A model generated the notes under the pieces. It searched no databases, was not told the origin of the DNA, and worked only from the letters and a program-made list of their open reading frames with translations. 64,000 bases of DNA from a virus: IMG/VR virus record IMGVR_UViG_3300045988_131721, positions 64,001-128,000 of that record; one strand, written 5' to 3'. Numbering within the stretch: position 1 is the first letter of the stretch; each line of letters opens with the position of its first letter. This document shows, in pieces, positions 1-64,000 of the stretch. Both the position numbers and the translations under genes were made by a program.

Positions 1-102
1 GATGTTAATAAAACTAATTTCAGTTTCTTTTGTAAATTCTTATGTTCTACAGCAGAATATTGTCAAGAATATCAAAAATATAATAAAACTAAAAGGAAAT
101 AA
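1..102 (+). CDS. 3' end of an ORF running off the left edge (...CQEYQKYNKTKRK*)
   Basis: Frame 1 is open from base 1 to TAA at 100-102. No motif recognised. Confidence 0.3.
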   Translation, partial: DVNKTNFSFFCKFLCSTAEYCQEYQKYNKTKRK

Positions 103-108
103 AAACTT

Positions 109-136
109 TTGTAAAAGAAATTGTAAATATTATAAA
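109..136 (+). promoter_or_regulatory. candidate sigma-A-like promoter (TTGTAA-16-TATAAA)
   Basis: TTGTAA 109-114 and TATAAA 131-136, upstream of ORF 263-598. Such matches are common in AT-rich DNA. Confidence 0.3.
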
Positions 137-262
137 CAAGTACAATATAGAAATTAATACCTTGTTATAGCCTTAGAATGGCGTTCTAAAAGGTGTATTA
201 AAAATATAAAGATAAAATTGTAATTTTATTTTAAAAGAAGATAAATGATTGGAGGAATAATT

Positions 263-598
263 ATGGCAAATTTAAATTGGGAATATAAAAATAAATTTAA
301 AGCAAGAGCAAGAAATGATATTAAAACAAGAGATGAAAGTAAAGTTTTATATAAAGCAGGAGAAACATTTGAATTTATAGTGACTGGTTATGGTGGTGAC
401 CATTTTGGAATTGATGAATGTGAAGGCGAAAAAGTTTATTGTAACATTTATTTTAAAGATATAGAATTTGCTTTAAATATGGATAAAGGTACTTATAGAA
501 CATATGATGATAATGGTAAGGTAATTGAAAATACTGTACCTAAAACATATGATTACATTTATTCATCAATATATGACGAAGAATATTCAGCTCATTAA
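263..598 (+). CDS. hypothetical protein
   Basis: ORF 245-598. GGAGG at 251-255 favours the ATG at 263 (MANLNWEYK...). Confidence 0.6.
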   Translation: MANLNWEYKNKFKARARNDIKTRDESKVLYKAGETFEFIVTGYGGDHFGIDECEGEKVYCNIYFKDIEFALNMDKGTYRTYDDNGKVIENTVPKTYDYIYSSIYDEEYSAH

Positions 599-851
599 AG
601 GACTAATTGTTAAGTAATTATATACGTAGAAATATGTATTCAAACATAATTAAACATTAAAAGATTAGGGTTAAAACTAACAAAAGAGGAGTCTAAATTA
701 TTAAAAGAATATAGCAAATATAAAGTAGAGGATTTGATAGGAATAGAAACTGAAATACAAGTTGTAACGGATATTATAGAGTTTATACTGCTTGGATTTC
801 CATTAGAATATTCTATTAAATTTTTATTGGAAGAAAATAATTAATAAACTA

Positions 852-882
852 TAGGTAATTTTGAAAGTAAAATTGTTAATAC
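852..882 (+). promoter_or_regulatory. bipartite promoter-like element, copy 1 of 7 (TAGGTAAT-N14-TGTTAATAC)
   Basis: TAGGTAAT 852-859 and TGTTAATAC 874-882 (an extended -10-like TGnTAATAY), followed by ATAATATAGGAAGGAG and the ATG at 908. Confidence 0.6.
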
Positions 883-907
883 GATAATATAGGAAGGAGA
901 TGATATT

Positions 908-1690
908 ATGGGAAGAGATAAAGTTGATAGAACAGGGGAAAGGAGTTGTAATAATTTCGGTAGTGAAATGATAATTGTTAAATGTAATAATGCACGTGAC
1001 ATAGATGTATATTTTCCTCAATATGATTGGATTGCTAGGAATAAACAATATAATCATTTTAAAAATGGTAAAATTAGTTGTCCATATGAACCTAGAGTAT
1101 TTGGAGTAGGATATATTGGTGAAGGTGAATATAAGGTATGGGAAAATTGTAAGTCTACTAGAGCCTATAAAAGTTGGAATCATATGTTAGAAAGGTGTTA
1201 TTCTGATAAATTTCATAAAAGAAATCCTACTTATGAAGATTGTGAGATTGATGAATCATTTCATAATTTTCAAAATTTTGGATATTGGGATGAAAACAAT
1301 TACTATCAAATCGAAGGAGAAAGAATGCATTTAGATAAGGATATACTCCACAAAGGAAACAAAATATATAGTCCCGAAACTTGTATTTATGTACCACAAA
1401 CTATAAATTCATTATTTATTAAAAGACAAAATGATAGAGGAGAATCAGCTATTGGTACAAGTCCTCATAAATGTGGGAAATATACAGTGTATTGTAGTTT
1501 AATCAATCCAGAAACAGGTAAATCAAAGAGTGAATATTTAGGTTTATATGACACACAAGAAAAAGGATTTGAGATTTATAAATACTATAAAGAAAGGAAT
1601 ATAAAACAAGTTGCAGATTATTATAAAGGACAGATACCCGAAAAGTTATATATAGCTTTATATAATTACGAAGTTGAAATAGACGATTAA
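908..1690 (+). CDS. homing-endonuclease-like / AP2-type DNA-binding protein, paralog 1 of 5
   Basis: 260 aa. Full-length similarity to the ORFs at 6461, 9796, 15620 and 19205. Shared blocks: NNFGSEMxI, DIDVYFP.YDW, GxGYxGEGxY, W.HML.RCY, H.FQNF, LDKDIL.K.NKIYSPETC, and an AP2-like C-terminus GKY.V.....G.SK.E.LG.Y.T.E.AFE.YK. No clean HNH or GIY-YIG catalytic motif seen. Confidence 0.65.
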   Translation: MGRDKVDRTGERSCNNFGSEMIIVKCNNARDIDVYFPQYDWIARNKQYNHFKNGKISCPYEPRVFGVGYIGEGEYKVWENCKSTRAYKSWNHMLERCYSDKFHKRNPTYEDCEIDESFHNFQNFGYWDENNYYQIEGERMHLDKDILHKGNKIYSPETCIYVPQTINSLFIKRQNDRGESAIGTSPHKCGKYTVYCSLINPETGKSKSEYLGLYDTQEKGFEIYKYYKERNIKQVADYYKGQIPEKLYIALYNYEVEIDD

Positions 1691-1708
1691 TATAGGAGGT
1701 GGTAATGG

Positions 1709-3505
1709 ATGTCAAAAAAAACCAGATTAATATTTTATGACTTTGAAGTATTTAAAGAGGATTGGTTAGTTTGTTTAACCGATTATTCTACAAAACAAGA
1801 ATGTGTTATTGTAAATGACAGAAATAAATTAATAAGGCTTTATAATAAATTCAAAGACAATACTATATTTATTGGATTTAACAATAGACATTATGACGAC
1901 GTGATATTTAAAGGTATATTAATGAATATGAATCCAAAAGAAATCAATGATAAATTAATAGAAGGGAAAAAACCTCACGAAATATCTAGAACGTTTAATA
2001 AAATTAAACTATATAGTTATGACACTTTAATTTTAAATAAAAGTTTAAAACAACTTGAATTATTTATGGGTAGTAATATAAAAGAAACAGATGTGCCATT
2101 TGATATAGATAGAAAACTAACAATGAAAGAAATAGAAGAAACAATTAAATATTGTAAACATGACGTTAGTGAGACAATAAAAGTATTTGAAGCTACAATA
2201 AATGATTTTAAAGCACATAAATCTTTAATTGAAAAATTTAATTTACCTATCAATTCATTTTCCAAAACTAAAGCTAAACTTAGTGCTGAAATATTAGAAG
2301 CTGAAAGACAACATGGAGTTACGGATGGGTTAGAATATGAATTTTTACCAACTATAAAATTGAATAAATATAAATATATTCAAGATTGGTTTGATACTCA
2401 TAGAGAATATACTTATGTAAATGAAAAAGGAACTAATAAAAAAATGCAACTGGAAACTGAAGTATTTGGTATAAATACAATATATGGCTTTGGAGGATTA
2501 CATTCTGCTAGAAAAAAATATTTTCACAAAGTAGAAGAAAATGAATTAATAGTTCACAGTGATGTTGCAAGTTTTTACCCTTCCATAATGCGTAATTATA
2601 AATTATTAAGTAGAGCAGTACATAAACCCGAAAAATTTAATGAAATTATGGATGAACGTCTACGCTTAAAAGCTTTAGGTGACAAAAAAGGACAAGCACC
2701 CCTAAAAATAGTCATCAACGCTACATACGGAATATGCAAAGATAAATGGAGTAAAATGTTTGATGAAAAAAGAGCAAATGAAATATGTATAAATTGTCAG
2801 TTATTTTTGACAGATTTACTTGAGAAATTAGAAACAAGTAATCTTGATTTAGAACTTATACAGGCAAATACAGATGGTATAATCGTTTTATTAAGAAACA
2901 AAAATGAATTTGAACAATATAAAGCAATTTGTCAAGAATGGGAAATACGTACTGGATTTAAACTAGAACATGATTTAATTAAAAACATAATGCAAAAAGA
3001 TGTAAACAATTATATATTTGAATTTGAAAATGGTAAACTTGAAAGAAAAGGAGCATATGTGAAAGAATATTCACTTATAGATAATAATTTATCTATAATC
3101 ACAGATGCTGTGGTAGAATATTTATTACATGAAACTCCTGTAGAAGAAACAATTAATAATTGTGACGAACTCATAAAATTCCAAATGTGTTGTAAGATAG
3201 GAAGTACATACAATTACATGATGTGGGGTGATAAAATATTAAATACAAAATGTAATAGAGTATTCGCAACAACGAAAGATTTACCAGGATTATCAAAAGT
3301 AAAATGTAATTTTAAAAATAAAAAAGGTGAAGTAGCAGATAAAATAGAAAAAGTAGCTAGCACACCAGAAAAAGTTATGATATACAATGAAGAAGTAATA
3401 GATAAATCAGTGTTAGAAGTTTTACCAGAATTAGATAAACAATTTTATATTGATTTGGCTAAAAAAAGACTTAAAGATTTTGGTATAAAATTTATTAAAT
3501 CATAG
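1709..3505 (+). CDS. DNA polymerase, family B (3'-5' exonuclease + polymerase domains)
   Basis: 598 aa. Exo-like motifs YDFEV, NNRHYDD and YCKHDV. Family-B motif A DVASFYPS, motif B KIVINATYG, motif C NTDG. GGAGG lies 9 nt upstream of the ATG. Confidence 0.85.
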   Translation: MSKKTRLIFYDFEVFKEDWLVCLTDYSTKQECVIVNDRNKLIRLYNKFKDNTIFIGFNNRHYDDVIFKGILMNMNPKEINDKLIEGKKPHEISRTFNKIKLYSYDTLILNKSLKQLELFMGSNIKETDVPFDIDRKLTMKEIEETIKYCKHDVSETIKVFEATINDFKAHKSLIEKFNLPINSFSKTKAKLSAEILEAERQHGVTDGLEYEFLPTIKLNKYKYIQDWFDTHREYTYVNEKGTNKKMQLETEVFGINTIYGFGGLHSARKKYFHKVEENELIVHSDVASFYPSIMRNYKLLSRAVHKPEKFNEIMDERLRLKALGDKKGQAPLKIVINATYGICKDKWSKMFDEKRANEICINCQLFLTDLLEKLETSNLDLELIQANTDGIIVLLRNKNEFEQYKAICQEWEIRTGFKLEHDLIKNIMQKDVNNYIFEFENGKLERKGAYVKEYSLIDNNLSIITDAVVEYLLHETPVEETINNCDELIKFQMCCKIGSTYNYMMWGDKILNTKCNRVFATTKDLPGLSKVKCNFKNKKGEVADKIEKVASTPEKVMIYNEEVIDKSVLEVLPELDKQFYIDLAKKRLKDFGIKFIKS

Positions 3506-3533
3506 GTAATTTTTAAATAACTTTAGTTAATAT
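3503..3533 (+). promoter_or_regulatory. bipartite promoter-like element, copy 2 of 7
   Basis: TAGGTAAT 3503-3510, N14, AGTTAATAT 3525-3533. Followed by TAATATAAGGAGG and two ATG-TAA mini-ORFs. Confidence 0.55.
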
Positions 3534-3610
3534 AGTAATATAAGGAGGCGATAAAAATGTAAAATGTAAATAAAATATTAATAAAAATAACAAATAAGGA
3601 GGAGAATAAT

Positions 3611-3964
3611 ATGTATTGTATTAAAAATATAGACCATATAAAAATAAATGACTTATATTTAAGGACTATAAATGGTTATAAAATTTATAAAAAAGGAAAA
3701 GATGTATTATTATATATAGATAATGAAGTATTTACAAACGAAATAAGAAAATTTTTATTAAGTGTTATCACCAATAGTAATAATTTGTATAATATATCTA
3801 TAGTAGAAACAACAATAGACGATATGGGTGTTACAAATAAATTAAAAACAATTTTTCTATGCGAAATAGCAGAAGGTACAATATATGAAAAAAAATATGA
3901 TGAAATATCAAATACAATACCGATATTTAAAGTAATAAATGTTTATGAAAGCGAGGTAGAATAA
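3611..3964 (+). CDS. hypothetical protein (paralog of 4569-4925)
   Basis: 117 aa with a GGAGG SD. Aligns with the 4569 ORF (INGYKIYKKGKDVLLYIDNEVFTNE vs VNGYEIIKKDDGLYLDINNEVFTDE; C-terminus CEIAEGTIY...IPIFKVINVYE vs CKITEGTLF...LPLFKIIDMHYE). Confidence 0.75.
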   Translation: MYCIKNIDHIKINDLYLRTINGYKIYKKGKDVLLYIDNEVFTNEIRKFLLSVITNSNNLYNISIVETTIDDMGVTNKLKTIFLCEIAEGTIYEKKYDEISNTIPIFKVINVYESEVE

Positions 3965-4267
3965 ATGTTATTAAAAATATATGGAGCGATTACAATACTA
4001 AATATAATATTAGGAGAAAAACTTAGATTTGATTTAAAGAAAAATACAAAATTTGTTGAAGAGTTGGTAACACATCAATTAGGAAGAGTAATATATAACA
4101 GATATATCAAACGAAGCAAATTAATAATAAATTCTATATTACCTATTTATAATTTATTTTCTGTATTTGAAAGCAACATGTTTTTTATATTCAATATATT
4201 TAGTACCAAGGAAGGTAATGACGCAATGTTAAAAGTATTAAAAGATTCTGAAAATGAAAATAATTAA
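3965..4267 (+). CDS. hypothetical protein
   Basis: 100-aa ORF abutting the previous stop, with GAGGT 8 nt upstream. Confidence 0.55.
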   Translation: MLLKIYGAITILNIILGEKLRFDLKKNTKFVEELVTHQLGRVIYNRYIKRSKLIINSILPIYNLFSVFESNMFFIFNIFSTKEGNDAMLKVLKDSENENN

Positions 4268-4283
4268 TAAAGGAGGATTTATT

Positions 4284-4535
4284 ATGGATAAATTAGAATA
4301 CGAAATAAACGTATTAAAACCAAAAGAAGGAGATATAGTTTTATTTAGATATAAAACAATTGACGGAGAACCAATAGCTACGGACGAAGAACTTTCAGAT
4401 TTTCATAATCGTGCTAGAAAAATATTCAATGGTGACGTAATTACTTTACCAGATTATATAAACGTAGATTTGGTAGATAAAAAATTCTTAGAAGATTCAA
4501 TAAAAGCTATGCAAGAAATATTAGATAGAATATAA
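4284..4535 (+). CDS. hypothetical protein
   Basis: ORF 4254-4535. AGGAGG at 4271-4276 favours the ATG at 4284 (MDKLEYEINV...). Confidence 0.65.
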   Translation: MDKLEYEINVLKPKEGDIVLFRYKTIDGEPIATDEELSDFHNRARKIFNGDVITLPDYINVDLVDKKFLEDSIKAMQEILDRI

Positions 4536-4537
4536 TA

Positions 4538-4574
4538 AAAATAATTAATAAAAAAGGAGAATGATAATATGATG
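4538..4574 (+). repeat. direct repeat copy 1 (linker + SD + ATGATG)
   Basis: AAAATAATTAATAAAAAAGGAGAATGATAATATGATG. Identical to 4929-4966 except for one extra A in the A-run there. Confidence 0.9.
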
Positions 4575-4925
4575 TTTATAATTGATAAAAATAAAAAAGC
4601 CATAATAAAAGGTGTTGAAATAGACACAGTAAATGGTTATGAAATAATCAAAAAAGATGATGGTTTATACTTAGATATAAATAATGAGGTATTTACAGAT
4701 GAATCTTATAAGTTATTCCTTGAAATGATTAGAGCAGAAATAAAGAAAGGTGATTTATATGAAATAATATTAGAAGATGAAATTGTAGATACTGAAAGAA
4801 AAAAAGATATTGTGAAAACACATTATATTTGCAAGATAACAGAAGGAACATTATTTAAAGTAAATTATAAAAACCCAGGTGTAACACTCCCTTTATTTAA
4901 AATAATCGACATGCATTATGAGTAA
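4569..4925 (+). CDS. hypothetical protein (paralog of 3611-3964)
   Basis: 118 aa with an SD GGAGA. See 3611-3964 for the alignment. Confidence 0.75.
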   Translation: MMFIIDKNKKAIIKGVEIDTVNGYEIIKKDDGLYLDINNEVFTDESYKLFLEMIRAEIKKGDLYEIILEDEIVDTERKKDIVKTHYICKITEGTLFKVNYKNPGVTLPLFKIIDMHYE

Positions 4926-4928
4926 TAC

Positions 4929-4966
4929 AAAATAATTAATAAAAAAAGGAGAATGATAATATGATG
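4929..4966 (+). repeat. direct repeat copy 2 (linker + SD + ATGATG)
   Basis: Same sequence as 4538-4574 with A7 instead of A6. Here it precedes thyX. Confidence 0.9.
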
Positions 4967-5698
4967 AAAGTAAAATTAATTGGGAAATATGGAAATGTAG
5001 AAGAAGTTATAGCTATGGCAGGTAAATTATGTTATAGTCCTGTAGGTATAGACGAATTAGAAGAAGGTTTAACAGAAGATAAAATACAAGGTTTTATAAA
5101 AAGATTAATAGATATGGGGCATGAGTCTCCATTAGAACATTGTAGTTTTTCATTTGCAGTGGAAGGTGTTAGTAGAGCTTTAACTCATCAATTAGTAAGA
5201 CATAGAATAGCATCTTACAGTCAACAATCTCAAAGATATGTTAAGGAAGAAGAAGGTAAATTTGAATTTATAACTCCTAGTATAATTAAAGAAATGGGAG
5301 AAGATTATGTTAAAGAATACGAAAATGATATGCACTCAATTCATGCTATGTATTTAAAATGGCAAAAAAATATAAAACAATATGTTGAAGAAAATGATTA
5401 TCCTACTTATGGTATGAATTCAACTAAAGTGGCTAATGAAAATGCAAGATATGTTTTACCTAATGCTTCAGAAACTAAAATAATAGTTACAATGAATGTT
5501 AGAAGTTTATATAATTTCTTTAATAAAAGATGTTGCAATAGAGCACAAGAAGAAATTAGAGAACTTGCAGAGAAAATGTTAGAAATATGCAGAGAAGAAG
5601 CACCATTATTATTTAGTAAAATAGGTGCGCCTTGTCAATATGGGTCTTGTCCAGAAGGTAAAATGAATTGTGGAAGTCCAAAAGAGAGATTAATATAA
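4961..5698 (+). CDS. thyX: FAD-dependent thymidylate synthase ThyX
   Basis: 245 aa. Carries the ThyX signature RHRIASYSQQSQRY (RHRxxSxxxxSxR), preceded by HESPLEH. Confidence 0.9.
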   Translation: MMKVKLIGKYGNVEEVIAMAGKLCYSPVGIDELEEGLTEDKIQGFIKRLIDMGHESPLEHCSFSFAVEGVSRALTHQLVRHRIASYSQQSQRYVKEEEGKFEFITPSIIKEMGEDYVKEYENDMHSIHAMYLKWQKNIKQYVEENDYPTYGMNSTKVANENARYVLPNASETKIIVTMNVRSLYNFFNKRCCNRAQEEIRELAEKMLEICREEAPLLFSKIGAPCQYGSCPEGKMNCGSPKERLI

Positions 5699-5714
5699 AT
5701 GGAGATGAAGTAGT

Positions 5715-6456
5715 ATGATTGAAAAAAATGTAATATATAATACAGACTGTTTTTCCTTAATGGAACAAATGGTTGAAGAAAATTTTAAAGTGGATGTTAT
5801 ACTGACTCAAAGTCCTCCCTAGCCTATCTAAGGAGGACTACATAAATCTATTTCAACACTTTAATAAAATATTAATTGATAATGGAACAGTGTTAATTGA
5901 AATCCCATATAATAGAAAAAAACCAAGTTATGTGTTTCAAATAATAAATGAAATAGAAATGAATACGGAATTTATGTTAGGTGACATTATATATTGGAAT
6001 AAAACTGACATTCTTCCAGATAATATGAGTTGTAATCAATCAACAAAAAATATATCACAAATACATTTATTTTGCAGAAAGAATGAATTTAAAACTTACA
6101 AGACTAATAAAATAGTTAAAAGCCACAGAGAGAACGGACAAAGAACATATACTAATATATCTAATATAATTAATGCACCAGTTAGAGATAAAGGTGTTAA
6201 AACATTCAATCATAAAGTATTTTCAACTGAATTAGTTAAAGAATTGTTATATAAATATGTGAAAAAAAGAGGAATTGTCTTTGATTGTTTTCTTGGGACT
6301 GGAACTGTGGCAGTAGCAACAATTAATAAAAATATTTATTATATTGCAAGTGAAATAGACAAGGAGCAAGTAGAGTATGCTAGAATAAGAGTGTTGAAAA
6401 GAAAGAAAGAAATAAAGAAGGAGTATTATAAAAATTATAAAAGAAAGAAGGAATGA
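5715..6456 (+). pseudogene. beta-class DNA methyltransferase (SPP motif IV before FxGxG motif I), interrupted by a stop and +1 frame change at 5817-5822
   Basis: The N-terminal fragment MIEKNVIYNTDCFSLMEQMVEENFKVDVILTQSPP ends at TAG 5820-5822. The +1 frame continues SLSKEDYINLFQHFNKILIDNGTVLIEI...HKVFSTELVKELLYKYVKKRGIVFDCFLGTGTVAVA...EIDKEQVEYARIR. The order motif IV then motif I is typical of N4-C/N6-A beta-class MTases. Confidence 0.75.
5811..5839 (+). repeat. 8-bp inverted repeat enclosing the methyltransferase frame break
   Basis: AGTCCTCC (5811-5818), 13-nt loop CTAGCCTATCTAA, then GGAGGACT (5832-5839). Confidence 0.85.
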
Positions 6457-6460
6457 TATT

Positions 6461-7237
6461 ATGGGGAGTAAAATTGACAGAACTGGTGAGAAAAATATTA
6501 ATAATTTTGGAAGTGAAATGGTTATTGTTGAATACAAAAAATACTCTGATATAGATGTTTATTTCCCAGAATATGACTGGACAACTAAAAATAATACATA
6601 CCAAAATTTTAAAAATGGTAAAATCAAATCACCTTATGATAAAAGCGTATTTGGTGTTGGATATTTAGGGGAGGGAGAATATGAGAGTAGAGAAAATGGT
6701 AAGCTTACTAAAGTTTATGCTACTTGGTGTCATATGTTAGAAAGGTGTTATTATGAAAAATATCACAAAAGGTATCCTACATATATAGATTGCAAAGTAA
6801 GTGAAGAATGGCATAACTTTCAAAATTTTGCTAAATGGTATGAAAACAATTATTATGAAGTTGAAGGAGAAATAATGTGTTTAGATAAGGATATTTTGAT
6901 AAAACATAATAAAATATATAGTCCAGAAACTTGTATTTTTGTGCCACAAACAATTAATACTTTATTTGTTAAAAATAATAAAAATCGAGGCAATTCAGTT
7001 ATAGGTACAAGTCCTATGAATGGTAAATATATGGTGACTTGTAGTATGTTCGACTTTAAAACTGGTAAGTCTAAAAATGAATATTTAGGAAGGTATAAAA
7101 CACAAGAAAAAGCATTTGAAGTATACAAATATTATAAAGAAAAGAATATTAAACAAATAGCAGATTATTTTAAAGAACAAATACCTATTCAACTATATAA
7201 TACTTTATATAATTATATAGTTGAAATTACAGATTAG
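6461..7237 (+). CDS. homing-endonuclease-like / AP2-type DNA-binding protein, paralog 2 of 5
   Basis: 258 aa. Same conserved blocks as 908-1690. Confidence 0.65.
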   Translation: MGSKIDRTGEKNINNFGSEMVIVEYKKYSDIDVYFPEYDWTTKNNTYQNFKNGKIKSPYDKSVFGVGYLGEGEYESRENGKLTKVYATWCHMLERCYYEKYHKRYPTYIDCKVSEEWHNFQNFAKWYENNYYEVEGEIMCLDKDILIKHNKIYSPETCIFVPQTINTLFVKNNKNRGNSVIGTSPMNGKYMVTCSMFDFKTGKSKNEYLGRYKTQEKAFEVYKYYKEKNIKQIADYFKEQIPIQLYNTLYNYIVEITD

Positions 7238-7263
7238 AAATAATTAATAAATTAAAAAAACTA

Positions 7264-7292
7264 TTGACATTAATCACCTCATGTGTTATTAT
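7264..7292 (+). promoter_or_regulatory. strong sigma-A-type promoter (TTGACA-17-TGnTATTAT)
   Basis: TTGACA 7264-7269, a 17-nt spacer, TG at 7284-7285 and TATTAT 7287-7292. Confidence 0.7.
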
Positions 7293-7311
7293 CTATATAA
7301 GAGGTGATTAA
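7270..7311 (+). promoter_or_regulatory. 11-bp perfect inverted repeat pairing an anti-SD with the SD of the downstream gene
   Basis: TTAATCACCTC 7270-7280 and GAGGTGATTAA 7301-7311. The left arm lies in the promoter spacer and the right arm contains the SD. Confidence 0.8.
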
Positions 7312-7312
7312 T

Positions 7313-8428
7313 GTGAAAATAATAAATAAAAATAATATTTATAAAGAAAATGAAAAAGAATTTTTCGTACTTAAAACTTTTAAAGACGTAATAGATTTAG
7401 GAAATAACAAATATCTCACACACCTATCGGCAGAAGAGATTGGTAGAATGTGGGATAAGGAGGAATTGACATATTATACTCCTACTCAACGTGGAGTGAA
7501 ATATAAGAAAATTAATAATAAAATAAAAGAAGAAACAATAACAAAACAATCAAACATATTAGAAATGCAGAATTTAATATTAAAAGGACAACTAGGAACT
7601 ACTCAATTAACATTCAATGTGCTTGATAATGGTAAAGGATTAATTAATTATAATAAAGATAAAAGAGAACTTTTTATTAAAGGAAGTATAGCTTTATTAG
7701 ACGGAAATCATAGGGTTAAAGCATGTTACCGAGCTTATAAATCTTCTCAAATACTTGGCGATGAAGAGTTAATTAAGAATGTGAAAAATACTATATTCCC
7801 CGTTATAATTTTACATTATGAAGATTCAAAAGCCAAGATTGTATTTTCTCAAATGTCTAAAGGATTAAAAATAAGTAAATCTTTAGCTGAATCATTCGAT
7901 AGTACAAAAGCTAGCAATCGAATCATATTAAGATTAAATGAACATTCTGTTCTTAAAGGTATGATTGACGTAAGAAAAAATAGCGTAAGCAAAGATGACA
8001 TGGAACATATAGTAACTTTTAATACCCTAAAAATGGCTATCGATACTTCGTTCCCCTCAATTAAAAATGAATCGGAAGAGAAGGAAATATATATGTTTTT
8101 ATCTTCATTTTTCAATGAACTATTTTGTTTATTCCCCCACATGAAAGATGGAGAAGGACGTATATTAATTAGAAAAGAATCATTAGAATGTGAAGATATT
8201 ATGTTCCATGCTTATATATCACTAGCAGAAGATTTATACATGAAGCGAAAATCTGGCAAGTGGAAAGAAGAGTTAAAAGCTTTAGAAGAAATAGATTTTT
8301 CAAAATCTAATAGTATTTGGGATTGCATAATTAAAGAAGGGAAAGAATCTTACATCACAATTAACACTAAACAATCAAGAGCATTAATGATAAGAGTGTT
8401 TAAACAAGAATTCTATAGTAATTTATAA
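7313..8428 (+). CDS. ParB/sulfiredoxin-superfamily protein, DGQHR/DndB-like
   Basis: About 371 aa. Has the LLDGNHRVKACYRAY (DGxHR) motif, with TPTQRG upstream of it. GTG at 7313 lies 5 nt after GAGGTGA; the in-frame GTG at 7304 is embedded in the SD. The gene has its own promoter and terminator. Confidence 0.6.
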   Translation: MKIINKNNIYKENEKEFFVLKTFKDVIDLGNNKYLTHLSAEEIGRMWDKEELTYYTPTQRGVKYKKINNKIKEETITKQSNILEMQNLILKGQLGTTQLTFNVLDNGKGLINYNKDKRELFIKGSIALLDGNHRVKACYRAYKSSQILGDEELIKNVKNTIFPVIILHYEDSKAKIVFSQMSKGLKISKSLAESFDSTKASNRIILRLNEHSVLKGMIDVRKNSVSKDDMEHIVTFNTLKMAIDTSFPSIKNESEEKEIYMFLSSFFNELFCLFPHMKDGEGRILIRKESLECEDIMFHAYISLAEDLYMKRKSGKWKEELKALEEIDFSKSNSIWDCIIKEGKESYITINTKQSRALMIRVFKQEFYSNL

Positions 8429-8433
8429 TTTCA

Positions 8434-8464
8434 TCACCATCTTTACAGATGGTGAATTTTTATT
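8434..8464 (+). terminator. rho-independent terminator
   Basis: TCACCATCT-TTAC-AGATGGTGA (9-bp stem) followed by ATTTTTATT. Confidence 0.8.
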
Positions 8465-8469
8465 ATTCA

Positions 8470-8500
8470 TAGGTAATTTTAGACTAACAATTGTTAATAC
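8470..8500 (+). promoter_or_regulatory. bipartite promoter-like element, copy 3 of 7
   Basis: TAGGTAAT 8470-8477, N14, TGTTAATAC 8492-8500, then TAATATAAGGAAGGAGG. Confidence 0.6.
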
Positions 8501-8528
8501 TGTAATATAAGGAAGGAGGTAGTTGATT

Positions 8529-9464
8529 ATGGATAATCAATGTAAATATAAAAGGATATACGAGGAAAAAGCCAATGGAGAGCTAGAATGTGTAGGATTA
8601 ATAAAAAAAGGAGAAACAATAAAGGTTGTAAAAGAAATTACACCACAACAAAAGTTATTCCTTAGTAATAAGAATGAATTAACTCAACATAATAAACAGT
8701 TAGGAGGTTTTGTTCAAGTGTGCTATGTTAAAAACCAATTATTATTTAATGATTTAAATTTGAATCAAGCAACTATAAGTAGATTTTTGTATTTAGCAAC
8801 ATATATAGATTACAACGACAGAGAAGAAAATGTATTGGTTAAATATACTAAAAATAATAAAATAGAATATATGAATAAAAGAGACGTGAAATATTTATTA
8901 AATTTAGGAGACACGGCGTTTAAGTCTTTTTATAAAGAAATAAAAGAAAAAGAATTATTATTTGAAGCTAATGGTAAGATATATTTAAACCCAGTATACG
9001 TGAATAAAGGTAAAAGTAATTTTAAAGATAAAGAATATGCAAGAATGTTTATAGATACGACAAGAGAGTTATATGAAAATTGTAAGCCAAGACAACACAA
9101 ACATTTAAGTTATGTTTATCAATTATTACCATTTTTACATTATGAAACTAATATATTATGCAAGAATCCAGAAGAAATAGATATTAATAAATTAGATAAA
9201 TTACATTTCACTGATATATGTAGAATGTTAAATTTAAGTAATGATAAAAAAACAATGGATAAATTAAAAAGAGATTTGTTTAAATTTTATATAACTAGAG
9301 ATGATGAGAAATATTATTTTTTATCATATGTCACTATAAGACAAGAAATTGGAACAAGAAGTTATTATGTTGTGAATCCTTATGTTGTATGGAAAGGTAA
9401 AAATTTACAAGTAGCTAAAGATATAATAGGTTTTTTAACATTAGAACATATGAAAGGTAGATAA
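8529..9464 (+). CDS. hypothetical protein, possible DNA-binding or replication-initiator-like
   Basis: About 311 aa. The ATG at 8529 lies 9 nt after GGAGG. No firm motif. The function is suggested only by the iteron-like repeats and AT-rich region immediately downstream. Confidence 0.5.
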   Translation: MDNQCKYKRIYEEKANGELECVGLIKKGETIKVVKEITPQQKLFLSNKNELTQHNKQLGGFVQVCYVKNQLLFNDLNLNQATISRFLYLATYIDYNDREENVLVKYTKNNKIEYMNKRDVKYLLNLGDTAFKSFYKEIKEKELLFEANGKIYLNPVYVNKGKSNFKDKEYARMFIDTTRELYENCKPRQHKHLSYVYQLLPFLHYETNILCKNPEEIDINKLDKLHFTDICRMLNLSNDKKTMDKLKRDLFKFYITRDDEKYYFLSYVTIRQEIGTRSYYVVNPYVVWKGKNLQVAKDIIGFLTLEHMKGR

Positions 9465-9466
9465 AT

Positions 9467-9521
9467 TCAAAGTTAGGTATTCTACGACTAAAATCCAAAT
9501 CAAAGTTAGGTATTCTGCGAC
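9467..9521 (+). repeat. two 22-bp direct repeats (iteron-like), start-to-start spacing 33 bp
   Basis: TCAAAGTTAGGTATTCTACGAC 9467-9488 and TCAAAGTTAGGTATTCTGCGAC 9500-9521, with one mismatch. Confidence 0.85.
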
Positions 9522-9795
9522 CATATTTATTTTCAAAATAATATATAATTAATATAATATTTGTTATAAAATAGCCTTTTAACTCTTCTATATTCTATAG
9601 CACTAGATTAGATATAAGATATAGTTGAGATACAGTATAGAAAACTAAAATTAATTAATATTTACCCCTAGAGGGGTATAGTTTGAAAAAATAATTGCTC
9701 TTTGATTATTTTAGAAAACGAAAAAGGGTGGTGGAATTTTAATAAAATTTTCATTCATTAAATATTAATATACTAATATAAGGAAAGGAATTGAT

Positions 9796-10578
9796 GTGAA
9801 AATGGTAGCAAAAATTAATAGAAAAGGAGAAAAGAATTATAACACTTTCGGAAGTGAAATGATAATTACAGAATATAGAGAACGTATGGACATTGATATA
9901 TATTTTCCAGAATATGATTGGACTTTTAAAGGAGCAACATATCAATCTTTCAAAAACGGTAGAATTGCATGTCCTTATGAAAGAAGATATTATGGAGTTG
10001 GTTGTATTGGAGATGGAGAATACAAAGTAAGTGAAAACGGTAAACTAACTAAGGTTTATAACACTTGGCATCATATGTTGAGAAGATGTTATGATGAAAA
10101 ATACCACAAAAAACATCCTACGTATATTACTTGTGAAGCATCTGAGGAATGGTATAATTTTCAAAACTTTGCAGAATGGTACGAGGAAAATTATTATGAG
10201 GTAGATGGTGAAAGAATGGAATTAGATAAAGATATAATAATTAAGCATAACAAAATATATAGTCCAGAAACTTGTATTTTTGTACCTCAAACAATAAATT
10301 TATTATTTGTTAAATGCGATAGGAGTAGAGGGGAATCAGTTATTGGAACAAGCCCATATCGAGATAAATATAGAGTAAATTGTTGTTTAATCAATCCTCG
10401 AACTGGTAAATCAAAGAGTGAATATTTAGGGTTATACGACACTCAAGAGAAAGCGTTTGAAGTGTATAAATATTACAAAGAAAAGAATATAAAAGAAGTA
10501 GCTGACTACTTCAAAAGACAAATACCAAGGGAATTGTATTATAGTATGTGTACTTATGAAGTAGAAATAGATGATTAA
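9796..10578 (+). CDS. homing-endonuclease-like / AP2-type DNA-binding protein, paralog 3 of 5
   Basis: 260 aa. GTG at 9796, with an in-frame ATG at 9802. Same conserved blocks as 908-1690. Confidence 0.65.
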   Translation: MKMVAKINRKGEKNYNTFGSEMIITEYRERMDIDIYFPEYDWTFKGATYQSFKNGRIACPYERRYYGVGCIGDGEYKVSENGKLTKVYNTWHHMLRRCYDEKYHKKHPTYITCEASEEWYNFQNFAEWYEENYYEVDGERMELDKDIIIKHNKIYSPETCIFVPQTINLLFVKCDRSRGESVIGTSPYRDKYRVNCCLINPRTGKSKSEYLGLYDTQEKAFEVYKYYKEKNIKEVADYFKRQIPRELYYSMCTYEVEIDD

Positions 10579-10604
10579 AAATAATTAATAAAAATTTTAA
10601 TTCA

Positions 10605-10636
10605 TAGGTAAATTTTACTCATTAATTGTTAATATA
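10605..10636 (+). promoter_or_regulatory. bipartite promoter-like element, copy 4 of 7
   Basis: TAGGTAAAT 10605-10613, N14, TGTTAATAT 10628-10636, then AAATATAAGGGGAG. Confidence 0.55.
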
Positions 10637-10661
10637 TTAAATATAAGGGGAGTGATGTAAA

Positions 10662-11126
10662 TTGGATGTAATACAAAGGAATAAAACAGAAACGATAGAT
10701 ACAATACATGATTTGTTAAATTGTTGGAAATTTAATATAGAAAGTGAATATTCTAATCTAATAGACTTAACTAATATAATTCTAATTGTATCAGATAGAG
10801 ATGTGGATATTATGTTAGATAAGTTATTGACTGTTATTAATACATTTGAAACATCATTATCGTATGATAAAATTAAATGTAAAGATTTTTATTTAGTTGT
10901 GTTGAAATTTTATTTTGATAATTTAGATATTAATATACATCTACAATTTAGAGTAATATCATATGAGAAATATTTAGAATTAACATATCACTTGAAATAT
11001 AGTCTTCTATTATTTGATATGAATTATAATAAATTCAAAGAAATTGATTTAGATAAGGCAAAGAAAATAATTAACAAAGAACCAGAGAATATGTTTATAG
11101 ATTATGGTATTATTAATTTATATTAA
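10662..11126 (+). CDS. hypothetical protein
   Basis: 154-aa ORF. TTG start 9 nt after AAGGGGAG. Confidence 0.55.
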   Translation: MDVIQRNKTETIDTIHDLLNCWKFNIESEYSNLIDLTNIILIVSDRDVDIMLDKLLTVINTFETSLSYDKIKCKDFYLVVLKFYFDNLDINIHLQFRVISYEKYLELTYHLKYSLLLFDMNYNKFKEIDLDKAKKIINKEPENMFIDYGIINLY

Positions 11127-11139
11127 AGGAGGAGATATT

Positions 11140-11520
11140 ATGGAGAAAACATTTCAAGAGGTAATGAATACAATTAAAGAAGGTGAAACATGGATTAATA
11201 AATATGATGATAGAAGATTGGCAAAAATAGAAAAATCTTCAAATGTTATACATTTTAAATTTAATGGTGAGTTTGAAAAAATTGGTGTCATGTTAGATGA
11301 CATATTTGTATTAGACAAGAAAAAATATACTTTTGAGGAGGCTATGAAAGCCTTAAAAGAAGGTAAAGAAATAGAAAGCTGTTATAGTGAAATAAAGTAT
11401 GTAATGTCCCCTAAAGGGAATGAAAATGTACATTATTTTGATACAGAATATAATAAATGGAATGAGTGTAGTATGTTTAGTCTTAAAGAAATATTCGGTG
11501 TTTGGTATATAAATAATTAA
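11140..11520 (+). CDS. hypothetical protein with two DUF2829-like half-domains (tentative)
   Basis: The ATG at 11140 follows AGGAGG. There is an internal duplication, TFQEVMNTIKEGETW... and TFEEAMKALKEGKEIES.... The second copy resembles the DUF2829 N-terminal signature (F.EAL.ALK.GKK) recalled from memory. Confidence 0.45.
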   Translation: MEKTFQEVMNTIKEGETWINKYDDRRLAKIEKSSNVIHFKFNGEFEKIGVMLDDIFVLDKKKYTFEEAMKALKEGKEIESCYSEIKYVMSPKGNENVHYFDTEYNKWNECSMFSLKEIFGVWYINN

Positions 11521-11525
11521 ATTCA

Positions 11526-11556
11526 TAGGTAATTTTTATAAAAGTTTTGTTAATAT
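11526..11556 (+). promoter_or_regulatory. bipartite promoter-like element, copy 5 of 7
   Basis: TAGGTAAT 11526-11533, N14, TGTTAATAT 11548-11556, then TAATATGAAGGAGG. Confidence 0.6.
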
Positions 11557-11579
11557 AGTAATATGAAGGAGGTGATAAT

Positions 11580-11669
11580 GTGAATGATAGAGTACATAAA
11601 TGGTTTTACATAGGTTTTTGTTGTTCACTACTTAGTATTTTATTCTTTGTATTAGAAATAATTTTATAA
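11580..11669 (+). CDS. possible 29-aa hydrophobic leader peptide (VNDRVHKWFYIGFCCSLLSILFFVLEIIL)
   Basis: GTG 7 nt after GGAGG of the promoter element. Below the ORF-track size cut-off. The alternative reading is an ATG-TGA start-stop at 11578-11583. Confidence 0.3.
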   Translation: MNDRVHKWFYIGFCCSLLSILFFVLEIIL

Positions 11670-11696
11670 AAATAATTAATAAAAAGGAGCGATGTT

Positions 11697-13955
11697 ATGA
11701 TAGTTAAAAAAAGAAATGGAAATATGGTGGCATTTGATAAAAACAAAATAATAGTAGCTATTCAAAAAGCAATGTTAGAAGTAAATATAAATACAGATAG
11801 AGCTTATGATATAACTGAAAAGGTGTTAGATAAAATATCAGATAAAAATGAAATATCTATAGAAGAAATCCAAGATATTATTGAAGAAACTTTAATAGAA
11901 AAAAATTATCCTACAGTAGCTAAAGCATATATACTTTATAGAGAAAAAAGAAAAAGAACTAGAGAGAACCAAGCTAGACTATATGAAGAATCTCAAAAAC
12001 AAATATCAGAAATTATGGCAATGAAAAACATAGAAAATTCAAACGCAAATGTGGATGAGGCTTCATTTAGTGGCAAAAATTCCAAGGTAACTTCTTATTT
12101 TTTAAAAGAATATGCTTTGAATAATTTAATGAGACCAGAGGTTGCAAAGGCACATAGAGATGGTTTATTATACACTCACGATTTAGATAATTATGCAAGT
12201 GGGATGCATAATTGTTTATTTATAGATTTTGAAGATTTATTTAATAATAAAGGTGGTTTTACAACTAGAAATGGTGATGTAAGAAAACCAAATGATATTA
12301 TGACATTTTTTCAATTAGTAGCAGTAACATTTCAATGTGCCTCTCAATGTCAATATGGTGGAATCGCTAGTAATAAAATAGATTATGATGCATCTCCTTA
12401 TGTAGCTATAACCTTTAGAAAAAGTTTTAGAAATGCTTTAATGGATATAGATGGAATAAGTAAAGAACACGCAGAATTAATAATGAAAAATATAGAAGAT
12501 ACCAACGGAGACATTATAAAATTAGAAAATGAAAAGCTTAAATTATTTTATCCTAAACATTACAAAGTTGCAGAAAGACATACTATAGAAAAAACCATGC
12601 AAGGAGCAGAGTCTTTATACCATAACCTTAATACTCTTGAGTCTAGAGCAGGAAGTCAAGTTCCTTTTACAAGTATAAATTTTGGGACAGACACATCACC
12701 AGAAGGAAGATTAGTATCTAAGGCGTTATTGACAGCTAGTATAAATGGTATTGGTAAATTTAATAAAACATCAATATTCCCAATAAGTATATTTAAATAT
12801 GCAAAAGGAATAAATGACAAAGAAGGAACTCCAAACTACGATTTAAAATTATTAGCTTTAGAATCTTTATCAAAAAGAATATATCCTAATTTTTGCAATG
12901 TTACAATAGAGGGTGAAGGTGATATAAATGACCCAGATACCCAATCAGCAACTATGGGATGTAGGACGAGATTAGGGTATGATGTAAATGGTATGGGTTG
13001 GCACAAATCTGGCAGAGGCAATATAACACCTGTAACATTGAATCTTGTTGATATGGGAATTAGACATGGTATCTGTTTAGGTAAAAGAGATGTTGCAGAT
13101 ATTGACGGATTTATGGATGAATTAGAAGAGAATCTAAAATTATCTGAAACAGCATTATTAGATAGATATGAATGGATTTGTTCTCAAAAATCTAAAAGTG
13201 GATTCTTTACTCATCACAACGGGTTAATGAAGAATCTCTTAGGAAGAACGCTGAAAGATGAAGAAGATGTAAAAGAATCGATGAAACATGGCACATTAGC
13301 TTTAGGATATATAGGAATTGCAGAATGTATGTATGCTATGTTTGGTGAAACTCATACATATAATAAAAATGTTTATAATTTTGCATTAAAAATAGTACAA
13401 AGAATCAATTCATTTGCAAAAGAGTGTGTAGAAAGAAATCATCTAAATTTTAGTTGTTATGCTACTCCAGCGGAGGGTAGTTGTTTTACATTAAGAAATA
13501 AATTAGTTGAAAAATATGGTATTATAAAAGGTGTTACAGATAGAGAATACATAACTAACTCACACCATATACCTGTGTATGAAAAAATATCTATTAAAAA
13601 CAAAATAGATTTAGAAGCACCTTTCAGTAAATTAGCGACTGGTGGATATATTTTATATGTTGAATTAGAATCATCTTTTATGAATAATATAACTGCTGTT
13701 GAAAAAATAATAGATTATGCAATGAGTAAAGATGTTTATTATTTTGCATTAAATTTTCCAATAGATACTTGTATGAATTGTGGATATTCTTCAGAAATAA
13801 AAGAAAACTGCCCAAAATGTGGCAGTAATAAAATTGAAAGACTTAGACGTGTCACAGGTTATTTAACTACTGATTATTCTAAATTTAACAATGGTAAAAT
13901 AGCTGAAGTAGAAGATAGAGTTAAACATTCTGTTGGTGATATTAATGAATATTAG
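11697..13955 (+). CDS. nrdD: anaerobic ribonucleoside-triphosphate reductase (class III), NrdD
   Basis: 752 aa. N-terminal ATP-cone (VKKRNGNMVAFDKNKI), C-terminal zinc ribbon CMNCGY...CPKCGS and glycyl-radical region RRVTGYL. Confidence 0.9.
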   Translation: MIVKKRNGNMVAFDKNKIIVAIQKAMLEVNINTDRAYDITEKVLDKISDKNEISIEEIQDIIEETLIEKNYPTVAKAYILYREKRKRTRENQARLYEESQKQISEIMAMKNIENSNANVDEASFSGKNSKVTSYFLKEYALNNLMRPEVAKAHRDGLLYTHDLDNYASGMHNCLFIDFEDLFNNKGGFTTRNGDVRKPNDIMTFFQLVAVTFQCASQCQYGGIASNKIDYDASPYVAITFRKSFRNALMDIDGISKEHAELIMKNIEDTNGDIIKLENEKLKLFYPKHYKVAERHTIEKTMQGAESLYHNLNTLESRAGSQVPFTSINFGTDTSPEGRLVSKALLTASINGIGKFNKTSIFPISIFKYAKGINDKEGTPNYDLKLLALESLSKRIYPNFCNVTIEGEGDINDPDTQSATMGCRTRLGYDVNGMGWHKSGRGNITPVTLNLVDMGIRHGICLGKRDVADIDGFMDELEENLKLSETALLDRYEWICSQKSKSGFFTHHNGLMKNLLGRTLKDEEDVKESMKHGTLALGYIGIAECMYAMFGETHTYNKNVYNFALKIVQRINSFAKECVERNHLNFSCYATPAEGSCFTLRNKLVEKYGIIKGVTDREYITNSHHIPVYEKISIKNKIDLEAPFSKLATGGYILYVELESSFMNNITAVEKIIDYAMSKDVYYFALNFPIDTCMNCGYSSEIKENCPKCGSNKIERLRRVTGYLTTDYSKFNNGKIAEVEDRVKHSVGDINEY

Positions 13956-14433
13956 TGGAATAGTGTATGATTCAGTTGTTGATGGAGAAGGTTTAAGAAA
14001 TACAATATTTGTATCGGGCTGTTTTCATTTTTGTAAAAACTGCCATAATCCACAAACATGGGACTTTAATTATGGTTATGAGTTTACAGAAGATTTACAA
14101 GATGAATTTATAGAAAAATGCAAAGAAAATATTTTATTAAATGGAATAACTATAAGTGGGGGAGACCCTATTTATAGTTATCGAGAATTAATTCCTTTTT
14201 TAAAGAAGTATAAAAAGAAAAATCCCACACACGATATTTGGTTATATACTGGATTCAAATATGAGGGTATAAAAAACAATGAAATATTAAAATTAATAGA
14301 TGTTTTAGTTGACGGAGAATATATAGAAGAATTAAAGGATTCAACATTGTCTTTTAGAGGTAGTAGTAATCAAAGAATTATAGACGTGCAAAAAAGTTTA
14401 AAAGAAAATAAAGTAATATTATTGAATATATAA
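13945..14433 (+). CDS. nrdG: anaerobic RNR activating protein (radical SAM), NrdG
   Basis: GEGLRNTIFVSGCFHFCKNCHNPQTW contains CxxxCxxC. The ATG at 13945 overlaps the nrdD end. The ORF track started at TTG 13933. Confidence 0.88.
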   Translation: MNISGIVYDSVVDGEGLRNTIFVSGCFHFCKNCHNPQTWDFNYGYEFTEDLQDEFIEKCKENILLNGITISGGDPIYSYRELIPFLKKYKKKNPTHDIWLYTGFKYEGIKNNEILKLIDVLVDGEYIEELKDSTLSFRGSSNQRIIDVQKSLKENKVILLNI

Positions 14434-14454
14434 ATTAAAAATAATTAATAAACA

Positions 14455-14485
14455 TAGGTAATTTTTATATCAGTTTTGTTAATAC
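14455..14485 (+). promoter_or_regulatory. bipartite promoter-like element, copy 6 of 7
   Basis: TAGGTAAT 14455-14462, N14, TGTTAATAC 14477-14485, then TACTATAAGAAAAGGAGG. Confidence 0.6.
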
Positions 14486-14578
14486 ACTACTATAAGAAAA
14501 GGAGGTGATAATATTGTAAGATGAAATCATTCTAAATAAAACATTAATAAAAATAACAAATTTTAAGGAGATGATGTT

Positions 14579-14815
14579 ATGGTAATGATTTTTATAGATT
14601 CAAAAATAGAACATCTGCAAGAAATCGTAGGGCAAAGAGTTAGTTTGGATTTTGATAGTATGACAGGTGAATTATATATTAATGCATTACAAACAGGAAA
14701 ATATATCAAATTATCATCTAATATAAATATAAATAATGAAGGTAGATATGTAATAATTTCAGATAATGATAATAATAGTTTATTTATAATGAAAGATTTA
14801 AATGAGGAGGAGTAA
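14579..14815 (+). CDS. hypothetical protein
   Basis: 78-aa ORF with SD AAGGAG upstream. Confidence 0.6.
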   Translation: MVMIFIDSKIEHLQEIVGQRVSLDFDSMTGELYINALQTGKYIKLSSNININNEGRYVIISDNDNNSLFIMKDLNEEE

Positions 14816-14822
14816 ATATAAT

Positions 14823-15545
14823 ATGAATATAAAAGTAGGAGATAAAGTTAGAATAAAAGAAGATTTGAGTGAATGTGAATTTGGATATTGTGGTTATATG
14901 GAAGAGTTTGCAGGTAAAGAGACAACTGTAATAAGTACTTTTGGTAAAGGTGTGATAAAGTTAGATATAGATGAACAAGTCTGGGATTGGTCAGAAAATG
15001 TATTAGAATTAATAGAGGAAGGAAAAACAATGAAAATGAAAAGAATAGATTATATATTAAATGCCAGAGATAACATACAAGCGATACTAGATGAAACAGT
15101 ACTAGATTGCGATATATGTCCAGCTTCTTGTGAGAACTGTAATGGTAATTGCGAGTTTCATTATAAAAAATATCTAAATGAAGAAATAGAAGTAAATGAA
15201 TCAGATTTAAAAGACGTTGGGGTTAAAGAAGAATTAGATACAAAAGAGAATATAGTTAACGACACTGTAAATCCATTTATGGAAGAATATGAAAAAATAG
15301 TAATGGATACAATGGAATTGTGTAAACGTAAAAATAAAGATTATGGTAATGCAACAGATGAATCATTTAAACAATTCGGTGATGTAAGTTATTTGGTAAG
15401 ATGTTTTGATAAATGGAGTAGAATAAATACATTATTAAAAAATAGAAAAGCCGAGGTATCTGAATCCCTAGAGGACAGTTTATTAGACCTTAGTAACTAC
15501 TTATTCCTTTGGGTTACAAGTAGAAGATTAAAAGAAAATAATTAA
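14823..15545 (+). CDS. two-domain protein: GDKVRI-type N-terminal module + DUF1599-like C-terminus
   Basis: The ATG at 14823 follows GAGGAGGAG. The N-terminus MNIKVGDKVRIKEDL...W..NVLELI is shared with 17219 and 18426. The C-terminus KNKDYGNA...FGDVSYLVRCFDKWSRI...DSLLDLSNY resembles DUF1599 (from memory). Confidence 0.55.
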   Translation: MNIKVGDKVRIKEDLSECEFGYCGYMEEFAGKETTVISTFGKGVIKLDIDEQVWDWSENVLELIEEGKTMKMKRIDYILNARDNIQAILDETVLDCDICPASCENCNGNCEFHYKKYLNEEIEVNESDLKDVGVKEELDTKENIVNDTVNPFMEEYEKIVMDTMELCKRKNKDYGNATDESFKQFGDVSYLVRCFDKWSRINTLLKNRKAEVSESLEDSLLDLSNYLFLWVTSRRLKENN

Positions 15546-15619
15546 TCAATGCAAGGTGATGTTATGAGCAAAAAATTGATAGGATAGGAGAAAAAAGATT
15601 TAATAATTTTGGGAGCGAA

Positions 15620-16342
15620 ATGATTATAGTTAGATATAAAAAAGCAAAAAATATAGATGTTTATTTTCCTCAATACGATTGGATTGCCAAAAATAAAACT
15701 TATCAGAATTTTAAAAACGGTCAAATAAGTTGTCCATATGAGAAAAGATATTTTATGATTGGCTATTTAGGTGAAGGAGATTATAAATCAAGAGAAAATG
15801 GTAAAGATACTAGGGTTTATGATACTTGGGTTAATATGATGCAGAGATGTTATGATTCTAAATATCACGAAAAATATCCTACTTATAAAGATTGTGGTGC
15901 ATCTGATGAATTTCATAATTTTCAAAATTTTGGAATGTGGGATGGTGATAATTTCTATCAAGTTGAAGATGAAGTAATGTGTCTTGATAAAGATATTTTA
16001 ATTAAACATAACAAAATCTATTCACCCGATACTTGCATTTATGTGCCTAAAACAATTAATAGTTTATTTACTAAGAGACAAAATGATAGAGGTGTCTCGG
16101 CTATTGGAACAACTCCTACTGAAAATGGGAAATACGAGGTACAATGTTGTTTAATTAATCCTGAGACTGGAAAATCAAAACAAGAACACCTAGGTACTTA
16201 TGATACCGAGTTAGAAGCCTTTGAAGTTTACAAATATTATAAAGAAAAAAATATTAAAATGGTTGCAGACTATTATTTTGGAAAAATATCTGAAAGACTT
16301 TACAATGGTATGTATAATTATATAGTAGAAATAGACGATTAA
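15620..16342 (+). CDS. homing-endonuclease-like / AP2-type DNA-binding protein, paralog 4 of 5 (N-terminus out of frame)
   Basis: The family N-terminus KIDRIGEKRFNNFGSE is encoded in-frame upstream of Met 15620 but has no start codon. An ATG at 15564 (MSKKLIG*) is one frame off, across an A6 run at 15570-15575. Confidence 0.6.
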   Translation: MIIVRYKKAKNIDVYFPQYDWIAKNKTYQNFKNGQISCPYEKRYFMIGYLGEGDYKSRENGKDTRVYDTWVNMMQRCYDSKYHEKYPTYKDCGASDEFHNFQNFGMWDGDNFYQVEDEVMCLDKDILIKHNKIYSPDTCIYVPKTINSLFTKRQNDRGVSAIGTTPTENGKYEVQCCLINPETGKSKQEHLGTYDTELEAFEVYKYYKEKNIKMVADYYFGKISERLYNGMYNYIVEIDD

Positions 16343-16375
16343 TAATTATAATGAATAAGGGAGGAGGAAATATGT

Positions 16376-16678
16376 ATGTTAAAAGAAAATAAAAATAAAC
16401 AAGTAAAAATATATGAACTTGCAGAAGATTTTTCTGTAATATTAATGAGAGAAGACGTGGATAGAGCTTATAATTGGACGCTTTATTATGACGAAGAAAA
16501 GCCCGATGAAAACAATATCATAGAAGGTATTCAATATGTTGAATGTTGTTGTGACACGAATAAAGAATTAACATTTAATACAGCGTTAGAATATTTAATG
16601 GATGTAACTAGATTTATAGACGTACATTTTGATAGGATAGTTGAAGGCGAGGAATACGACGACCCTTGGGAAGATTAA
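16376..16678 (+). CDS. hypothetical acidic protein
   Basis: 100-aa ORF with GGGAGGAGG upstream. Confidence 0.6.
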   Translation: MLKENKNKQVKIYELAEDFSVILMREDVDRAYNWTLYYDEEKPDENNIIEGIQYVECCCDTNKELTFNTALEYLMDVTRFIDVHFDRIVEGEEYDDPWED

Positions 16679-16705
16679 ATCCTATTCATTTAATTAAAAA
16701 AGGAG

Positions 16706-17203
16706 GTGATTATTATACCAAATAAAAGTAATAAAATAGGTGCTAAATTTGAAAATAGATTAACAAAACAATTTGAAAAATATAGAAAAGAAGGAAAGGC
16801 TTATATATTTAAGATTCCAACTGAATTTATAGTATTAAGAAAAGGAGCTAAAATCGTATCGGCTTTTCCTAAAAAACAATCACCTTGTCTGGATTACATA
16901 GGTATATTACCTAATGGAAAAAGCATAGTATTTGAGGCTAAAACAACAGCTAACAAAACTTCTTTTCCTCTTTCAAATATAAAAGACTATCAATATGATT
17001 TAATTGATGAGATTCAAAACTATGCAAATAATGTATTCTTTATAATAGAATTTAGAGAATTTAAAGAAGTGTATTTAGTGAGTGGGCTAGCAATCAAAAA
17101 GTTTAAAGAAAATAACAAGCGTAAGAGTATACCATATAAAGAGTTTAAAAATATAGGTATATTAATGAACGATTTAGATGTATTAAAATATATAAATTAT
17201 TAA
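16706..17203 (+). CDS. recU: RecU-like Holliday junction resolvase
   Basis: GAKFENRL...YRKEGKAYIFKIPTE...SPCLDYIGILPNGKSIVFEAKTT...FPLSNIKDYQ matches the RecU pattern (G..FE, K.PTP, DY.G, FE.K, FPL.NI..HQ). The start is uncertain because the GTG overlaps the SD. Confidence 0.7.
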   Translation: MIIIPNKSNKIGAKFENRLTKQFEKYRKEGKAYIFKIPTEFIVLRKGAKIVSAFPKKQSPCLDYIGILPNGKSIVFEAKTTANKTSFPLSNIKDYQYDLIDEIQNYANNVFFIIEFREFKEVYLVSGLAIKKFKENNKRKSIPYKEFKNIGILMNDLDVLKYINY

Positions 17204-17218
17204 TAAAGGAGAGATGTA

Positions 17219-17959
17219 ATGAGTAAATTTAAGATTGGTGATAAAGTGAGAATAAGAGAAGATTTAAATGAATATAATTTCCATGATATAATACCAGAAA
17301 TGTTAAAATATGCAGGGAAGGAATTTGAAATAATAGATATACGTTATAATGCTATCTTTGGCGAATGTTATGTGTTAAACGATGTTAATTATTTTTGGTA
17401 TGGAGATGCGTTAGAATTAGTAAATGAATCAGAAATTAAAATATTAGGTGTTGATTATACAACAAGCACATTAAAAATAGAAGAAAGTGTCTCACAAAAA
17501 GTAAGGGGATTTGAAATTGTGTCTAATGAATTTAGAAAACATCCAAATGTAGATATAAGAATACCTACACGTGCCACTAGTGAATCAGCAGGATATGATA
17601 TATCTACTCCAATAGATATTAAAATACCACCTCATGGTATATCCGAAGCAATACAAACAGATATCAAAGCATATATGTTATATAATGAATATTTGGAAAT
17701 AGTACCTAGAAGTAGCATTGGATTTAAAAAAGGATTAATGTTAGTAAATACATGTGGAATTATAGATAGTGATTATTATGGTAATCCAGATAATGATGGG
17801 AATATAGGGTTTAAATTTAAAAATTTAACAGATAAAACAGTAGAAATAAAAGCAGGAGAAAGAATTTTGCAAGGGATATTCAAGAAATATTTATTAGCAG
17901 ATGAAGATAATTGTAATATAATTAGAAAGAGTGGGATTGGTTCGTCGGGTACTAAATAA
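17219..17959 (+). CDS. dut: dUTPase (trimeric type) with an extra ~95-aa N-terminal GDKVRI-type module
   Basis: dUTPase motifs AGYD, PRSS, GIIDSDYYG, GERILQ and RKSGIGSSG. The N-terminus MSKFKIGDKVRIREDL...ALELV is paralogous to the N-terminus of 14823. Confidence 0.85.
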   Translation: MSKFKIGDKVRIREDLNEYNFHDIIPEMLKYAGKEFEIIDIRYNAIFGECYVLNDVNYFWYGDALELVNESEIKILGVDYTTSTLKIEESVSQKVRGFEIVSNEFRKHPNVDIRIPTRATSESAGYDISTPIDIKIPPHGISEAIQTDIKAYMLYNEYLEIVPRSSIGFKKGLMLVNTCGIIDSDYYGNPDNDGNIGFKFKNLTDKTVEIKAGERILQGIFKKYLLADEDNCNIIRKSGIGSSGTK

Positions 17960-17985
17960 AAATAATTAATAAATTTTATAACGGA

Positions 17986-18016
17986 TAGGTAATTTCTTTA
18001 TGCTATCCGTTAATAT
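17986..18016 (+). promoter_or_regulatory. bipartite promoter-like element, copy 7 of 7
   Basis: TAGGTAAT 17986-17993, N14, CGTTAATAT 18008-18016. This copy is additionally embedded in an 8-bp inverted repeat, ACGGATAG 17981-17988 / CTATCCGT 18003-18010. Confidence 0.5.
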
Positions 18017-18041
18017 ATAAGTATAGAAAGGACGTGATAAA

Positions 18042-18218
18042 ATGAATAGATATGAAATATTACACACATTAACATTAGAACAATTAGCAGAAGTATTAGG
18101 TAAATATAAATTATGTAATATATGTAAATACCAATCAGATAATAAATGTCTAAGTATTTCACATAAAGAAAGTAATTGTTATGAAGGCATAGAACTATTT
18201 TTAAGAGAGGAGTTTTAA
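18042..18218 (+). CDS. hypothetical small Cys-rich protein (58 aa)
   Basis: MNRYEILHTLTLEQLAEVLGKYKLCNICKYQSDNKCLSISHKESNCYEGIELFLREEF. Below the track cut-off. It fills the gap and is co-oriented with its neighbours. The 109-aa minus-strand ORF here is a shadow ORF. Confidence 0.5.
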   Translation: MNRYEILHTLTLEQLAEVLGKYKLCNICKYQSDNKCLSISHKESNCYEGIELFLREEF

Positions 18219-18220
18219 AT

Positions 18221-18424
18221 ATGAGAAACATAATAGATGTTTTAAAACCTATATTGGTCGGTGCTATTCCATTAGGATTTACTGTAGGACTTATTTTATT
18301 TGCTTTATATAATGAATATGGTTGGATTTTATTAAGCATTATTTTATTTTTAACAGTAAGTTTTATAATAGGTAAAACAATTATAGATGATTGGAATAAA
18401 TTTTATAAAAAGGAGGCTAAATAA
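18221..18424 (+). CDS. small membrane protein
   Basis: 67 aa with two hydrophobic stretches and a GAGGAG SD. Confidence 0.6.
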   Translation: MRNIIDVLKPILVGAIPLGFTVGLILFALYNEYGWILLSIILFLTVSFIIGKTIIDDWNKFYKKEAK

Positions 18425-18425
18425 T

Positions 18426-18662
18426 ATGTTTAGTATAGGAGATAAAGTTAAATTAATAATAACAGAGGAAGAATTAAATGAAATTTTAAAAACCAATAAA
18501 GAATTAAAAGAAAGTATTTTAAAATGTTATAATCAACGAGTTGGCACAATAGTTGATAAATTCTTACCAAGCGAACTCATACCAGAAACTTATTATTGTT
18601 TAGATGTAAGTCCAGACGTTGCTTGGAAAGAAAGCGAATTAAAGTTAGTGAATGGAGAGTAA
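18426..18662 (+). CDS. hypothetical protein (stand-alone GDKV-type module)
   Basis: The ATG at 18426 (MFSIGDKVKLI...W.ESELKLV) follows AAGGAGG. It resembles the N-terminal module of 14823 and 17219. Confidence 0.6.
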   Translation: MFSIGDKVKLIITEEELNEILKTNKELKESILKCYNQRVGTIVDKFLPSELIPETYYCLDVSPDVAWKESELKLVNGE

Positions 18663-18666
18663 TCTT

Positions 18667-18822
18667 ATGAATCTTTTAATTAATTTTATATTATTAATTA
18701 TACTTAGTTATGTTTTAGAAGAATCTTTTAAGTTATTAAAACCGTATAGACATATAATAATTAGCATTGTGATACTATCAGTTGTGTTAATTATGTTTAA
18801 TTCGTTTGATTTATTATTCTAG
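18667..18822 (+). CDS. small membrane protein (51 aa)
   Basis: MNLLINFILLIILSYVLEESFKLLKPYRHIIISIVILSVVLIMFNSFDLLF. Below the track cut-off, with two hydrophobic segments. Confidence 0.4.
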   Translation: MNLLINFILLIILSYVLEESFKLLKPYRHIIISIVILSVVLIMFNSFDLLF

Positions 18823-18834
18823 GGAGGATATATT

Positions 18835-19185
18835 ATGAAAATGAACAAAAAAGAATTACAACAGTTTGATGCTTATGTAGAAGAATTAGGAAGAGGACTT
18901 AAAAATACAATATTATGGGAATCTACGGATGAATACTTGAGATTACAATGTGAATATAAGTATGACAGTTTTCTTGTTAATTATATTGAAAGGTATATGG
19001 GGATACAATACGAAGATGTCAAAGACGATATGAGATTGAAATCAAGATTTGATAAAATTTTATTTCCAGTATTAAAAGATATGAGAGAAGAGTTAAAGAT
19101 TGAACACGAAGAAAGAATAAAAGAAGAAAGAAAAAGAGCAAGAGAAAAAGAAATGAAAAAAGGACATAAAAGAAAGATAAAATGA
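18835..19185 (+). CDS. hypothetical protein with a K/E-rich C-terminus
   Basis: 116-aa ORF with an AGGGAGG SD. Confidence 0.65.
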   Translation: MKMNKKELQQFDAYVEELGRGLKNTILWESTDEYLRLQCEYKYDSFLVNYIERYMGIQYEDVKDDMRLKSRFDKILFPVLKDMREELKIEHEERIKEERKRAREKEMKKGHKRKIK

Positions 19186-19204
19186 TTGATAAGGGGTGAA
19201 CAAT

Positions 19205-19984
19205 ATGGGAAGAAATAAAATTAATAGAACAGGAGAGAAGAATGTTAATAATTTTGGAAGTGAAATGGTAATTATTAAATATAATAATGCACATGATATA
19301 GATGTTTATTTTCCAAAATATAATTATACAGCTAGAAATAGAGAATATGGAAGTTTTAAAAAGGGGAATGTCAAATGCCCATATGATAGAACTGTGTTTG
19401 GAATAGGTTATGTTGGTGAAGGAAAATATAAAGTGAGTGAAAATTGTAAACTAACTAGAGCCTATAATACATGGATGCATATGTTAGAAAGATGTTATGA
19501 TAAAAAACTACATGAAAAACGTCCCACTTATATTGGATGTACAGTATCAGAAGAATGGCATAACTTTCAAAATTTTGCTAAATGGTATTATAATAGCTAT
19601 TATGAGATAGAAAGTCAAAAAATGCATTTAGATAAAGATATTTTAATTAAAGGAAATAAAATTTATAGTCCAAAAACTTGTATATTTGTACCAGAAAGAA
19701 TAAATACTTTATTTACTAAACGACAAAATAAGAGGGGAGAATCGGTTATTGGAACAAGTCCTAAAAATGGCAAATATGTAGTGCAATGTCATTTAATCAA
19801 TCCTAAAACAGGAGAATCTAAACAAGAACATTTAGGCTATTATAATACACAAGAGAAAGCTTTTGAAATATACAAATACTATAAAGAGAAAAACATTAAG
19901 GAAGTGGCAGATTATTATAAGGAACAGATACCTCAAATTCTTTATAACGCTTTATATAATTATGAAGTTGAAATATATGATTAG
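19205..19984 (+). CDS. homing-endonuclease-like / AP2-type DNA-binding protein, paralog 5 of 5
   Basis: MGRNKINRTGEKNVNNFGSEM.... The ATG at 19205 matches the other paralog N-termini. The track started at GTG 19196. Confidence 0.65.
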   Translation: MGRNKINRTGEKNVNNFGSEMVIIKYNNAHDIDVYFPKYNYTARNREYGSFKKGNVKCPYDRTVFGIGYVGEGKYKVSENCKLTRAYNTWMHMLERCYDKKLHEKRPTYIGCTVSEEWHNFQNFAKWYYNSYYEIESQKMHLDKDILIKGNKIYSPKTCIFVPERINTLFTKRQNKRGESVIGTSPKNGKYVVQCHLINPKTGESKQEHLGYYNTQEKAFEIYKYYKEKNIKEVADYYKEQIPQILYNALYNYEVEIYD

Positions 19985-19987
19985 TCC

Positions 19988-20042
19988 AAAAAATAAAAAA
20001 GTTGGGATAGATGTTAATTTAAAACACCTATCCCTTTATTTA
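19988..20042. terminator. bidirectional terminator between the convergent arms
   Basis: GGGATAG 20004-20010 / CTATCCC 20028-20034, with a long 17-nt loop. Flanked by an A-rich run on the left and TTTATTTA on the right. Confidence 0.5.
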
Positions 20043-20135
20043 TGTCTGTTTTTACAGGTATAAACTATCAATGAAGAAATTTAAACGCCTTAGAATCGAT
20101 TTTACAGCGTCATTATTTCTGCAATACTCGGAAAT

Positions 20136-20966
20136 TTATATAATTTCTAAATATTTTTTATTGACAAACCCATAATCTGTATTTGTATAAACAGATACCC
20201 ATCCATTCAATGAATATCCTATAGTTACAATTTCACCTTTCTTTAATACAAATTTAACTTTACCTAAATTACCATTTTTATCTGGTCGTGTATCTCTAAC
20301 ATTTAAAGTTGTACAATTAATTACTCTTGCTTGAACATTATAAGCCTTCTTGTCTTCTATTGTCTTATCAACAACTTTTTCTTCTCCAATTACACTGTTA
20401 CCTTTTCCATTGGTACAATTTCTTATGTTTGATTCTTTTAATTTTCCTATCATATAGTTATAACAATCTAATTTAAATTGTTCCCATTGAGATTTATGAT
20501 TTACAAAGTATCTTGGACAAATTTTACCTGTAACATCGTAATGTCTTATAAAATCTTTTCTAGGGTCTAACCCGTATAATTTAGCTAACCAAGCACCTGT
20601 TTTAATCATTGAAACATATTCTTTGTCAGTGTAATGGTCGTCTGAACCTGTTGTTGCACATTCTACTCCTACACTATAAGCATTTGCACTATTTGTTGTA
20701 TAAGCTATTTCGTTAAATGGAATTATATGATATATTTCTCCTTCAAGTCCCATAACTAAATGAGAACTAGCGTATATATATCTACCATTTACTCTATATC
20801 CATTAGCTACAACGTTAGAAAAATAACTTACTGTATTTTTAGCAGAAACATCATGTTGTCCTGTAAAATGCCATGCTATTTTAGTTGTTCTTCTTCTTTT
20901 AGTTCCAGGTCTCCCATATTTATTGATTTTCATAAATTTTTCTATCATTTCTGGTTTTTGTACCAT
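20136..20966 (-). CDS. endolysin: N-acetylmuramoyl-L-alanine amidase (Amidase_2/PGRP type) + C-terminal SH3-like wall-binding domain
   Basis: IAWHFTG...SSHLV...VGVECA...IRHYDVTGKICPRYF is typical of Amidase_2. The C-terminus LNVRD...G.VK..LKKGE.V......NGWV.V is SH3-like. The ATG at 20966 follows AAAGGAG; the track began at TTG 20975. Confidence 0.85.
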   Translation of the reverse strand: MVQKPEMIEKFMKINKYGRPGTKRRRTTKIAWHFTGQHDVSAKNTVSYFSNVVANGYRVNGRYIYASSHLVMGLEGEIYHIIPFNEIAYTTNSANAYSVGVECATTGSDDHYTDKEYVSMIKTGAWLAKLYGLDPRKDFIRHYDVTGKICPRYFVNHKSQWEQFKLDCYNYMIGKLKESNIRNCTNGKGNSVIGEEKVVDKTIEDKKAYNVQARVINCTTLNVRDTRPDKNGNLGKVKFVLKKGEIVTIGYSLNGWVSVYTNTDYGFVNKKYLEII

Positions 20967-20980
20967 ATTAATCAACTCCT

Positions 20981-21020
20981 TTATAAAATAAAAAGAGAGC
21001 AGATAAAATCCACTCTCTTT
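20981..21020 (-). terminator. weak terminator-like hairpin between the holin and endolysin genes
   Basis: Minus sense: AAAGAGAG, 13-nt loop, CTCTCTTT, followed by TTATTTTAT. Confidence 0.35.
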
Positions 21021-21148
21021 TGGCTTTGGTTTATATTTAAATTATAAGAAATTTATAAATTAATCTTACTTATAATTTAAATAGTAGTATTATAAAATAA
21101 TTAATAAAGTTTTTGGAATATAATTTTGACAAAATTTATCCTTACTTT

Positions 21149-21177
21149 ATTATAACACTTCACATCTTATTTTACAA
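21149..21177 (-). promoter_or_regulatory. sigma-A-type promoter (TTGTAA-17-TGnTATAAT) downstream of the holin gene
   Basis: Minus sense: TTGTAA at 21177-21172, a 17-nt spacer, TGT then TATAAT at 21154-21149. Confidence 0.55.
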
Positions 21178-21180
21178 TAA

Positions 21181-21447
21181 TTATTTTTCGTCTTTATTAA
21201 TTAAATTTCTATAAGCTTCATACAATCCTGTACTTGCTAATCCTGTAATTAAACCACTTAAAATTACATTAAAATCATAACTTTGAGCATTAACTATTGC
21301 AACAAGCATACCTACAATTCCCATAATTAAAGGTATATATCTATTTGGTATTTTAGGTATTGAAGTTTTAATTATATATCCAATCACCAAACAAAATAAC
21401 ATCACACCACCATTTATTAAACTCATGTATAAATCTAAATCAATCAT
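21181..21447 (-). CDS. holin
   Basis: 88 aa with three hydrophobic segments and a charged C-terminus. Its ATGA overlaps the upstream gene, and it sits next to the endolysin. Confidence 0.7.
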   Translation of the reverse strand: MIDLDLYMSLINGGVMLFCLVIGYIIKTSIPKIPNRYIPLIMGIVGMLVAIVNAQSYDFNVILSGLITGLASTGLYEAYRNLINKDEK

Positions 21448-21737
21448 TATTCATTTCCTCCTTTTTCATGTTGTTTCATATCTCTAATATCCATTTTTAA
21501 ATCACTCATATCATGTTTTAAGTCATCAATTTTTACATTTGTATCTCTTACTTCATTACTTATTTCTTTTATCGTTAATGAGAACTCATTTACAGTTTTA
21601 TGAAATTCTTCTACTGAAGTTTTATATAAGTCTCTATTTTGATTATCCTCATTTAAAACTTGTTGTATTAAAATCCATACCAATATTACAAAAACTCCCA
21701 TTGCACCATAATTACTCAACACCTCCAATAAATCCAT
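21447..21737 (-). CDS. BhlA/UviB-family holin-like protein
   Basis: One N-terminal TM segment (GAMGVFVILVWILIQQVL) followed by a charged coiled-coil tail, as in BhlA/UviB. The ATG at 21737 follows AAGGTGGTG. Confidence 0.6.
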   Translation of the reverse strand: MDLLEVLSNYGAMGVFVILVWILIQQVLNEDNQNRDLYKTSVEEFHKTVNEFSLTIKEISNEVRDTNVKIDDLKHDMSDLKMDIRDMKQHEKGGNE

Positions 21738-21777
21738 TATTAGCACCACCTTTCTTTATTAATTATTTATTATGGGT

Positions 21778-21795
21778 ATACAACTTTAAGTGTGG
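21778..21795. repeat. inverted repeat, left arm (ATACAACTTTAAGTGTGG)
   Basis: 17 of 18 nt complementary to 22397-22414. The arms flank ORF 22004-22360 plus about 210 bp of non-coding DNA. Confidence 0.8.
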
Positions 21796-22003
21796 AAAGT
21801 CTAGAAACATTAGTTGCATGTCCCAAATCTGTCTAGCATTTAAATCCTCTTTGTTCCTCAGTAGCAAGAATCTATCTTTTTCAAAAACCCGTATTTTTTA
21901 TTAAATTTCTTCTGTGTCCTTTTCTTTTTACTTCTTCTTTTGGGAATATTTGTTTCACTTTCAAATGGATAATCCACTATTTTTACTTGCATTCCATTAA
22001 AAA

Positions 22004-22360
22004 TCAAGTTCTTTCTCCTTCCTCATAAAATTCATTCAACACTTTATTTATAGTAGCTACATTGGGTCTACATGAATCATATTTTTCAGTTCCATCACTA
22101 TACATTCTAAATATTTCTATTGTTTCCTCATCAATTAGTTCAAACTCTAAATAATCGCCATTATCTTTTTCATATTCAAATCGAATACTCTCGCATACAG
22201 TTGGAAATATTTCAGGTTGATATTTTAATCCATAAATTAAATTTCTCATTATATCAATTAAATCTTTACTAATAGGTTCTGCTCCATATAAGTCCCAATT
22301 ATATTTTAATTTTGAAATTAATTTAAGTTTTTCTAAATTAGTCGAATATTTTGCACACAA
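22004..22360 (-). CDS. hypothetical protein (moron-like, between the fibre and lysis modules)
   Basis: 118 aa. TTG start 8 nt after GGGGTG. It has its own extended -10 promoter. No motif recognised. Confidence 0.6.
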   Translation of the reverse strand: MCAKYSTNLEKLKLISKLKYNWDLYGAEPISKDLIDIMRNLIYGLKYQPEIFPTVCESIRFEYEKDNGDYLEFELIDEETIEIFRMYSDGTEKYDSCRPNVATINKVLNEFYEEGERT

Positions 22361-22390
22361 ACTTTACACCCCCTGTAATATTTTTACCTC

Positions 22391-22420
22391 ATTATACCAC
22401 ACTTAAAGTTATATTTTCCA
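22391..22420 (-). promoter_or_regulatory. extended -10 promoter (TGGAAA-18-TGgTATAAT)
   Basis: Minus sense: TGGTATAAT at 22399-22391 and a weak -35 TGGAAA at 22420-22415. Confidence 0.55.
22397..22414. repeat. inverted repeat, right arm (CCACACTTAAAGTTATAT)
   Basis: Reverse complement of 21778-21795 with one mismatch. It overlaps the promoter spacer. Confidence 0.8.
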
Positions 22421-22443
22421 CAGTTATAGTTTCATACCCTTTA

Positions 22444-23139
22444 TTATAAGGCTATAGTTATTTCAATATATGGTCGAGTACTACCCGTACCACTAAAATA
22501 TCCATAATCTGTAACTGCGAATCCAGTTGGTGCTAATAGTCTAAAACCATCAATAGTACCATTTTGGATAGATTGTATTGCTGTACTATTTAATGTTAAT
22601 GTTAAAGTTCCTCCTTTATTAAAATGAGTACTACTACAATATTGAGTAGAATTAACATTATTCATTGAAAAGCTTGTAGGTCTATAAGTATTCATATTAG
22701 TTGCTCCACTTATTATAGTGTCTAATCCTGCATAATAATACGAATGTAAATTAGTTAATTTTAATTTTACGCTTGTTATTGTTCCTAGCTGTCTAGCTTG
22801 TTCAAATAAACTTTTAAAACATATTATTCCTAAATAATTAAAATTAGGATAATAACCTTGATATATTCTATCTCTTCTATCGTCATTGAAATTATCTGTA
22901 AATGTTCCAGTTGTACTAGAGCCACGATAACTTCCACTCCAATCAGCATAACCTTTTACAATATATGGTGAAGATGGAGTTGAACCTCCACCTCCAGAAG
23001 AGCCATTGCCTAAATCTATTCTTTCCATACCATTAGAAGTTTTTTTATAAACAGGACAAATTTCCATACCATTAGAAGTTTTTCTATAGATAAGTATGTT
23101 ATTTAATGAACCATTTTTATTGATGTATATACCACTCAT
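22444..23139 (-). CDS. hypothetical tail-fibre-associated protein
   Basis: 231 aa. Internal duplication YRKTSNGMEICPVYKKTSNGMERI and a Gly/Ser linker. The call rests on position only. Confidence 0.5.
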   Translation of the reverse strand: MSGIYINKNGSLNNILIYRKTSNGMEICPVYKKTSNGMERIDLGNGSSGGGGSTPSSPYIVKGYADWSGSYRGSSTTGTFTDNFNDDRRDRIYQGYYPNFNYLGIICFKSLFEQARQLGTITSVKLKLTNLHSYYYAGLDTIISGATNMNTYRPTSFSMNNVNSTQYCSSTHFNKGGTLTLTLNSTAIQSIQNGTIDGFRLLAPTGFAVTDYGYFSGTGSTRPYIEITIAL

Positions 23140-23149
23140 AAAATCCCTC

Positions 23150-25429
23150 CTAATTAATATTTGAAATTTGCGAATCTGTTAAAACCGAATCATATACTTT
23201 GATGTATTCATAATCAGAATAACTATTTGTAGCATTGTATAAGTATCTTAATGATGAGGCTCTTCTTGTATAAGTTCCTTCATATTTAGTGTCACCTACA
23301 TTTAAAGTTAATTGTTTCTTAGTAGAATCACATCTCATAACTAAAATTATTTCTCCTGTAGCAACTTTACCTGTTACATTATCACCATTAATTATAGCTT
23401 GGTAAACTGTGCTTGAAGGCATTATATTACAAGCCATATTATCAGTCCAATTTCCTGTTCCTGCTCCTAAAGTCACAATGTTATCACCAGAAGCTACTAC
23501 GCTTGCATTTGTAGGATTAACTAATATTTTAGCCACCACTGTATAACTATTTAAATTTAACGAACCAACATTGCATAAGAAATATTTATCTCCATTAAAT
23601 CTAACTCTACCATTAACTTTTTGCACAGTTCCATTAATTGTAGCTGATTTATCTCCTACTAAATCCACCCATTTATTTGCTCCACTTGTAAAATTAGATG
23701 CATTTAATTCAAACACAGGATTAGGAACAGTTGTAGTGGTTGTCAATGTAGCACTTGCTGTGATTATTACATTACCAGTAACTTTAGATATGTTAATTGT
23801 ATTATTTGCCACTGAAGTAGAAGTTATATTTGTTCCACCCATTGTAACTACTATAGAATTAATAGTATATCCATTATAAGCTGTTAATTTTGCACTATAT
23901 GATTTATTTTTTTCTATACTTGTCATATCATTGTTTGTAATTACATTAGTTAAGTTATTTGAAATAACATATTTATCAGTACTTGGAGTAGTACTTCCTC
24001 CACTAGAAATTCCTTCTATTTTTATTAATATATCATTTTCTCTAGCGTCTGAAGGGAATTCTGAACCTGTATAAATTCTGATTCCATTTATTTCAATACA
24101 ACCTAATGCTAATCTACTATTATTGATTTCTCCATTTCTCTTCATTTCAAATTGAGAATTGTCAACACTGTAATCTATTTTTCCTTCAACTGAAACATTT
24201 ATATCTCCGTTAACATCTAATCTATCTGTTACATTTTTTACCGAATTAACTTCATTTATATCAGCTTTATTAACATACGCTTTATCAAATCTATATTCTT
24301 CTGAACCTAAACTAGAACTTATTCCTCTTTCATAAGGTATTAAGCCTTCTTTAGTTGTACGAATAGCTCTAGTTTCATTACCATCTTCAGTAATCATACC
24401 TTTGTAACCGTCTATCTCTTTAACTAATAAACCTTTTGTTTCATCTATTTTTTCAATGTAATTATTATGTGTATGATTTATATCGGCATATTTTTTATCG
24501 CAATTATTTTTAAAATCTGCTAGAGTAGTTTTAACACTATCTTGTAAATCTTTTATATCTTTTTCACTAGCAAATCCATCAAAATCAATATTATTATTGT
24601 CCATAATTATTTCAACTAACCATGTACCTATATAACTTAATCTACACTTATAATAACCTCTAGCAAGTCTATAAACATAATCTTTTTCTGCACTTCTAAA
24701 TGTTGCATAAATCACTTCTAATGTATTTATGTATAGTATAAATTCATTATGAAAGTCTATACTAGGAAGTTTTATAACTAAATCATTATCTGTAGTTACA
24801 CTTTGATATCTATCTAAAGATAAACTTATTTCTCCATTTACAGGAAGTTTATTTACAACCAAATTGTCTAATGAATAATATAAAGCGTCCTCTATCTTAT
24901 TCATTTTTTGTGCTGTTATAGTGTCTTTGTCATACCATGTGGTTTTATTATATCTTTTATTTACATCAAATATATTTATAGGGTCTCCTATAGTTATATG
25001 AGAACTTCCTATACCACCTTGATTTACTCCACTTGAAGTATCCTCTGAATAATCAATTATAGGATTTACATGAAATTGATTATAAATTATAGGTAAATGG
25101 ATTTCACTGTTATCTTTACCAAATAATTTTATTTGAAAATTATAATCTCCTATTTCTACAACTTCATCAACTATATCTTCTGTAACTTTTAAAATTATTT
25201 CGTTAATATCTACTGCTGTTTTGGGAAGAACCACTTTGGTTTTATTAGGTTTTTCTAATGTTATTTGAGAATAACTAGCACCTTCTATACCTTCGCCATT
25301 AGAAAATTTATAAGGAAAACCATCAACAGTAAAATAAAGCACTATATCTTTATCTTTTTTGCTTAAAAATATATCTCTATCTAATGTTGCTTTACCACTT
25401 TTTATTTTTATATTAAATTTGCCGTACAT
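23150..25429 (-). CDS. tail fibre / baseplate upper protein-like (BppU-type N-terminus, Ig-like module, C-terminal LamG-like jelly roll)
   Basis: 759 aa. The N-terminus MYGKFNIKIKSGKATLDRDIFL... resembles the N-termini of 29576 and 51152. It shares a ~75-aa module with 49218-51137. The C-terminus FELNASNF...W.DLVG...NG....NG.V.F.G is LamG-like. Confidence 0.65.
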   Translation of the reverse strand: MYGKFNIKIKSGKATLDRDIFLSKKDKDIVLYFTVDGFPYKFSNGEGIEGASYSQITLEKPNKTKVVLPKTAVDINEIILKVTEDIVDEVVEIGDYNFQIKLFGKDNSEIHLPIIYNQFHVNPIIDYSEDTSSGVNQGGIGSSHITIGDPINIFDVNKRYNKTTWYDKDTITAQKMNKIEDALYYSLDNLVVNKLPVNGEISLSLDRYQSVTTDNDLVIKLPSIDFHNEFILYINTLEVIYATFRSAEKDYVYRLARGYYKCRLSYIGTWLVEIIMDNNNIDFDGFASEKDIKDLQDSVKTTLADFKNNCDKKYADINHTHNNYIEKIDETKGLLVKEIDGYKGMITEDGNETRAIRTTKEGLIPYERGISSSLGSEEYRFDKAYVNKADINEVNSVKNVTDRLDVNGDINVSVEGKIDYSVDNSQFEMKRNGEINNSRLALGCIEINGIRIYTGSEFPSDARENDILIKIEGISSGGSTTPSTDKYVISNNLTNVITNNDMTSIEKNKSYSAKLTAYNGYTINSIVVTMGGTNITSTSVANNTINISKVTGNVIITASATLTTTTTVPNPVFELNASNFTSGANKWVDLVGDKSATINGTVQKVNGRVRFNGDKYFLCNVGSLNLNSYTVVAKILVNPTNASVVASGDNIVTLGAGTGNWTDNMACNIMPSSTVYQAIINGDNVTGKVATGEIILVMRCDSTKKQLTLNVGDTKYEGTYTRRASSLRYLYNATNSYSDYEYIKVYDSVLTDSQISNIN

Positions 25430-25440
25430 AAAATCACCTC

Positions 25441-25830
25441 CTATTTACCAAAACAAGTTAAAAATACTGTAAAACTACCTTCTAATTTTATATTTGAATC
25501 CAAATGTCTTAATCCTATCTTTACTTTATCTTTTCCAGATGGGATAGCTACAACATTTAAATTGCTATAAATGTATTTAGTAGACTCACAACTACAAGCT
25601 ACTGTAAGTATCACGTTAGGAAACGACTTCTTTAATGTAATTTCTTGTGTTATATTTTCCGAACTACCATCAGCAGTTAATGAAATAGTCATACATTCTA
25701 CTATCATTCCATTTATGTTATTGTAAATATAATCGTCACCTAATGTAACCGAACTTGAATTATCTCCAACTGTAGTTGTTCCTAATGATTGGAATGCACC
25801 ATCAATTTTGCCTAATATTGATAAATTCAT
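25441..25830 (-). CDS. hypothetical structural protein
   Basis: 129-aa ORF with a GGAGGTGG SD. Confidence 0.6.
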   Translation of the reverse strand: MNLSILGKIDGAFQSLGTTTVGDNSSSVTLGDDYIYNNINGMIVECMTISLTADGSSENITQEITLKKSFPNVILTVACSCESTKYIYSNLNVVAIPSGKDKVKIGLRHLDSNIKLEGSFTVFLTCFGK

Positions 25831-25841
25831 TAAACCACCTC

Positions 25842-27611
25842 CTAAAATCCATTTTTGTGATTAGCTCTTACATATGTTGGATAATCGAAATAGCAAGTAT
25901 CAAAATCTACGTCTACTCCACCGTAACCACTTAATTTCTTATATCCACCTTGCCATAATTTAACATCAGTTCTAGTCCAAGTACAAGCTGAACTCCATTG
26001 AGCCACCCATATGTGGTCAGTATATTTTACATTATTCCAATTTACATAATTTGTTGCCCATGAGTTATTAGTATAAATTCCTGCCATATATCCTGCATCA
26101 TTTATTATTTGACAAAAAGCGTTCATACAATTTGTCAATACGGTTTTGCCAGGATTCCCTAATTTATCAACTAAGTCATTTTCTTGGTCAAAGAATATTG
26201 GGAATTCAAATGTTTGAGAATACTTATTTAATTGTTGAACCACCCAATTTGCTTCTATTTTAACCTTTTCAACTGTATTTGCATATGAGAAAAAATACAC
26301 ACCTACAGGTATTTTGTTTTCAACACATCCTTTTAAATATTCTTCAAATTTAGGGTCTATTATAGGTTGTCCACCTTTTCTGCTACCATAACCTATTCTA
26401 AGTATTGCAAAGTTAGTTTCGCCATAAGTTTTAATTTTAGCGAAGTCAAGATTTCCTTGATATTTAGATATATCTACACCCATACAAGGCACTGTAAATC
26501 CTGTATTGCCACCTACTTCTCCCGTTCCTCCTGCATCAACTGTTATAGTGGATATAGTTACATATGAGGGATTAGCATTTATATACCCTATACTATTATT
26601 GTAACTTACTTTAACCCATGAAGTATTTGTATAGGTTTCAAGTATTGGTAATGTATATCCATTAGGTATAGCTCCTAATACTGGATATTTTACACCCATA
26701 CCACTTCTAACGTTTAAAGCATTACAAATTACTTTTGCAACTTTAGTAGTAGAAGATAATAATAATCCCACATACGCTTTACCTGTATTTTCTCCTATTG
26801 CAGTAGCAGTAGGTTGGTCTTTACAGTTTATAGCGAATACGGGAAGACTGTGTGAAGAACTTAATCCTAAAGCATCCTTACTTATTGTTCCTGTTATTTG
26901 GAATACCTTACCATCTATATCTTTTCCAGTGTCTGCAAATTTAACATATTGTCCAACATATCTTTGGTCGGTAGTTAAACATACATTTTTATCTGGATAT
27001 TTATCACTTGTAAATTCTGAATCTATATAATAACCCATTATAGTTGAGTCTAAAGTTAAATTAGATACCCATACAGTTTTATCTTCAGCAGGTGGTTTTA
27101 TAGGTGTTGGATTACTCGGAACATCTTTACCGTCGTCGTCATCGTCTTTAGGTTCTTCATAAATTCTTATCCATAATTTATATTTTGGGTCATTAGGAAT
27201 ATCACTACCAATATATATTTCTTCTTCTGTAAAATGTTCAAACATATATTTAAATATATCATTAAGAGAATCGAATTTAGTTCCTTCAATTAAACCTTCT
27301 TTATAACTGCATAATTCTTTTCTCATAGTTTCAATTAATTCATCTTTAGTCATATCGTTATTATCTAATAAAGCTCCTATGCCTTTTACTTCATACGCAA
27401 CTTTAATTTCCGTATCTAACTCTTCAAAAGAAGAAATTATCAAACATTCTCTTTCTTCGTCATATTCTGGTTTTACTCCGTTTATTTTTTTAAACCCATA
27501 TCTTTTCATTAAATCTTCATTTGTATTAAAATTAGTAATTAATATCCCATCCGAAGTTTTGTAATTTATCGGAGCAAATATTAATTTTCCGTTAATAATT
27601 TTACCGTACAT
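25842..27611 (-). CDS. virion-associated or second lysin: SH3-like domain + GH25 muramidase
   Basis: 589 aa. LNVRSGMGVKYPVLGAIPNGY...WVKV is SH3-like. The C-terminus GVDISKYQG...FAILRIGYG...VGVYFFSYA...FFDQE...AGIYT...WVAQW matches the GH25 pattern. Confidence 0.75.
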   Translation of the reverse strand: MYGKIINGKLIFAPINYKTSDGILITNFNTNEDLMKRYGFKKINGVKPEYDEERECLIISSFEELDTEIKVAYEVKGIGALLDNNDMTKDELIETMRKELCSYKEGLIEGTKFDSLNDIFKYMFEHFTEEEIYIGSDIPNDPKYKLWIRIYEEPKDDDDDGKDVPSNPTPIKPPAEDKTVWVSNLTLDSTIMGYYIDSEFTSDKYPDKNVCLTTDQRYVGQYVKFADTGKDIDGKVFQITGTISKDALGLSSSHSLPVFAINCKDQPTATAIGENTGKAYVGLLLSSTTKVAKVICNALNVRSGMGVKYPVLGAIPNGYTLPILETYTNTSWVKVSYNNSIGYINANPSYVTISTITVDAGGTGEVGGNTGFTVPCMGVDISKYQGNLDFAKIKTYGETNFAILRIGYGSRKGGQPIIDPKFEEYLKGCVENKIPVGVYFFSYANTVEKVKIEANWVVQQLNKYSQTFEFPIFFDQENDLVDKLGNPGKTVLTNCMNAFCQIINDAGYMAGIYTNNSWATNYVNWNNVKYTDHIWVAQWSSACTWTRTDVKLWQGGYKKLSGYGGVDVDFDTCYFDYPTYVRANHKNGF

Positions 27612-27637
27612 ATTATACCTCCTTTATTAACTTTTAG

Positions 27638-27672
27638 CAAAAATAAAAGAAGAGGAAAATAATCCTCTTCTT
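27638..27672 (-). terminator. rho-independent terminator
   Basis: Minus sense: AAGAAGAGGA, 6-nt loop, TCCTCTTCTT, then TTTATTTTT. Confidence 0.8.
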
Positions 27673-27755
27673 AAAATAGAAATAATTAAATTTTTGAATA
27701 ACAACATGGTTGTTTTTATAGACATTAATATTATGTGTTTTTTATTTAATTTAGA

Positions 27756-27779
27756 TACACAATATTTTTAAATTGTGTA
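27756..27779 (-). repeat. RBP junction motif, non-coding copy abutting the stop of 27780-29561
   Basis: Plus strand TACACAATATTTTTAAATTGTGTA. The stop codon is at 27780-27782. Confidence 0.85.
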
Positions 27780-29561
27780 TTACAAATTCTCTAAAAATTT
27801 CAAAATTTTCGGAGCTATTAGTTCTTGATGTGCTAAAGAGTTTGGATGAGTTTGGTCGTGAAAATATTTATCGGTGAAAGTTTTATTCCACACAAAAAGT
27901 CCACTTTCTCCATTTAAATCATAAACTTTTATAGAAAATCTCTTACCTATTTTTATCATTTCATCTGCAATTTTTCTAATATTATTATCATAATCATATC
28001 TATAAGTAGTGTTTGTTGGAGTTATAAGTGCTATCTTTGCGAATGGAAACTTTTTAGTTAGTTGTTCACAACAATAATGAATTGCCCCACAGACAGTATC
28101 TTTTGTAGTGTCACCACATTGACCTATACTAAAACTTCCACTATCATTTATACCTGCTAAAATTGTAATATAATCATATCCTTCATTTCCTGTCAAAGTG
28201 TCTATTCTATCACATATATTTTCACTTGCATTGTAAGTTTTTATAAATCCAGTACCAGCTTTTGCTTTATCAATAACGATTATCCCAGTTTCATCAGCAA
28301 TATAACTATGATACTTCCTTACACCCTCGCTCGAACTATCGCTTGTACTATCTCCTATTACGCACCACTTTTTGCCCTTTAATTTATTATCTACTCTTTT
28401 TAATTGTTCGGAAATATTTTTAGCATACTTTTCAGTTGAAAAATTTATACTTCCTTCTAAAGAATAAGAAACATATGATGTCGGTAATGTTCTACTCATT
28501 ATCATATAAGTATCTTTTAAATTCATGTTTAAAGACATTCTTAAAAATTTTGCTCTAGAAGGAGCAACCGCATTAGTAGTCCCGTATTCCTTTAATGAAA
28601 TATATTCTTTATTAGCATCGTACCATGCACCATTCCAATTATTTGTAAAGTAATAAGTTTTTCCACTCTCTACAGGAATGAAATCACTTATACAACCAAC
28701 ATCACTAGCTACAGGAGCACCATTAGTTTCAATTATATAATTATCGGTTGTTTTAGTTTTATCAAATAAGTTGTTATCATCTTCAATTTTCAGAAATGTT
28801 GTTTTATTCGGTGTAATATTATTATTTATAGTGTCTTTAATTTTTTCACTAAATTTAGTTGTAAACTCAATACTATATTCGCCAAAACCAACATAATTTT
28901 GTGGTAATACATTCCCTTCAACAAGCATTACTGTATCTATATTAAGCATATTAATATTTTGTCTATAAAATTTTGCATTTGCAGGTGATGTAAAAGTTGA
29001 TTCACCGTAAGGTTTATCTGATATATAAGTCTTTCCACTATCGAACCAAGCTCCACTCCAATTGCTAGAATAAGTATAAATTGTATTGCCTTTTACTGGT
29101 ATATAGTCGCTAATACAACCATTTGTATTTTCAACTAATTTATTTTTTTCTAAAATATAACCTTGATTTGAAATAGAATTTTTATTAAAAAGATTCATAA
29201 TTGATTTTTTAATAAATGTTAAATTGTTATAATCAACACAATCATTCATTAGTTTATCTTTTGAGATTGTATTATCTCCAACTATGGCATTTATGGACGC
29301 ATTACCGGCGATTTGTTGTAAAAATTCATCTGTCATATAAGTTTGGTCAAATTTGCCTAAATTCTTGTTAATTTGATATATTGAAATATCAGTTGTATTT
29401 TTATCAAGCTTTTCATTCGCAATATCTTTACATTGTGAATTTACCCCATCTAAATTTTCTCTTAATGTTTTACCATCTTCACATAATACATTATCATCAG
29501 TACTCCAAAACGAAACAATATTTCCATTCTCATCACTATATTTATTCTTCATATACTTCAT
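27780..29561 (-). CDS. tail fibre with tandem carbohydrate-binding-like repeats and a C-terminal SGNH/GDSL hydrolase
   Basis: 593 aa. Duplicated ~90-aa module (NGCISDYIPVKGNTIYTYSSNWSGAWFD... / VGCISDFIPVESGKTYYFTNNWNGAWYD...). SGNH blocks VIGDSTSD, AGINDS and DQTHPN. Confidence 0.75.
   Translation of the reverse strand: MKYMKNKYSDENGNIVSFWSTDDNVLCEDGKTLRENLDGVNSQCKDIANEKLDKNTTDISIYQINKNLGKFDQTYMTDEFLQQIAGNASINAIVGDNTISKDKLMNDCVDYNNLTFIKKSIMNLFNKNSISNQGYILEKNKLVENTNGCISDYIPVKGNTIYTYSSNWSGAWFDSGKTYISDKPYGESTFTSPANAKFYRQNINMLNIDTVMLVEGNVLPQNYVGFGEYSIEFTTKFSEKIKDTINNNITPNKTTFLKIEDDNNLFDKTKTTDNYIIETNGAPVASDVGCISDFIPVESGKTYYFTNNWNGAWYDANKEYISLKEYGTTNAVAPSRAKFLRMSLNMNLKDTYMIMSRTLPTSYVSYSLEGSINFSTEKYAKNISEQLKRVDNKLKGKKWCVIGDSTSDSSSEGVRKYHSYIADETGIIVIDKAKAGTGFIKTYNASENICDRIDTLTGNEGYDYITILAGINDSGSFSIGQCGDTTKDTVCGAIHYCCEQLTKKFPFAKIALITPTNTTYRYDYDNNIRKIADEMIKIGKRFSIKVYDLNGESGLFVWNKTFTDKYFHDQTHPNSLAHQELIAPKILKFLENL
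29416..29439 (-). repeat. RBP junction motif, coding copy (SQCKDIAN)
   Basis: Plus strand TTCGCAATATCTTTACATTGTGAA, inside 27780-29561. Confidence 0.85.
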
Positions 29562-29575
29562 TACTTCATACCTCC

Positions 29576-30817
29576 CTAATTTATATAACCCTCTTCAGAA
29601 GAAATTTTATTAAAAGGAATTTTTGTGATAGTTCCCGTTGTTCCTCCCGATGTGTCACCTTTAATCACAGGCACATTTTCATCATGTATTAAAGTATCTC
29701 CATACCAAACTTCATTTAAATAACTTAATTTTATTTGACATAATACATCTTTTTTTAATATTGGTTGAGTTCTCCATGCTATACTTGGAAATATTAGAAT
29801 TAAATTATCCACTGTCGGTCTAATAAATAAATTTAATTCCACAAATTCATCCATTTCTGGTAACACAATAGTTGATAATGTTTCTGTTTTTAAATATTGA
29901 TATTTATCACCTGTTAAATTTAATTTATCTTCATCATCGGTAATAACTACATTTAAATAATCTACTATTTGTTCTTTTTTATTTTTTATTTTATTGAATT
30001 TATATAATTTGAAATAATCTTCATTAAAACAACATAAACCATATGTATAAGTATCTGTATTACTTGTTATATATGTATAATTTCTATTACCATCTAAATA
30101 TATTATTTCAGTACTAGAATTAAAATCTTTTGCCCAACCCTTTAATATATAAGAACCTTTACTTAATTCTGATATTATTATAGGTGTATCTTCTGTACCC
30201 TTTTTAATTGTATAGCCTTTACTTTCTTCTAATTCTATTAATTTTGTTTTATGTTGTAATATTTCATCTCTGATTTCGCTAGTTGCTTGTTCTAATTTAT
30301 TCAATTTAGAATCGGTAATTACATCTCCAGATATCCAAATAGTTCTATTATAAGACCCATCGTCATTGAAAGTTTTTAATTCTTTTCCATATTTAGCAAC
30401 TTTTGTGTTATCTATTGCTGTTCCGTCAACTGTTCCATAAGATAAATCGTCGTCATCCACTTCACATTCTTCAACCGACATTATAAAATAAGGTAGCTTT
30501 ATTCTTCCACCTTTATCATCATAAATTCTAATATGAACATGATAATTTCCTATTTCGTCAATTTGATTCATTATTTCATTATTGATTGTAAATAATATTT
30601 TATTATCTATAATAGGTACTATATCTGATTTTATTTGTTTTTTTAGAGGGCTAACTAATACTATATCAGATAACAAATAATTAGAACTTAAATCTAAATA
30701 ATCAGTATCCATTAATTTAAAATATATGTCTACGCCTTTATCGTGTTGAAATATTGACAACTGACGATTTAAAATACTCTTTTGTTTATTGATAATTATT
30801 GAATATTCTTTTTTCAA
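29576..30817 (-). CDS. baseplate/fibre protein with a BppU-like N-terminus
   Basis: 413 aa. The N-terminus MKKEYSIIINKQKSILNRQLSIFQHDKGVDIYF is similar in pattern to 23150 and 51152. TTG start after GGAGG. Confidence 0.55.
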   Translation of the reverse strand: MKKEYSIIINKQKSILNRQLSIFQHDKGVDIYFKLMDTDYLDLSSNYLLSDIVLVSPLKKQIKSDIVPIIDNKILFTINNEIMNQIDEIGNYHVHIRIYDDKGGRIKLPYFIMSVEECEVDDDDLSYGTVDGTAIDNTKVAKYGKELKTFNDDGSYNRTIWISGDVITDSKLNKLEQATSEIRDEILQHKTKLIELEESKGYTIKKGTEDTPIIISELSKGSYILKGWAKDFNSSTEIIYLDGNRNYTYITSNTDTYTYGLCCFNEDYFKLYKFNKIKNKKEQIVDYLNVVITDDEDKLNLTGDKYQYLKTETLSTIVLPEMDEFVELNLFIRPTVDNLILIFPSIAWRTQPILKKDVLCQIKLSYLNEVWYGDTLIHDENVPVIKGDTSGGTTGTITKIPFNKISSEEGYIN

Positions 30818-30840
30818 AATTTTATACCTCCTTTTAATTA

Positions 30841-31086
30841 TTAAATATCTACTTCTAAATCATATTTAATCCAATTTATAAAATTTGATACATCCTCAAT
30901 ACCATATCCTTGTTCTAATGAATTTTCAGATAAAAATTCTTCCCTAATTAATCTACTTAGAAATAATCTAAATTCATCCTCTGATAAATTTAATAAATAT
31001 TTTTTAATATCTTCTTTTGAATGATTTATTCCACTATCTGTTGCTCCAGTATCATAAGCAAATTTTTCTAATATTTTATCTTTCAT
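30841..31086 (-). CDS. hypothetical protein
   Basis: 81-aa ORF with a GGAAGGAG SD. Confidence 0.6.
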   Translation of the reverse strand: MKDKILEKFAYDTGATDSGINHSKEDIKKYLLNLSEDEFRLFLSRLIREEFLSENSLEQGYGIEDVSNFINWIKYDLEVDI

Positions 31087-31101
31087 AATATAATCTCCTT
31101 C

Positions 31102-32628
31102 CTAAACATTTGTATTATTTTCAAGAGCATCTAATCTTGATTCTATGTTAGATAATCTTGAATTTATATTTCCTATTTTAGAATTTAAATCATTAACTTG
31201 ATTTTGAACTTCTAAGATTTTATCATTTAATCTTTTTTCAATTTGTTGTAAATTAACTTCACTTGTTGCTGAATTAATTAAATTTATACAGTTTAACATT
31301 TGTGAATTTAATTTATTTCTAGCTTCCCTATATAATGCTAATCTTATATTGAATTCTTTTCTCTCGTCTTTATTAAAAATTAAATCTTTCATATCTACTC
31401 GTATTGAATTAATGAAATTTGTATGTTTTGCTTTAAAATCATCAAAATATTCTTTTAATAGTTGTTTATTATTATCTCCTAATTTTTCATTATTATAGTA
31501 AGATTGATAACTAGCTTCTATTTTAGAAACATAATTAACCATTCCATTTGCTAAAGCGTCCAATGAATTATATTGTGCTACCGTTAATTTCCCATCCGTA
31601 TTCAACAATGACTTAGTTATAGGCAACATATCATTTGAGTACTTTTGATTTGCATCAAAGTATCCTTGAATAGTTTGTTGTTCTTTAGCAAATGAATTAA
31701 TTAGTGAAGCTTGTAATTCATTCATATTGTTAGATAAATCGTCTATTCTAGTATTTGTATTATAAACTTCATCTGATATAGTACTTGAAGCTCCTAATGT
31801 TTTTTCGCCTTCTGTAGAAATGGATAGAGTTGTACTACATGAATCTTTAAAAGAAGATAATGTTATCAATATCGTAGTTATATTAGATGTTATAGACGAA
31901 ATATCTACTAATGTTATATTTTCTCTATCATCTTCTGTGACGATTTTAATTTCTACAATTAAATCAGCCAGCATTTTTTGCAAAGATAGTTGATATTCTA
32001 AAAAAGATGTTGTGTCTACATCATTAGAATTTTCTGCCATCATATCAATTAAAGCATCACTATATCCAAGCATTTCTTCAAATTTATTATTGATTATGTC
32101 AAGTCTATAATTAACATCTGCTTTTTCTGCTGAATTAAATGTCTCATCGGAAAGTCTATCGGTTAATGTGGTCTTTAAATCTATCATTAAAGAATTGGAA
32201 TTTATTATTGCTGTATTTAATAATTCTTTAATTTGTTCAAATGATAAGTTTTCTTGATATTCTTTTGATAAATTCTCAATATTATCTTGAGTGATTTCAA
32301 GTTGTTTTTTATAAAATTTATTGTTCTCGTTCACTCCCTTTAATTTTTCTGATATTGATTTTTTGTCATATCCATCAAATAGCATATCTAATAAATCTGT
32401 TGTAGTTGTTACTCCTATGCCATCTATATTTTTAATAATAAATATTAAATTTTCCTCTTCATCTAATTTATTATTTGAGCTTACTAAATCAGAAGTTTCT
32501 ATCTTCCAATAAATATATTTATTACTGGTGTATAGATTATTTATTGGATATAATTTTTCTGAATATTTAATAACTAAATCTTTAATGTAAATATATTTTT
32601 GTGTGGGGCTATTATTTTCAATCGCCAT
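31102..32628 (-). CDS. coiled-coil tail/baseplate structural protein
   Basis: 508 aa. Long heptad-like regions ending in NDLNSKIGNINSRLSNIESRLDALE. Confidence 0.55.
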   Translation of the reverse strand: MAIENNSPTQKYIYIKDLVIKYSEKLYPINNLYTSNKYIYWKIETSDLVSSNNKLDEEENLIFIIKNIDGIGVTTTTDLLDMLFDGYDKKSISEKLKGVNENNKFYKKQLEITQDNIENLSKEYQENLSFEQIKELLNTAIINSNSLMIDLKTTLTDRLSDETFNSAEKADVNYRLDIINNKFEEMLGYSDALIDMMAENSNDVDTTSFLEYQLSLQKMLADLIVEIKIVTEDDRENITLVDISSITSNITTILITLSSFKDSCSTTLSISTEGEKTLGASSTISDEVYNTNTRIDDLSNNMNELQASLINSFAKEQQTIQGYFDANQKYSNDMLPITKSLLNTDGKLTVAQYNSLDALANGMVNYVSKIEASYQSYYNNEKLGDNNKQLLKEYFDDFKAKHTNFINSIRVDMKDLIFNKDERKEFNIRLALYREARNKLNSQMLNCINLINSATSEVNLQQIEKRLNDKILEVQNQVNDLNSKIGNINSRLSNIESRLDALENNTNV

Positions 32629-32678
32629 TTTTTCACCTTCTTTTAAAGAGGGATGTTATACCCTCTTTATTGATTATT

Positions 32679-35600
32679 TTAACTATTTAATATTGTCCAA
32701 TAAATAGTATTTCTAATGTTTTTGTCCGTATCATAGAATTTAGTAAAATTAATTAATACGCCATCTCCATTATTCATATAATTTTTAAATGCTGTTTTGA
32801 ATCTTGACAAACTACCATTATTGTATGCTATTTTATAAGTGTCAGTAAAACTGTAATTTTTGATATTACTTGTACCCCATTCGATTACATATCCATCTAA
32901 ACGTTTTGGATTAGTCCAATTTGAAGTACAGGCTTGTATAGTAGAACCTGCCACGATATCGCAATCTGTCATGAGGATACCACTATCTGTTGCCATAAGT
33001 ATACCATCTAATTTTGTTTGACTGCCATCTGCATTAGTCCATATTCTTCCATCTAGTTCTGGGAAATACACTAATGTTCCATATGGTAAATTTCCACAAC
33101 CAAAAGTTTTACCTATATGAGTTCCTAATCCAGAACGTCCACCTTTATCATTTTCGGTTGCATTGTAGCAAGTACATCTTAATCCTTTAAATTTATAAAT
33201 ATATTCATGTCCATTTATAATACCTTGTTCATTGAAACAGTTCTTGTATTCTTCTACGCCATTACCAATATTTGTATTTCCATTAGAAGTGTTTTTATCA
33301 GCTTCAGCTACCTCTTTAATTCTTATAAAGAAATGTTTATTTGTAAAATTAATTTTTTGTTTTAATATACCAGAAGTAAAACCACTCGCATGTAGAACTG
33401 TATTTCCTCCACCACTAATCATAACATGGTGAGTACTAACCGTTGTCATATTACTATCTGTAACATTATAATTAGCGACCATTATAATATCTCCTTCTTT
33501 TAACTTGTCAACACTTTCTTGTCCTGTATATCTCCAAAATTCAGCTCCATGATTTTTACATACAGTTTGTAATGAGCCTGCCGAACATGAAAGTCCTTTT
33601 AAATAGTCTATACCTGCATATTCATAACATACGCCAGTAAATGAACTACAATCATAACCTATTGTTTGATTTAATACAACCCATGAAGGCTGTGTATATA
33701 ATTGATTTCCTACATATTCAGTTCTCGATTTAATGGTATTTGGAGCTTTATAACTTATTGTTCTATATCTTTGACTATAATTACTAAGATGGTTTACACA
33801 CATTCTAACTATTTCTTCAGCTTTTTCCATAATCTTTTGTCTTATGGGATTTACTCCATTTGTCCCACTGTCTTCATCATCTGGAGGAATAAAAGAACTT
33901 ACATTATTTTTGATTTGATATTTAATATTATTTAACAACATTTTACATCCTACTACATTTAAGTCTAATCCATTATAAGTATAATGTGAAGCTAATATAT
34001 TGCTTTCAACCATTCCACCTTGAACTGTTATAGATTTTAATCCTAATTCATTTGCGATTTTTTGTAACATATTATTATAATTTTTAATTTGACTATTTAA
34101 TTGTTCATAGCTATAATCTACAGTTGCATAATTTATACCGACAGGTAATTCATTTGCTACAAATATGTATTTTCCTGTGTATTTAGTTTTTATAGAATTT
34201 AATAATGTCTTTATTTTGCTTATGTCACATAGAGAATCATTGTTTAATCCTAACATAACAACGATAGCTTTTGGGTCTGATGGATAAGTTGTAATATCAA
34301 AATCTTCAACAATATTTCCAAAATACGTCATTTTTGGGGCTAAATTATATTCCTGTAGATTTTGAATTCTTTTTGTTCCTATAATTAATACTTCATCTAA
34401 ATCGTCTATATTTATTTCTGCCTCTTTACCACTAACTGTAACTGTGCAAGATGCTTTTATTTTAGAATTTTTATTTGATATAGCTGTTATAGTACATTTT
34501 CCTTGACCTACACCTGTTATTAATCCCTCATTTGATACTTTAGCTATATTACCATCGGAACTAATATATGTTATTGATTGATTCGCATTAGTAGGAATTA
34601 CTGTAGGTAATAAATAAACTGATTCATGTTTATCTATTTCTAATGAATTTGTATTTAATCTGATACCTGTAACATTAACATTACTACTATCCCCCATATC
34701 AACTTCTACAACTACTTTACAAGTATCTGTTTTATTACCGTCTTCTGTTATTACGGTTATTATGCAAGCTCCATATCCATTTCCTACTATTACACCGTCA
34801 CTTACACTTGCAATGTTTTCATCACTACTAATCCATATTACATTTTTATTTTTAGCTGTATCTGGTAGTATTGTCGCCTTTAAAATATATTCTTCATTTA
34901 AATTTATATTTAAAGTATGCTGATTTAAATCTACACTTGAAACACTGTCAACGTAAGCTTTATTAGGGGAAAAATCTAAGTCTAAATCCATACCAGTCAT
35001 TAATGTACTATTAACTTTATTGTATTTTTGTTTATTCCACAACCATTTATTAACTGATATAATTTTTTTTGTTTCTTTTGATTTTTTTAATAAATCAGCA
35101 ATTACTCTAGTATCTTCTTTATTAGTTTTTTTATTCGAGAAGGTTAAACCTAATTTATTATCTTCATAATTCATAGTCCAACCTGTAAAAAAAACTAATT
35201 CTTCTTTATCTCTTTCTTTATCGTAAGTAGATATAACGTCTCCTAAACCTAATTGAATTTCTGGACTCAATCTACTTTTATCACCCAACAATCTATTTAC
35301 AAAATTCACTGAATCTATCGAGAATTCTACCGTAGGTTTACATTTAGATTCTAAAATATGTTTTCCTGTTTTTATTAATTCATTAGCATCTACAAAACTA
35401 TCATCTGAATATGTATCATAATAAATATAATCTTTTAATTCACTTAATAATTTTTCATCAAATAATAAATTCCCTGCCTCGTCTTCTGATGTCTCTCTTC
35501 TACATAATTTGTTTAATCTATTAATTTTAATATCTAATTCTTTTAATTCTCTTTCTATTTTATATATTTGACTTGAAACAGATTGTAATTCTAAATTAGA

Positions 35601-36656
35601 TACATCTAATTCACTTTTTATATCATCTAATAAATAATATTCTTCTTCAGTTTCCATATCTGTATAACCGTCTATTATATTTTGTAATTGATTACATTTA
35701 GTCATAAGTATATTTTCTGATGAATCCAATGTAGACAATTCTGAATTTTTTTGTGCTTTTAAACTTACATATTCTTTCCATTTTTCCATTCTTTTAGGAG
35801 TTAATTCTTCAAATAGTTTTAAAGCTCTAATTAATTCTTTGCTCATATCTTCGTTTTCTATAAAATATGAATAATTTTCAATATAATTTAATCCCGTTGG
35901 GTTTGCCTCCTCTACTATACACTCTTCTTCATTACCTTCAAGGATTAATCTAGTTACAATATCAGAAGAATTAAAAGTTTTTTCCAACGATTTTAAGTAA
36001 TTATCTTTATTTAAAACTAATTTTAAATCATTCCCAAATCCGTCAATATCATATAGGTTTATTAATTTATTTTTTCTATCAAATATAGGAACACAACAAA
36101 ATTGTTCTGCAATGGTTTCAGTTATAAATGAATAAAAAGAAGTATTTGTTTCTTCTTGCATACGAAGTTTAGGTTCTCCATTATCCATATATCTAACTGA
36201 ATCATCTATATGACCCAATCTCCAACCTGTTTGTTGATATAAATATTCATCAAAAGAATAAGTATATGTCTCTTCATCTTTATCTTTTAACATAAGTCCA
36301 CAATCTGATAAAGCTATTGTGTTTTTTTCTAATTTTTTTTCTAATCCATAAGCAGTAATTTCTTTTGTATGATTTGATTGATTTTCATTTATTTCTTTAA
36401 TCACAAAATATTCACCATCAACACATATTAATCTTTCTGCTATAACTTCATCATATACATAATAATTTACCATCTTCTTTGAGAAATTGTCTCTATATCT
36501 CAAAGGTATTGTAAAAGTTATCGTATCTACCTCGTCGATATTTCTACTTTCTTCTGTTAAATAAAACATAGGTATTTCTGCAATAACGTCTCCATTTAAT
36601 TTTGTTAATACAATCTCTTGTATTGGTTTTAATTCCTTAATAATTACATCATTCAT
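32679..36656 (-). CDS. tail-associated lysin (Tal): tail endopeptidase-like N-terminus, 2 Big_2 Ig-like domains, NlpC/P60 peptidase, C-terminal 3D-like domain
   Basis: About 1325 aa. Two Big_2-like repeats (...ATILPDTAKNKNVIWISSDENIASV... / ...PTVIPTNANQSITYISSDGNIAKV...). NlpC/P60 motif GYDCSSFTG...HHVMISGG. C-terminus CTCYNATENDKGGRSG...DSG is 3D-like. The ATG at 36656 follows AGGTGA. Confidence 0.75.
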   Translation of the reverse strand: MNDVIIKELKPIQEIVLTKLNGDVIAEIPMFYLTEESRNIDEVDTITFTIPLRYRDNFSKKMVNYYVYDEVIAERLICVDGEYFVIKEINENQSNHTKEITAYGLEKKLEKNTIALSDCGLMLKDKDEETYTYSFDEYLYQQTGWRLGHIDDSVRYMDNGEPKLRMQEETNTSFYSFITETIAEQFCCVPIFDRKNKLINLYDIDGFGNDLKLVLNKDNYLKSLEKTFNSSDIVTRLILEGNEEECIVEEANPTGLNYIENYSYFIENEDMSKELIRALKLFEELTPKRMEKWKEYVSLKAQKNSELSTLDSSENILMTKCNQLQNIIDGYTDMETEEEYYLLDDIKSELDVSNLELQSVSSQIYKIERELKELDIKINRLNKLCRRETSEDEAGNLLFDEKLLSELKDYIYYDTYSDDSFVDANELIKTGKHILESKCKPTVEFSIDSVNFVNRLLGDKSRLSPEIQLGLGDVISTYDKERDKEELVFFTGWTMNYEDNKLGLTFSNKKTNKEDTRVIADLLKKSKETKKIISVNKWLWNKQKYNKVNSTLMTGMDLDLDFSPNKAYVDSVSSVDLNQHTLNINLNEEYILKATILPDTAKNKNVIWISSDENIASVSDGVIVGNGYGACIITVITEDGNKTDTCKVVVEVDMGDSSNVNVTGIRLNTNSLEIDKHESVYLLPTVIPTNANQSITYISSDGNIAKVSNEGLITGVGQGKCTITAISNKNSKIKASCTVTVSGKEAEINIDDLDEVLIIGTKRIQNLQEYNLAPKMTYFGNIVEDFDITTYPSDPKAIVVMLGLNNDSLCDISKIKTLLNSIKTKYTGKYIFVANELPVGINYATVDYSYEQLNSQIKNYNNMLQKIANELGLKSITVQGGMVESNILASHYTYNGLDLNVVGCKMLLNNIKYQIKNNVSSFIPPDDEDSGTNGVNPIRQKIMEKAEEIVRMCVNHLSNYSQRYRTISYKAPNTIKSRTEYVGNQLYTQPSWVVLNQTIGYDCSSFTGVCYEYAGIDYLKGLSCSAGSLQTVCKNHGAEFWRYTGQESVDKLKEGDIIMVANYNVTDSNMTTVSTHHVMISGGGNTVLHASGFTSGILKQKINFTNKHFFIRIKEVAEADKNTSNGNTNIGNGVEEYKNCFNEQGIINGHEYIYKFKGLRCTCYNATENDKGGRSGLGTHIGKTFGCGNLPYGTLVYFPELDGRIWTNADGSQTKLDGILMATDSGILMTDCDIVAGSTIQACTSNWTNPKRLDGYVIEWGTSNIKNYSFTDTYKIAYNNGSLSRFKTAFKNYMNNGDGVLINFTKFYDTDKNIRNTIYWTILNS

Positions 36657-36665
36657 ATCTATCAC

Positions 36666-37406
36666 CTATATTACTTCTGGGAAACTACAATAAATAATTA
36701 TATTACATTCTCCTTCAACGATTAATTGATTATCTCCTTGTTTTAAAGTAATCCATTTTCTATTACAATCTGATATAGGATAATATCGTTTATTGGATTT
36801 AACTAAACACATTTTATTGTCTATTTTAATAGTTTCCTCTTCAAGTAAATTATTTATTACAAAATCGTTTATTTTTACCTTTTGATTTCTTTTACAATTA
36901 CTTTCAATTACAATTATAGGTTCATAATTTAAGTCTCCACTATTATGTATATCTATTAATTCTTTACCTTTTACTTCTTTTTCTATAATTACTTTTTTAT
37001 ATGCATATTGACTTAAAGGTTTAAATGTAACTTCTATACAACCTTTAGGTTCACCGTATGTAAATTTTTTTTGTATTTTCGTACATTTTAAATAATATAC
37101 ATAATCTAAATTGTCATAAGAAATAAATTCTTCAAAGTCATCACTTACTAACCATTTTTTAATTTCTCTAAAATTTTCACCAGTCCATATTAAAGGCATT
37201 CCGTCTTTTTCTAAATATAATTGTAATGTTATATCTTCGGGTTCTTCTTCTTTTTCATTATATAAATCTAAATTATCTTCTTTTTCTAATGTTTTATTAT
37301 ATGGAACTCCAAAATCATTTAGAACATCATTATCAGTGGTTAATATACTTAAAAATTTATCTTTAGATTGTTTTCCTTTCCAAATAAAATATTGACTTTT
37401 AAACAA
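36666..37406 (-). CDS. distal tail protein (Dit)-like
   Basis: 246 aa, located between the tape measure and Tal. The call rests on synteny. Confidence 0.6.
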   Translation of the reverse strand: MFKSQYFIWKGKQSKDKFLSILTTDNDVLNDFGVPYNKTLEKEDNLDLYNEKEEEPEDITLQLYLEKDGMPLIWTGENFREIKKWLVSDDFEEFISYDNLDYVYYLKCTKIQKKFTYGEPKGCIEVTFKPLSQYAYKKVIIEKEVKGKELIDIHNSGDLNYEPIIVIESNCKRNQKVKINDFVINNLLEEETIKIDNKMCLVKSNKRYYPISDCNRKWITLKQGDNQLIVEGECNIIIYCSFPEVI

Positions 37407-37449
37407 TTACATCACCCTCCTTATAAAAGAGGGCTAATATATTAACCCT

Positions 37450-40400
37450 CTATAATGATTTATTAACAATATCTTTTAAAGTTTTATTAATCATTTCTTG
37501 CATGTCATCAAGAACATTTTCATCAACACTTCCTTCAACATTAATATTGATATCACCTACATTTAATGTTTTAGAAGTTGTATCTTTATTCATACCTTCT
37601 TTATAATTTACATTTCCTAATTGTTTGAATCCAAGTTCTTTAAATATATCTTTATAGTCTTTTAAATAATCCAAAGCTACTTCAAGATTATCACACAATT
37701 CTGTTTTAATTGAATCACCTAATATTCCTACTGCGTCTCCACTTGTTTCTGCAAAGTCAATCAATTTATCTTGTAAATTGGTAATATTACCATTTAAATC
37801 AGTAAAAGTATTAGTCATCATCGCATCTTTAACCATTTGTGCTATCTTTTGTTGAGTATAAGTGTCATCTATATTTTGCGTCATATCTTCTTTCTTTTTA
37901 TCTAAAGCGTCTAATTGTTCTTGGAATATATTGTCTATATCTTCATCAACCTTATTTTGAACTGTTTCATCTAATTTATCTTGAGCTTCTTTTAAATCGT
38001 CTAATAATTCTTTTAACTTAGATTTACCACTCATAGAATTATCTCGTTTTGCTAATTCTATCTTTTTATTAATAGTGTCAATTTCGTCTTGTTGTTCTTT
38101 TAAATTTTTTGCATAATCATCTTCATCACGTTGTTTTTTATAATCATCTCTTCTTTTTTCTATTAATTCTTTTTCTTTGTCATATTGTTTTTCTATAGCG
38201 TCTTTACGTTTATCTATTTCATCTTTTATTACATCTGTGATTTTATCTTCTATGTCTTTCACTTTATTAAGTTTATCTTTTTGTAAATCTACTATGTTTT
38301 TTTGTAAATCAGCATAATTTTTTTCTGCGTCGGCTAAATCGTCATTTATTAAAGAAGTATATTCTTCTAATAAATCATTAACTTTTTCTAAATCTTCACT
38401 GTTTTGAAAACTGTTTAATACTTCGTCTATATTACTTACATTTCCTTCTACATCAAATGTGAAACCATATTTAGATAAACTTTCTTGATATGTAGGAATC
38501 TTATTTTTCATATTAGTCATTAAATCCATTTGTTTAGATAGTTGTTCATTCATAAGTTTTAATTTTTCTTCTGTCAATTTAATTGTATCTACTCCATTTG
38601 AATTTTCTAGTTTAACATCTATTATATCAATTTTATTTCCTAGTATATCGAATTGATTTTTTAATTGAGTTATGGCGTTGCTAAATTTATACAATTTATC
38701 TTCTCTAGTTAGTTTTTCAATTTCGTCATTATTTTCTTTAATTGTATTTTTCATTTCTTGCCATTGTTCTTCACAACTAAATATATCACTTTGTTGTATA
38801 TCATAATATTTATTAGCTAAGTTTGTAAGTTTATCCAATTCTTCTTTATATTTACTAGCTTTATCACTTGCTGTATTATTTGAAGAACCACTAGAAGAGC
38901 TACTCTTAGAAGATTTATCAGCTACATCTTGAAGTCGTTTATATTCTTTTTGCATAGCTAATAATTTTTCTTCATAGTTAGTCATATTCCCATCTTCATT
39001 AAATTTGAATCCTTCTTTTTGAAGTTTTTGTTGAAGTGTTTCTCTTTCAGAAATTAAATCGTCATAATATTCCTTTTGAAGTTTTGCTTGTTCTTCTAAT
39101 AATTTATTTTTTTGTTTAAGGTATTTAATTTTTTCAGTACCTACCGCTTTTTCCATTTGTTTATCTAACAATGAAGTTTTCTTAGTTACTGTTTCAATTC
39201 TATATTGCAACTCTTTAAATAGCTCTACAGAGTATTCAATCATATCTAATACATCTTGATATTTAAGACTTATAGGGGTTAAAGCAGTTTCTATATCACC
39301 TATGCTATTAAAATCTCTCGTAGCATAGGTACTTATTCCACCAGAACTATCTGAAGTAGGAGTTGTTGTGTTTATATCATTTGCAGTTACTACAGGTTGT
39401 GAAGTCACCATTGGTGTAGCACTTAATTGCTCTACAGAATAAGGATTATCTTCTATATTAGAAAATTCACCTATAGAATCTCCCCACATTACTGATTTTC
39501 CCTTTCCACTATGGGGAACTTTTGATTTACCTTTTTCTGTATAGGTTAAAGTAGCCATTATTGATATACTTCGTGGTATTTCTTTTATTTGTTGTTTTAA
39601 ACTAGCTAATTTGCTTGCTACATCGGCACTATTACTAATTATTTTAATATATTTCTCTGGAATTTTTAATCCTTGCAACGCATAAAGTTGCTGTAATGCT
39701 TGAAAAGCCATTACGGTAACATCTACAACTTTATTTTTTAATTGTATAGCATCTACAGTTCCAAGTTCATCTAATGCGTTAGATAATGCTACTCCAACTT
39801 CAATTTGTTTTTCTGCTGGTAATTGCCCTATTAAGTCCATTATGGTTGCTATGTCACCTTGAGCTAAAGCTTTATCTATTTTTACTTTTATGTCTTTTTC
39901 ATCTTTTTCATTTAATAGACTATCTATTTCAGCTTTAGCAGTTTTTATTGTATCTTCACCTAAAACATTTATATGACAACTTGTTACTGCTTCTGGATGG
40001 TTAAATACCCATTGAATCATGTCTTCATAAGATTCTAATTTAGATAAATCTTCAATGTTATTTTTAAAGAATGTTTCAATGTCTTTATCTTTACCTCTTA
40101 AATTATCCATTAATTTGGCATAATTTTCAACTTGGTCAGTATTTTCTATATTCGCTCTTAAAGTTTTTACTATTTCATCTTTTCCGTCAAATTGTTTAAA
40201 ACTCGCAAAAGCGTCATCTATTTTCTTTTTATCGTCATCAGATACAGCATATTCTCCTGTAACAAATAATTTACCTACGTCTATTTTACCTTTTCCAAAT
40301 TGTTTATCTACAAGATTTTGAACGTCTTGAATTAAATTATTTCTAGTTTCTTCATCATCTTCTACATAAATTTGAGATAATTTAGCTGTTAACTCCATAT

Positions 40401-43400
40401 CGTCTAAAGAAAATTCACCGTCATCCATTAATTTATTAACTAAATCTTTTACTTTATCGGGCAAACTACTATCTTCTAAAGTGGCTTTAACTTCTTTGAT
40501 GTTATAAACCATTTTTCCGTCTTTTTCTACTGTATCAAGACCACCTAAATCTTCGAGAAAATTATTGTAAGCATCCCATGTTGCCATTAAATCTTTAGTT
40601 TCTTTATCAGTCATGTTTATGTTTTTACCAAAAGAACGTAAATAAGCATCCATAGCATTTTGAGCCATTTTAGCACTTTCTGGTAATTCCACCATACTTC
40701 TAGCTACGTCTTCATTTACTCCCCATAATTTAGCTAAAGAAGGGATTAATTTTTCAATTCCTTGTTCATAAGCAGTAATGTCACTTGTGTCCGCATATGC
40801 TTGTTGTAAATCATACAATTTTCTTATTGATTTATCTATTGTTCCAGAATCAAACATTTTTTTCATATTTGATTCAAATAAACTTTGTTGTCCACTTGTT
40901 AATTGAGAAAAATCTAATGCGTTTACAACTTCTATCATTTCAGATTGAACATCACTTTTTAACCTACTAAAACCATCGCCCACCTCTAAGGAATTTACTA
41001 TACCTTTATTTATTTTTTGAGATTCCGCACTTATTTTTGCCTCGGCATCTACAACCGCTTCTTTAGCGTTAGCATAGGCATCACTTAATTTAGCAAGTCT
41101 TTCTGAATAATCTTCTAGCCATGCTGAATCACCTGTTTGAGTAAATGTATTGTTAAGTTCACTTTTCTTTTTTCTGATGTTTTCTATTTGTCTATTATAT
41201 TCCTTAATTGCTTGTTTATTGAAAGCCCCATCTTTACCAGCAAATCCTTGTCCTTCATTCATTTTGTCTGTAGCATTTCTTTGTTGGTCTTTATATTCTT
41301 GATTCAAAGCCTCTTGTTGTTTCTTGATTAATTTATCATATTTTGCAATTAATTTATCAATATCTCCACCCATTGATAAAATCGGGTTATTATCTTTATC
41401 ATAACCCAAGACTATATCTTCTCCACAAATATCAATTATTTGTTGCTGTAACTCTTTAAATCTTTCTTGCTGTTCAGAAGTTTTATCTACCGTATCATAT
41501 AATTTTTTATATTCGTCTCTAATATTTGAAAGATTTGTTTTTGCTTTTGTTGAGCTAGTTACTTTATTATTTAAATTGGTTATATTTTCTGCATTTTTTT
41601 CTAAAGCGTCATTAAGTCTATTAGCCTCGTCTGTAAAATGTTGAATAACTTTACCTATGCCAAATGATATAAGCATACCTATACCCATATTTACAACACT
41701 CATAGCTAAATTCATAGCTCCTAAAGCTATTTTTGTCCCTAATGCTTTAGCCTCTACACCTGCTAAAGCACTTCTAACTGCTGTTAATCCAGAGGCAAAT
41801 ACTCCAGATGATTGACGAGCCTCTTTAAATGAAGTACCTATTCCTCTCATTACATTTATAGTTTTTCCAAGATAACTAGCTTGAAATCCTTCTTTCATTG
41901 TTGCTAAAAATCCTGGATTAGTAGTTCCAATCATTGTAGCACTAGATGCTTGTCGTGTTGCAGTGGCTTGTCCTTCTAACGCAGTAGTTGTACTCAAAGC
42001 TTCAGCTTTTAATCTTCTTTCTTGATTAATTAATGCTTCAAATCCACCACTTCGACTAAATTTTAATGATTGAAAAAGACCAGAAATTGCACCTGCTATT
42101 ACGGGAAGTGCTACTCCTGCATCGTCTAATTTTTTAATAATCTTATCTATTATATCTAATACAGTTATACCAATATCTAAAAATTGTTTTGCCGTATTAC
42201 CACTTACGGCAGTATTAATTATACTTCTCCATTTTTCTTGCAATAATGTAAGTTTCCCTTGCACAGAGTCTATATATCTCGCATTTTCTTTCATTGAACT
42301 TCCGAAAGTGTCGCCATTTTCGTATTCTTTTAAGAATTTTTCTGCTTGACTCCAGTTACTCATTATTGCTGTGAAAACGTTCAACTGGTTTTTTCCTGCA
42401 ATCGCTTCAGCTACAGAAGATTTACTTTTTTTATCTAATTTATCCCACATTCCTGCTATATCGCCCATGATGTCATAGAAATCTCTAACTTGACCATTTG
42501 AATCGTGCATATCAATTCCAGTTATTTTTTCTATAGCCATTGCTGTTTTATTCATTGAAATGCTACCGTCTTTGGCACTTGTTTTCCAACCTGCCATGTT
42601 TTGCATGATTGTTTTTAAACCATTACCTAATTTACTTGCATTTTGTAATGGTTCTTGCCCTGCAATTATAATAGCAACCAACTCTTGCATACTAACACCT
42701 AATGTTTTCGCAACAGAAGATGAACGCATCATTGCTTCAGATACGTCTTTACCTGTAACAGCATAGTTGTTGTTTGCATAGTTGACCATATCCATCATTT
42801 GCATCATTTTGGTAGTTTCTTTGGTGTTACCTTTGACTTTCATTGTGACTTTATCTAATGAGTTTGCAACACCACCATAAGATGCTAATGTTGATTTCAA
42901 GTATTTATCTGCATCTGCTTGGCTTGTATCTATAACGTTGGCAAACATAGATGCGTTTTTAGCATATTGTAAAGCTTTGCTGACATTATGGAAACCAGAT
43001 TGTAATGCCTCGGCAGTGGAATCAATTATATCAATACTACTTCTGGCAACCTCTTGACCTGCCTCACTTGCTTTTTGAGTTAACCAATCTAATTGCTTGG
43101 CTGTTCCTGTAAAGGTGTCTGGTGCAACTTTTAATAATTTTTTAATAGCCGTATCTGTATCAATAATAGTACTAGGAATTGAAGATATACCTTGAGTGAT
43201 AAGTCTACCAATCATATTTGGTATTGAATACATTGATAACATAGAGGCTAAATTACTGAAAAATCCAGACGTTTTCTTGGTTGCATTTCCTAATATATTC
43301 ATTGCTTGAGTTGCACTTCTAGCTCCATTAGCAACACCATTTATACCATTTCCGTTAATATTAGATAAACTACTAGAAAAAGTACTCACATCTTTAGTTA

Positions 43401-44595
43401 ACGCTTTTAACTCTGCATCTCTATCTTTTAAATTACTCATATTAGCTATCGTTTGCAATCTTTGTCTAAATTCTTCTATTTTAGATGACGAAGCTCCTAA
43501 CTCTTGACATCTTCTTGTTAAGTTTGTTAAATCTTGAGATACTTTATTAAAATCTGCATCAAATTTTACATTGGCTCTTTTAGTGGAAATTTCACTTTCA
43601 AATTGTTTATATTTATTTTCACATTGTGCTATTTTATCTTTTAAACCATCAAATTCAGCTTTAGCACCTTCTGTATTAGGGTCTATATTTCGTAATTTTG
43701 ATTGATATTGTTCTATTTGAGTTATTAGTTCTTGTATTCCAGATGTATTAGCAAATTTACTCGTTCCTAATTCAGCAAGTTTAGTTTTAAAAGATTCTAA
43801 CTTAGCAACAGATGTATTTATCTTATCGGTGAATGTAATTGAGCCGTTCAACCCTTTTAATGATACCGACACATTACTAATCTCTGCATTTAAATTATGT
43901 ATTTGTTCATATGCCTTGTCGGATTTTAATATTTGACTTAAATCAGCACCTTTAACATTATTGATTTTATTTTGAAGTTCTTGAAGTTGCCCCACCTGTG
44001 AACTTGTTAAGTTTTTATTTTTGAACATATTATTAATTTGTTCAGAGGTGTTATTAGCCTTTTGTTGAATTTTATCAAATGAACTTATTAAATCTCTACT
44101 TATATCTATATTAGATTTATTTTTTAAGTTGTCCATTTTTTGTGCAGTAGATTGCATCTCACTGTTAATTTTTGATAACTTAGATTCTAACTCGTTATAA
44201 GCTTGAGTATTTATAGTTTTAGACATTTGTTTTTGAAGTGATTCTGATTGTTTTTGTAAAACTTTATATTTAGCTATAGTATTATCTAATTCTTTATTAC
44301 CAGTAGAAGTCTTAGTAGAACCATTACCAAATAAATTTTTCTGTACGTCTTTACTTAAAGAATTTATTTCTTTCAAAGTATTCTGTATCTGTTTAAGATT
44401 GTTTAATTGGTCGTCTTTAAGTTTAAAAGCATTATTTAATACTTTTTGAAGTTCCTCCATTTGAGATTTCATTTTTGTTGTATCAAATTTCAGATTAACT
44501 TCTTTTTTTTCTAATTTCTCTTTCAGTTTTGCAACTTCTTGTTCTGCTCCACTTCCGTCTACAGAAGTTTTTAATCTAATAGTTAAATCTGCCAT
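37450..44595 (-). CDS. tail tape measure protein
   Basis: 2381 aa. Extended coiled-coil, Ala/Gly-rich hydrophobic central segments, and position upstream of Dit/Tal. Confidence 0.9.
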   Translation of the reverse strand: MADLTIRLKTSVDGSGAEQEVAKLKEKLEKKEVNLKFDTTKMKSQMEELQKVLNNAFKLKDDQLNNLKQIQNTLKEINSLSKDVQKNLFGNGSTKTSTGNKELDNTIAKYKVLQKQSESLQKQMSKTINTQAYNELESKLSKINSEMQSTAQKMDNLKNKSNIDISRDLISSFDKIQQKANNTSEQINNMFKNKNLTSSQVGQLQELQNKINNVKGADLSQILKSDKAYEQIHNLNAEISNVSVSLKGLNGSITFTDKINTSVAKLESFKTKLAELGTSKFANTSGIQELITQIEQYQSKLRNIDPNTEGAKAEFDGLKDKIAQCENKYKQFESEISTKRANVKFDADFNKVSQDLTNLTRRCQELGASSSKIEEFRQRLQTIANMSNLKDRDAELKALTKDVSTFSSSLSNINGNGINGVANGARSATQAMNILGNATKKTSGFFSNLASMLSMYSIPNMIGRLITQGISSIPSTIIDTDTAIKKLLKVAPDTFTGTAKQLDWLTQKASEAGQEVARSSIDIIDSTAEALQSGFHNVSKALQYAKNASMFANVIDTSQADADKYLKSTLASYGGVANSLDKVTMKVKGNTKETTKMMQMMDMVNYANNNYAVTGKDVSEAMMRSSSVAKTLGVSMQELVAIIIAGQEPLQNASKLGNGLKTIMQNMAGWKTSAKDGSISMNKTAMAIEKITGIDMHDSNGQVRDFYDIMGDIAGMWDKLDKKSKSSVAEAIAGKNQLNVFTAIMSNWSQAEKFLKEYENGDTFGSSMKENARYIDSVQGKLTLLQEKWRSIINTAVSGNTAKQFLDIGITVLDIIDKIIKKLDDAGVALPVIAGAISGLFQSLKFSRSGGFEALINQERRLKAEALSTTTALEGQATATRQASSATMIGTTNPGFLATMKEGFQASYLGKTINVMRGIGTSFKEARQSSGVFASGLTAVRSALAGVEAKALGTKIALGAMNLAMSVVNMGIGMLISFGIGKVIQHFTDEANRLNDALEKNAENITNLNNKVTSSTKAKTNLSNIRDEYKKLYDTVDKTSEQQERFKELQQQIIDICGEDIVLGYDKDNNPILSMGGDIDKLIAKYDKLIKKQQEALNQEYKDQQRNATDKMNEGQGFAGKDGAFNKQAIKEYNRQIENIRKKKSELNNTFTQTGDSAWLEDYSERLAKLSDAYANAKEAVVDAEAKISAESQKINKGIVNSLEVGDGFSRLKSDVQSEMIEVVNALDFSQLTSGQQSLFESNMKKMFDSGTIDKSIRKLYDLQQAYADTSDITAYEQGIEKLIPSLAKLWGVNEDVARSMVELPESAKMAQNAMDAYLRSFGKNINMTDKETKDLMATWDAYNNFLEDLGGLDTVEKDGKMVYNIKEVKATLEDSSLPDKVKDLVNKLMDDGEFSLDDMELTAKLSQIYVEDDEETRNNLIQDVQNLVDKQFGKGKIDVGKLFVTGEYAVSDDDKKKIDDAFASFKQFDGKDEIVKTLRANIENTDQVENYAKLMDNLRGKDKDIETFFKNNIEDLSKLESYEDMIQWVFNHPEAVTSCHINVLGEDTIKTAKAEIDSLLNEKDEKDIKVKIDKALAQGDIATIMDLIGQLPAEKQIEVGVALSNALDELGTVDAIQLKNKVVDVTVMAFQALQQLYALQGLKIPEKYIKIISNSADVASKLASLKQQIKEIPRSISIMATLTYTEKGKSKVPHSGKGKSVMWGDSIGEFSNIEDNPYSVEQLSATPMVTSQPVVTANDINTTTPTSDSSGGISTYATRDFNSIGDIETALTPISLKYQDVLDMIEYSVELFKELQYRIETVTKKTSLLDKQMEKAVGTEKIKYLKQKNKLLEEQAKLQKEYYDDLISERETLQQKLQKEGFKFNEDGNMTNYEEKLLAMQKEYKRLQDVADKSSKSSSSSGSSNNTASDKASKYKEELDKLTNLANKYYDIQQSDIFSCEEQWQEMKNTIKENNDEIEKLTREDKLYKFSNAITQLKNQFDILGNKIDIIDVKLENSNGVDTIKLTEEKLKLMNEQLSKQMDLMTNMKNKIPTYQESLSKYGFTFDVEGNVSNIDEVLNSFQNSEDLEKVNDLLEEYTSLINDDLADAEKNYADLQKNIVDLQKDKLNKVKDIEDKITDVIKDEIDKRKDAIEKQYDKEKELIEKRRDDYKKQRDEDDYAKNLKEQQDEIDTINKKIELAKRDNSMSGKSKLKELLDDLKEAQDKLDETVQNKVDEDIDNIFQEQLDALDKKKEDMTQNIDDTYTQQKIAQMVKDAMMTNTFTDLNGNITNLQDKLIDFAETSGDAVGILGDSIKTELCDNLEVALDYLKDYKDIFKELGFKQLGNVNYKEGMNKDTTSKTLNVGDININVEGSVDENVLDDMQEMINKTLKDIVNKSL

Positions 44596-44616
44596 ATATT
44601 AATCTCACCTGCCTTT

Positions 44617-45060
44617 CTATATAACATCTAAACCTTGCTCTATTAAATATCTTTTTAATTCAGTTGGTATTTGTTGAGCTATTTTAACTTGTGAATCTGG
44701 TATAATCGTTGTTGGAGGATAATAAGCAACCGTAGAATCACTTTTAAAACTCCAAACTTTACCTGCTTCCCAACCTATAATTGGAAAGAAATGTTCTCCC
44801 GTTAATACACTTGTCCAATCTCCATTATCTTGAAATTCTACTACAGCACAATTCATATCAATACTCGATATTTGTGCTATTTCTCCCATTTGTCCTGTAC
44901 GTTCATATACAGATGGTTCATGGTCAGCATATATTTGTTCATTTACTTCTCGTTGCATTATCTCTACCATTTTATTTGCCATAGGTGTCATAGCAGTAGA
45001 AACAACGGATTTAATATAATTGACTGCACTTTCAATATCATTTACAACCAAATTAATCAC
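44617..45060 (-). CDS. hypothetical tail protein (HK97 gp10-like pattern, tentative)
   Basis: 147 aa. A YERTGQMGEI segment recalls the RTG.L motif of gp10-family proteins. The GTG start has no SD and overlaps the end of 45053-45517 in the +1 frame. Confidence 0.45.
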   Translation of the reverse strand: MINLVVNDIESAVNYIKSVVSTAMTPMANKMVEIMQREVNEQIYADHEPSVYERTGQMGEIAQISSIDMNCAVVEFQDNGDWTSVLTGEHFFPIIGWEAGKVWSFKSDSTVAYYPPTTIIPDSQVKIAQQIPTELKRYLIEQGLDVI

Positions 45061-45517
45061 CTTTTTTCATTTCTTGTATTTCCTCTTCCAATTTTTCACA
45101 TTGTTTATTTAATATTTCTAATTTTTCAGCCTCTAATAATATTCTTTTGCTTAAAGTTAATGAAGTCATATTTGCTAATAGATTTTGTTTTTCTAACATT
45201 ACTTCTATAACAATTTCACTTACTATTTCGTCTACATCTTGTGCAATAAACATTAATTCTTTTTTACCTTTATTTATTGATTCTATTAAATCTTCGTCTA
45301 ATTCTAAATCAGTAGCCAATTCAAATGCTTCCTTGTATATAAGTTCCATTAATGCTTTTTCTTCTAATCCTTGTTCTAGTCCTTTAGATATTTTTTCTTT
45401 TAATTCATTTCTATTCTCACCAAATATATTATAAACTAAAACAGTTTCTATTTCGTTATTTACTTCCACATCATATGAACTTCTAATCATATCTAATGTT
45501 AAATCACTTAATTTCAT
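45053..45517 (-). CDS. putative tail assembly chaperone (acidic, helical)
   Basis: 154 aa, very acidic, lying upstream of the tape measure. The call rests on synteny. Confidence 0.5.
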   Translation of the reverse strand: MKLSDLTLDMIRSSYDVEVNNEIETVLVYNIFGENRNELKEKISKGLEQGLEEKALMELIYKEAFELATDLELDEDLIESINKGKKELMFIAQDVDEIVSEIVIEVMLEKQNLLANMTSLTLSKRILLEAEKLEILNKQCEKLEEEIQEMKKGD

Positions 45518-45587
45518 TCCTTAATCTCCCTTCTTTATTAATTATTTTTAATATCTTTCCTCTCTTTATTCATCTTTTCATACAACG

Positions 45588-45619
45588 AAATAGGAGAAGA
45601 AATTAATCCTCTCCTATTT
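45588..45619 (-). terminator. terminator-like hairpin closing the tail-spike island
   Basis: AAATAGGAGA, 12-nt loop, TCTCCTATTT (10-bp stem). There is no long U-tract beyond the stem. Confidence 0.45.
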
Positions 45620-45703
45620 CCACACATTATACAAATAGTAATTAGAGTTAATACACAGCTGGTTTTGTGTACGTTTATATTATATGATTTTTTTTAATTT
45701 ATA

Positions 45704-45727
45704 TACATAATATTTTTAAATAGATAT
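45704..45727 (-). repeat. RBP junction motif, degenerate copy spanning the stop of 45716-47443
   Basis: Plus strand TACATAATATTTTTAAATAGATAT. Only the central AATATTTTTAAAT and part of the left arm are conserved. Confidence 0.4.
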
Positions 45728-47443
45728 TACATTATTATAATATCTATAATCTTTTTCAGCATCTGTAAATTTTATATTTATATCACTATTATTTTCTATA
45801 CAGTTTATACAAGATATATTATTCAATATAATATCGGGTGTATATGAACCTGTGGTTACATATCCTATCATACTAGAAGTTCTTTTATTTCCAATATTTT
45901 CTATTATACCATTTGTCATTAAAAAATGAGGTGAATTAGTTTTCGTATACTTAACCCCGTTTTTTGCATTCCATCCAAAATGATATAAATTATTAACCAT
46001 TATTATACTATTATATAAATCTACAGAATATATATCTTCACTTATAATATTCATGCCATAATTATTAGTACCACTATAATCAATAATAGAATTAATAAAT
46101 TGTAATTTTTTACTCCCTGCAACTAATCTAAAAGTACAATATTTGTTAATTGAATTAAGTATTCTTAAGGAACATTTTTTAAATATTATAGAATTATTAA
46201 CATAAGAATAGTTTTGGGTTATTTTCTCAAAACTATCCAGGATGAAATTACAATCTATAAATTCACATTTTGAATTATCATTAAATTGTAATAATCTAGC
46301 ATATGTAGCATTATTACCAACAGCTTCTATATCACAGTTTATAAATCTACAATCAGATGAATTATGCAAATAAAATAAGGTACTTGTAATAATTCCATTT
46401 ATTTTAGTATTTTTTACAATTATATTATTTACGGCACCGTCATTAGACCCACATTTTATTATGTTTGACCCTGTACCATTCATACGTAAATCGTTATTAT
46501 CAATTACTACATTATTACTATTGTATCCTAAATATATAGCATGACCATATATATCTGTATTAGTTTGAGTTGTAATTTTTGTATTTAATATTTTTAAATT
46601 ATTACAATTGTCACTATATATACCAAAATACGCTTCATCTATAACTAAATCAGATAAAATTGTATTATCTGCTTTCATATTAGAGACAAGAAAACTTAAG
46701 TTTTTTGATTTACAGTTTTTTACGCAATTATTTAAAATTTTATTAGTTGTATTACTCACTATTGTTATTCCACAAATATTAGACACTATCGCACTTGCGT
46801 CAAATTCTTTTAATGTATTTTTATATTCTAATTGACTGTAAAAATTTAATTCTTCTATACAGCAATTATCATTATTTATTGCAAATACTGTAAAACTTGT
46901 TTCCTTTGGATTTATATATATATTTGCTCCATTTCCTATAATCTTTGTATTTTTAGGTAGTATAATAGTATTATCTATTAAATAATTACCCTTTTCAAAA
47001 ATTATTACTACATTTTCTTTATTATCTAATGTGGCTTTTATTTTATCAGAACAATCTGATAAATTATAAGTTTTAGTAGTTTCATCATAACTAACTTGAC
47101 TGGATGGTTTCACTCCAAATTTTGATAAATTGATATAAAGTTTATTTATTCCATCTATCTCATTCACAATATCTTTATATTGTGCATTAACTTCATTTAT
47201 ACTGCCTATTAATGTTTTATCCTGTGTAGTTAGTGTATCATACTCATTGTCTTTTACACCTTCCATAGATGTCTCGTCTTTAACTAAGGTTACTTCATTA
47301 TCTTTTAAGGTTTGAATATCTGTTTTCATATTATTATTTTTTGTAGTTTGACTCTCTCCTGTACTGTCTACAACTAAATCTGGTGAGGTATAAGGATAAT
47401 TAAATCCGTCTTTACCTTTTCTAGTTTTTATATTTTTTGACAT
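45716..47443 (-). CDS. tail spike, conserved N-anchor + right-handed beta-helix (pectate-lyase-like) body
   Basis: The ATG at 47443 (MSKNIKTRKGKDGFNYPYTSPDLV...) lies 8 nt after GAGGTGA; the track GTG at 47455 sits inside the SD. The body has repetitive N/I/C-rich beta-helix-like repeats. Confidence 0.7.
   Translation of the reverse strand: MSKNIKTRKGKDGFNYPYTSPDLVVDSTGESQTTKNNNMKTDIQTLKDNEVTLVKDETSMEGVKDNEYDTLTTQDKTLIGSINEVNAQYKDIVNEIDGINKLYINLSKFGVKPSSQVSYDETTKTYNLSDCSDKIKATLDNKENVVIIFEKGNYLIDNTIILPKNTKIIGNGANIYINPKETSFTVFAINNDNCCIEELNFYSQLEYKNTLKEFDASAIVSNICGITIVSNTTNKILNNCVKNCKSKNLSFLVSNMKADNTILSDLVIDEAYFGIYSDNCNNLKILNTKITTQTNTDIYGHAIYLGYNSNNVVIDNNDLRMNGTGSNIIKCGSNDGAVNNIIVKNTKINGIITSTLFYLHNSSDCRFINCDIEAVGNNATYARLLQFNDNSKCEFIDCNFILDSFEKITQNYSYVNNSIIFKKCSLRILNSINKYCTFRLVAGSKKLQFINSIIDYSGTNNYGMNIISEDIYSVDLYNSIIMVNNLYHFGWNAKNGVKYTKTNSPHFLMTNGIIENIGNKRTSSMIGYVTTGSYTPDIILNNISCINCIENNSDINIKFTDAEKDYRYYNNVISI
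47163..47186 (-). repeat. RBP junction motif, coding copy (AQYKDIVN)
   Basis: Plus strand TTCACAATATCTTTATATTGTGCA. Confidence 0.85.
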
Positions 47444-47496
47444 TTTTTTTATCACCTCATTTTTAATTTTTTATTATGCAATTAATTCACATTAAG

Positions 47497-47520
47497 TTCA
47501 CAATATTTTTAAATTGTGAA
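47497..47520 (-). repeat. RBP junction motif, non-coding copy abutting the stop of 47521-49149
   Basis: Plus strand TTCACAATATTTTTAAATTGTGAA. With flanks, GTTCACAAT/ATTGTGAAC forms a 9-bp stem. The stop is at 47521-47523. Confidence 0.85.
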
Positions 47521-49149
47521 CTAAATTTCTATATTATTAAAATTCCAAATGATATTATCTCCATATGTTGTTCCTATGTTAAAAGGGATTCCTTTAATAT
47601 AACTGTTATATGCTACAACTGCATCAGTTTTTGCACTGAATACCATTTTTGTACAACCACTTTTATTCGTAGTCCAATTATTTTTAAATATTCTATAATT
47701 TTCACTATCTACCCTAAAATCTAAAGTTGTATCTTGAAATTCATTATTAAACATTGCAATATTTCTACTTTTTACAGATATTACTTGTTTAACTTGCCCG
47801 TTATTACAAATAAATTTACAATTTTTAACTATATGACCGTGAATATGTTGCCCCCCATCTTCCCAGTCTATATGTGACGCAGGGTCATAATAACCGCAAT
47901 TTACAAATTCACAACCGTCTAATATTATATTATTACCACCTTGAGGACTCATACCAGTAGACATAGTTTCTTGAAATTTACAATTTTTAAATGTAACATC
48001 TTCCAACTTACCAACTGCAAAAATGTGTACAATACCACCAAAATCGGGGTCACTCGCAGTAGGAAGGTAGTTTTGATAAAACTCTATTTTACAATATTTT
48101 GCGGTAGAAGGAAATTCATAATATTCAAATTGTAAACAATTATTAAGTTTAGAAACGAATTGTTTATTTTCATCGAAGAAATATATATTATATATTCTGC
48201 CAACAACATAGGCATATCCGCCATAACCTTGCATACAACCTACACCAAATGTGTTAGTATTATAATTATGTAAAGAAGAAATGTCTATATAATCCTTACA
48301 TCTAAACCTAGTTGAAATACTATCATTATTTTTACCAATATCTGTATACCCACCCATTTCAGTATTACTCAATTTAAAAGGTATACGTGTATATAATTTA
48401 TATCCTAATCCAACATTAAAACCAGGAGAATATGAAAATTCACAATTCACAATATTAACATTTTTACTTCCAGTAAGTTCTAAAGTTTGTTCCTGTTCAA
48501 TATGATATTTTTTACTACTTATATAATTCTCGGCATAAAATTTACCATTTAAAACATTTAAATTTTCAATATTTTCAATATTAAACATTTTATATGCATA
48601 TTCATTACCTGCTCTAATACCATGCCAATCCGCTATGTTTTTATTTTTTCTAAATTCTAATTGTATAATAGAATTATTCCAATCAATTGTCATATTACTT
48701 GGATAAGAAATACTTCCCACATCGCCTTGAACATTATAAGTTCCAGTAGGGAAAACAACTTTATCATAATTATTTTCTGACGCATATTTAAAAACATTTA
48801 TAATACCTTGTGTATTAGCTATACCACTATCACTTTTACCAGTATTATTTAAATTGTAAGTATTTAAATCAACATTCAACACTTTTAAATTATCCGAATT
48901 TATATCGGGACGTTCTACCACATTTATTTCTATTTGTTTTGAAATATTTTGTCCTACATATTTTACAGTTATTGTGGCTGTTCCAATAGAATTTGCAAAG
49001 AGCACACCAAATTGACAAGATATAACAGAAGTATTAGAGGATGTTATAGAAACACTATTATTATCACACCTCATATCCCATTTAAAAGGATTTTCTGATT
49101 CATCTTGCAATCCTACTGCCCATAAAACATATTCATCACCAATATACAT
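47521..49149 (-). CDS. tail spike / depolymerase-like protein (Big_2-like N-terminus + pectate-lyase-like beta-helix), lacking the N-anchor
   Basis: 542 aa. KVVFPTGTYNVQG...NMTIDWNNSIIQL is typical of pectate_lyase_3-type spikes. No recognisable SD before the ATG at 49149. Confidence 0.65.
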   Translation of the reverse strand: MYIGDEYVLWAVGLQDESENPFKWDMRCDNNSVSITSSNTSVISCQFGVLFANSIGTATITVKYVGQNISKQIEINVVERPDINSDNLKVLNVDLNTYNLNNTGKSDSGIANTQGIINVFKYASENNYDKVVFPTGTYNVQGDVGSISYPSNMTIDWNNSIIQLEFRKNKNIADWHGIRAGNEYAYKMFNIENIENLNVLNGKFYAENYISSKKYHIEQEQTLELTGSKNVNIVNCEFSYSPGFNVGLGYKLYTRIPFKLSNTEMGGYTDIGKNNDSISTRFRCKDYIDISSLHNYNTNTFGVGCMQGYGGYAYVVGRIYNIYFFDENKQFVSKLNNCLQFEYYEFPSTAKYCKIEFYQNYLPTASDPDFGGIVHIFAVGKLEDVTFKNCKFQETMSTGMSPQGGNNIILDGCEFVNCGYYDPASHIDWEDGGQHIHGHIVKNCKFICNNGQVKQVISVKSRNIAMFNNEFQDTTLDFRVDSENYRIFKNNWTTNKSGCTKMVFSAKTDAVVAYNSYIKGIPFNIGTTYGDNIIWNFNNIEI

Positions 49150-49217
49150 TTGAGATATAGGGTTAACTATTAATATTTCATTGATGTTCCTATTCTGTTT
49201 TTTTGCTAACTCTTTAG

Positions 49218-51137
49218 TTAGAGATACTCCTCATCTGTACTAGAAATTTCTTTACCTACTACCACAGGAATGGTTTTAGTAAGATTCTTTGCAACAATAT
49301 TAACATTAGAAGTACCATCTTTTAATGCAGTAATACTATTATCATCATTAATTTTTATTATATCGTCAGTATTTGTTTTTTCTAAAGATACACTATCTGA
49401 ATAATTTATTACTGGTGATGTAGAATATGGTATAGAATATGTTTCACCAACACCCATATTCAATGCATCTATTGAATTTACACTTTCAACATTTAACGCC
49501 TCAAATATAACATCTGTAGTATAACTATTTCCAACGTTTGTGGTTTTTATAGTTACAGTAAATTCTTTATCTGACAATCTTGTTACATTTCCAAGACTAT
49601 CTATTGTTGCATTATTTTTATCACATATAAACTCTATATCATAAAAAGACTTATCTCCAAAAGGTAATGTAACAGGATGTAATAAAACAGTAGAATTAAC
49701 AGCTATATTATATGAAGTAACCTTAATTTCATTACTATCAGTAAGAAAGTTTCCATCAACTTTATAATTTCCTATACCAGTAATAGAATTATCACAATAT
49801 GGAGTAAAAGTATATTTTTTATTATTAACAATTATAAAACCGTTAATAGCATTTTTATATAATGGTTGAATATTATAAACCCAAGTATAATTATTTGTTT
49901 TTTGAAAACCTAATTTAATGAATTTAGTTCCTTCTTTAAGGCACATAGAACGTTTCTTTTCATTCCAAGGTAGATAAACAACATTATATCTATCACCAGT
50001 AATAGCCCCCAATGATTTTTTATTTTCATCATAACAAATAATTGATAAAACAAATCCCTTATATCCCGCAGATATAACAATTTCTTCTGAATTAACTTCA
50101 ATATATTCACTTGTAGAACAAGATGTAGTTACACTATTACCATAAGAAAAATCTACTTGGGTAGCGTGCGACCTTTGTAAAGTTAAAACATTACCATCTA
50201 TAATAGTTTCATTTTGTATACTTGCCCCATTTGCATTTATAATTATATCTCCAGTAACAGAATTAATTGTAGCTGTTCTCTCATATTTATCATAAACTTC
50301 ATTAGTAATATCTTTACCACCCATACTAATAGAAAGTGTATTTGGTTCATACTCCAAAATAGGTTCTAATTTAGCTACATATTTAGTATTTGGAGTAATA
50401 GACTTATTAGTATTACTATTTGTATAATTAGTTAAATTGTTTGTTATAGAATAACTTGTAGGTTGAACAATTTCTGTACATTTTACGGTTATAACAATTT
50501 TACCGGTAACTTTAGGTATATTAATATTTCCATTATTATACACACTATCGGTAATATTTGTACCACCCATAGTAATAGTAACACTATTAATAGAATATCC
50601 TTCACTAGCAGTAATAGTTGCAGTATAAGATTGATTCTCCTCTATTTCGGTTGCGTTATTATTATTACTTGCATTAGATAGTGTATTTGTTATAGTATAT
50701 TTTGTTACGACAGGTTCAACAGGTGTAGTACCTCCAATAGGTATTTCTGCTATTACTTTGTTTCCACACTTTATTTTATAAGAATTAGTGGTTTGTTCTG
50801 TGGTAAATAAGTTCGCAATATCTTTATATTGCGAATTAACTTCATTAATAGAACCTATTAATGTTTTATCCTGTGTAGTTAATGAGGGATATTCGTTATC
50901 TTTTATTCCCTCCATAGATGTTTCATCTTCAATTAAATTTATTGCATTATCTTTTAAAGTTTGAATATCAGCTTTTATTGCAGTAGTATCTGAGCTATTT
51001 TTAGCTTCTTCTATTTTCTTTTCTAGTTCTTGTTTAGCACTTTTGCCAGTTCCGTCATAGTCAACATTCTCTAAATCAACTAATTTAAAGTCGCCATTAT
51101 TCTTTTGAGTAAGTTTTCCTATTATTTCAATACCCAT
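49218..51137 (-). CDS. tail fibre: conserved N-anchor, two tandem Ig-like modules, C-terminal Big_2-like domain
   Basis: 639 aa. The anchor ...DIQTLKDN...DETSMEGIKDNEY..LTTQDKTLIGSINEVNSQYKDIAN is shared with 45716-47443. Its ~75-aa modules are similar to one in 23150-25429. Confidence 0.7.
   Translation of the reverse strand: MGIEIIGKLTQKNNGDFKLVDLENVDYDGTGKSAKQELEKKIEEAKNSSDTTAIKADIQTLKDNAINLIEDETSMEGIKDNEYPSLTTQDKTLIGSINEVNSQYKDIANLFTTEQTTNSYKIKCGNKVIAEIPIGGTTPVEPVVTKYTITNTLSNASNNNNATEIEENQSYTATITASEGYSINSVTITMGGTNITDSVYNNGNINIPKVTGKIVITVKCTEIVQPTSYSITNNLTNYTNSNTNKSITPNTKYVAKLEPILEYEPNTLSISMGGKDITNEVYDKYERTATINSVTGDIIINANGASIQNETIIDGNVLTLQRSHATQVDFSYGNSVTTSCSTSEYIEVNSEEIVISAGYKGFVLSIICYDENKKSLGAITGDRYNVVYLPWNEKKRSMCLKEGTKFIKLGFQKTNNYTWVYNIQPLYKNAINGFIIVNNKKYTFTPYCDNSITGIGNYKVDGNFLTDSNEIKVTSYNIAVNSTVLLHPVTLPFGDKSFYDIEFICDKNNATIDSLGNVTRLSDKEFTVTIKTTNVGNSYTTDVIFEALNVESVNSIDALNMGVGETYSIPYSTSPVINYSDSVSLEKTNTDDIIKINDDNSITALKDGTSNVNIVAKNLTKTIPVVVGKEISSTDEEYL
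50812..50835 (-). repeat. RBP junction motif, coding copy (SQYKDIAN)
   Basis: Plus strand TTCGCAATATCTTTATATTGCGAA, with perfect 8-bp arms. Confidence 0.85.
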
Positions 51138-51151
51138 ACTATTTACCTCCT

Positions 51152-52450
51152 TTATTTTATAGTTATATTAGTAGTCCCTAAATTTGCATTATCTGATTTA
51201 TATATATCATAGTTTTCCGCATAGTTATCGCTGTTAGTAAAGTTTACAGTTGCCACCTTGCTAAATCCTCCGTCAAAACCACCAACGTTGAAACTACAAG
51301 TACCTAATCTACTAGGAACACAATAGAATATATATTCTCCAGCTCCTGCATTTACTGTTATGGTTCTATTCTTTGAATTAGATAATTGTTTTGTTAATCC
51401 ACTAATCAAAACACTATCATAAGTTGTTGTAGTAGATTTTCCATAGTAAACACCATTAGCAAATGTAATAGTAGCAGTCTTTGATTTTTGAACACCACTA
51501 TTAGATATTCCAGCTAAAGTATAAGTAGTTGTTGTAGTAACTGCTGTGAATGTTTTCGTTCTTAATGTATTCTCAACAGTTGCATTATTAATAGTTTGAC
51601 TTTTTATTGTACTATGGGTATAGTTCCATGTTAATTTAGGACTAACAGTACTACCCATTTGTGATATATTTGGTGTTACTGAAAAGGATGAAATATCAAA
51701 AGGATTTTGTATATCCCATATTTTAGCATCAAGTTCAATTTGACTCTCTTGTACTTTCTTTATTTTATTATTTACTTCATTTATCCCACCAGTAATTGTT
51801 TTTTCGTCGGTATTTAAAAATTCATCATTTTTCTTTTGATAATTTGTTAAATCTACAGTTCCTCCACCGATTCCAGAATTAACATCTTCTCTTAACTGAT
51901 TTATTGCACCTACTATAGTTTTGTTATCACCAACTAAATTTTCATCTCGTTTCATCTGAATTTCATTTTTATTTATTCCGTTGGTTATTTCTTTAACATC
52001 TTTTATTAATTTTTCTAATATAGGTAGATTTTTATCATTTTTTATTTTTTTATTTAACTTAGCAGTTATATTTGGTTTAACTACATAATCAAATTCTTCA
52101 GATGTAAAACATTTTAATTCATTTTCTATTGTTCCAGAAACTCTTATTTCACATGAATATTTACCAACTATATCAAAATAATCTGTAGTTAAATCAACTT
52201 GATATAATAAATCTTCTTTAGATATTAATGTTGCGTCTAAAGGTTTAAATTCATCTGTCTCTGGTTTTAATACTGCAAATTCAACGATTAAATCATCTGG
52301 TATGGTTTTATCTTCATCAGTACAAATTAATTTTATAAAAATATTACATATATTTAAATCTGTATTATAGAAAAATATAGTTTTATCGGATTTAACTTTT
52401 GTATTTTTTAAATCTACGGTAATTAAATAATCTTTATCTATATTAATCAT
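51152..52450 (-). CDS. baseplate/fibre protein with a BppU-like N-terminus
   Basis: 432 aa. The N-terminal pattern is like 23150 and 29576. Contains TIVGAINQL and TITGGINEVNNKI segments related to the anchor motif. Confidence 0.55.
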   Translation of the reverse strand: MINIDKDYLITVDLKNTKVKSDKTIFFYNTDLNICNIFIKLICTDEDKTIPDDLIVEFAVLKPETDEFKPLDATLISKEDLLYQVDLTTDYFDIVGKYSCEIRVSGTIENELKCFTSEEFDYVVKPNITAKLNKKIKNDKNLPILEKLIKDVKEITNGINKNEIQMKRDENLVGDNKTIVGAINQLREDVNSGIGGGTVDLTNYQKKNDEFLNTDEKTITGGINEVNNKIKKVQESQIELDAKIWDIQNPFDISSFSVTPNISQMGSTVSPKLTWNYTHSTIKSQTINNATVENTLRTKTFTAVTTTTTYTLAGISNSGVQKSKTATITFANGVYYGKSTTTTYDSVLISGLTKQLSNSKNRTITVNAGAGEYIFYCVPSRLGTCSFNVGGFDGGFSKVATVNFTNSDNYAENYDIYKSDNANLGTTNITIK

Positions 52451-52477
52451 TTAATCATCCTCCTTTATTAATTTTTA

Positions 52478-52509
52478 TATAAAAAGAGTGGTAAATTAAC
52501 ACCACTCTT
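52478..52509 (-). terminator. rho-independent terminator
   Basis: Minus sense: AAGAGTGGT, 8-nt loop, ACCACTCTT, then TTTATAT. Confidence 0.7.
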
Positions 52510-52531
52510 ACAATTTCATTTCGATACTAAG

Positions 52532-52555
52532 TACACAATATTTTTAAATTGCGAA
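52532..52555 (-). repeat. RBP junction motif, non-coding copy abutting the stop of 52557-54173
   Basis: Plus strand TACACAATATTTTTAAATTGCGAA. It matches the coding copy at 54031-54054 at 22 of 24 positions. Confidence 0.9.
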
Positions 52556-52556
52556 C

Positions 52557-54173
52557 TTAAGACAATAAAATAAAATCATTACTCGCTATTCCTGTTTCAG
52601 AAATTCTTAAATATATTTTTTTATCACAACAAACTAGATTTCCAATTTTACTCCCAACTGTATTTGGTAATTCATTAACTTTACCAACATTAACAAAATT
52701 ATTAATTATTGTAAAACTTCCTTCATCTGTAATTTTACCACTTCTATTTCCAATATTCATTGATGTATATTCTGAATTACTTCTTATTCTATGTGTCATA
52801 GCTCCATTACTTGCACAAGTAACTTTAGTTCCTTTGCAATAATTGATATCTATTCCCGTACCACCATCACAATTTATATAACCTATTATAGTATCCTCTA
52901 CTTTGCTTTCTGTTCCATTACTTAAATCTTCTATTTTTATTCCACATCCTGTAATATTTGTTGCGTATATTTTTCTAATCTCATTTGCTACAGGATGACC
53001 CGTATTGGTAGATTGTAATACGATTATATTTCTTGCATCTTTAGCACTTTCTGTTGTATCATCATTATCTGTTCCCGTTAGATATTGAATACAGTCAAAA
53101 ATATTATTTTTACAATTTCCTTTTACACTTATACAATCTTGATTATCATTTATGACCCTTTCTAAAACAACATCTCTAAATCTATTTCCTATTATTTGCA
53201 TTTTATTTCCATCTAATATAATATGTCTAGTCTTTATAAAAGCTATATGAAGATAGTCAAAATACAGTTGACCAACTTCTCTTTTTTGATTACTTCCCCC
53301 AACAACTAATCCATAATCACAATACTGTATATCAACTTTTCCATTGAATATTAATCTAGCAGTACCTCTAATTTCAATTCCAGTTGTAAAATAATTATCT
53401 GTATTATTTACACCTCTTATTGTTATTCCAAGTGGAAATAATATATTTTCGGGTTTTTCTACATCATCTATTAACAATCCCGCTGAAACAATCCCATCAC
53501 AACTTAATTCCCCATACATATTTATTATAGCTTGGTTGCATTTATCATCTAAAACCCAAGGTTCAGTTAATTTCCACACCCACCAATTTATATCATTATC
53601 ACTTAATTGTTTTGCCCCCTCTTGATTAGGGTATGGTTTAGGCACAATAAGCTCATAGTTTCTCCAACTTTCCAATGTTTGTTTTATTTTATTCCATTTT
53701 ATATTAAAACTATCACCAGAATACCAACTTAAAACAATTGGAGTGGAAGATAGATGGATATCTGCAATACCCTCACCATCAAAAATAGTATAATTTCCAG
53801 CAAAAATTTTTCCATTTATTATAACTTTTTTATTAGTAGCAATTTTTATTTTAGCACCCATATTAAATTTAAAAGATATATTGGAAGGGATTGTAATAGT
53901 TTCGCTTATCAAATAAGTTCCTTTTGGTAAAGTTACCAAAATTTCATCTGAAAACTTATTTATTATATTTTCAAGAACTTTACTATTATCTAAACCGTTT
54001 TTATCCCCACCATAGTCAATAAAATTTAGATTCACAATATCTTTAAATTGCGAATCAATTTCTTCAAATTTCTTTGTATTTGATTTTCCGTTTTTATCTA
54101 TAACTAAATCTGGGGAAGTGTATGGATAAGAGTAACCATCATTCCCTTCTCTGACTTTCACTTTATCGCCCAT
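52557..54173 (-). CDS. tail spike, short N-anchor + pectate-lyase-like beta-helix body
   Basis: 538 aa. The N-terminus GNDGYSYPYTSPDLVIDKNGKS matches 45716-47443. DYGGDKNGLDNSKVLENII...LPKGTYLISETITIPSN is typical of pectate_lyase_3 spikes. Confidence 0.7.
   Translation of the reverse strand: MGDKVKVREGNDGYSYPYTSPDLVIDKNGKSNTKKFEEIDSQFKDIVNLNFIDYGGDKNGLDNSKVLENIINKFSDEILVTLPKGTYLISETITIPSNISFKFNMGAKIKIATNKKVIINGKIFAGNYTIFDGEGIADIHLSSTPIVLSWYSGDSFNIKWNKIKQTLESWRNYELIVPKPYPNQEGAKQLSDNDINWWVWKLTEPWVLDDKCNQAIINMYGELSCDGIVSAGLLIDDVEKPENILFPLGITIRGVNNTDNYFTTGIEIRGTARLIFNGKVDIQYCDYGLVVGGSNQKREVGQLYFDYLHIAFIKTRHIILDGNKMQIIGNRFRDVVLERVINDNQDCISVKGNCKNNIFDCIQYLTGTDNDDTTESAKDARNIIVLQSTNTGHPVANEIRKIYATNITGCGIKIEDLSNGTESKVEDTIIGYINCDGGTGIDINYCKGTKVTCASNGAMTHRIRSNSEYTSMNIGNRSGKITDEGSFTIINNFVNVGKVNELPNTVGSKIGNLVCCDKKIYLRISETGIASNDFILLS
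54031..54054 (-). repeat. RBP junction motif, coding copy (SQFKDIVN)
   Basis: Plus strand TTCACAATATCTTTAAATTGCGAA. Confidence 0.9.
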
Positions 54174-54273
54174 TTAATTATCCTCCTTTTGTATATTTTA
54201 TTGGAGGTGTTTATTGCCCCCATATAATTTATATACTTTCGTAAAACCATTAATCCAAATACTCTTACAAAAG

Positions 54274-54308
54274 TATATAAAAAAATATGGGGACATTTCT
54301 GCCCCCAT
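54274..54308 (-). terminator. rho-independent terminator after the major tail protein gene
   Basis: Minus sense: ATGGGG, 10-nt loop, CCCCAT, then ATTTTTTTATAT. Confidence 0.65.
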
Positions 54309-54331
54309 AAGTTAAAATTTATTAATTATTT

Positions 54332-54841
54332 TTACACACTTGTTTTATCTTCTTCAAATGTCATAAAATCTCCATTTGTATCAGTACCTATATCAAAAGT
54401 TACAGAATAAGTTTGTAAATCTAATGAACTTGTACCAAAGTCTTCAGTTATTTGTGGAGTACAATTAGCTATTGTTGCATTTAATATTTTTCTTGTACCG
54501 TCTGGGAATTTTAATTTCATTTTTCCTGTATAAGTATAAGTAGTAGATGGAGAATCACCTATATGTACTTTACCTTCTGCATCTTTTGTAGCTCCTAAAG
54601 TAATTAAAAACATATCAAAATTCATAACTTCCATTTCTGCTGTGAAAGTCATAGCTTTATTTGCTTTTAATGTTATTTTATTTTTACCATCAGCTCTAGC
54701 ATTTAAAGTATCTTCTGATTGACCTAAATTAAATGCATTTACATAATCTAACGCTACGTCTTTTTCTGTTCCAGTTTCACCGTTTGGATGAAGTTTACCT
54801 TGCATAGCACCTTCTATTACGAATAAAGTTTCTTGTGCCAT
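54332..54841 (-). CDS. major tail (tube) protein
   Basis: 169 aa with a strong GGAGGT SD, followed by a terminator. Size, composition and position after the head-tail joining genes fit a tube protein. Confidence 0.6.
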   Translation of the reverse strand: MAQETLFVIEGAMQGKLHPNGETGTEKDVALDYVNAFNLGQSEDTLNARADGKNKITLKANKAMTFTAEMEVMNFDMFLITLGATKDAEGKVHIGDSPSTTYTYTGKMKLKFPDGTRKILNATIANCTPQITEDFGTSSLDLQTYSVTFDIGTDTNGDFMTFEEDKTSV

Positions 54842-54869
54842 TTCACATTACCTCCGTTTTATTAATTAT

Positions 54870-55610
54870 TTATTCATCCCTCATTAGTCTTGTACCCATA
54901 TACCAAGGAGGAATTTCTTTACCTTTATATGCTCCTGCAATAGCAAGTTTCCAAGCCAATTCGCAATCTTCCATTGCTTTCATTGATTTATAAGTGTCTT
55001 GTAATTGCCAAGCAGTCCAATTTTTTATTTCTTCATACGTAGTTTTTCTTGTATGTATCACTTGTCTTACTATTTCTTCAAAATATATAGCATTTCTTTT
55101 TATTTGTTTTTCTTTGTATTCTTTTTCATACTTTTCAAACAATGCTATATCTTCAGCCGAACCTTCAATCTTTTGCTTGATTTCTTTTTTAGGTTCATCA
55201 TAATACATTATTTCTAAAACAATTTTAGACAATATATTAAAATTACTATCGTCTATAAAAGATTCAATATTATCTTGAGATTTAATAAATATACTATATC
55301 CTTTATCTCCACAATTTTTTAACTTTATATCTTTCGTATCATATAAAATCATAAGATATAATATTAAATCTATTAATAAAGATTTATTCTTTTGAGATAA
55401 AGTATAATATATATTAAAAGGCATTTCCACTTCTTCAAAAGCACCATTATTATTCCAATATCGAACCATATAAAAAGGTTTTATAAATTCTATACTATCT
55501 ACCACCTCTATAAAGGTTTGAACCTTGGGTTGTTTAATAATGCCTAAATTAAATTCTTTTAAATCAATATCTTTACCAGATAATAACTCTTTAGTGAATT
55601 TACATTTCAT
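54870..55610 (-). CDS. hypothetical protein (tail module)
   Basis: 246-aa ORF overlapping the end of the upstream gene. Confidence 0.55.
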   Translation of the reverse strand: MKCKFTKELLSGKDIDLKEFNLGIIKQPKVQTFIEVVDSIEFIKPFYMVRYWNNNGAFEEVEMPFNIYYTLSQKNKSLLIDLILYLMILYDTKDIKLKNCGDKGYSIFIKSQDNIESFIDDSNFNILSKIVLEIMYYDEPKKEIKQKIEGSAEDIALFEKYEKEYKEKQIKRNAIYFEEIVRQVIHTRKTTYEEIKNWTAWQLQDTYKSMKAMEDCELAWKLAIAGAYKGKEIPPWYMGTRLMRDE

Positions 55611-56127
55611 TGAAATATCTCACTGTAACACTTGTTATATAAGTGTTATAATCAATTGGTATTGAATAATTTTGTGATGTAGTTCCTATAATTGGTTTTC
55701 CAATAGCCTCTAATCTTTCATCTTCTCTAAGAATTTCATTTATTCTTTTGTAAATGATAACATCTCTTGAACCATTTAATGTATTGGAACAACTATTGTG
55801 ACAAACTACACCTATATCTAATCTAAAAGAACTTATAAATGAAGAGGTTTTACCATTATTTAAAGAAGCTGGTTCATCTTTATACATATTTAAAAATATA
55901 TAACAATCAGATTCAAATATAGCGTCAAAGAGTTTATTAACTCTACGGTCTATAAATATTTTTTTATCATTAAGGTTCTTTATAGGCTCTTTTACTTTAG
56001 GTAGAGATAAAATATCATCTTCAGTGGTGTTTGTATAATACAACATTTTATTAATTGTATCATCAAGCATTAAAAGAGTTCCCACTTTATTTATATATCT
56101 ATCTGGAAATGTTATTAACTTGCCCAT
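55600..56127 (-). CDS. hypothetical head-tail joining or tail completion protein
   Basis: 175-aa ORF. The call rests on synteny only. Confidence 0.5.
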   Translation of the reverse strand: MGKLITFPDRYINKVGTLLMLDDTINKMLYYTNTTEDDILSLPKVKEPIKNLNDKKIFIDRRVNKLFDAIFESDCYIFLNMYKDEPASLNNGKTSSFISSFRLDIGVVCHNSCSNTLNGSRDVIIYKRINEILREDERLEAIGKPIIGTTSQNYSIPIDYNTYITSVTVRYFNEM

Positions 56128-56128
56128 T

Positions 56129-57124
56129 TTAAGATGCCCCCAATCCTCTTATTGTTATATTTTTAATATCTATAGTTTCACCATTCTTATTTTTTGCTAT
56201 TAAAGTAATAACTTCTCCAATAATATCAAAATCTAAATCTACAGATATAGTACATTCTTTATTATTTGCATTAGTAATTTTACAAAAACCATAATCAAAA
56301 TCTAATTCAAAATTTACTTCTTCGTCATATTGAATTTTATAAATTAAATCTTCACCTATATGTATTTTATCATTTCCTTCTATTTCTCCAGATTTAACAG
56401 ACGAGTCATAAAAAGGATTATAAGCAACTAAGTTATCGTCATCGTCTTCAACTAATTGAGTAGTTTCAAGTAACAACCATTTAATTAATCCATCACCTGG
56501 AGTTTCTCTTCTGGTATATTCAAAATCATTTTTATGAGTTATTTTATAGGCTTGTCTATCTTTACCCATAAGTCTTGCACCGACTCTTAAACTAGAAGTT
56601 ATAGGATTAGCACCTACCAAAACTGTTCTTTTTGCATCTAGGTTAGAAATATATTTATAATCGTGAATACCTTTAGAATACATTGTTAAGTTTGTAATAT
56701 TAACAGGTATTCTATAAATTTCACCTTTGTATCCAATATTGAACCATTCATTACATCGTTTTAATGTATACTTTTTATGAGTCATTGTACTTATTACTTC
56801 TTCAAATTCTAATATGTAATATGATTTATTCCAATATATATAGCTACCTACATCTACAGGACATTCTAATCTACAAACTAAATATTTTTCATCAAATGCT
56901 GTTTTATCATTATCGGCAATGTCTTTTATAACCATTCTTTCATGTGAATTAGTTTCTTTATTTATTAATTCATCTGGTCTCGTATATTGGATTTCATAAG
57001 CACTTCGAGCCTCTTTAGTTAAGTAAAACTCAAAGTCGTTAATCATATCATTTCTTTCTTTTTCCTCTATTGTATTAAAATCTTTTAGATTTCTTTTTCT
57101 ATATTTTTCAAAGTAATTACTCAT
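56129..57124 (-). CDS. hypothetical structural protein
   Basis: 331-aa ORF, translationally coupled to its neighbours. Confidence 0.55.
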   Translation of the reverse strand: MSNYFEKYRKRNLKDFNTIEEKERNDMINDFEFYLTKEARSAYEIQYTRPDELINKETNSHERMVIKDIADNDKTAFDEKYLVCRLECPVDVGSYIYWNKSYYILEFEEVISTMTHKKYTLKRCNEWFNIGYKGEIYRIPVNITNLTMYSKGIHDYKYISNLDAKRTVLVGANPITSSLRVGARLMGKDRQAYKITHKNDFEYTRRETPGDGLIKWLLLETTQLVEDDDDNLVAYNPFYDSSVKSGEIEGNDKIHIGEDLIYKIQYDEEVNFELDFDYGFCKITNANNKECTISVDLDFDIIGEVITLIAKNKNGETIDIKNITIRGLGAS

Positions 57125-57527
57125 TTATGTCAACTCCTCTTGTGGCATAACCTATTCTTAACTTTCTTAATTCTTTAACATACATTTCTCTAGTTTTCAA
57201 AAGGTTATTCAATAAGGTTGCAGGTGACTTAATAGAATATTCACTATCTGTTATATGAATAGTTAACGCATCTCTATTAAGTATTTTTGTATCTACAAAA
57301 GGAATTAACATACCTTTAGCTAATATTTGCTTTTCTTTCCAAGTTAATTCTGATTTAAAATAGCCGTCCTCTATAGTTAAATCTTGTTTGCATTGTTCAA
57401 AATTAGATATTGAAACATATAAGTAGGATTCTAACAAATCTTCAAGGACGGATTCATCTATTTCTAATAAATCATCTTTACCTAAATGTTTTAAAAATAA
57501 ATCATAAATTTCTGTGACAGGTGTCAT
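57117..57527 (-). CDS. putative head-tail connector/adaptor
   Basis: 136 aa, lying downstream of the capsid gene. The call rests on synteny only. Confidence 0.45.
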   Translation of the reverse strand: MTPVTEIYDLFLKHLGKDDLLEIDESVLEDLLESYLYVSISNFEQCKQDLTIEDGYFKSELTWKEKQILAKGMLIPFVDTKILNRDALTIHITDSEYSIKSPATLLNNLLKTREMYVKELRKLRIGYATRGVDINE

Positions 57528-57537
57528 TTAATCACCT

Positions 57538-58134
57538 CTATTCATCAATATCTATTAATTGTTCTCTTCCTAATTTTCTGCATAAAACACGTTCTTTTTT
57601 TCTTGATAACTCATAGTCAGATTCTTCAGATTTAGTTAATAATATAGCTTTACAAGCTAAAGTTCTTATAAATTTATTACTTCTTCCTTCAATTTCTCTT
57701 TCAAAAACATCATCTGAAAGATTTAATATTGAATCTATTTGCATAGCAAATTGATTTTCTTCACTATTATATATACTTGTTATACCTAAATAATCAATTA
57801 TATTATCTATTGTATATTCATCAGATAAAACATCTGTTATTGCCAACATATAATCTTTAAAATATGATTTATTTTTAGTTGCAACTTCATATAATTCCGA
57901 TAGTGGTAATTCAGCATATTCATTTGGATATAAATCAAAATAAGTTTCTTCATTTTTATTCATGTATATTACACTCATAAAAGACATATTGCAAATTTCA
58001 ATATATATTTCATCTTGTTTTTTTCTTAATTCCATATTTATCTGTCTTTTAGTTTTTTTTGTTTCTACTTTTTTTTTGATTTCTTCCGTTTTATCTACAG
58101 TCTTCGTTTTAGTAGTTTTCTTTATTTTTTCCAT
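57538..58134 (-). CDS. hypothetical protein with a Lys-rich N-terminus
   Basis: The ATG at 58134 (MEKIKKTTKTKT...) follows AAGGGAG. The track GTG at 58164 lies inside the post-capsid hairpin. Confidence 0.55.
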   Translation of the reverse strand: MEKIKKTTKTKTVDKTEEIKKKVETKKTKRQINMELRKKQDEIYIEICNMSFMSVIYMNKNEETYFDLYPNEYAELPLSELYEVATKNKSYFKDYMLAITDVLSDEYTIDNIIDYLGITSIYNSEENQFAMQIDSILNLSDDVFEREIEGRSNKFIRTLACKAILLTKSEESDYELSRKKERVLCRKLGREQLIDIDE

Positions 58135-58170
58135 TTTATTCTCCCTTCTTGTAGAATTAAGCACTACTAA

Positions 58171-58192
58171 TTAAAGTAGTGCTATATTATTT
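58171..58192 (-). terminator. stem-loop immediately downstream of the capsid gene (attenuator or 3' stabiliser)
   Basis: GCACTACT, 6-nt loop, AGTAGTGC. No U-tract. Confidence 0.4.
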
Positions 58193-58204
58193 AAATATTA
58201 ATTA

Positions 58205-59206
58205 TTATGCAGATATTTTTATCATTGCGTATGTAGAAGCTATAGCAACTCCTAAGTGTAACATACGATTCATTTCCATTTCTATTTGATAGTCTTGTCT
58301 ATCTCCTTCTGTATCTTCGTACAATTCAACATCACCTTCATATCCAAGTTTTACAAGTGATTCTCCAACTGGAACTATTAATAACATATCGTCATCAACT
58401 TCAAAAGCACCAGTAGTTTTATCATAATAATTTGGTAATGGAACTAAAGGAGTACCTTCAAATACTTGAGTATATCCATAATTTCTTCTATCGTCTTTTT
58501 CAGCATCTGATACAAAAGTCGCATCTGATTTTACATGAGCTAATGCTGTTTTAGTTCCTAGTATTTGAACTTCTTGACCTGTAGAATCTGCAACTTTAGC
58601 TATCATTTCTTTTAAAGTAGTTGATAAAGCACCGTCATTAGATGCTTTACATAAATTTGGATTTCCAGAAGCATCATAAGCTCCAAATATAGTTTTTGTA
58701 ACTAAAGTACATACTTTTTTATCAAAAGATTTAGATACTCTATCTACAAATAAAGTCCAGTCTATATTTCCTTTTAAGAAATCAAACATTTCAGCATAGA
58801 TTTTAACGCCTAATCTGAAAGCTTTAGTATCTACCTTTTTATCATAGATTCTTTGTCTATGAACTGTTTTGACACCAGTAGCCATTATAGCAACTTTGAA
58901 CAATTCGTCATTTTGAATTAAGAATTCTTTTTTATCTCCTATATCAAAAGTGTCAACATCTACTAAATCCCCAAAAGATTCAACAGTTATTTCGTTATGA
59001 GTTACAGTTATTAATTCTTCTAATAATTCAAATACTGTATTACCATTTCTTTTTAACCATCTTCTATAATTAGATTTCTTTTCTGGAAGTGGTTCTACTT
59101 TTTCAAATATCATATTTCTTATAACATCTGAAGCTTCTTTTCTTGAATAAGAACACACACCGTTATGTAAGTCTATTACCATTTGTCTAACATCGTTATC
59201 TATCAT
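58205..59206 (-). CDS. major capsid protein
   Basis: About 333 aa. The ATG at 59206 lies 8 nt after GGAGG. It follows the scaffold gene and precedes a stem-loop. The call rests on position, size and expression signals. Confidence 0.65.
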   Translation of the reverse strand: MIDNDVRQMVIDLHNGVCSYSRKEASDVIRNMIFEKVEPLPEKKSNYRRWLKRNGNTVFELLEELITVTHNEITVESFGDLVDVDTFDIGDKKEFLIQNDELFKVAIMATGVKTVHRQRIYDKKVDTKAFRLGVKIYAEMFDFLKGNIDWTLFVDRVSKSFDKKVCTLVTKTIFGAYDASGNPNLCKASNDGALSTTLKEMIAKVADSTGQEVQILGTKTALAHVKSDATFVSDAEKDDRRNYGYTQVFEGTPLVPLPNYYDKTTGAFEVDDDMLLIVPVGESLVKLGYEGDVELYEDTEGDRQDYQIEMEMNRMLHLGVAIASTYAMIKISA

Positions 59207-59240
59207 TCTTTTAACCTCCATTTTATTAATTATTTTATTC

Positions 59241-59747
59241 TTAATAGAATAATATTTGCACCATATCTTTACCCATTAAGTTTGAAGTACCTATAACTTC
59301 CCCTACTATTCTTTTAGCATCTGCTTCTTCACCAGTTGGAGCAGTGTATTTTTTAAGATTATGTGAACCAGCTTTAACAGTTAATTGGTCTCCTTTAGCA
59401 ACAGTTCCATCTATAAGTGTTTTTTCTATATCAACAACCATACCTTTGTGTAAGAAATAAATTCTCACTGCTTCTCCAGCTGGTGTGTTTGCATAATCAC
59501 CAAAATTATAAGATGTTTCTTTTTCATATCTATGACCGTCAGATGCTACCATAGCTAATATTTTATTAGCGTCATCTTCTAAGTCTGTCACTTCATAACA
59601 TTCACCTTCAACTCCTATATCATCTATTTTAGCTAGAGTTGAATCAGCTAGTCCTTTTACTAATACTACTTCACCATTTTTTAATTCAGTAGAGCATATT
59701 GCTGATTTAGCAAAATTATCTTCTACATAAGTTAATATTTGATACAT
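59241..59747 (-). CDS. hypothetical head protein (decoration or scaffold-associated)
   Basis: 168-aa ORF between the scaffold and capsid genes, with a GGAGGT SD. Confidence 0.5.
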   Translation of the reverse strand: MYQILTYVEDNFAKSAICSTELKNGEVVLVKGLADSTLAKIDDIGVEGECYEVTDLEDDANKILAMVASDGHRYEKETSYNFGDYANTPAGEAVRIYFLHKGMVVDIEKTLIDGTVAKGDQLTVKAGSHNLKKYTAPTGEEADAKRIVGEVIGTSNLMGKDMVQILFY

Positions 59748-59767
59748 AAATTTTACCTCCTGTTTTA

Positions 59768-61030
59768 TTATTTTTTAGTTCTCCATTTTTCTAATCTACC
59801 ACCGTAAGGTGCATTAGAATCTATAAATTCTTCATTTGGATTTATTATACCTATTGAATTAGCCTTTCCAGTTTTAGTTTTACTAAATGATTGAGCTTCT
59901 TTAACTTGTTTAGCCCACATTATAGCTAATTTCCCTTCATATTCTTCTTTAGATATTTCATGTTTTAATACTGTGTCTTGAAGTGCTTTAGCATCTTCTG
60001 TATCTAAAGAATATTTTTCAGTTATAGAATCAATTTCTAATTTAAATTGTTTAGCATCGCTATCAGCTTTAAATTGTTTTAATTCTTCATAATCACTCAT
60101 GTTTTCTAATTGAGTTTTTAATTCTTCATATTCAACTTTTAATTGGTCAAAAGCAGTTTTTAATTGTGTATATTTTTCATCTTCTGTGTTATCTTCAACA
60201 GAATGATTTTCCTTATCTTTATCTTCTTCCTCTTCTGAACAATCTTCTTTCTTTTCTTCAGAATTATCTTGAGAACATTCTTCTTCATCTGGAGTGAAAT
60301 CTTCTTGTTGAGTTTCCTCTTGATTTTCAAATTCTTCAGTTTCTTGAACTTCTTGATTTTCAAACTCTTTGTCCATTGTTTCACCTCCCTTTTCTAAAGA
60401 ATAAATTTTCTTCATTTCTTCTAATTCAGTTTTAACATCTCCACAAGTGAACAGAGATAAGTTAGCTCCTGCCATAGCAGGTTTAACACCTACACCAAGC
60501 ATTGTTATACCTAAAAAAGTAAAATCAGTTATTTCAAAGAATCCATCTTCTCTAAAGCTGAAATCGTCAACATCTATTTCCATAGATACCTCTAATGTAC
60601 CATCATTAGAATCTAATACATCAAGTAATTGTTGGGAATATTCTCTCCATATTAATGCTGTGCAAGATAAATATTTCTTGCCGTCTTTTTCTACTTGTGT
60701 AATTATAGTATCTTCTGGAACGAATCCATAAGCTTTTTCAAGATATATTAATTGATAATCATAACCATCTGGGGTGTCTGTAGTTTCTATTTTAGTATCA
60801 TGTCCACCTAAAACCCATTTGTCATCTTCATTTTTATAAACATGAGCCAATAAAGGTATACCCCTAATACTTTTTTCGGCACATTTCATTTGTGTTTCTG
60901 AATCAAACCAAGAACCATTTAAATTGTCTTGGTCGTGGCATACAAGTATTCTGCATCCTACAAATCTACTATCACTTGAAGATTTAAAAACTTCCATTTC
61001 ACTATATAATTTTAAATGTTTATTTCCCAA
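59768..61030 (-). CDS. scaffolding protein with a globular N-terminal domain (possibly XkdF-like protease) and an acidic linker
   Basis: 420 aa. Very acidic low-complexity centre (ENQEVQETEEFENQEETQQEDF...EEEEDKDKE) and a coiled-coil C-terminus. TTG start after GGGGGTG. Confidence 0.55.
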   Translation of the reverse strand: MGNKHLKLYSEMEVFKSSSDSRFVGCRILVCHDQDNLNGSWFDSETQMKCAEKSIRGIPLLAHVYKNEDDKWVLGGHDTKIETTDTPDGYDYQLIYLEKAYGFVPEDTIITQVEKDGKKYLSCTALIWREYSQQLLDVLDSNDGTLEVSMEIDVDDFSFREDGFFEITDFTFLGITMLGVGVKPAMAGANLSLFTCGDVKTELEEMKKIYSLEKGGETMDKEFENQEVQETEEFENQEETQQEDFTPDEEECSQDNSEEKKEDCSEEEEDKDKENHSVEDNTEDEKYTQLKTAFDQLKVEYEELKTQLENMSDYEELKQFKADSDAKQFKLEIDSITEKYSLDTEDAKALQDTVLKHEISKEEYEGKLAIMWAKQVKEAQSFSKTKTGKANSIGIINPNEEFIDSNAPYGGRLEKWRTKK

Positions 61031-61054
61031 TTCTAATTCACACCCCCTTTCTTC

Positions 61055-61240
61055 TTAGAAAAATAATTTATTAGAAAACATGAATTTTCTTTTATCTTCA
61101 TTACTGAATTTAACTTTAGTACTATTAAGAAAAATATAAACAGTTTTATTGTCTATAATACCTTCAGATAAAAACACTAATCCTTGATTTAAAAGTTCAT
61201 GTTTATCTTCTTCATTAAATGCATATATGAATTTATTCAT
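61055..61240 (-). CDS. hypothetical protein
   Basis: 61-aa ORF with an AGGTGA SD. Confidence 0.5.
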   Translation of the reverse strand: MNKFIYAFNEEDKHELLNQGLVFLSEGIIDNKTVYIFLNSTKVKFSNEDKRKFMFSNKLFF

Positions 61241-61250
61241 AATATATCAC

Positions 61251-62102
61251 CTACTCATTTATATATAAAAATCCTTCACCTTGAAGTTTTGAACTTATAC
61301 CTAAGTCTTTAGTATGCTTAATAAGTCTTGCATATAATTCTTCTTCTGAAGGAATTCTACCATATTTATTTATAAATTTTTCTCTTAACAATAATGCTGT
61401 TCCTGCAACTATAGGGCAAGCCATTGAAGTTCCACTACTTTTGCACCATTTATTGTTAAAATATACTGAAACAATATCAGTTCCAACAGCCACCAAATCT
61501 ACCCATTTATTTGAATTACTATATTTTGCAATAGATAAATCTTGATTTACTGCACCAACGTTTACACATTCTTGATAACTAGCAGGATATCCATATTCAT
61601 CTGTATCTGCATTTCCATCACCGTCATTACCTGCTGAAGTAACAACAAGAATACCACGTTTATTAGCTTCTTTTACTAATTCATGTAATTCTTCATCACT
61701 TTTGGTACTTCCTAAACTCATAGATATAACATGAACATTTTGTTCTAAGGCATATTTAAAAGCATTTATAATACCTTCTATACTACCTTTACCTTTAGAG
61801 TTTAACGCTTTAGCAACTACTACTTCACACTCTGGTGCTACTTGTATTATCTCACCTATACAAAAACTACCATGATTATTTTTATCAGTGTAATCTTCTG
61901 AAGTTCCTTCATTTGTAAAATTTTTACCTGCTACAATATTATTAACTATAAATGAATGAAGATGTGAACCTGTATCAATAATACAAATTCTTTGTCCTTT
62001 TCCTTTATATCCTTGTTCATGTAAAATTTGTATATTAGAAAGTTGTATTCCTTTACACATATAATTACTATAAGGATTTGTTGATAAAATATTATAATCC
62101 AT
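61251..62102 (-). CDS. subtilisin-like serine protease (S8 family), no signal peptide or prodomain
   Basis: 283 aa. Catalytic triad contexts: ICIIDTGSH (Asp), NNHGSFCIG (His), SGTSMACPIVAG (Ser). Confidence 0.85.
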   Translation of the reverse strand: MDYNILSTNPYSNYMCKGIQLSNIQILHEQGYKGKGQRICIIDTGSHLHSFIVNNIVAGKNFTNEGTSEDYTDKNNHGSFCIGEIIQVAPECEVVVAKALNSKGKGSIEGIINAFKYALEQNVHVISMSLGSTKSDEELHELVKEANKRGILVVTSAGNDGDGNADTDEYGYPASYQECVNVGAVNQDLSIAKYSNSNKWVDLVAVGTDIVSVYFNNKWCKSSGTSMACPIVAGTALLLREKFINKYGRIPSEEELYARLIKHTKDLGISSKLQGEGFLYINE

Positions 62103-62110
62103 TATATCAC

Positions 62111-63103
62111 CTATCCTAAATTTAATTCTTTTATTAATATTCCTTCTATATTATCCATGTCATAATACCAAATTTCTAATAAATTAATATTATGTTCTTT
62201 AGCATAATTTCTTTTTCTTTTATCATGCTCTAATTGTCTTTCAAAATCCTTCTTTGACATCCAGGTCTTTTGCCATGATTTATGTTGTTCTCCTTGACAT
62301 TCTATTAATAAATTATAATCTGGTAAATAAAAATCGTATGATAAATTGCCATTTCCTAATCCTAACAATCCCTCATATTTTACTTGTGTCTTATAATTAA
62401 TATTATATTTTTCTAATATATTTTTAGTTTTTGTTTCTAATTGTGAAGAATTACAATTTATGCAAATAACACCTGTATCAGCTCGATTTAAAACTTTTAA
62501 TTCCCTCTCAAATTCACTTCCACATTCTTGACATATAAATTTATATTTTTTATGACTCTTAGGAGTGACTTCATAAGAAGATTTATCATTATTAGGAGAC
62601 CAATACTTCGCTTTATCGGGATATAAAGTACCAAAACTATCTAAAGGATGTACTTTACCTCGTCTAGTGCTACAATACGGACATCTATCACCTCTCGAAA
62701 ACTGATGTCCCGTAGTTTTATAACTCCCATGTTGATTATTTTTGACACACTTTATATAAACTATTTTTTTAGCACCCTTATAAATCAGATAAGGATTTAA
62801 TTCATTCTTTTTCCAATCCCAGTATTTATTTAAAGGTTCTTTTAATTCTTGTTGAATATAATAGGCAAAACTATTTTCATAAGCATTACAGCAATTGGTA
62901 CATTTATCTTTTCTATTTATAAAACTATATTTAACGACGTCATATTCCTCATCACAATAAGGACATTTAACTCTAATATAAGTAGCATTATGTTTTTCAT
63001 TCTTCATATCCATAGTTGTTTCATTTTTATGATAACTTCCTATATAAACATATCCGTCTCCACGATTTTCAACTCTTTCTTTGTGCTTTTCATTAAAATA
63101 CAT
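62111..63103 (-). CDS. zinc-ribbon repeat protein with a C-terminal PD-(D/E)XK (Vsr/DUF559-like) nuclease fold; homing-endonuclease-like
   Basis: 330 aa. Three CxxC...CxxC units (CPYCDEEY...CTNCC, CPYCS, CQECG...CINC). The C-terminus SYDFYLPDYNLLIECQGEQH is typical of the D...E.Q/K nuclease core. Confidence 0.6.
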   Translation of the reverse strand: MYFNEKHKERVENRGDGYVYIGSYHKNETTMDMKNEKHNATYIRVKCPYCDEEYDVVKYSFINRKDKCTNCCNAYENSFAYYIQQELKEPLNKYWDWKKNELNPYLIYKGAKKIVYIKCVKNNQHGSYKTTGHQFSRGDRCPYCSTRRGKVHPLDSFGTLYPDKAKYWSPNNDKSSYEVTPKSHKKYKFICQECGSEFERELKVLNRADTGVICINCNSSQLETKTKNILEKYNINYKTQVKYEGLLGLGNGNLSYDFYLPDYNLLIECQGEQHKSWQKTWMSKKDFERQLEHDKRKRNYAKEHNINLLEIWYYDMDNIEGILIKELNLG

Positions 63104-63129
63104 ATATATTCCTCCTAATATTTTATTAA

Positions 63130-63306
63130 TTATTTTTTATTCCACTTATTTAATGCTAAATCTAAATCTTTATCTCTCATAAATACCCAAAATGTTTTAT
63201 GATTATTGGGATTTAATCCACAAACATAATATTTAAGTCCTTCATTTATTAAAAAATTTTTTTGCTTAGCATCATAACATATATATAATGGATTTTTATA
63301 TTTCAT
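63130..63306 (-). CDS. hypothetical small protein (58 aa)
   Basis: MKYKNPLYICYDAKQKNFLINEGLKYYVCGLNPNNHKTFWVFMRDKDLDLALNKWNKK. GGAGG SD. Below the track cut-off. Confidence 0.5.
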   Translation of the reverse strand: MKYKNPLYICYDAKQKNFLINEGLKYYVCGLNPNNHKTFWVFMRDKDLDLALNKWNKK

Positions 63307-63323
63307 ATTTAATCCTCCTTAAA

Positions 63324-64000
63324 TTAATAATCTCCAGCATTACTACTCTCTGGCATTCTATTCGGGTCACCAGACTCCTCTGATGCACTCGGTCTTCCAC
63401 CAGTATCTCCAATTTCAGAACCATTCATAGTATGCGAGTTGGCTAATGGAGTCATCAAACTATTAAAATCTAATATACTTTCTATTTGAAGTATATTTAA
63501 CGCTTCTAATGGTGAATATCCACATAATCCTAAATATTCCAATTTGCTTGCCCATGTAGTTAATCTATTGCAACTAGATTGGATTCTTTCCTCTTTATTA
63601 AATTTGGTTGTATCACAAAAACACAATTGAAAGTTCTTTAATGATGAATTTTTACTAAAAGCATAATTTAACCATATTTTAATTCTATCTAATAGATTTA
63701 ATGGCATTAAACTATCTACAATTGTTCCATAGATTACAGATTGAGTACTACTTCTATTGTCTCCATTAAATAAATTACTATCTATACCAGCTGTATCGTA
63801 TACATTTTTAGTTAAATTGTTTATTTCCTCATAATCAGAAACTTTATTGGTTTGTAATGAAACGGAATCTATTGGATAAGGTGAACTTACAACACCTATA
63901 CCATCTCTGACATTTTTAACTAATGCTCTATGATAAAACGTTGCCGTTTCTGGTTCTATACTTAAATCACCATCATCATCCGTAGGTAATAATTGATGAA
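63324..64000 (-). CDS. portal protein, C-terminal part (ORF open to the right edge of the window)
   Basis: I walked the frame codon by codon from 63708 to 64000 and found no stop, so the 127-aa track ORF is only the tail of a longer ORF. The portal call rests on position upstream of the scaffold/capsid genes. Confidence 0.5.
   Translation of the reverse strand, partial: HQLLPTDDDGDLSIEPETATFYHRALVKNVRDGIGVVSSPYPIDSVSLQTNKVSDYEEINNLTKNVYDTAGIDSNLFNGDNRSSTQSVIYGTIVDSLMPLNLLDRIKIWLNYAFSKNSSLKNFQLCFCDTTKFNKEERIQSSCNRLTTWASKLEYLGLCGYSPLEALNILQIESILDFNSLMTPLANSHTMNGSEIGDTGGRPSASEESGDPNRMPESSNAGDY

Follow-up and report, generated by a model that had tools for sequence, protein, structure and literature searches.

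A paired sequence motif as a candidate joint for receptor-binding modules in human-gut Clostridium phages

The fibre genes of the viral DNA stretch analysed here (64,000 nt, hereafter the window) carry a 24-nt quasi-palindrome where a conserved N-terminal anchor gives way to a divergent body, and near-identical copies lie next to the stop codons. This raises the question of what these repeated copies do. The first-pass annotation had proposed that the motif marks a junction at which the bodies that bind receptors are exchanged in the form of cassettes, and this core reading was supported by the location of the copies, the breakpoints, the transferred modules and the deletion products described below.

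Two classes of motif copies at the fibre cassettes

A pattern search recovered exactly the seven copies reported before (C1 to C4, N1, N2 and N4 in Table 1), with 0-2 mismatches and all in a single orientation (plus strand), compared with a chance expectation of 0.00 (100 shuffles). Within the window, the motif was confined to fibre genes or their 3' side. The four coding copies were found at the anchor/body border of the minus-strand genes 27780-29561, 45716-47455, 49218-51137 and 52557-54173 (ORF calls), and three non-coding copies begin 0-1 nt past a stop codon. One further, degenerate copy (N3) was confirmed across the stop of gene 3. The gene described as anchor-less and SD-less indeed has neither the motif nor a Shine-Dalgarno sequence upstream. 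The motif itself had no description in the literature searched.

Table 1. Joints, genes and terminator-like hairpin of the fibre cassettes in the window, with the limits of similarity to relatives
Feature	Position	Strand	Description	Comparison with relatives
Coding joint C1	54031..54054	-	TTCGCAATTTAAAGATATTGTGAA, SQFKDIVN; end of 40-aa anchor of gene 52557-54173	Backbone alignments of L042, L078, L072, L039, L070, L031, L013 and L023 terminate at 54027-54040
Fibre/spike gene 1	52557..54173	-	538 aa; ORF call	Module between C1 and N1 without DNA match to any relative compared
Non-coding joint N1	52528..52559 (core 52532-52555)	-	1 nt past stop codon 52557-59	Alignments of relatives resume at 52555-52568
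Intrinsic terminator-like hairpin	52484..52509	-	22 nt downstream of N1	
Coding joint C2	50812..50835	-	TTCGCAATATAAAGATATTGCGAA, SQYKDIAN; perfect 10-4-10 palindrome	L065 and L031 alignments stop at 50812
Fibre gene 2	49218..51137	-	639 aa; anchor extends to C2	
Anchor-less beta-helix gene	47521..49149	-	542 aa; within cassette 2 (C2 to N2); weak Beta_helix match	76.7% identity to L007, match ending at the L007 N copy
Non-coding joint N2	47493..47524 (core 47497-47520)	-	Abuts stop codon 47521-23 directly	
Coding joint C3	47163..47186	-	TGCACAATATAAAGATATTGTGAA, AQYKDIVN	L027 match at 97.6% begins at 47187, next to C3
Fibre gene 3	45716..47455	-	579 aa; pectate-lyase-like	Module common to a different phage, L027, at 97.6% identity
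Degenerate non-coding joint N3	45704..45727	-	Spans gene 3 stop; hybrid site	Left half, end of L027-type gene; right half, resident N copy; join in TTTAAAAATATT core
Coding joint C4	29416..29439	-	TTCACAATGTAAAGATATTGCGAA, SQCKDIAN	L012 alignment stops at 29413
SGNH/GDSL fibre gene	27780..29561	-	593 aa	
Non-coding joint N4	27752..27783 (core 27756-27779)	-	Abuts stop codon 27780-82 directly	L012, L096, L068 and L053 alignments resume at 27775-27777

The coding (C) class reads TTCGCAAT-(T/A/G)TAAAGAT-ATTGCGAA, gives the product SQ(Y/F/C)KDIAN and forms a palindrome of up to 10-4-10. The non-coding (N) class reads (TTAG)TWCGCAAT-TTAAAAAT-ATTGYGWA(CTAA). In the wider population, the N-copy logo revealed a 32-nt dyad, TTAG-TWCGCAAT-TTAAAAAT-ATTGYGWA-CTAA, with a 12-8-12 layout, the spacer of this set being fixed beforehand by the search pattern. 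Among N copies reached from the C side, the spacer was TTAAAAAT in 15 of 17. It is asymmetric and not self-complementary, and the symmetric extension TTAG...CTAA is conserved in N copies and absent from C copies. The two classes are told apart by position 14, which is G in 132/138 coding copies and A in 132/136 non-coding copies. No coding constraint keeps the A of the N copies in place, and C and N thus behave as separate, non-mixing classes. As had been claimed, 2 of the 24 positions distinguish copy 54031 from copy 52532, and in the junction frame the non-coding copies still read (S/T)QFKNIV(N/Y). The self-complementary arms were also present, measuring 8-10 bp instead of the 7-9 bp given before.

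Conservation of the C copies acts at the nucleotide level, not at the amino-acid level. Their codons TCG, GCG or GTG, and ATT account in this phage for 2.9%, 7.7%, 9.1% and 37%, respectively, of the codons in their families, and the bases adjoining the variable codon 3 (Y, F or C) are invariant. Both this codon use and the fixed bases around codon 3 point to selection on the DNA.

Our evidence base consists of assembled metagenomic contigs, together with the Clostridium isolate genome L100 and the window. Among IMG/VR stretches, 99 contained the N pattern and 108 the C pattern; the N pattern also occurred in 111 stretches of human-gut metagenomes. The carriers are phages of about 40 kb and of about 135 kb, with unrelated phage types of a single host genus sharing the motif. 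About 90% of the copies were paired as C...N with a spacing of 1.2-3.4 kb. In two sets of 47 non-coding copies each, 43 and 42 had a coding copy at most 4.5 kb upstream, and a search starting from coding copies found an N copy with 1-2 mismatches downstream in 17 of 23 further loci. The pairs were direct repeats in all of about 290 loci, and the same pattern was seen across different samples, in L100 and in the window. For 43% of the N copies, a long ORF ended within 12 nt. Their downstream contexts were highly diverse (holin, endolysin, another fibre, tail genes) and, therefore, no neighbouring gene is conserved.

Modules are exchanged and deleted at the motif

Mosaic breakpoints coincided with the motif, with 27% of 4554 similarity end-points falling within the 2% of sequence that surrounds its copies. 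The same module of 2-3.3 kb was found in 14 locus pairs at 88-100% identity (96.7-100% in nine of them) while both flanks were unrelated, and identity switched within the motif at both ends. The modules of L047/L098 (3289 nt) and L066/L078 (2340 nt) were 100% identical between unrelated flanks, with the corresponding values for L005/L057 and L041/L060 being 99.9% and 99.7%. The converse case, a different module between the same flanks, was observed in 29 pairs. The slot of fibre gene 1 held six unrelated modules among seven backbones, whose 300-nt flanks were 83-100% identical upstream and 89-100% downstream. In four of the seven, the window included, these values were 100% and 94-99%, respectively.

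In comparisons with close relatives, similarity broke off at the motif in each of the four window cassettes (Table 1); at least one fibre-region breakpoint lay about 96 nt away from a relative's C copy. Left-arm variants of the motif were linked to the left flank and right-arm variants to the right flank. The crossovers mapped to motif positions 10-20, which is also the longest invariant run. In the hybrid site N3, the left arm of the partner matches 3 of 8 bases only.

Deletion products, which the first-pass annotation had proposed to look for, were found as complete anchors fused straight to a non-coding copy. Such module-less anchors occur in L083, L084, L063 and L006, and relic anchors and partial copies were also seen (e.g., in L006, L103 and a small ORF of L027). 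Circular or reciprocal junctions were not seen among the fetched loci. Copy pairing, module exchange, module deletion and the location of the crossovers inside the motif are thus direct observations. Because modules are transferred, backbones are turned over, the window cassettes break at the motif and module-less anchors exist, sequence comparison supports the view that the motif acts as an exchange site.

Homology, enzyme or expression

The explanation that we favour, and regard as somewhat probable, is that the motif serves a large population of human-gut Clostridium phages as a universal joint, at which receptor-binding modules are exchanged by homology-guided recombination. Such a module comprises the distal portion of a fibre or spike gene, in some cases accompanied by a helper gene and a terminator, and every exchangeable module is bracketed by two near-identical direct copies: the C copy as the last eight codons of any N-terminal anchor in use and the N copy after the module. 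When two phages meet, typically an infecting phage and a resident prophage or two co-infecting phages, two crossovers (C x C and N x N) would replace the module at exact boundaries and in the correct reading frame, irrespective of the anchors and of the genes downstream. A C x N crossover within one genome would delete it. General or phage-encoded homologous recombination may provide the crossovers, through single-strand-annealing proteins or RecA and RecU-type resolution, with the 24-32 nt of identity presumably serving as the minimal pairing segment. The joints would be maintained since new host specificities can be acquired or spread by those lineages and modules in which they are preserved.

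Homology-guided exchange agrees with the findings that a conserved sequence marks the constant/variable border, that homology recurs past the variable part and that breakpoints fall in both. The minimal efficient pairing segment is 23-27 bp for Red-beta and 31-34 bp for RecA (quoted in PMC3945230). The conserved block of 24-32 nt is close to this length, which gives circumstantial support, as do the RecT/Bet-like gene of L017, a motif-bearing 40-kb phage, and the RecU of the window. The clustering of crossovers in the centre is predicted by homology, since the centre is the longest invariant run, and by a fixed strand-exchange point alike. Against homology-guided exchange, dyad symmetry would be unneeded, yet the N copies form a 12-8-12 palindrome and the C copies one of up to 10-4-10. 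The separate behaviour of C and N at position 14 also counts against it, as do the turnover of a single slot, very fast for 24-32 nt of homology, the origin of the evidence in assembled metagenomic contigs, and the failure to identify an annealing protein in the window, which covers about half of the genome.

Alternatively, the joints could be recognition sites of a dedicated sequence-specific enzyme encoded outside the window or by the host, such as a recombinase of the tyrosine or serine type or a dimeric nuclease that makes a break at the joint. We consider this unlikely, although several features of the motif would suit it. The N site, with its inverted 12-nt arms and invariant asymmetric 8-nt spacer, has the core layout of loxP, FRT and dif, and the independence of the variable arm positions fits protein-read half-sites better than a hairpin. 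C and N would be a heterospecific pair (spacers TAAAGAT vs. TAAAAAT). As in engineered recombinase-mediated cassette exchange, this would favour exchange of like sites between different genomes over excision. The near-perfect class split, the central crossovers and the very fast module turnover point in the same direction, and a host-encoded factor would fit the occurrence of the motif across phage types that are unrelated but share a host genus. However, a candidate enzyme was not found, as the scanned window ORFs contained no site-specific recombinase (resolvase, invertase or integrase domains). The earlier statement that the window encodes no recombinase holds in this sense, but RecU and six homing-endonuclease-like ORFs are encoded. 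The latter lie far from the fibres, and homing-type endonucleases usually target their own insertion locus. No gene is conserved beside the cassettes; in L017, a phage integrase lies 3.4 kb away in the lysogeny module, and the genes around the cassettes vary by locus. A dedicated enzyme also sits poorly with the formation of hybrid N3 from such a divergent left arm, with the breakpoint about 96 nt off a C copy, and with the failure to see circular or reciprocal junctions among the fetched loci.

A role mainly in expression (3' stabiliser, translational pause at the domain border or regulator site), with recombination as a by-product, seems quite improbable to us. Each copy does fold as a hairpin (-6.8 to -11.4 kcal/mol, z-scores of -3.9 to -5.8), which could be of RNA or single-stranded DNA. 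The N copies lie in 3' untranslated regions, many of them close to a long-ORF stop, and 118 unique non-coding sites had a terminator-like hairpin within 130 nt downstream in 38% and within 90 nt upstream in 20%. Nevertheless, covariation was absent at every variable arm pair, mismatched combinations occurring at the frequency expected under independence. The commonest state at positions 2/23 of N copies was T/T (65/130), and 20/130 had A/C at positions 4/21; the motif is conserved in sequence, not in structure. In addition, the copies have no T tail and distinct terminators stand after or before them. A terminator within about 110 nt had been claimed for three cases and was clear for 52484-52509, but not for the others. 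Its location 22 nt past N1 speaks against a promoter. The bases past the motif differ between flank families, hence there is no conserved -10 element, and a common promoter or operator role is unlikely because the downstream contexts are unrelated.

It is highly improbable that the non-coding copies are decaying relics of junction-coding sequence, left by fibre-gene duplication or deletion and without a role of their own: the junction frame still gives SQFKNI(A/V)(N/Y) and relic anchors and partial copies exist (L006, L103, the L027 small ORF), but N copies reached from the C side show 1-2 mismatches only and keep the spacer in 15/17 without exact-N selection, their TTAG...CTAA extension is missing in coding copies, and recent exchanges have their right-hand breakpoint exactly at these copies.

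Comparison with known systems

The PeSL of T4-type phages are composite units of a strong sigma-70-type early promoter and a stem-loop terminator that bracket whole non-essential ORFs in hyperplastic regions, and their exchange is ascribed to homologous recombination (Arbiol et al. 2010, PMC2839356; Comeau et al. 2014, PMC4122927). Like PeSL, the motif is a short conserved direct repeat that flanks variable genes and coincides with the breakpoints of insertions, deletions and replacements, PeSL being non-coding. In contrast to PeSL, one motif copy of each pair falls within a gene, where two protein domains meet, and what is carried is the part of a structural protein that binds the receptor; moreover, unrelated phage types share the motif. 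Recombination between neighbouring PeSL copies is also associated with mini-circles; for the motif, module-less anchors were seen and no circular contig. A PeSL-type composite of promoter and terminator was ruled out by the missing T tail, the separate terminators and the lack of a conserved -10 element.

For T-even tail-fibre adhesins, a His-box model of recombination is said to go back to Tetart et al. 1998. The glycine-rich motifs of T-even gp38 are conserved stretches between constant and hypervariable parts, proposed to ease specificity interchange (Trojet et al. 2011, PMC3157838). In both systems a conserved stretch of a fibre or adhesin gene parts constant from hypervariable sequence. 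However, the adhesin motifs are coding, several per domain and structural elements of the protein, with neither a non-coding twin past the stop, nor dyad symmetry, nor whole-fold exchange between unrelated anchors.

CDI/Rhs polymorphic toxins combine a constant N-terminal delivery part with a highly variable C-terminal toxin part, which is replaced by recombination with stand-alone cassettes (Zhang et al. 2012, PMC3482391). They resemble the present case in that a variable C-terminal part is diversified by cassette recombination at a conserved junction. In contrast to the phage motif, they are cellular, have silent orphan cassettes in the same locus and share homology in the coding pre-toxin region only. 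We know of no paired downstream non-coding site in polymorphic toxin systems.

The Gin/Cin/Hin/Min and shufflon sites are quasi-palindromic and lie within fibre or pilin genes, where the constant N-terminal part meets the alternative C-terminal ones. As inverted repeats of a single genome with a dedicated serine or tyrosine recombinase next to them, they serve to switch resident alternatives by inversion. The motif shares their location, symmetry and approximate length, whereas its copies are direct and the alternative modules reside in other genomes. An inversion site was rejected on the single orientation in the window and the direct C...N pairs of the wider set, and an integron attC, which has a conserved fold and variable sequence, on the near-invariant sequence and the absence of covariation. 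Neither was an integron with IntI, attI and cassette promoter recognised, no integrase being present in the scanned window ORFs; the cassettes are expressed as the 3' part of a resident gene. The analogy to Gin/Cin/Hin or attC drawn by the first-pass annotation was not supported as a mechanism, given the direct repeats, the lack of a site-specific recombinase in those ORFs and the conservation of sequence and not structure.

In loxP/lox-variant and FRT/F3 cassette exchange and in the pdif modules of Acinetobacter plasmids, the cassette lies between two similar, non-identical sites with inverted arms and an asymmetric spacer and is swapped between replicons. Core-type tyrosine-recombinase sites have 11-13 bp inverted arms and a 6-8 bp asymmetric spacer, a layout that the 12-8-12 N copies share; a cognate recombinase was not found in the window, and the motif does not appear to match the conserved XerD-arm sequence.

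In contrast to PeSL, the element is neither promoter nor terminator, and it pairs a coding copy with a non-coding twin after the module, which the T-even adhesin motifs lack. If homology-guided exchange is the correct explanation, such joints would let phage lineages acquire, and modules spread, new host specificities.

Copies of the motif and their two classes

A pattern search of the 64-kb window returned seven copies of the degenerate 24-mer with 0-2 mismatches, against a chance expectation of none, together with an eighth, degenerate copy. The seven copies are all on the plus strand and the genes of the fibre region on the minus strand. Four are coding joints (C) at the border between the anchor and the receptor-binding body of a fibre gene, and the others are non-coding twins (N) following a module. 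The coordinates, orientation and reading-frame remarks of the first-pass annotation were all correct on recheck, as was its count of 2 differences in 24 positions between two of the copies.

Motif copies and other features of the window, with the points where alignments to window relatives (backbone 94-98% identical) halt or resume
Feature	Window position	Setting	Relatives' alignments
C1	54031	gene 52557-54173	halt at 54027-54040
N1	52532	starts 0-1 nt past the stop of minus-strand gene 52557-54173	resume at 52555-52568
C2	50812	gene 49218-51137; perfect 10-4-10 palindrome	halt at 50812
N2	47497	starts 0-1 nt past the stop of minus-strand gene 47521-49149	
C3	47163	gene 45716-47455	
N3	45704	degenerate copy across the stop of gene 45716-47455	resume at 45721, inside N3
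C4	29416	gene 27780-29561	halt at 29413
N4	27756	starts 0-1 nt past the stop of minus-strand gene 27780-29561	resume at 27775-27777
All coding copies		N-terminal anchor end of four fibre/spike genes; minus-strand readings SQCKDIAN, AQYKDIVN, SQYKDIAN, SQFKDIVN	
Homing-endonuclease-like ORFs	908-1690, 6461-7237, 9796-10578, 15620-16342, 19196-19984 (+), 62111-63103 (-)	six, free-standing	
DNA methyltransferase, DndB-like and DUF1599 genes	5890-6456, 7304-8428, 14802-15545	early region; DUF1599 is 'nucleotide modification associated'	
Endolysin-type genes	20136-20975, 25842-27611	one Amidase_2, the other SH3_3 + GH25	

The motif is real, highly non-random and widespread. With TWCRCAATTTAAAAATATTGYGWA as search pattern, the N form was found in 99 IMG/VR stretches, 111 metagenome stretches (human gut for the most part) and 4 stretches of Clostridium genomes, and the C form, with spacer (T/A/G)TAAAGAT, in 108 IMG/VR stretches. 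Motif-bearing contigs are of two sizes, ~40 kb and ~135 kb; the larger ones are window relatives, and locus L017 belongs to a 40-kb temperate phage with integrase, holin and amidase. The logo of 93 unique N copies revealed added conservation (TTAG upstream of the motif, C-T-(A/T)-A downstream), so that the N copy is a dyad of 32 nt in which an asymmetric 8-nt spacer separates arms of 12 nt. Of 138 copies that run on into an open frame, 132 have G at position 14; of 136 that do not, 132 have A there.

Counting solely N copies with enough upstream sequence, an equally oriented C copy lay at most 4.5 kb upstream for 43/47 N copies from IMG/VR and 42/47 from metagenomes. An N copy with 1-2 mismatches was present within 4.5 kb downstream of 17 of the 23 further C copies. 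The N copy directly adjoins the stop codon of a long ORF in about 43% of cases, and in the others a small ORF and/or a terminator intervenes; the bracketed unit thus comprises the distal part of the fibre and anything that moves along with it. Many short metagenome contigs stop within ~130 nt of an N copy (L186, L187, L196, L205, L215, L229, L230, L243, L246, L254 and L259), as expected if alternative joint neighbours co-exist in a sample and break the assembly graph.

The codons of the coding copies include TCG (2.9% of Ser codons in this phage), GCG or GTG (7.7% and 9.1%) and ATT (37%, versus 58% for ATA). Their third codon is TAT, TTT or TGT (Y, F, C), with the adjacent bases fixed. Judged from the sequences, selection on the motif acts at the DNA level.

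Megablast searches of the fibre region against cultured phages and of the structural region against plasmids gave no match; this phage lacks a close relative in culture, and a capsid-like protein is 38-42% identical to that of phiCD211-type 130-kb C. difficile phages. A BLAST search of cultured phages with the 32-nt N consensus was likewise negative, low-complexity masking being the probable cause. The C consensus retrieved solely one faecal contig and, in C. perfringens phage CPQ4, a degenerate copy past a stop codon, and a protein search with the 40-aa anchor retrieved metagenomic proteins alone, with the match confined to the anchor. The CPQ4 copy (MZ401006, locus L179, 6005-6035) is of the G type (TTCTTAATTGAAAGATATTGCGAActaa), directly follows the stop codon of a 720-aa gene whose annotation is 'pre-neck/exonuclease' and ties the motif to a cultured C. 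perfringens phage. The motif appears almost absent from cultured phages, with this copy as sole trace.

Module exchange at the motif copies

The first-pass annotation had proposed that receptor-binding modules are exchanged at the copies and had raised the question whether mosaic breakpoints coincide with them. When the oriented loci were compared all against all, 1224 of the 4554 similarity end-points did fall inside the 105-nt windows at motif copies, which make up 2% of the compared sequence. Among 66 C..N cassettes, 14 pairs had a common module between unrelated 300-nt flanks and 29 pairs had both flanks in common around unrelated modules, with identity turning on or off within the motif. 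Some modules are identical or nearly so (L047/L098, 3289 nt, 100%; L066/L078, 2340 nt, 100%; L005/L057, 99.9%; L040/L057, 99.8%; L041/L060, 99.7%) in different contigs and in part different samples. In recent pairs, the C copies differ at positions 2, 4, 8 or 9 and the N copies at positions 21 or 23, indicating that a module carries its proximal arm along and leaves the distal arm with the flank. Linkage analysis of the full set of sites agreed with this assignment of both arms.

Within the window, the C1-N1 slot is occupied by six mutually unrelated modules in seven backbones, whose 300-nt flanks are 83-100% identical upstream and 89-100% downstream (100% and 94-99% in four of them, the window included). 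Gene 45716-47455 and L027, which is from a different, smaller phage, have modules 97.6% identical, the match spanning 47187 to 45709, that is, C3 into N3. The N3 copy is of hybrid origin: the L027-type gene contributes its natural end (...ATATCTATTTAAAAATATTG...) as the left half and a resident N copy the right half, with the join inside the TTTAAAAATATT core.

Some loci carry anchors without modules. In L083 and L084, complete 40-aa anchors with ribosome-binding site and start codon continue directly as an N-type copy followed by the non-coding sequence usually found downstream (in L083 reading MSKNIKTRKGKDGFNYPYTSPDLVIDENGKSATTKFEEIDSQFKNIAYLVLRYGGV up to the stop). L063 has the same arrangement with a frameshift, and L006 and L027 hold anchor fragments. 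A C-by-N deletion junction would read anchor-TTCGCAAT-TTAAAAAT-downstream, and these anchors and fragments are what such a crossover is expected to produce.

The comparative data consist throughout of assembled contigs. Chimeras at the repeat are an unlikely artefact, because the joint repeat is shorter than the usual final assembly k-mers and the same architecture recurs in different samples, in an isolate genome and in the window. Breakpoints, shared modules and window cassettes give independent comparative support to the exchange-site reading, and we regard the C and N copies as established crossover points of module exchange and deletion.

Several further observations concern the flanks. 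L027 also has, at 9700-9830, a 37-codon ORF (MAKYITEYNGVQFMDKTGREKIKQLDTQFKNIANLFI, then stop) whose end is an N-type copy; it appears to be another module-less anchor, of an anchor family absent from the window. The downstream flank family cttagttttgcgatatggtggagtataaaggtacaccatttaaaaatt (L103 7355-7433; also L015, L030, L061, L067, L083 and L089) includes another, incomplete motif (TACACCATTTAAAAAT); the L103 version is of the G type and precedes a short module relic, which resembles the nested remnants of older events. Gene 51152-52450 (432 aa), which separates cassettes 1 and 2, has fibre-like 'AINQL' and 'GINEVNNKIKKV' stretches and no joint; its homologues in L039, L042 and L023 have a C copy ~780-920 nt past their N copy. 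Similarity between L042 and the window stops 96 nt short of the L042 C copy (~107 nt in L039), a breakpoint off the motif. The anchor-less beta-helix gene 47521-49149, inside cassette 2 (C2-N2), lacks a discernible ribosome-binding site and starts 68 nt past the stop of 49218-51137; it shares 76.7% identity with L007 as far as the N copy of L007. In seven other loci (L015, L061, L067, L074, L083, L089 and L100), on contigs of 17-70 kb where known, L100 being from a Clostridium isolate genome, the N copy is followed after ~70 nt by a gene that has 93% DNA identity to window 30803-31105 (ORF 30841-31086, 81 aa). This match is further mosaicism with loci of other contigs.

Possible mechanisms

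Scans of ~55 ORFs of the window, which is half of the phage genome, with Pfam and PHROGs identified no site-specific recombinase, in line with the first-pass annotation; RecU is present. No conserved gene lies beside the cassettes, whose neighbours vary from locus to locus. The other matches were DNA polymerase, NrdD/G, ThyX, dUTPase, a methyltransferase, a DndB-like protein, two endolysins, Dit and the six homing-endonuclease-like ORFs. Five of the latter are phrog_953 paralogues ('HNH endonuclease') with no Pfam match, dispersed among replication and nucleotide-metabolism genes, and the sixth (phrog_559) lies within the head module. At the position corresponding to window 58334-58367, L042 has an added insert of 1.6 kb and L078 one of 1.3 kb. 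The methyltransferase, DndB-like and DUF1599 genes hint at DNA modification by this phage. Seven other motif-bearing loci, on contigs of 6-54 kb where known, have genes with 67-83% DNA identity to the window amidase 1-5 kb downstream of their N copies.

With modest confidence, we favour crossovers by homologous recombination on a minimal identity block. The conserved 24-32 nt block matches the minimal efficient pairing segment of 23-27 bp for Red-beta and 31-34 bp for RecA (PMC3945230), phages of this group have RecT/Bet-like or RecU genes, the event that formed the N3 hybrid used a partner with a poor left arm, and the scanned ORFs include no candidate enzyme. The joints would persist because modules and lineages keeping them alone take part in exchange.

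Homologous recombination does not readily account for the dyad symmetry, the turnover speed and the strict division into G14 and A14 classes. These three features keep alive, as a minor possibility, a site-specific enzyme using C and N as a heterospecific pair, although none of the ~55 window ORFs is a candidate for acting on these sites. Unlikely in our estimate is a natural counterpart of recombinase-mediated cassette exchange. Here, a hypothetical host- or phage-encoded site-specific recombinase or nuclease would read the heterospecific dyad sites C (xTAAAGAT, in the gene) and N (TTAAAAAT, after the module) and allow unrelated Clostridium phages to trade receptor-binding modules in frame, the spacer difference suppressing self-excision. 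Integron-like circle insertion, which predicts tandem N-module-N arrays or a motif ahead of the anchor-less gene 47521-49149, was rejected, since the spacer 49150-49217 ahead of that gene has no motif and the loci examined showed neither circular contigs nor reciprocal junctions.

An expression role of the motif is very unlikely. The copies are foldable at -6.8 to -11.4 kcal/mol, but the paired fraction equals the independence expectation at 2/23, 4/21, 9/16 and four flanking pairs, and this absence of covariation at every variable pair rules out a selected hairpin. A terminator or 3' hairpin is further contradicted by the lack of a T tail and by separate terminators nearby, and a promoter by downstream bases that vary among flank families and by a terminator 22 nt after N1; TTCACA, 17 nt, TATAAA is present in just one flank family. 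We know of no convincing match to a CRP-like or dif-like site. That the N copies are mere relics is scarcely credible.

Significance and comparison with known systems

It has long been asked how phages swap receptor-binding modules so that the boundaries are exact and in frame; one view invokes illegitimate recombination and subsequent selection, the other recombination at conserved linker sequences. The present system is an unusually clean case for the linker view: one short sequence is the joint for several unrelated anchors and for modules of unrelated folds, and a non-coding twin sets the other end of the module. Exchanges are recent, as modules 100% identical attest, and cross between ~40-kb phages, at least one of them temperate (L017), and large ~135-kb phages. 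For re-targeting phages of the genus Clostridium, to which C. perfringens belongs, the joints provide a ready natural standard: one would cut at C and N and paste in any module of the metagenomic catalogue. Should the sites be read by a dedicated enzyme, they would define a new class of system for diversifying host range.

The papers searched contained no description of the motif. The likeness to Gin/Cin/Hin sites or integron attC suggested by the first-pass annotation did not hold, as the orientation and nearby recombinase that define invertase systems and shufflons, and the nearby recombinase and structure-based sites that define integrons, are lacking here. In T-even adhesins (PMC3157838), exchange at conserved motifs has a coding junction as here, but no non-coding twin. 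Toxin-domain replacement in polymorphic toxin systems (PMC3482391) likewise has a coding junction and is not known to have a non-coding twin. The closest known system is that of the PeSL cassettes of T4-type phages (PMC2839356, PMC4122927), in which homologous recombination shuffles modules at conserved direct repeats, although PeSLs are promoter-terminator units around whole accessory genes. The motif system is conserved-sequence modular shuffling, in a new variant.
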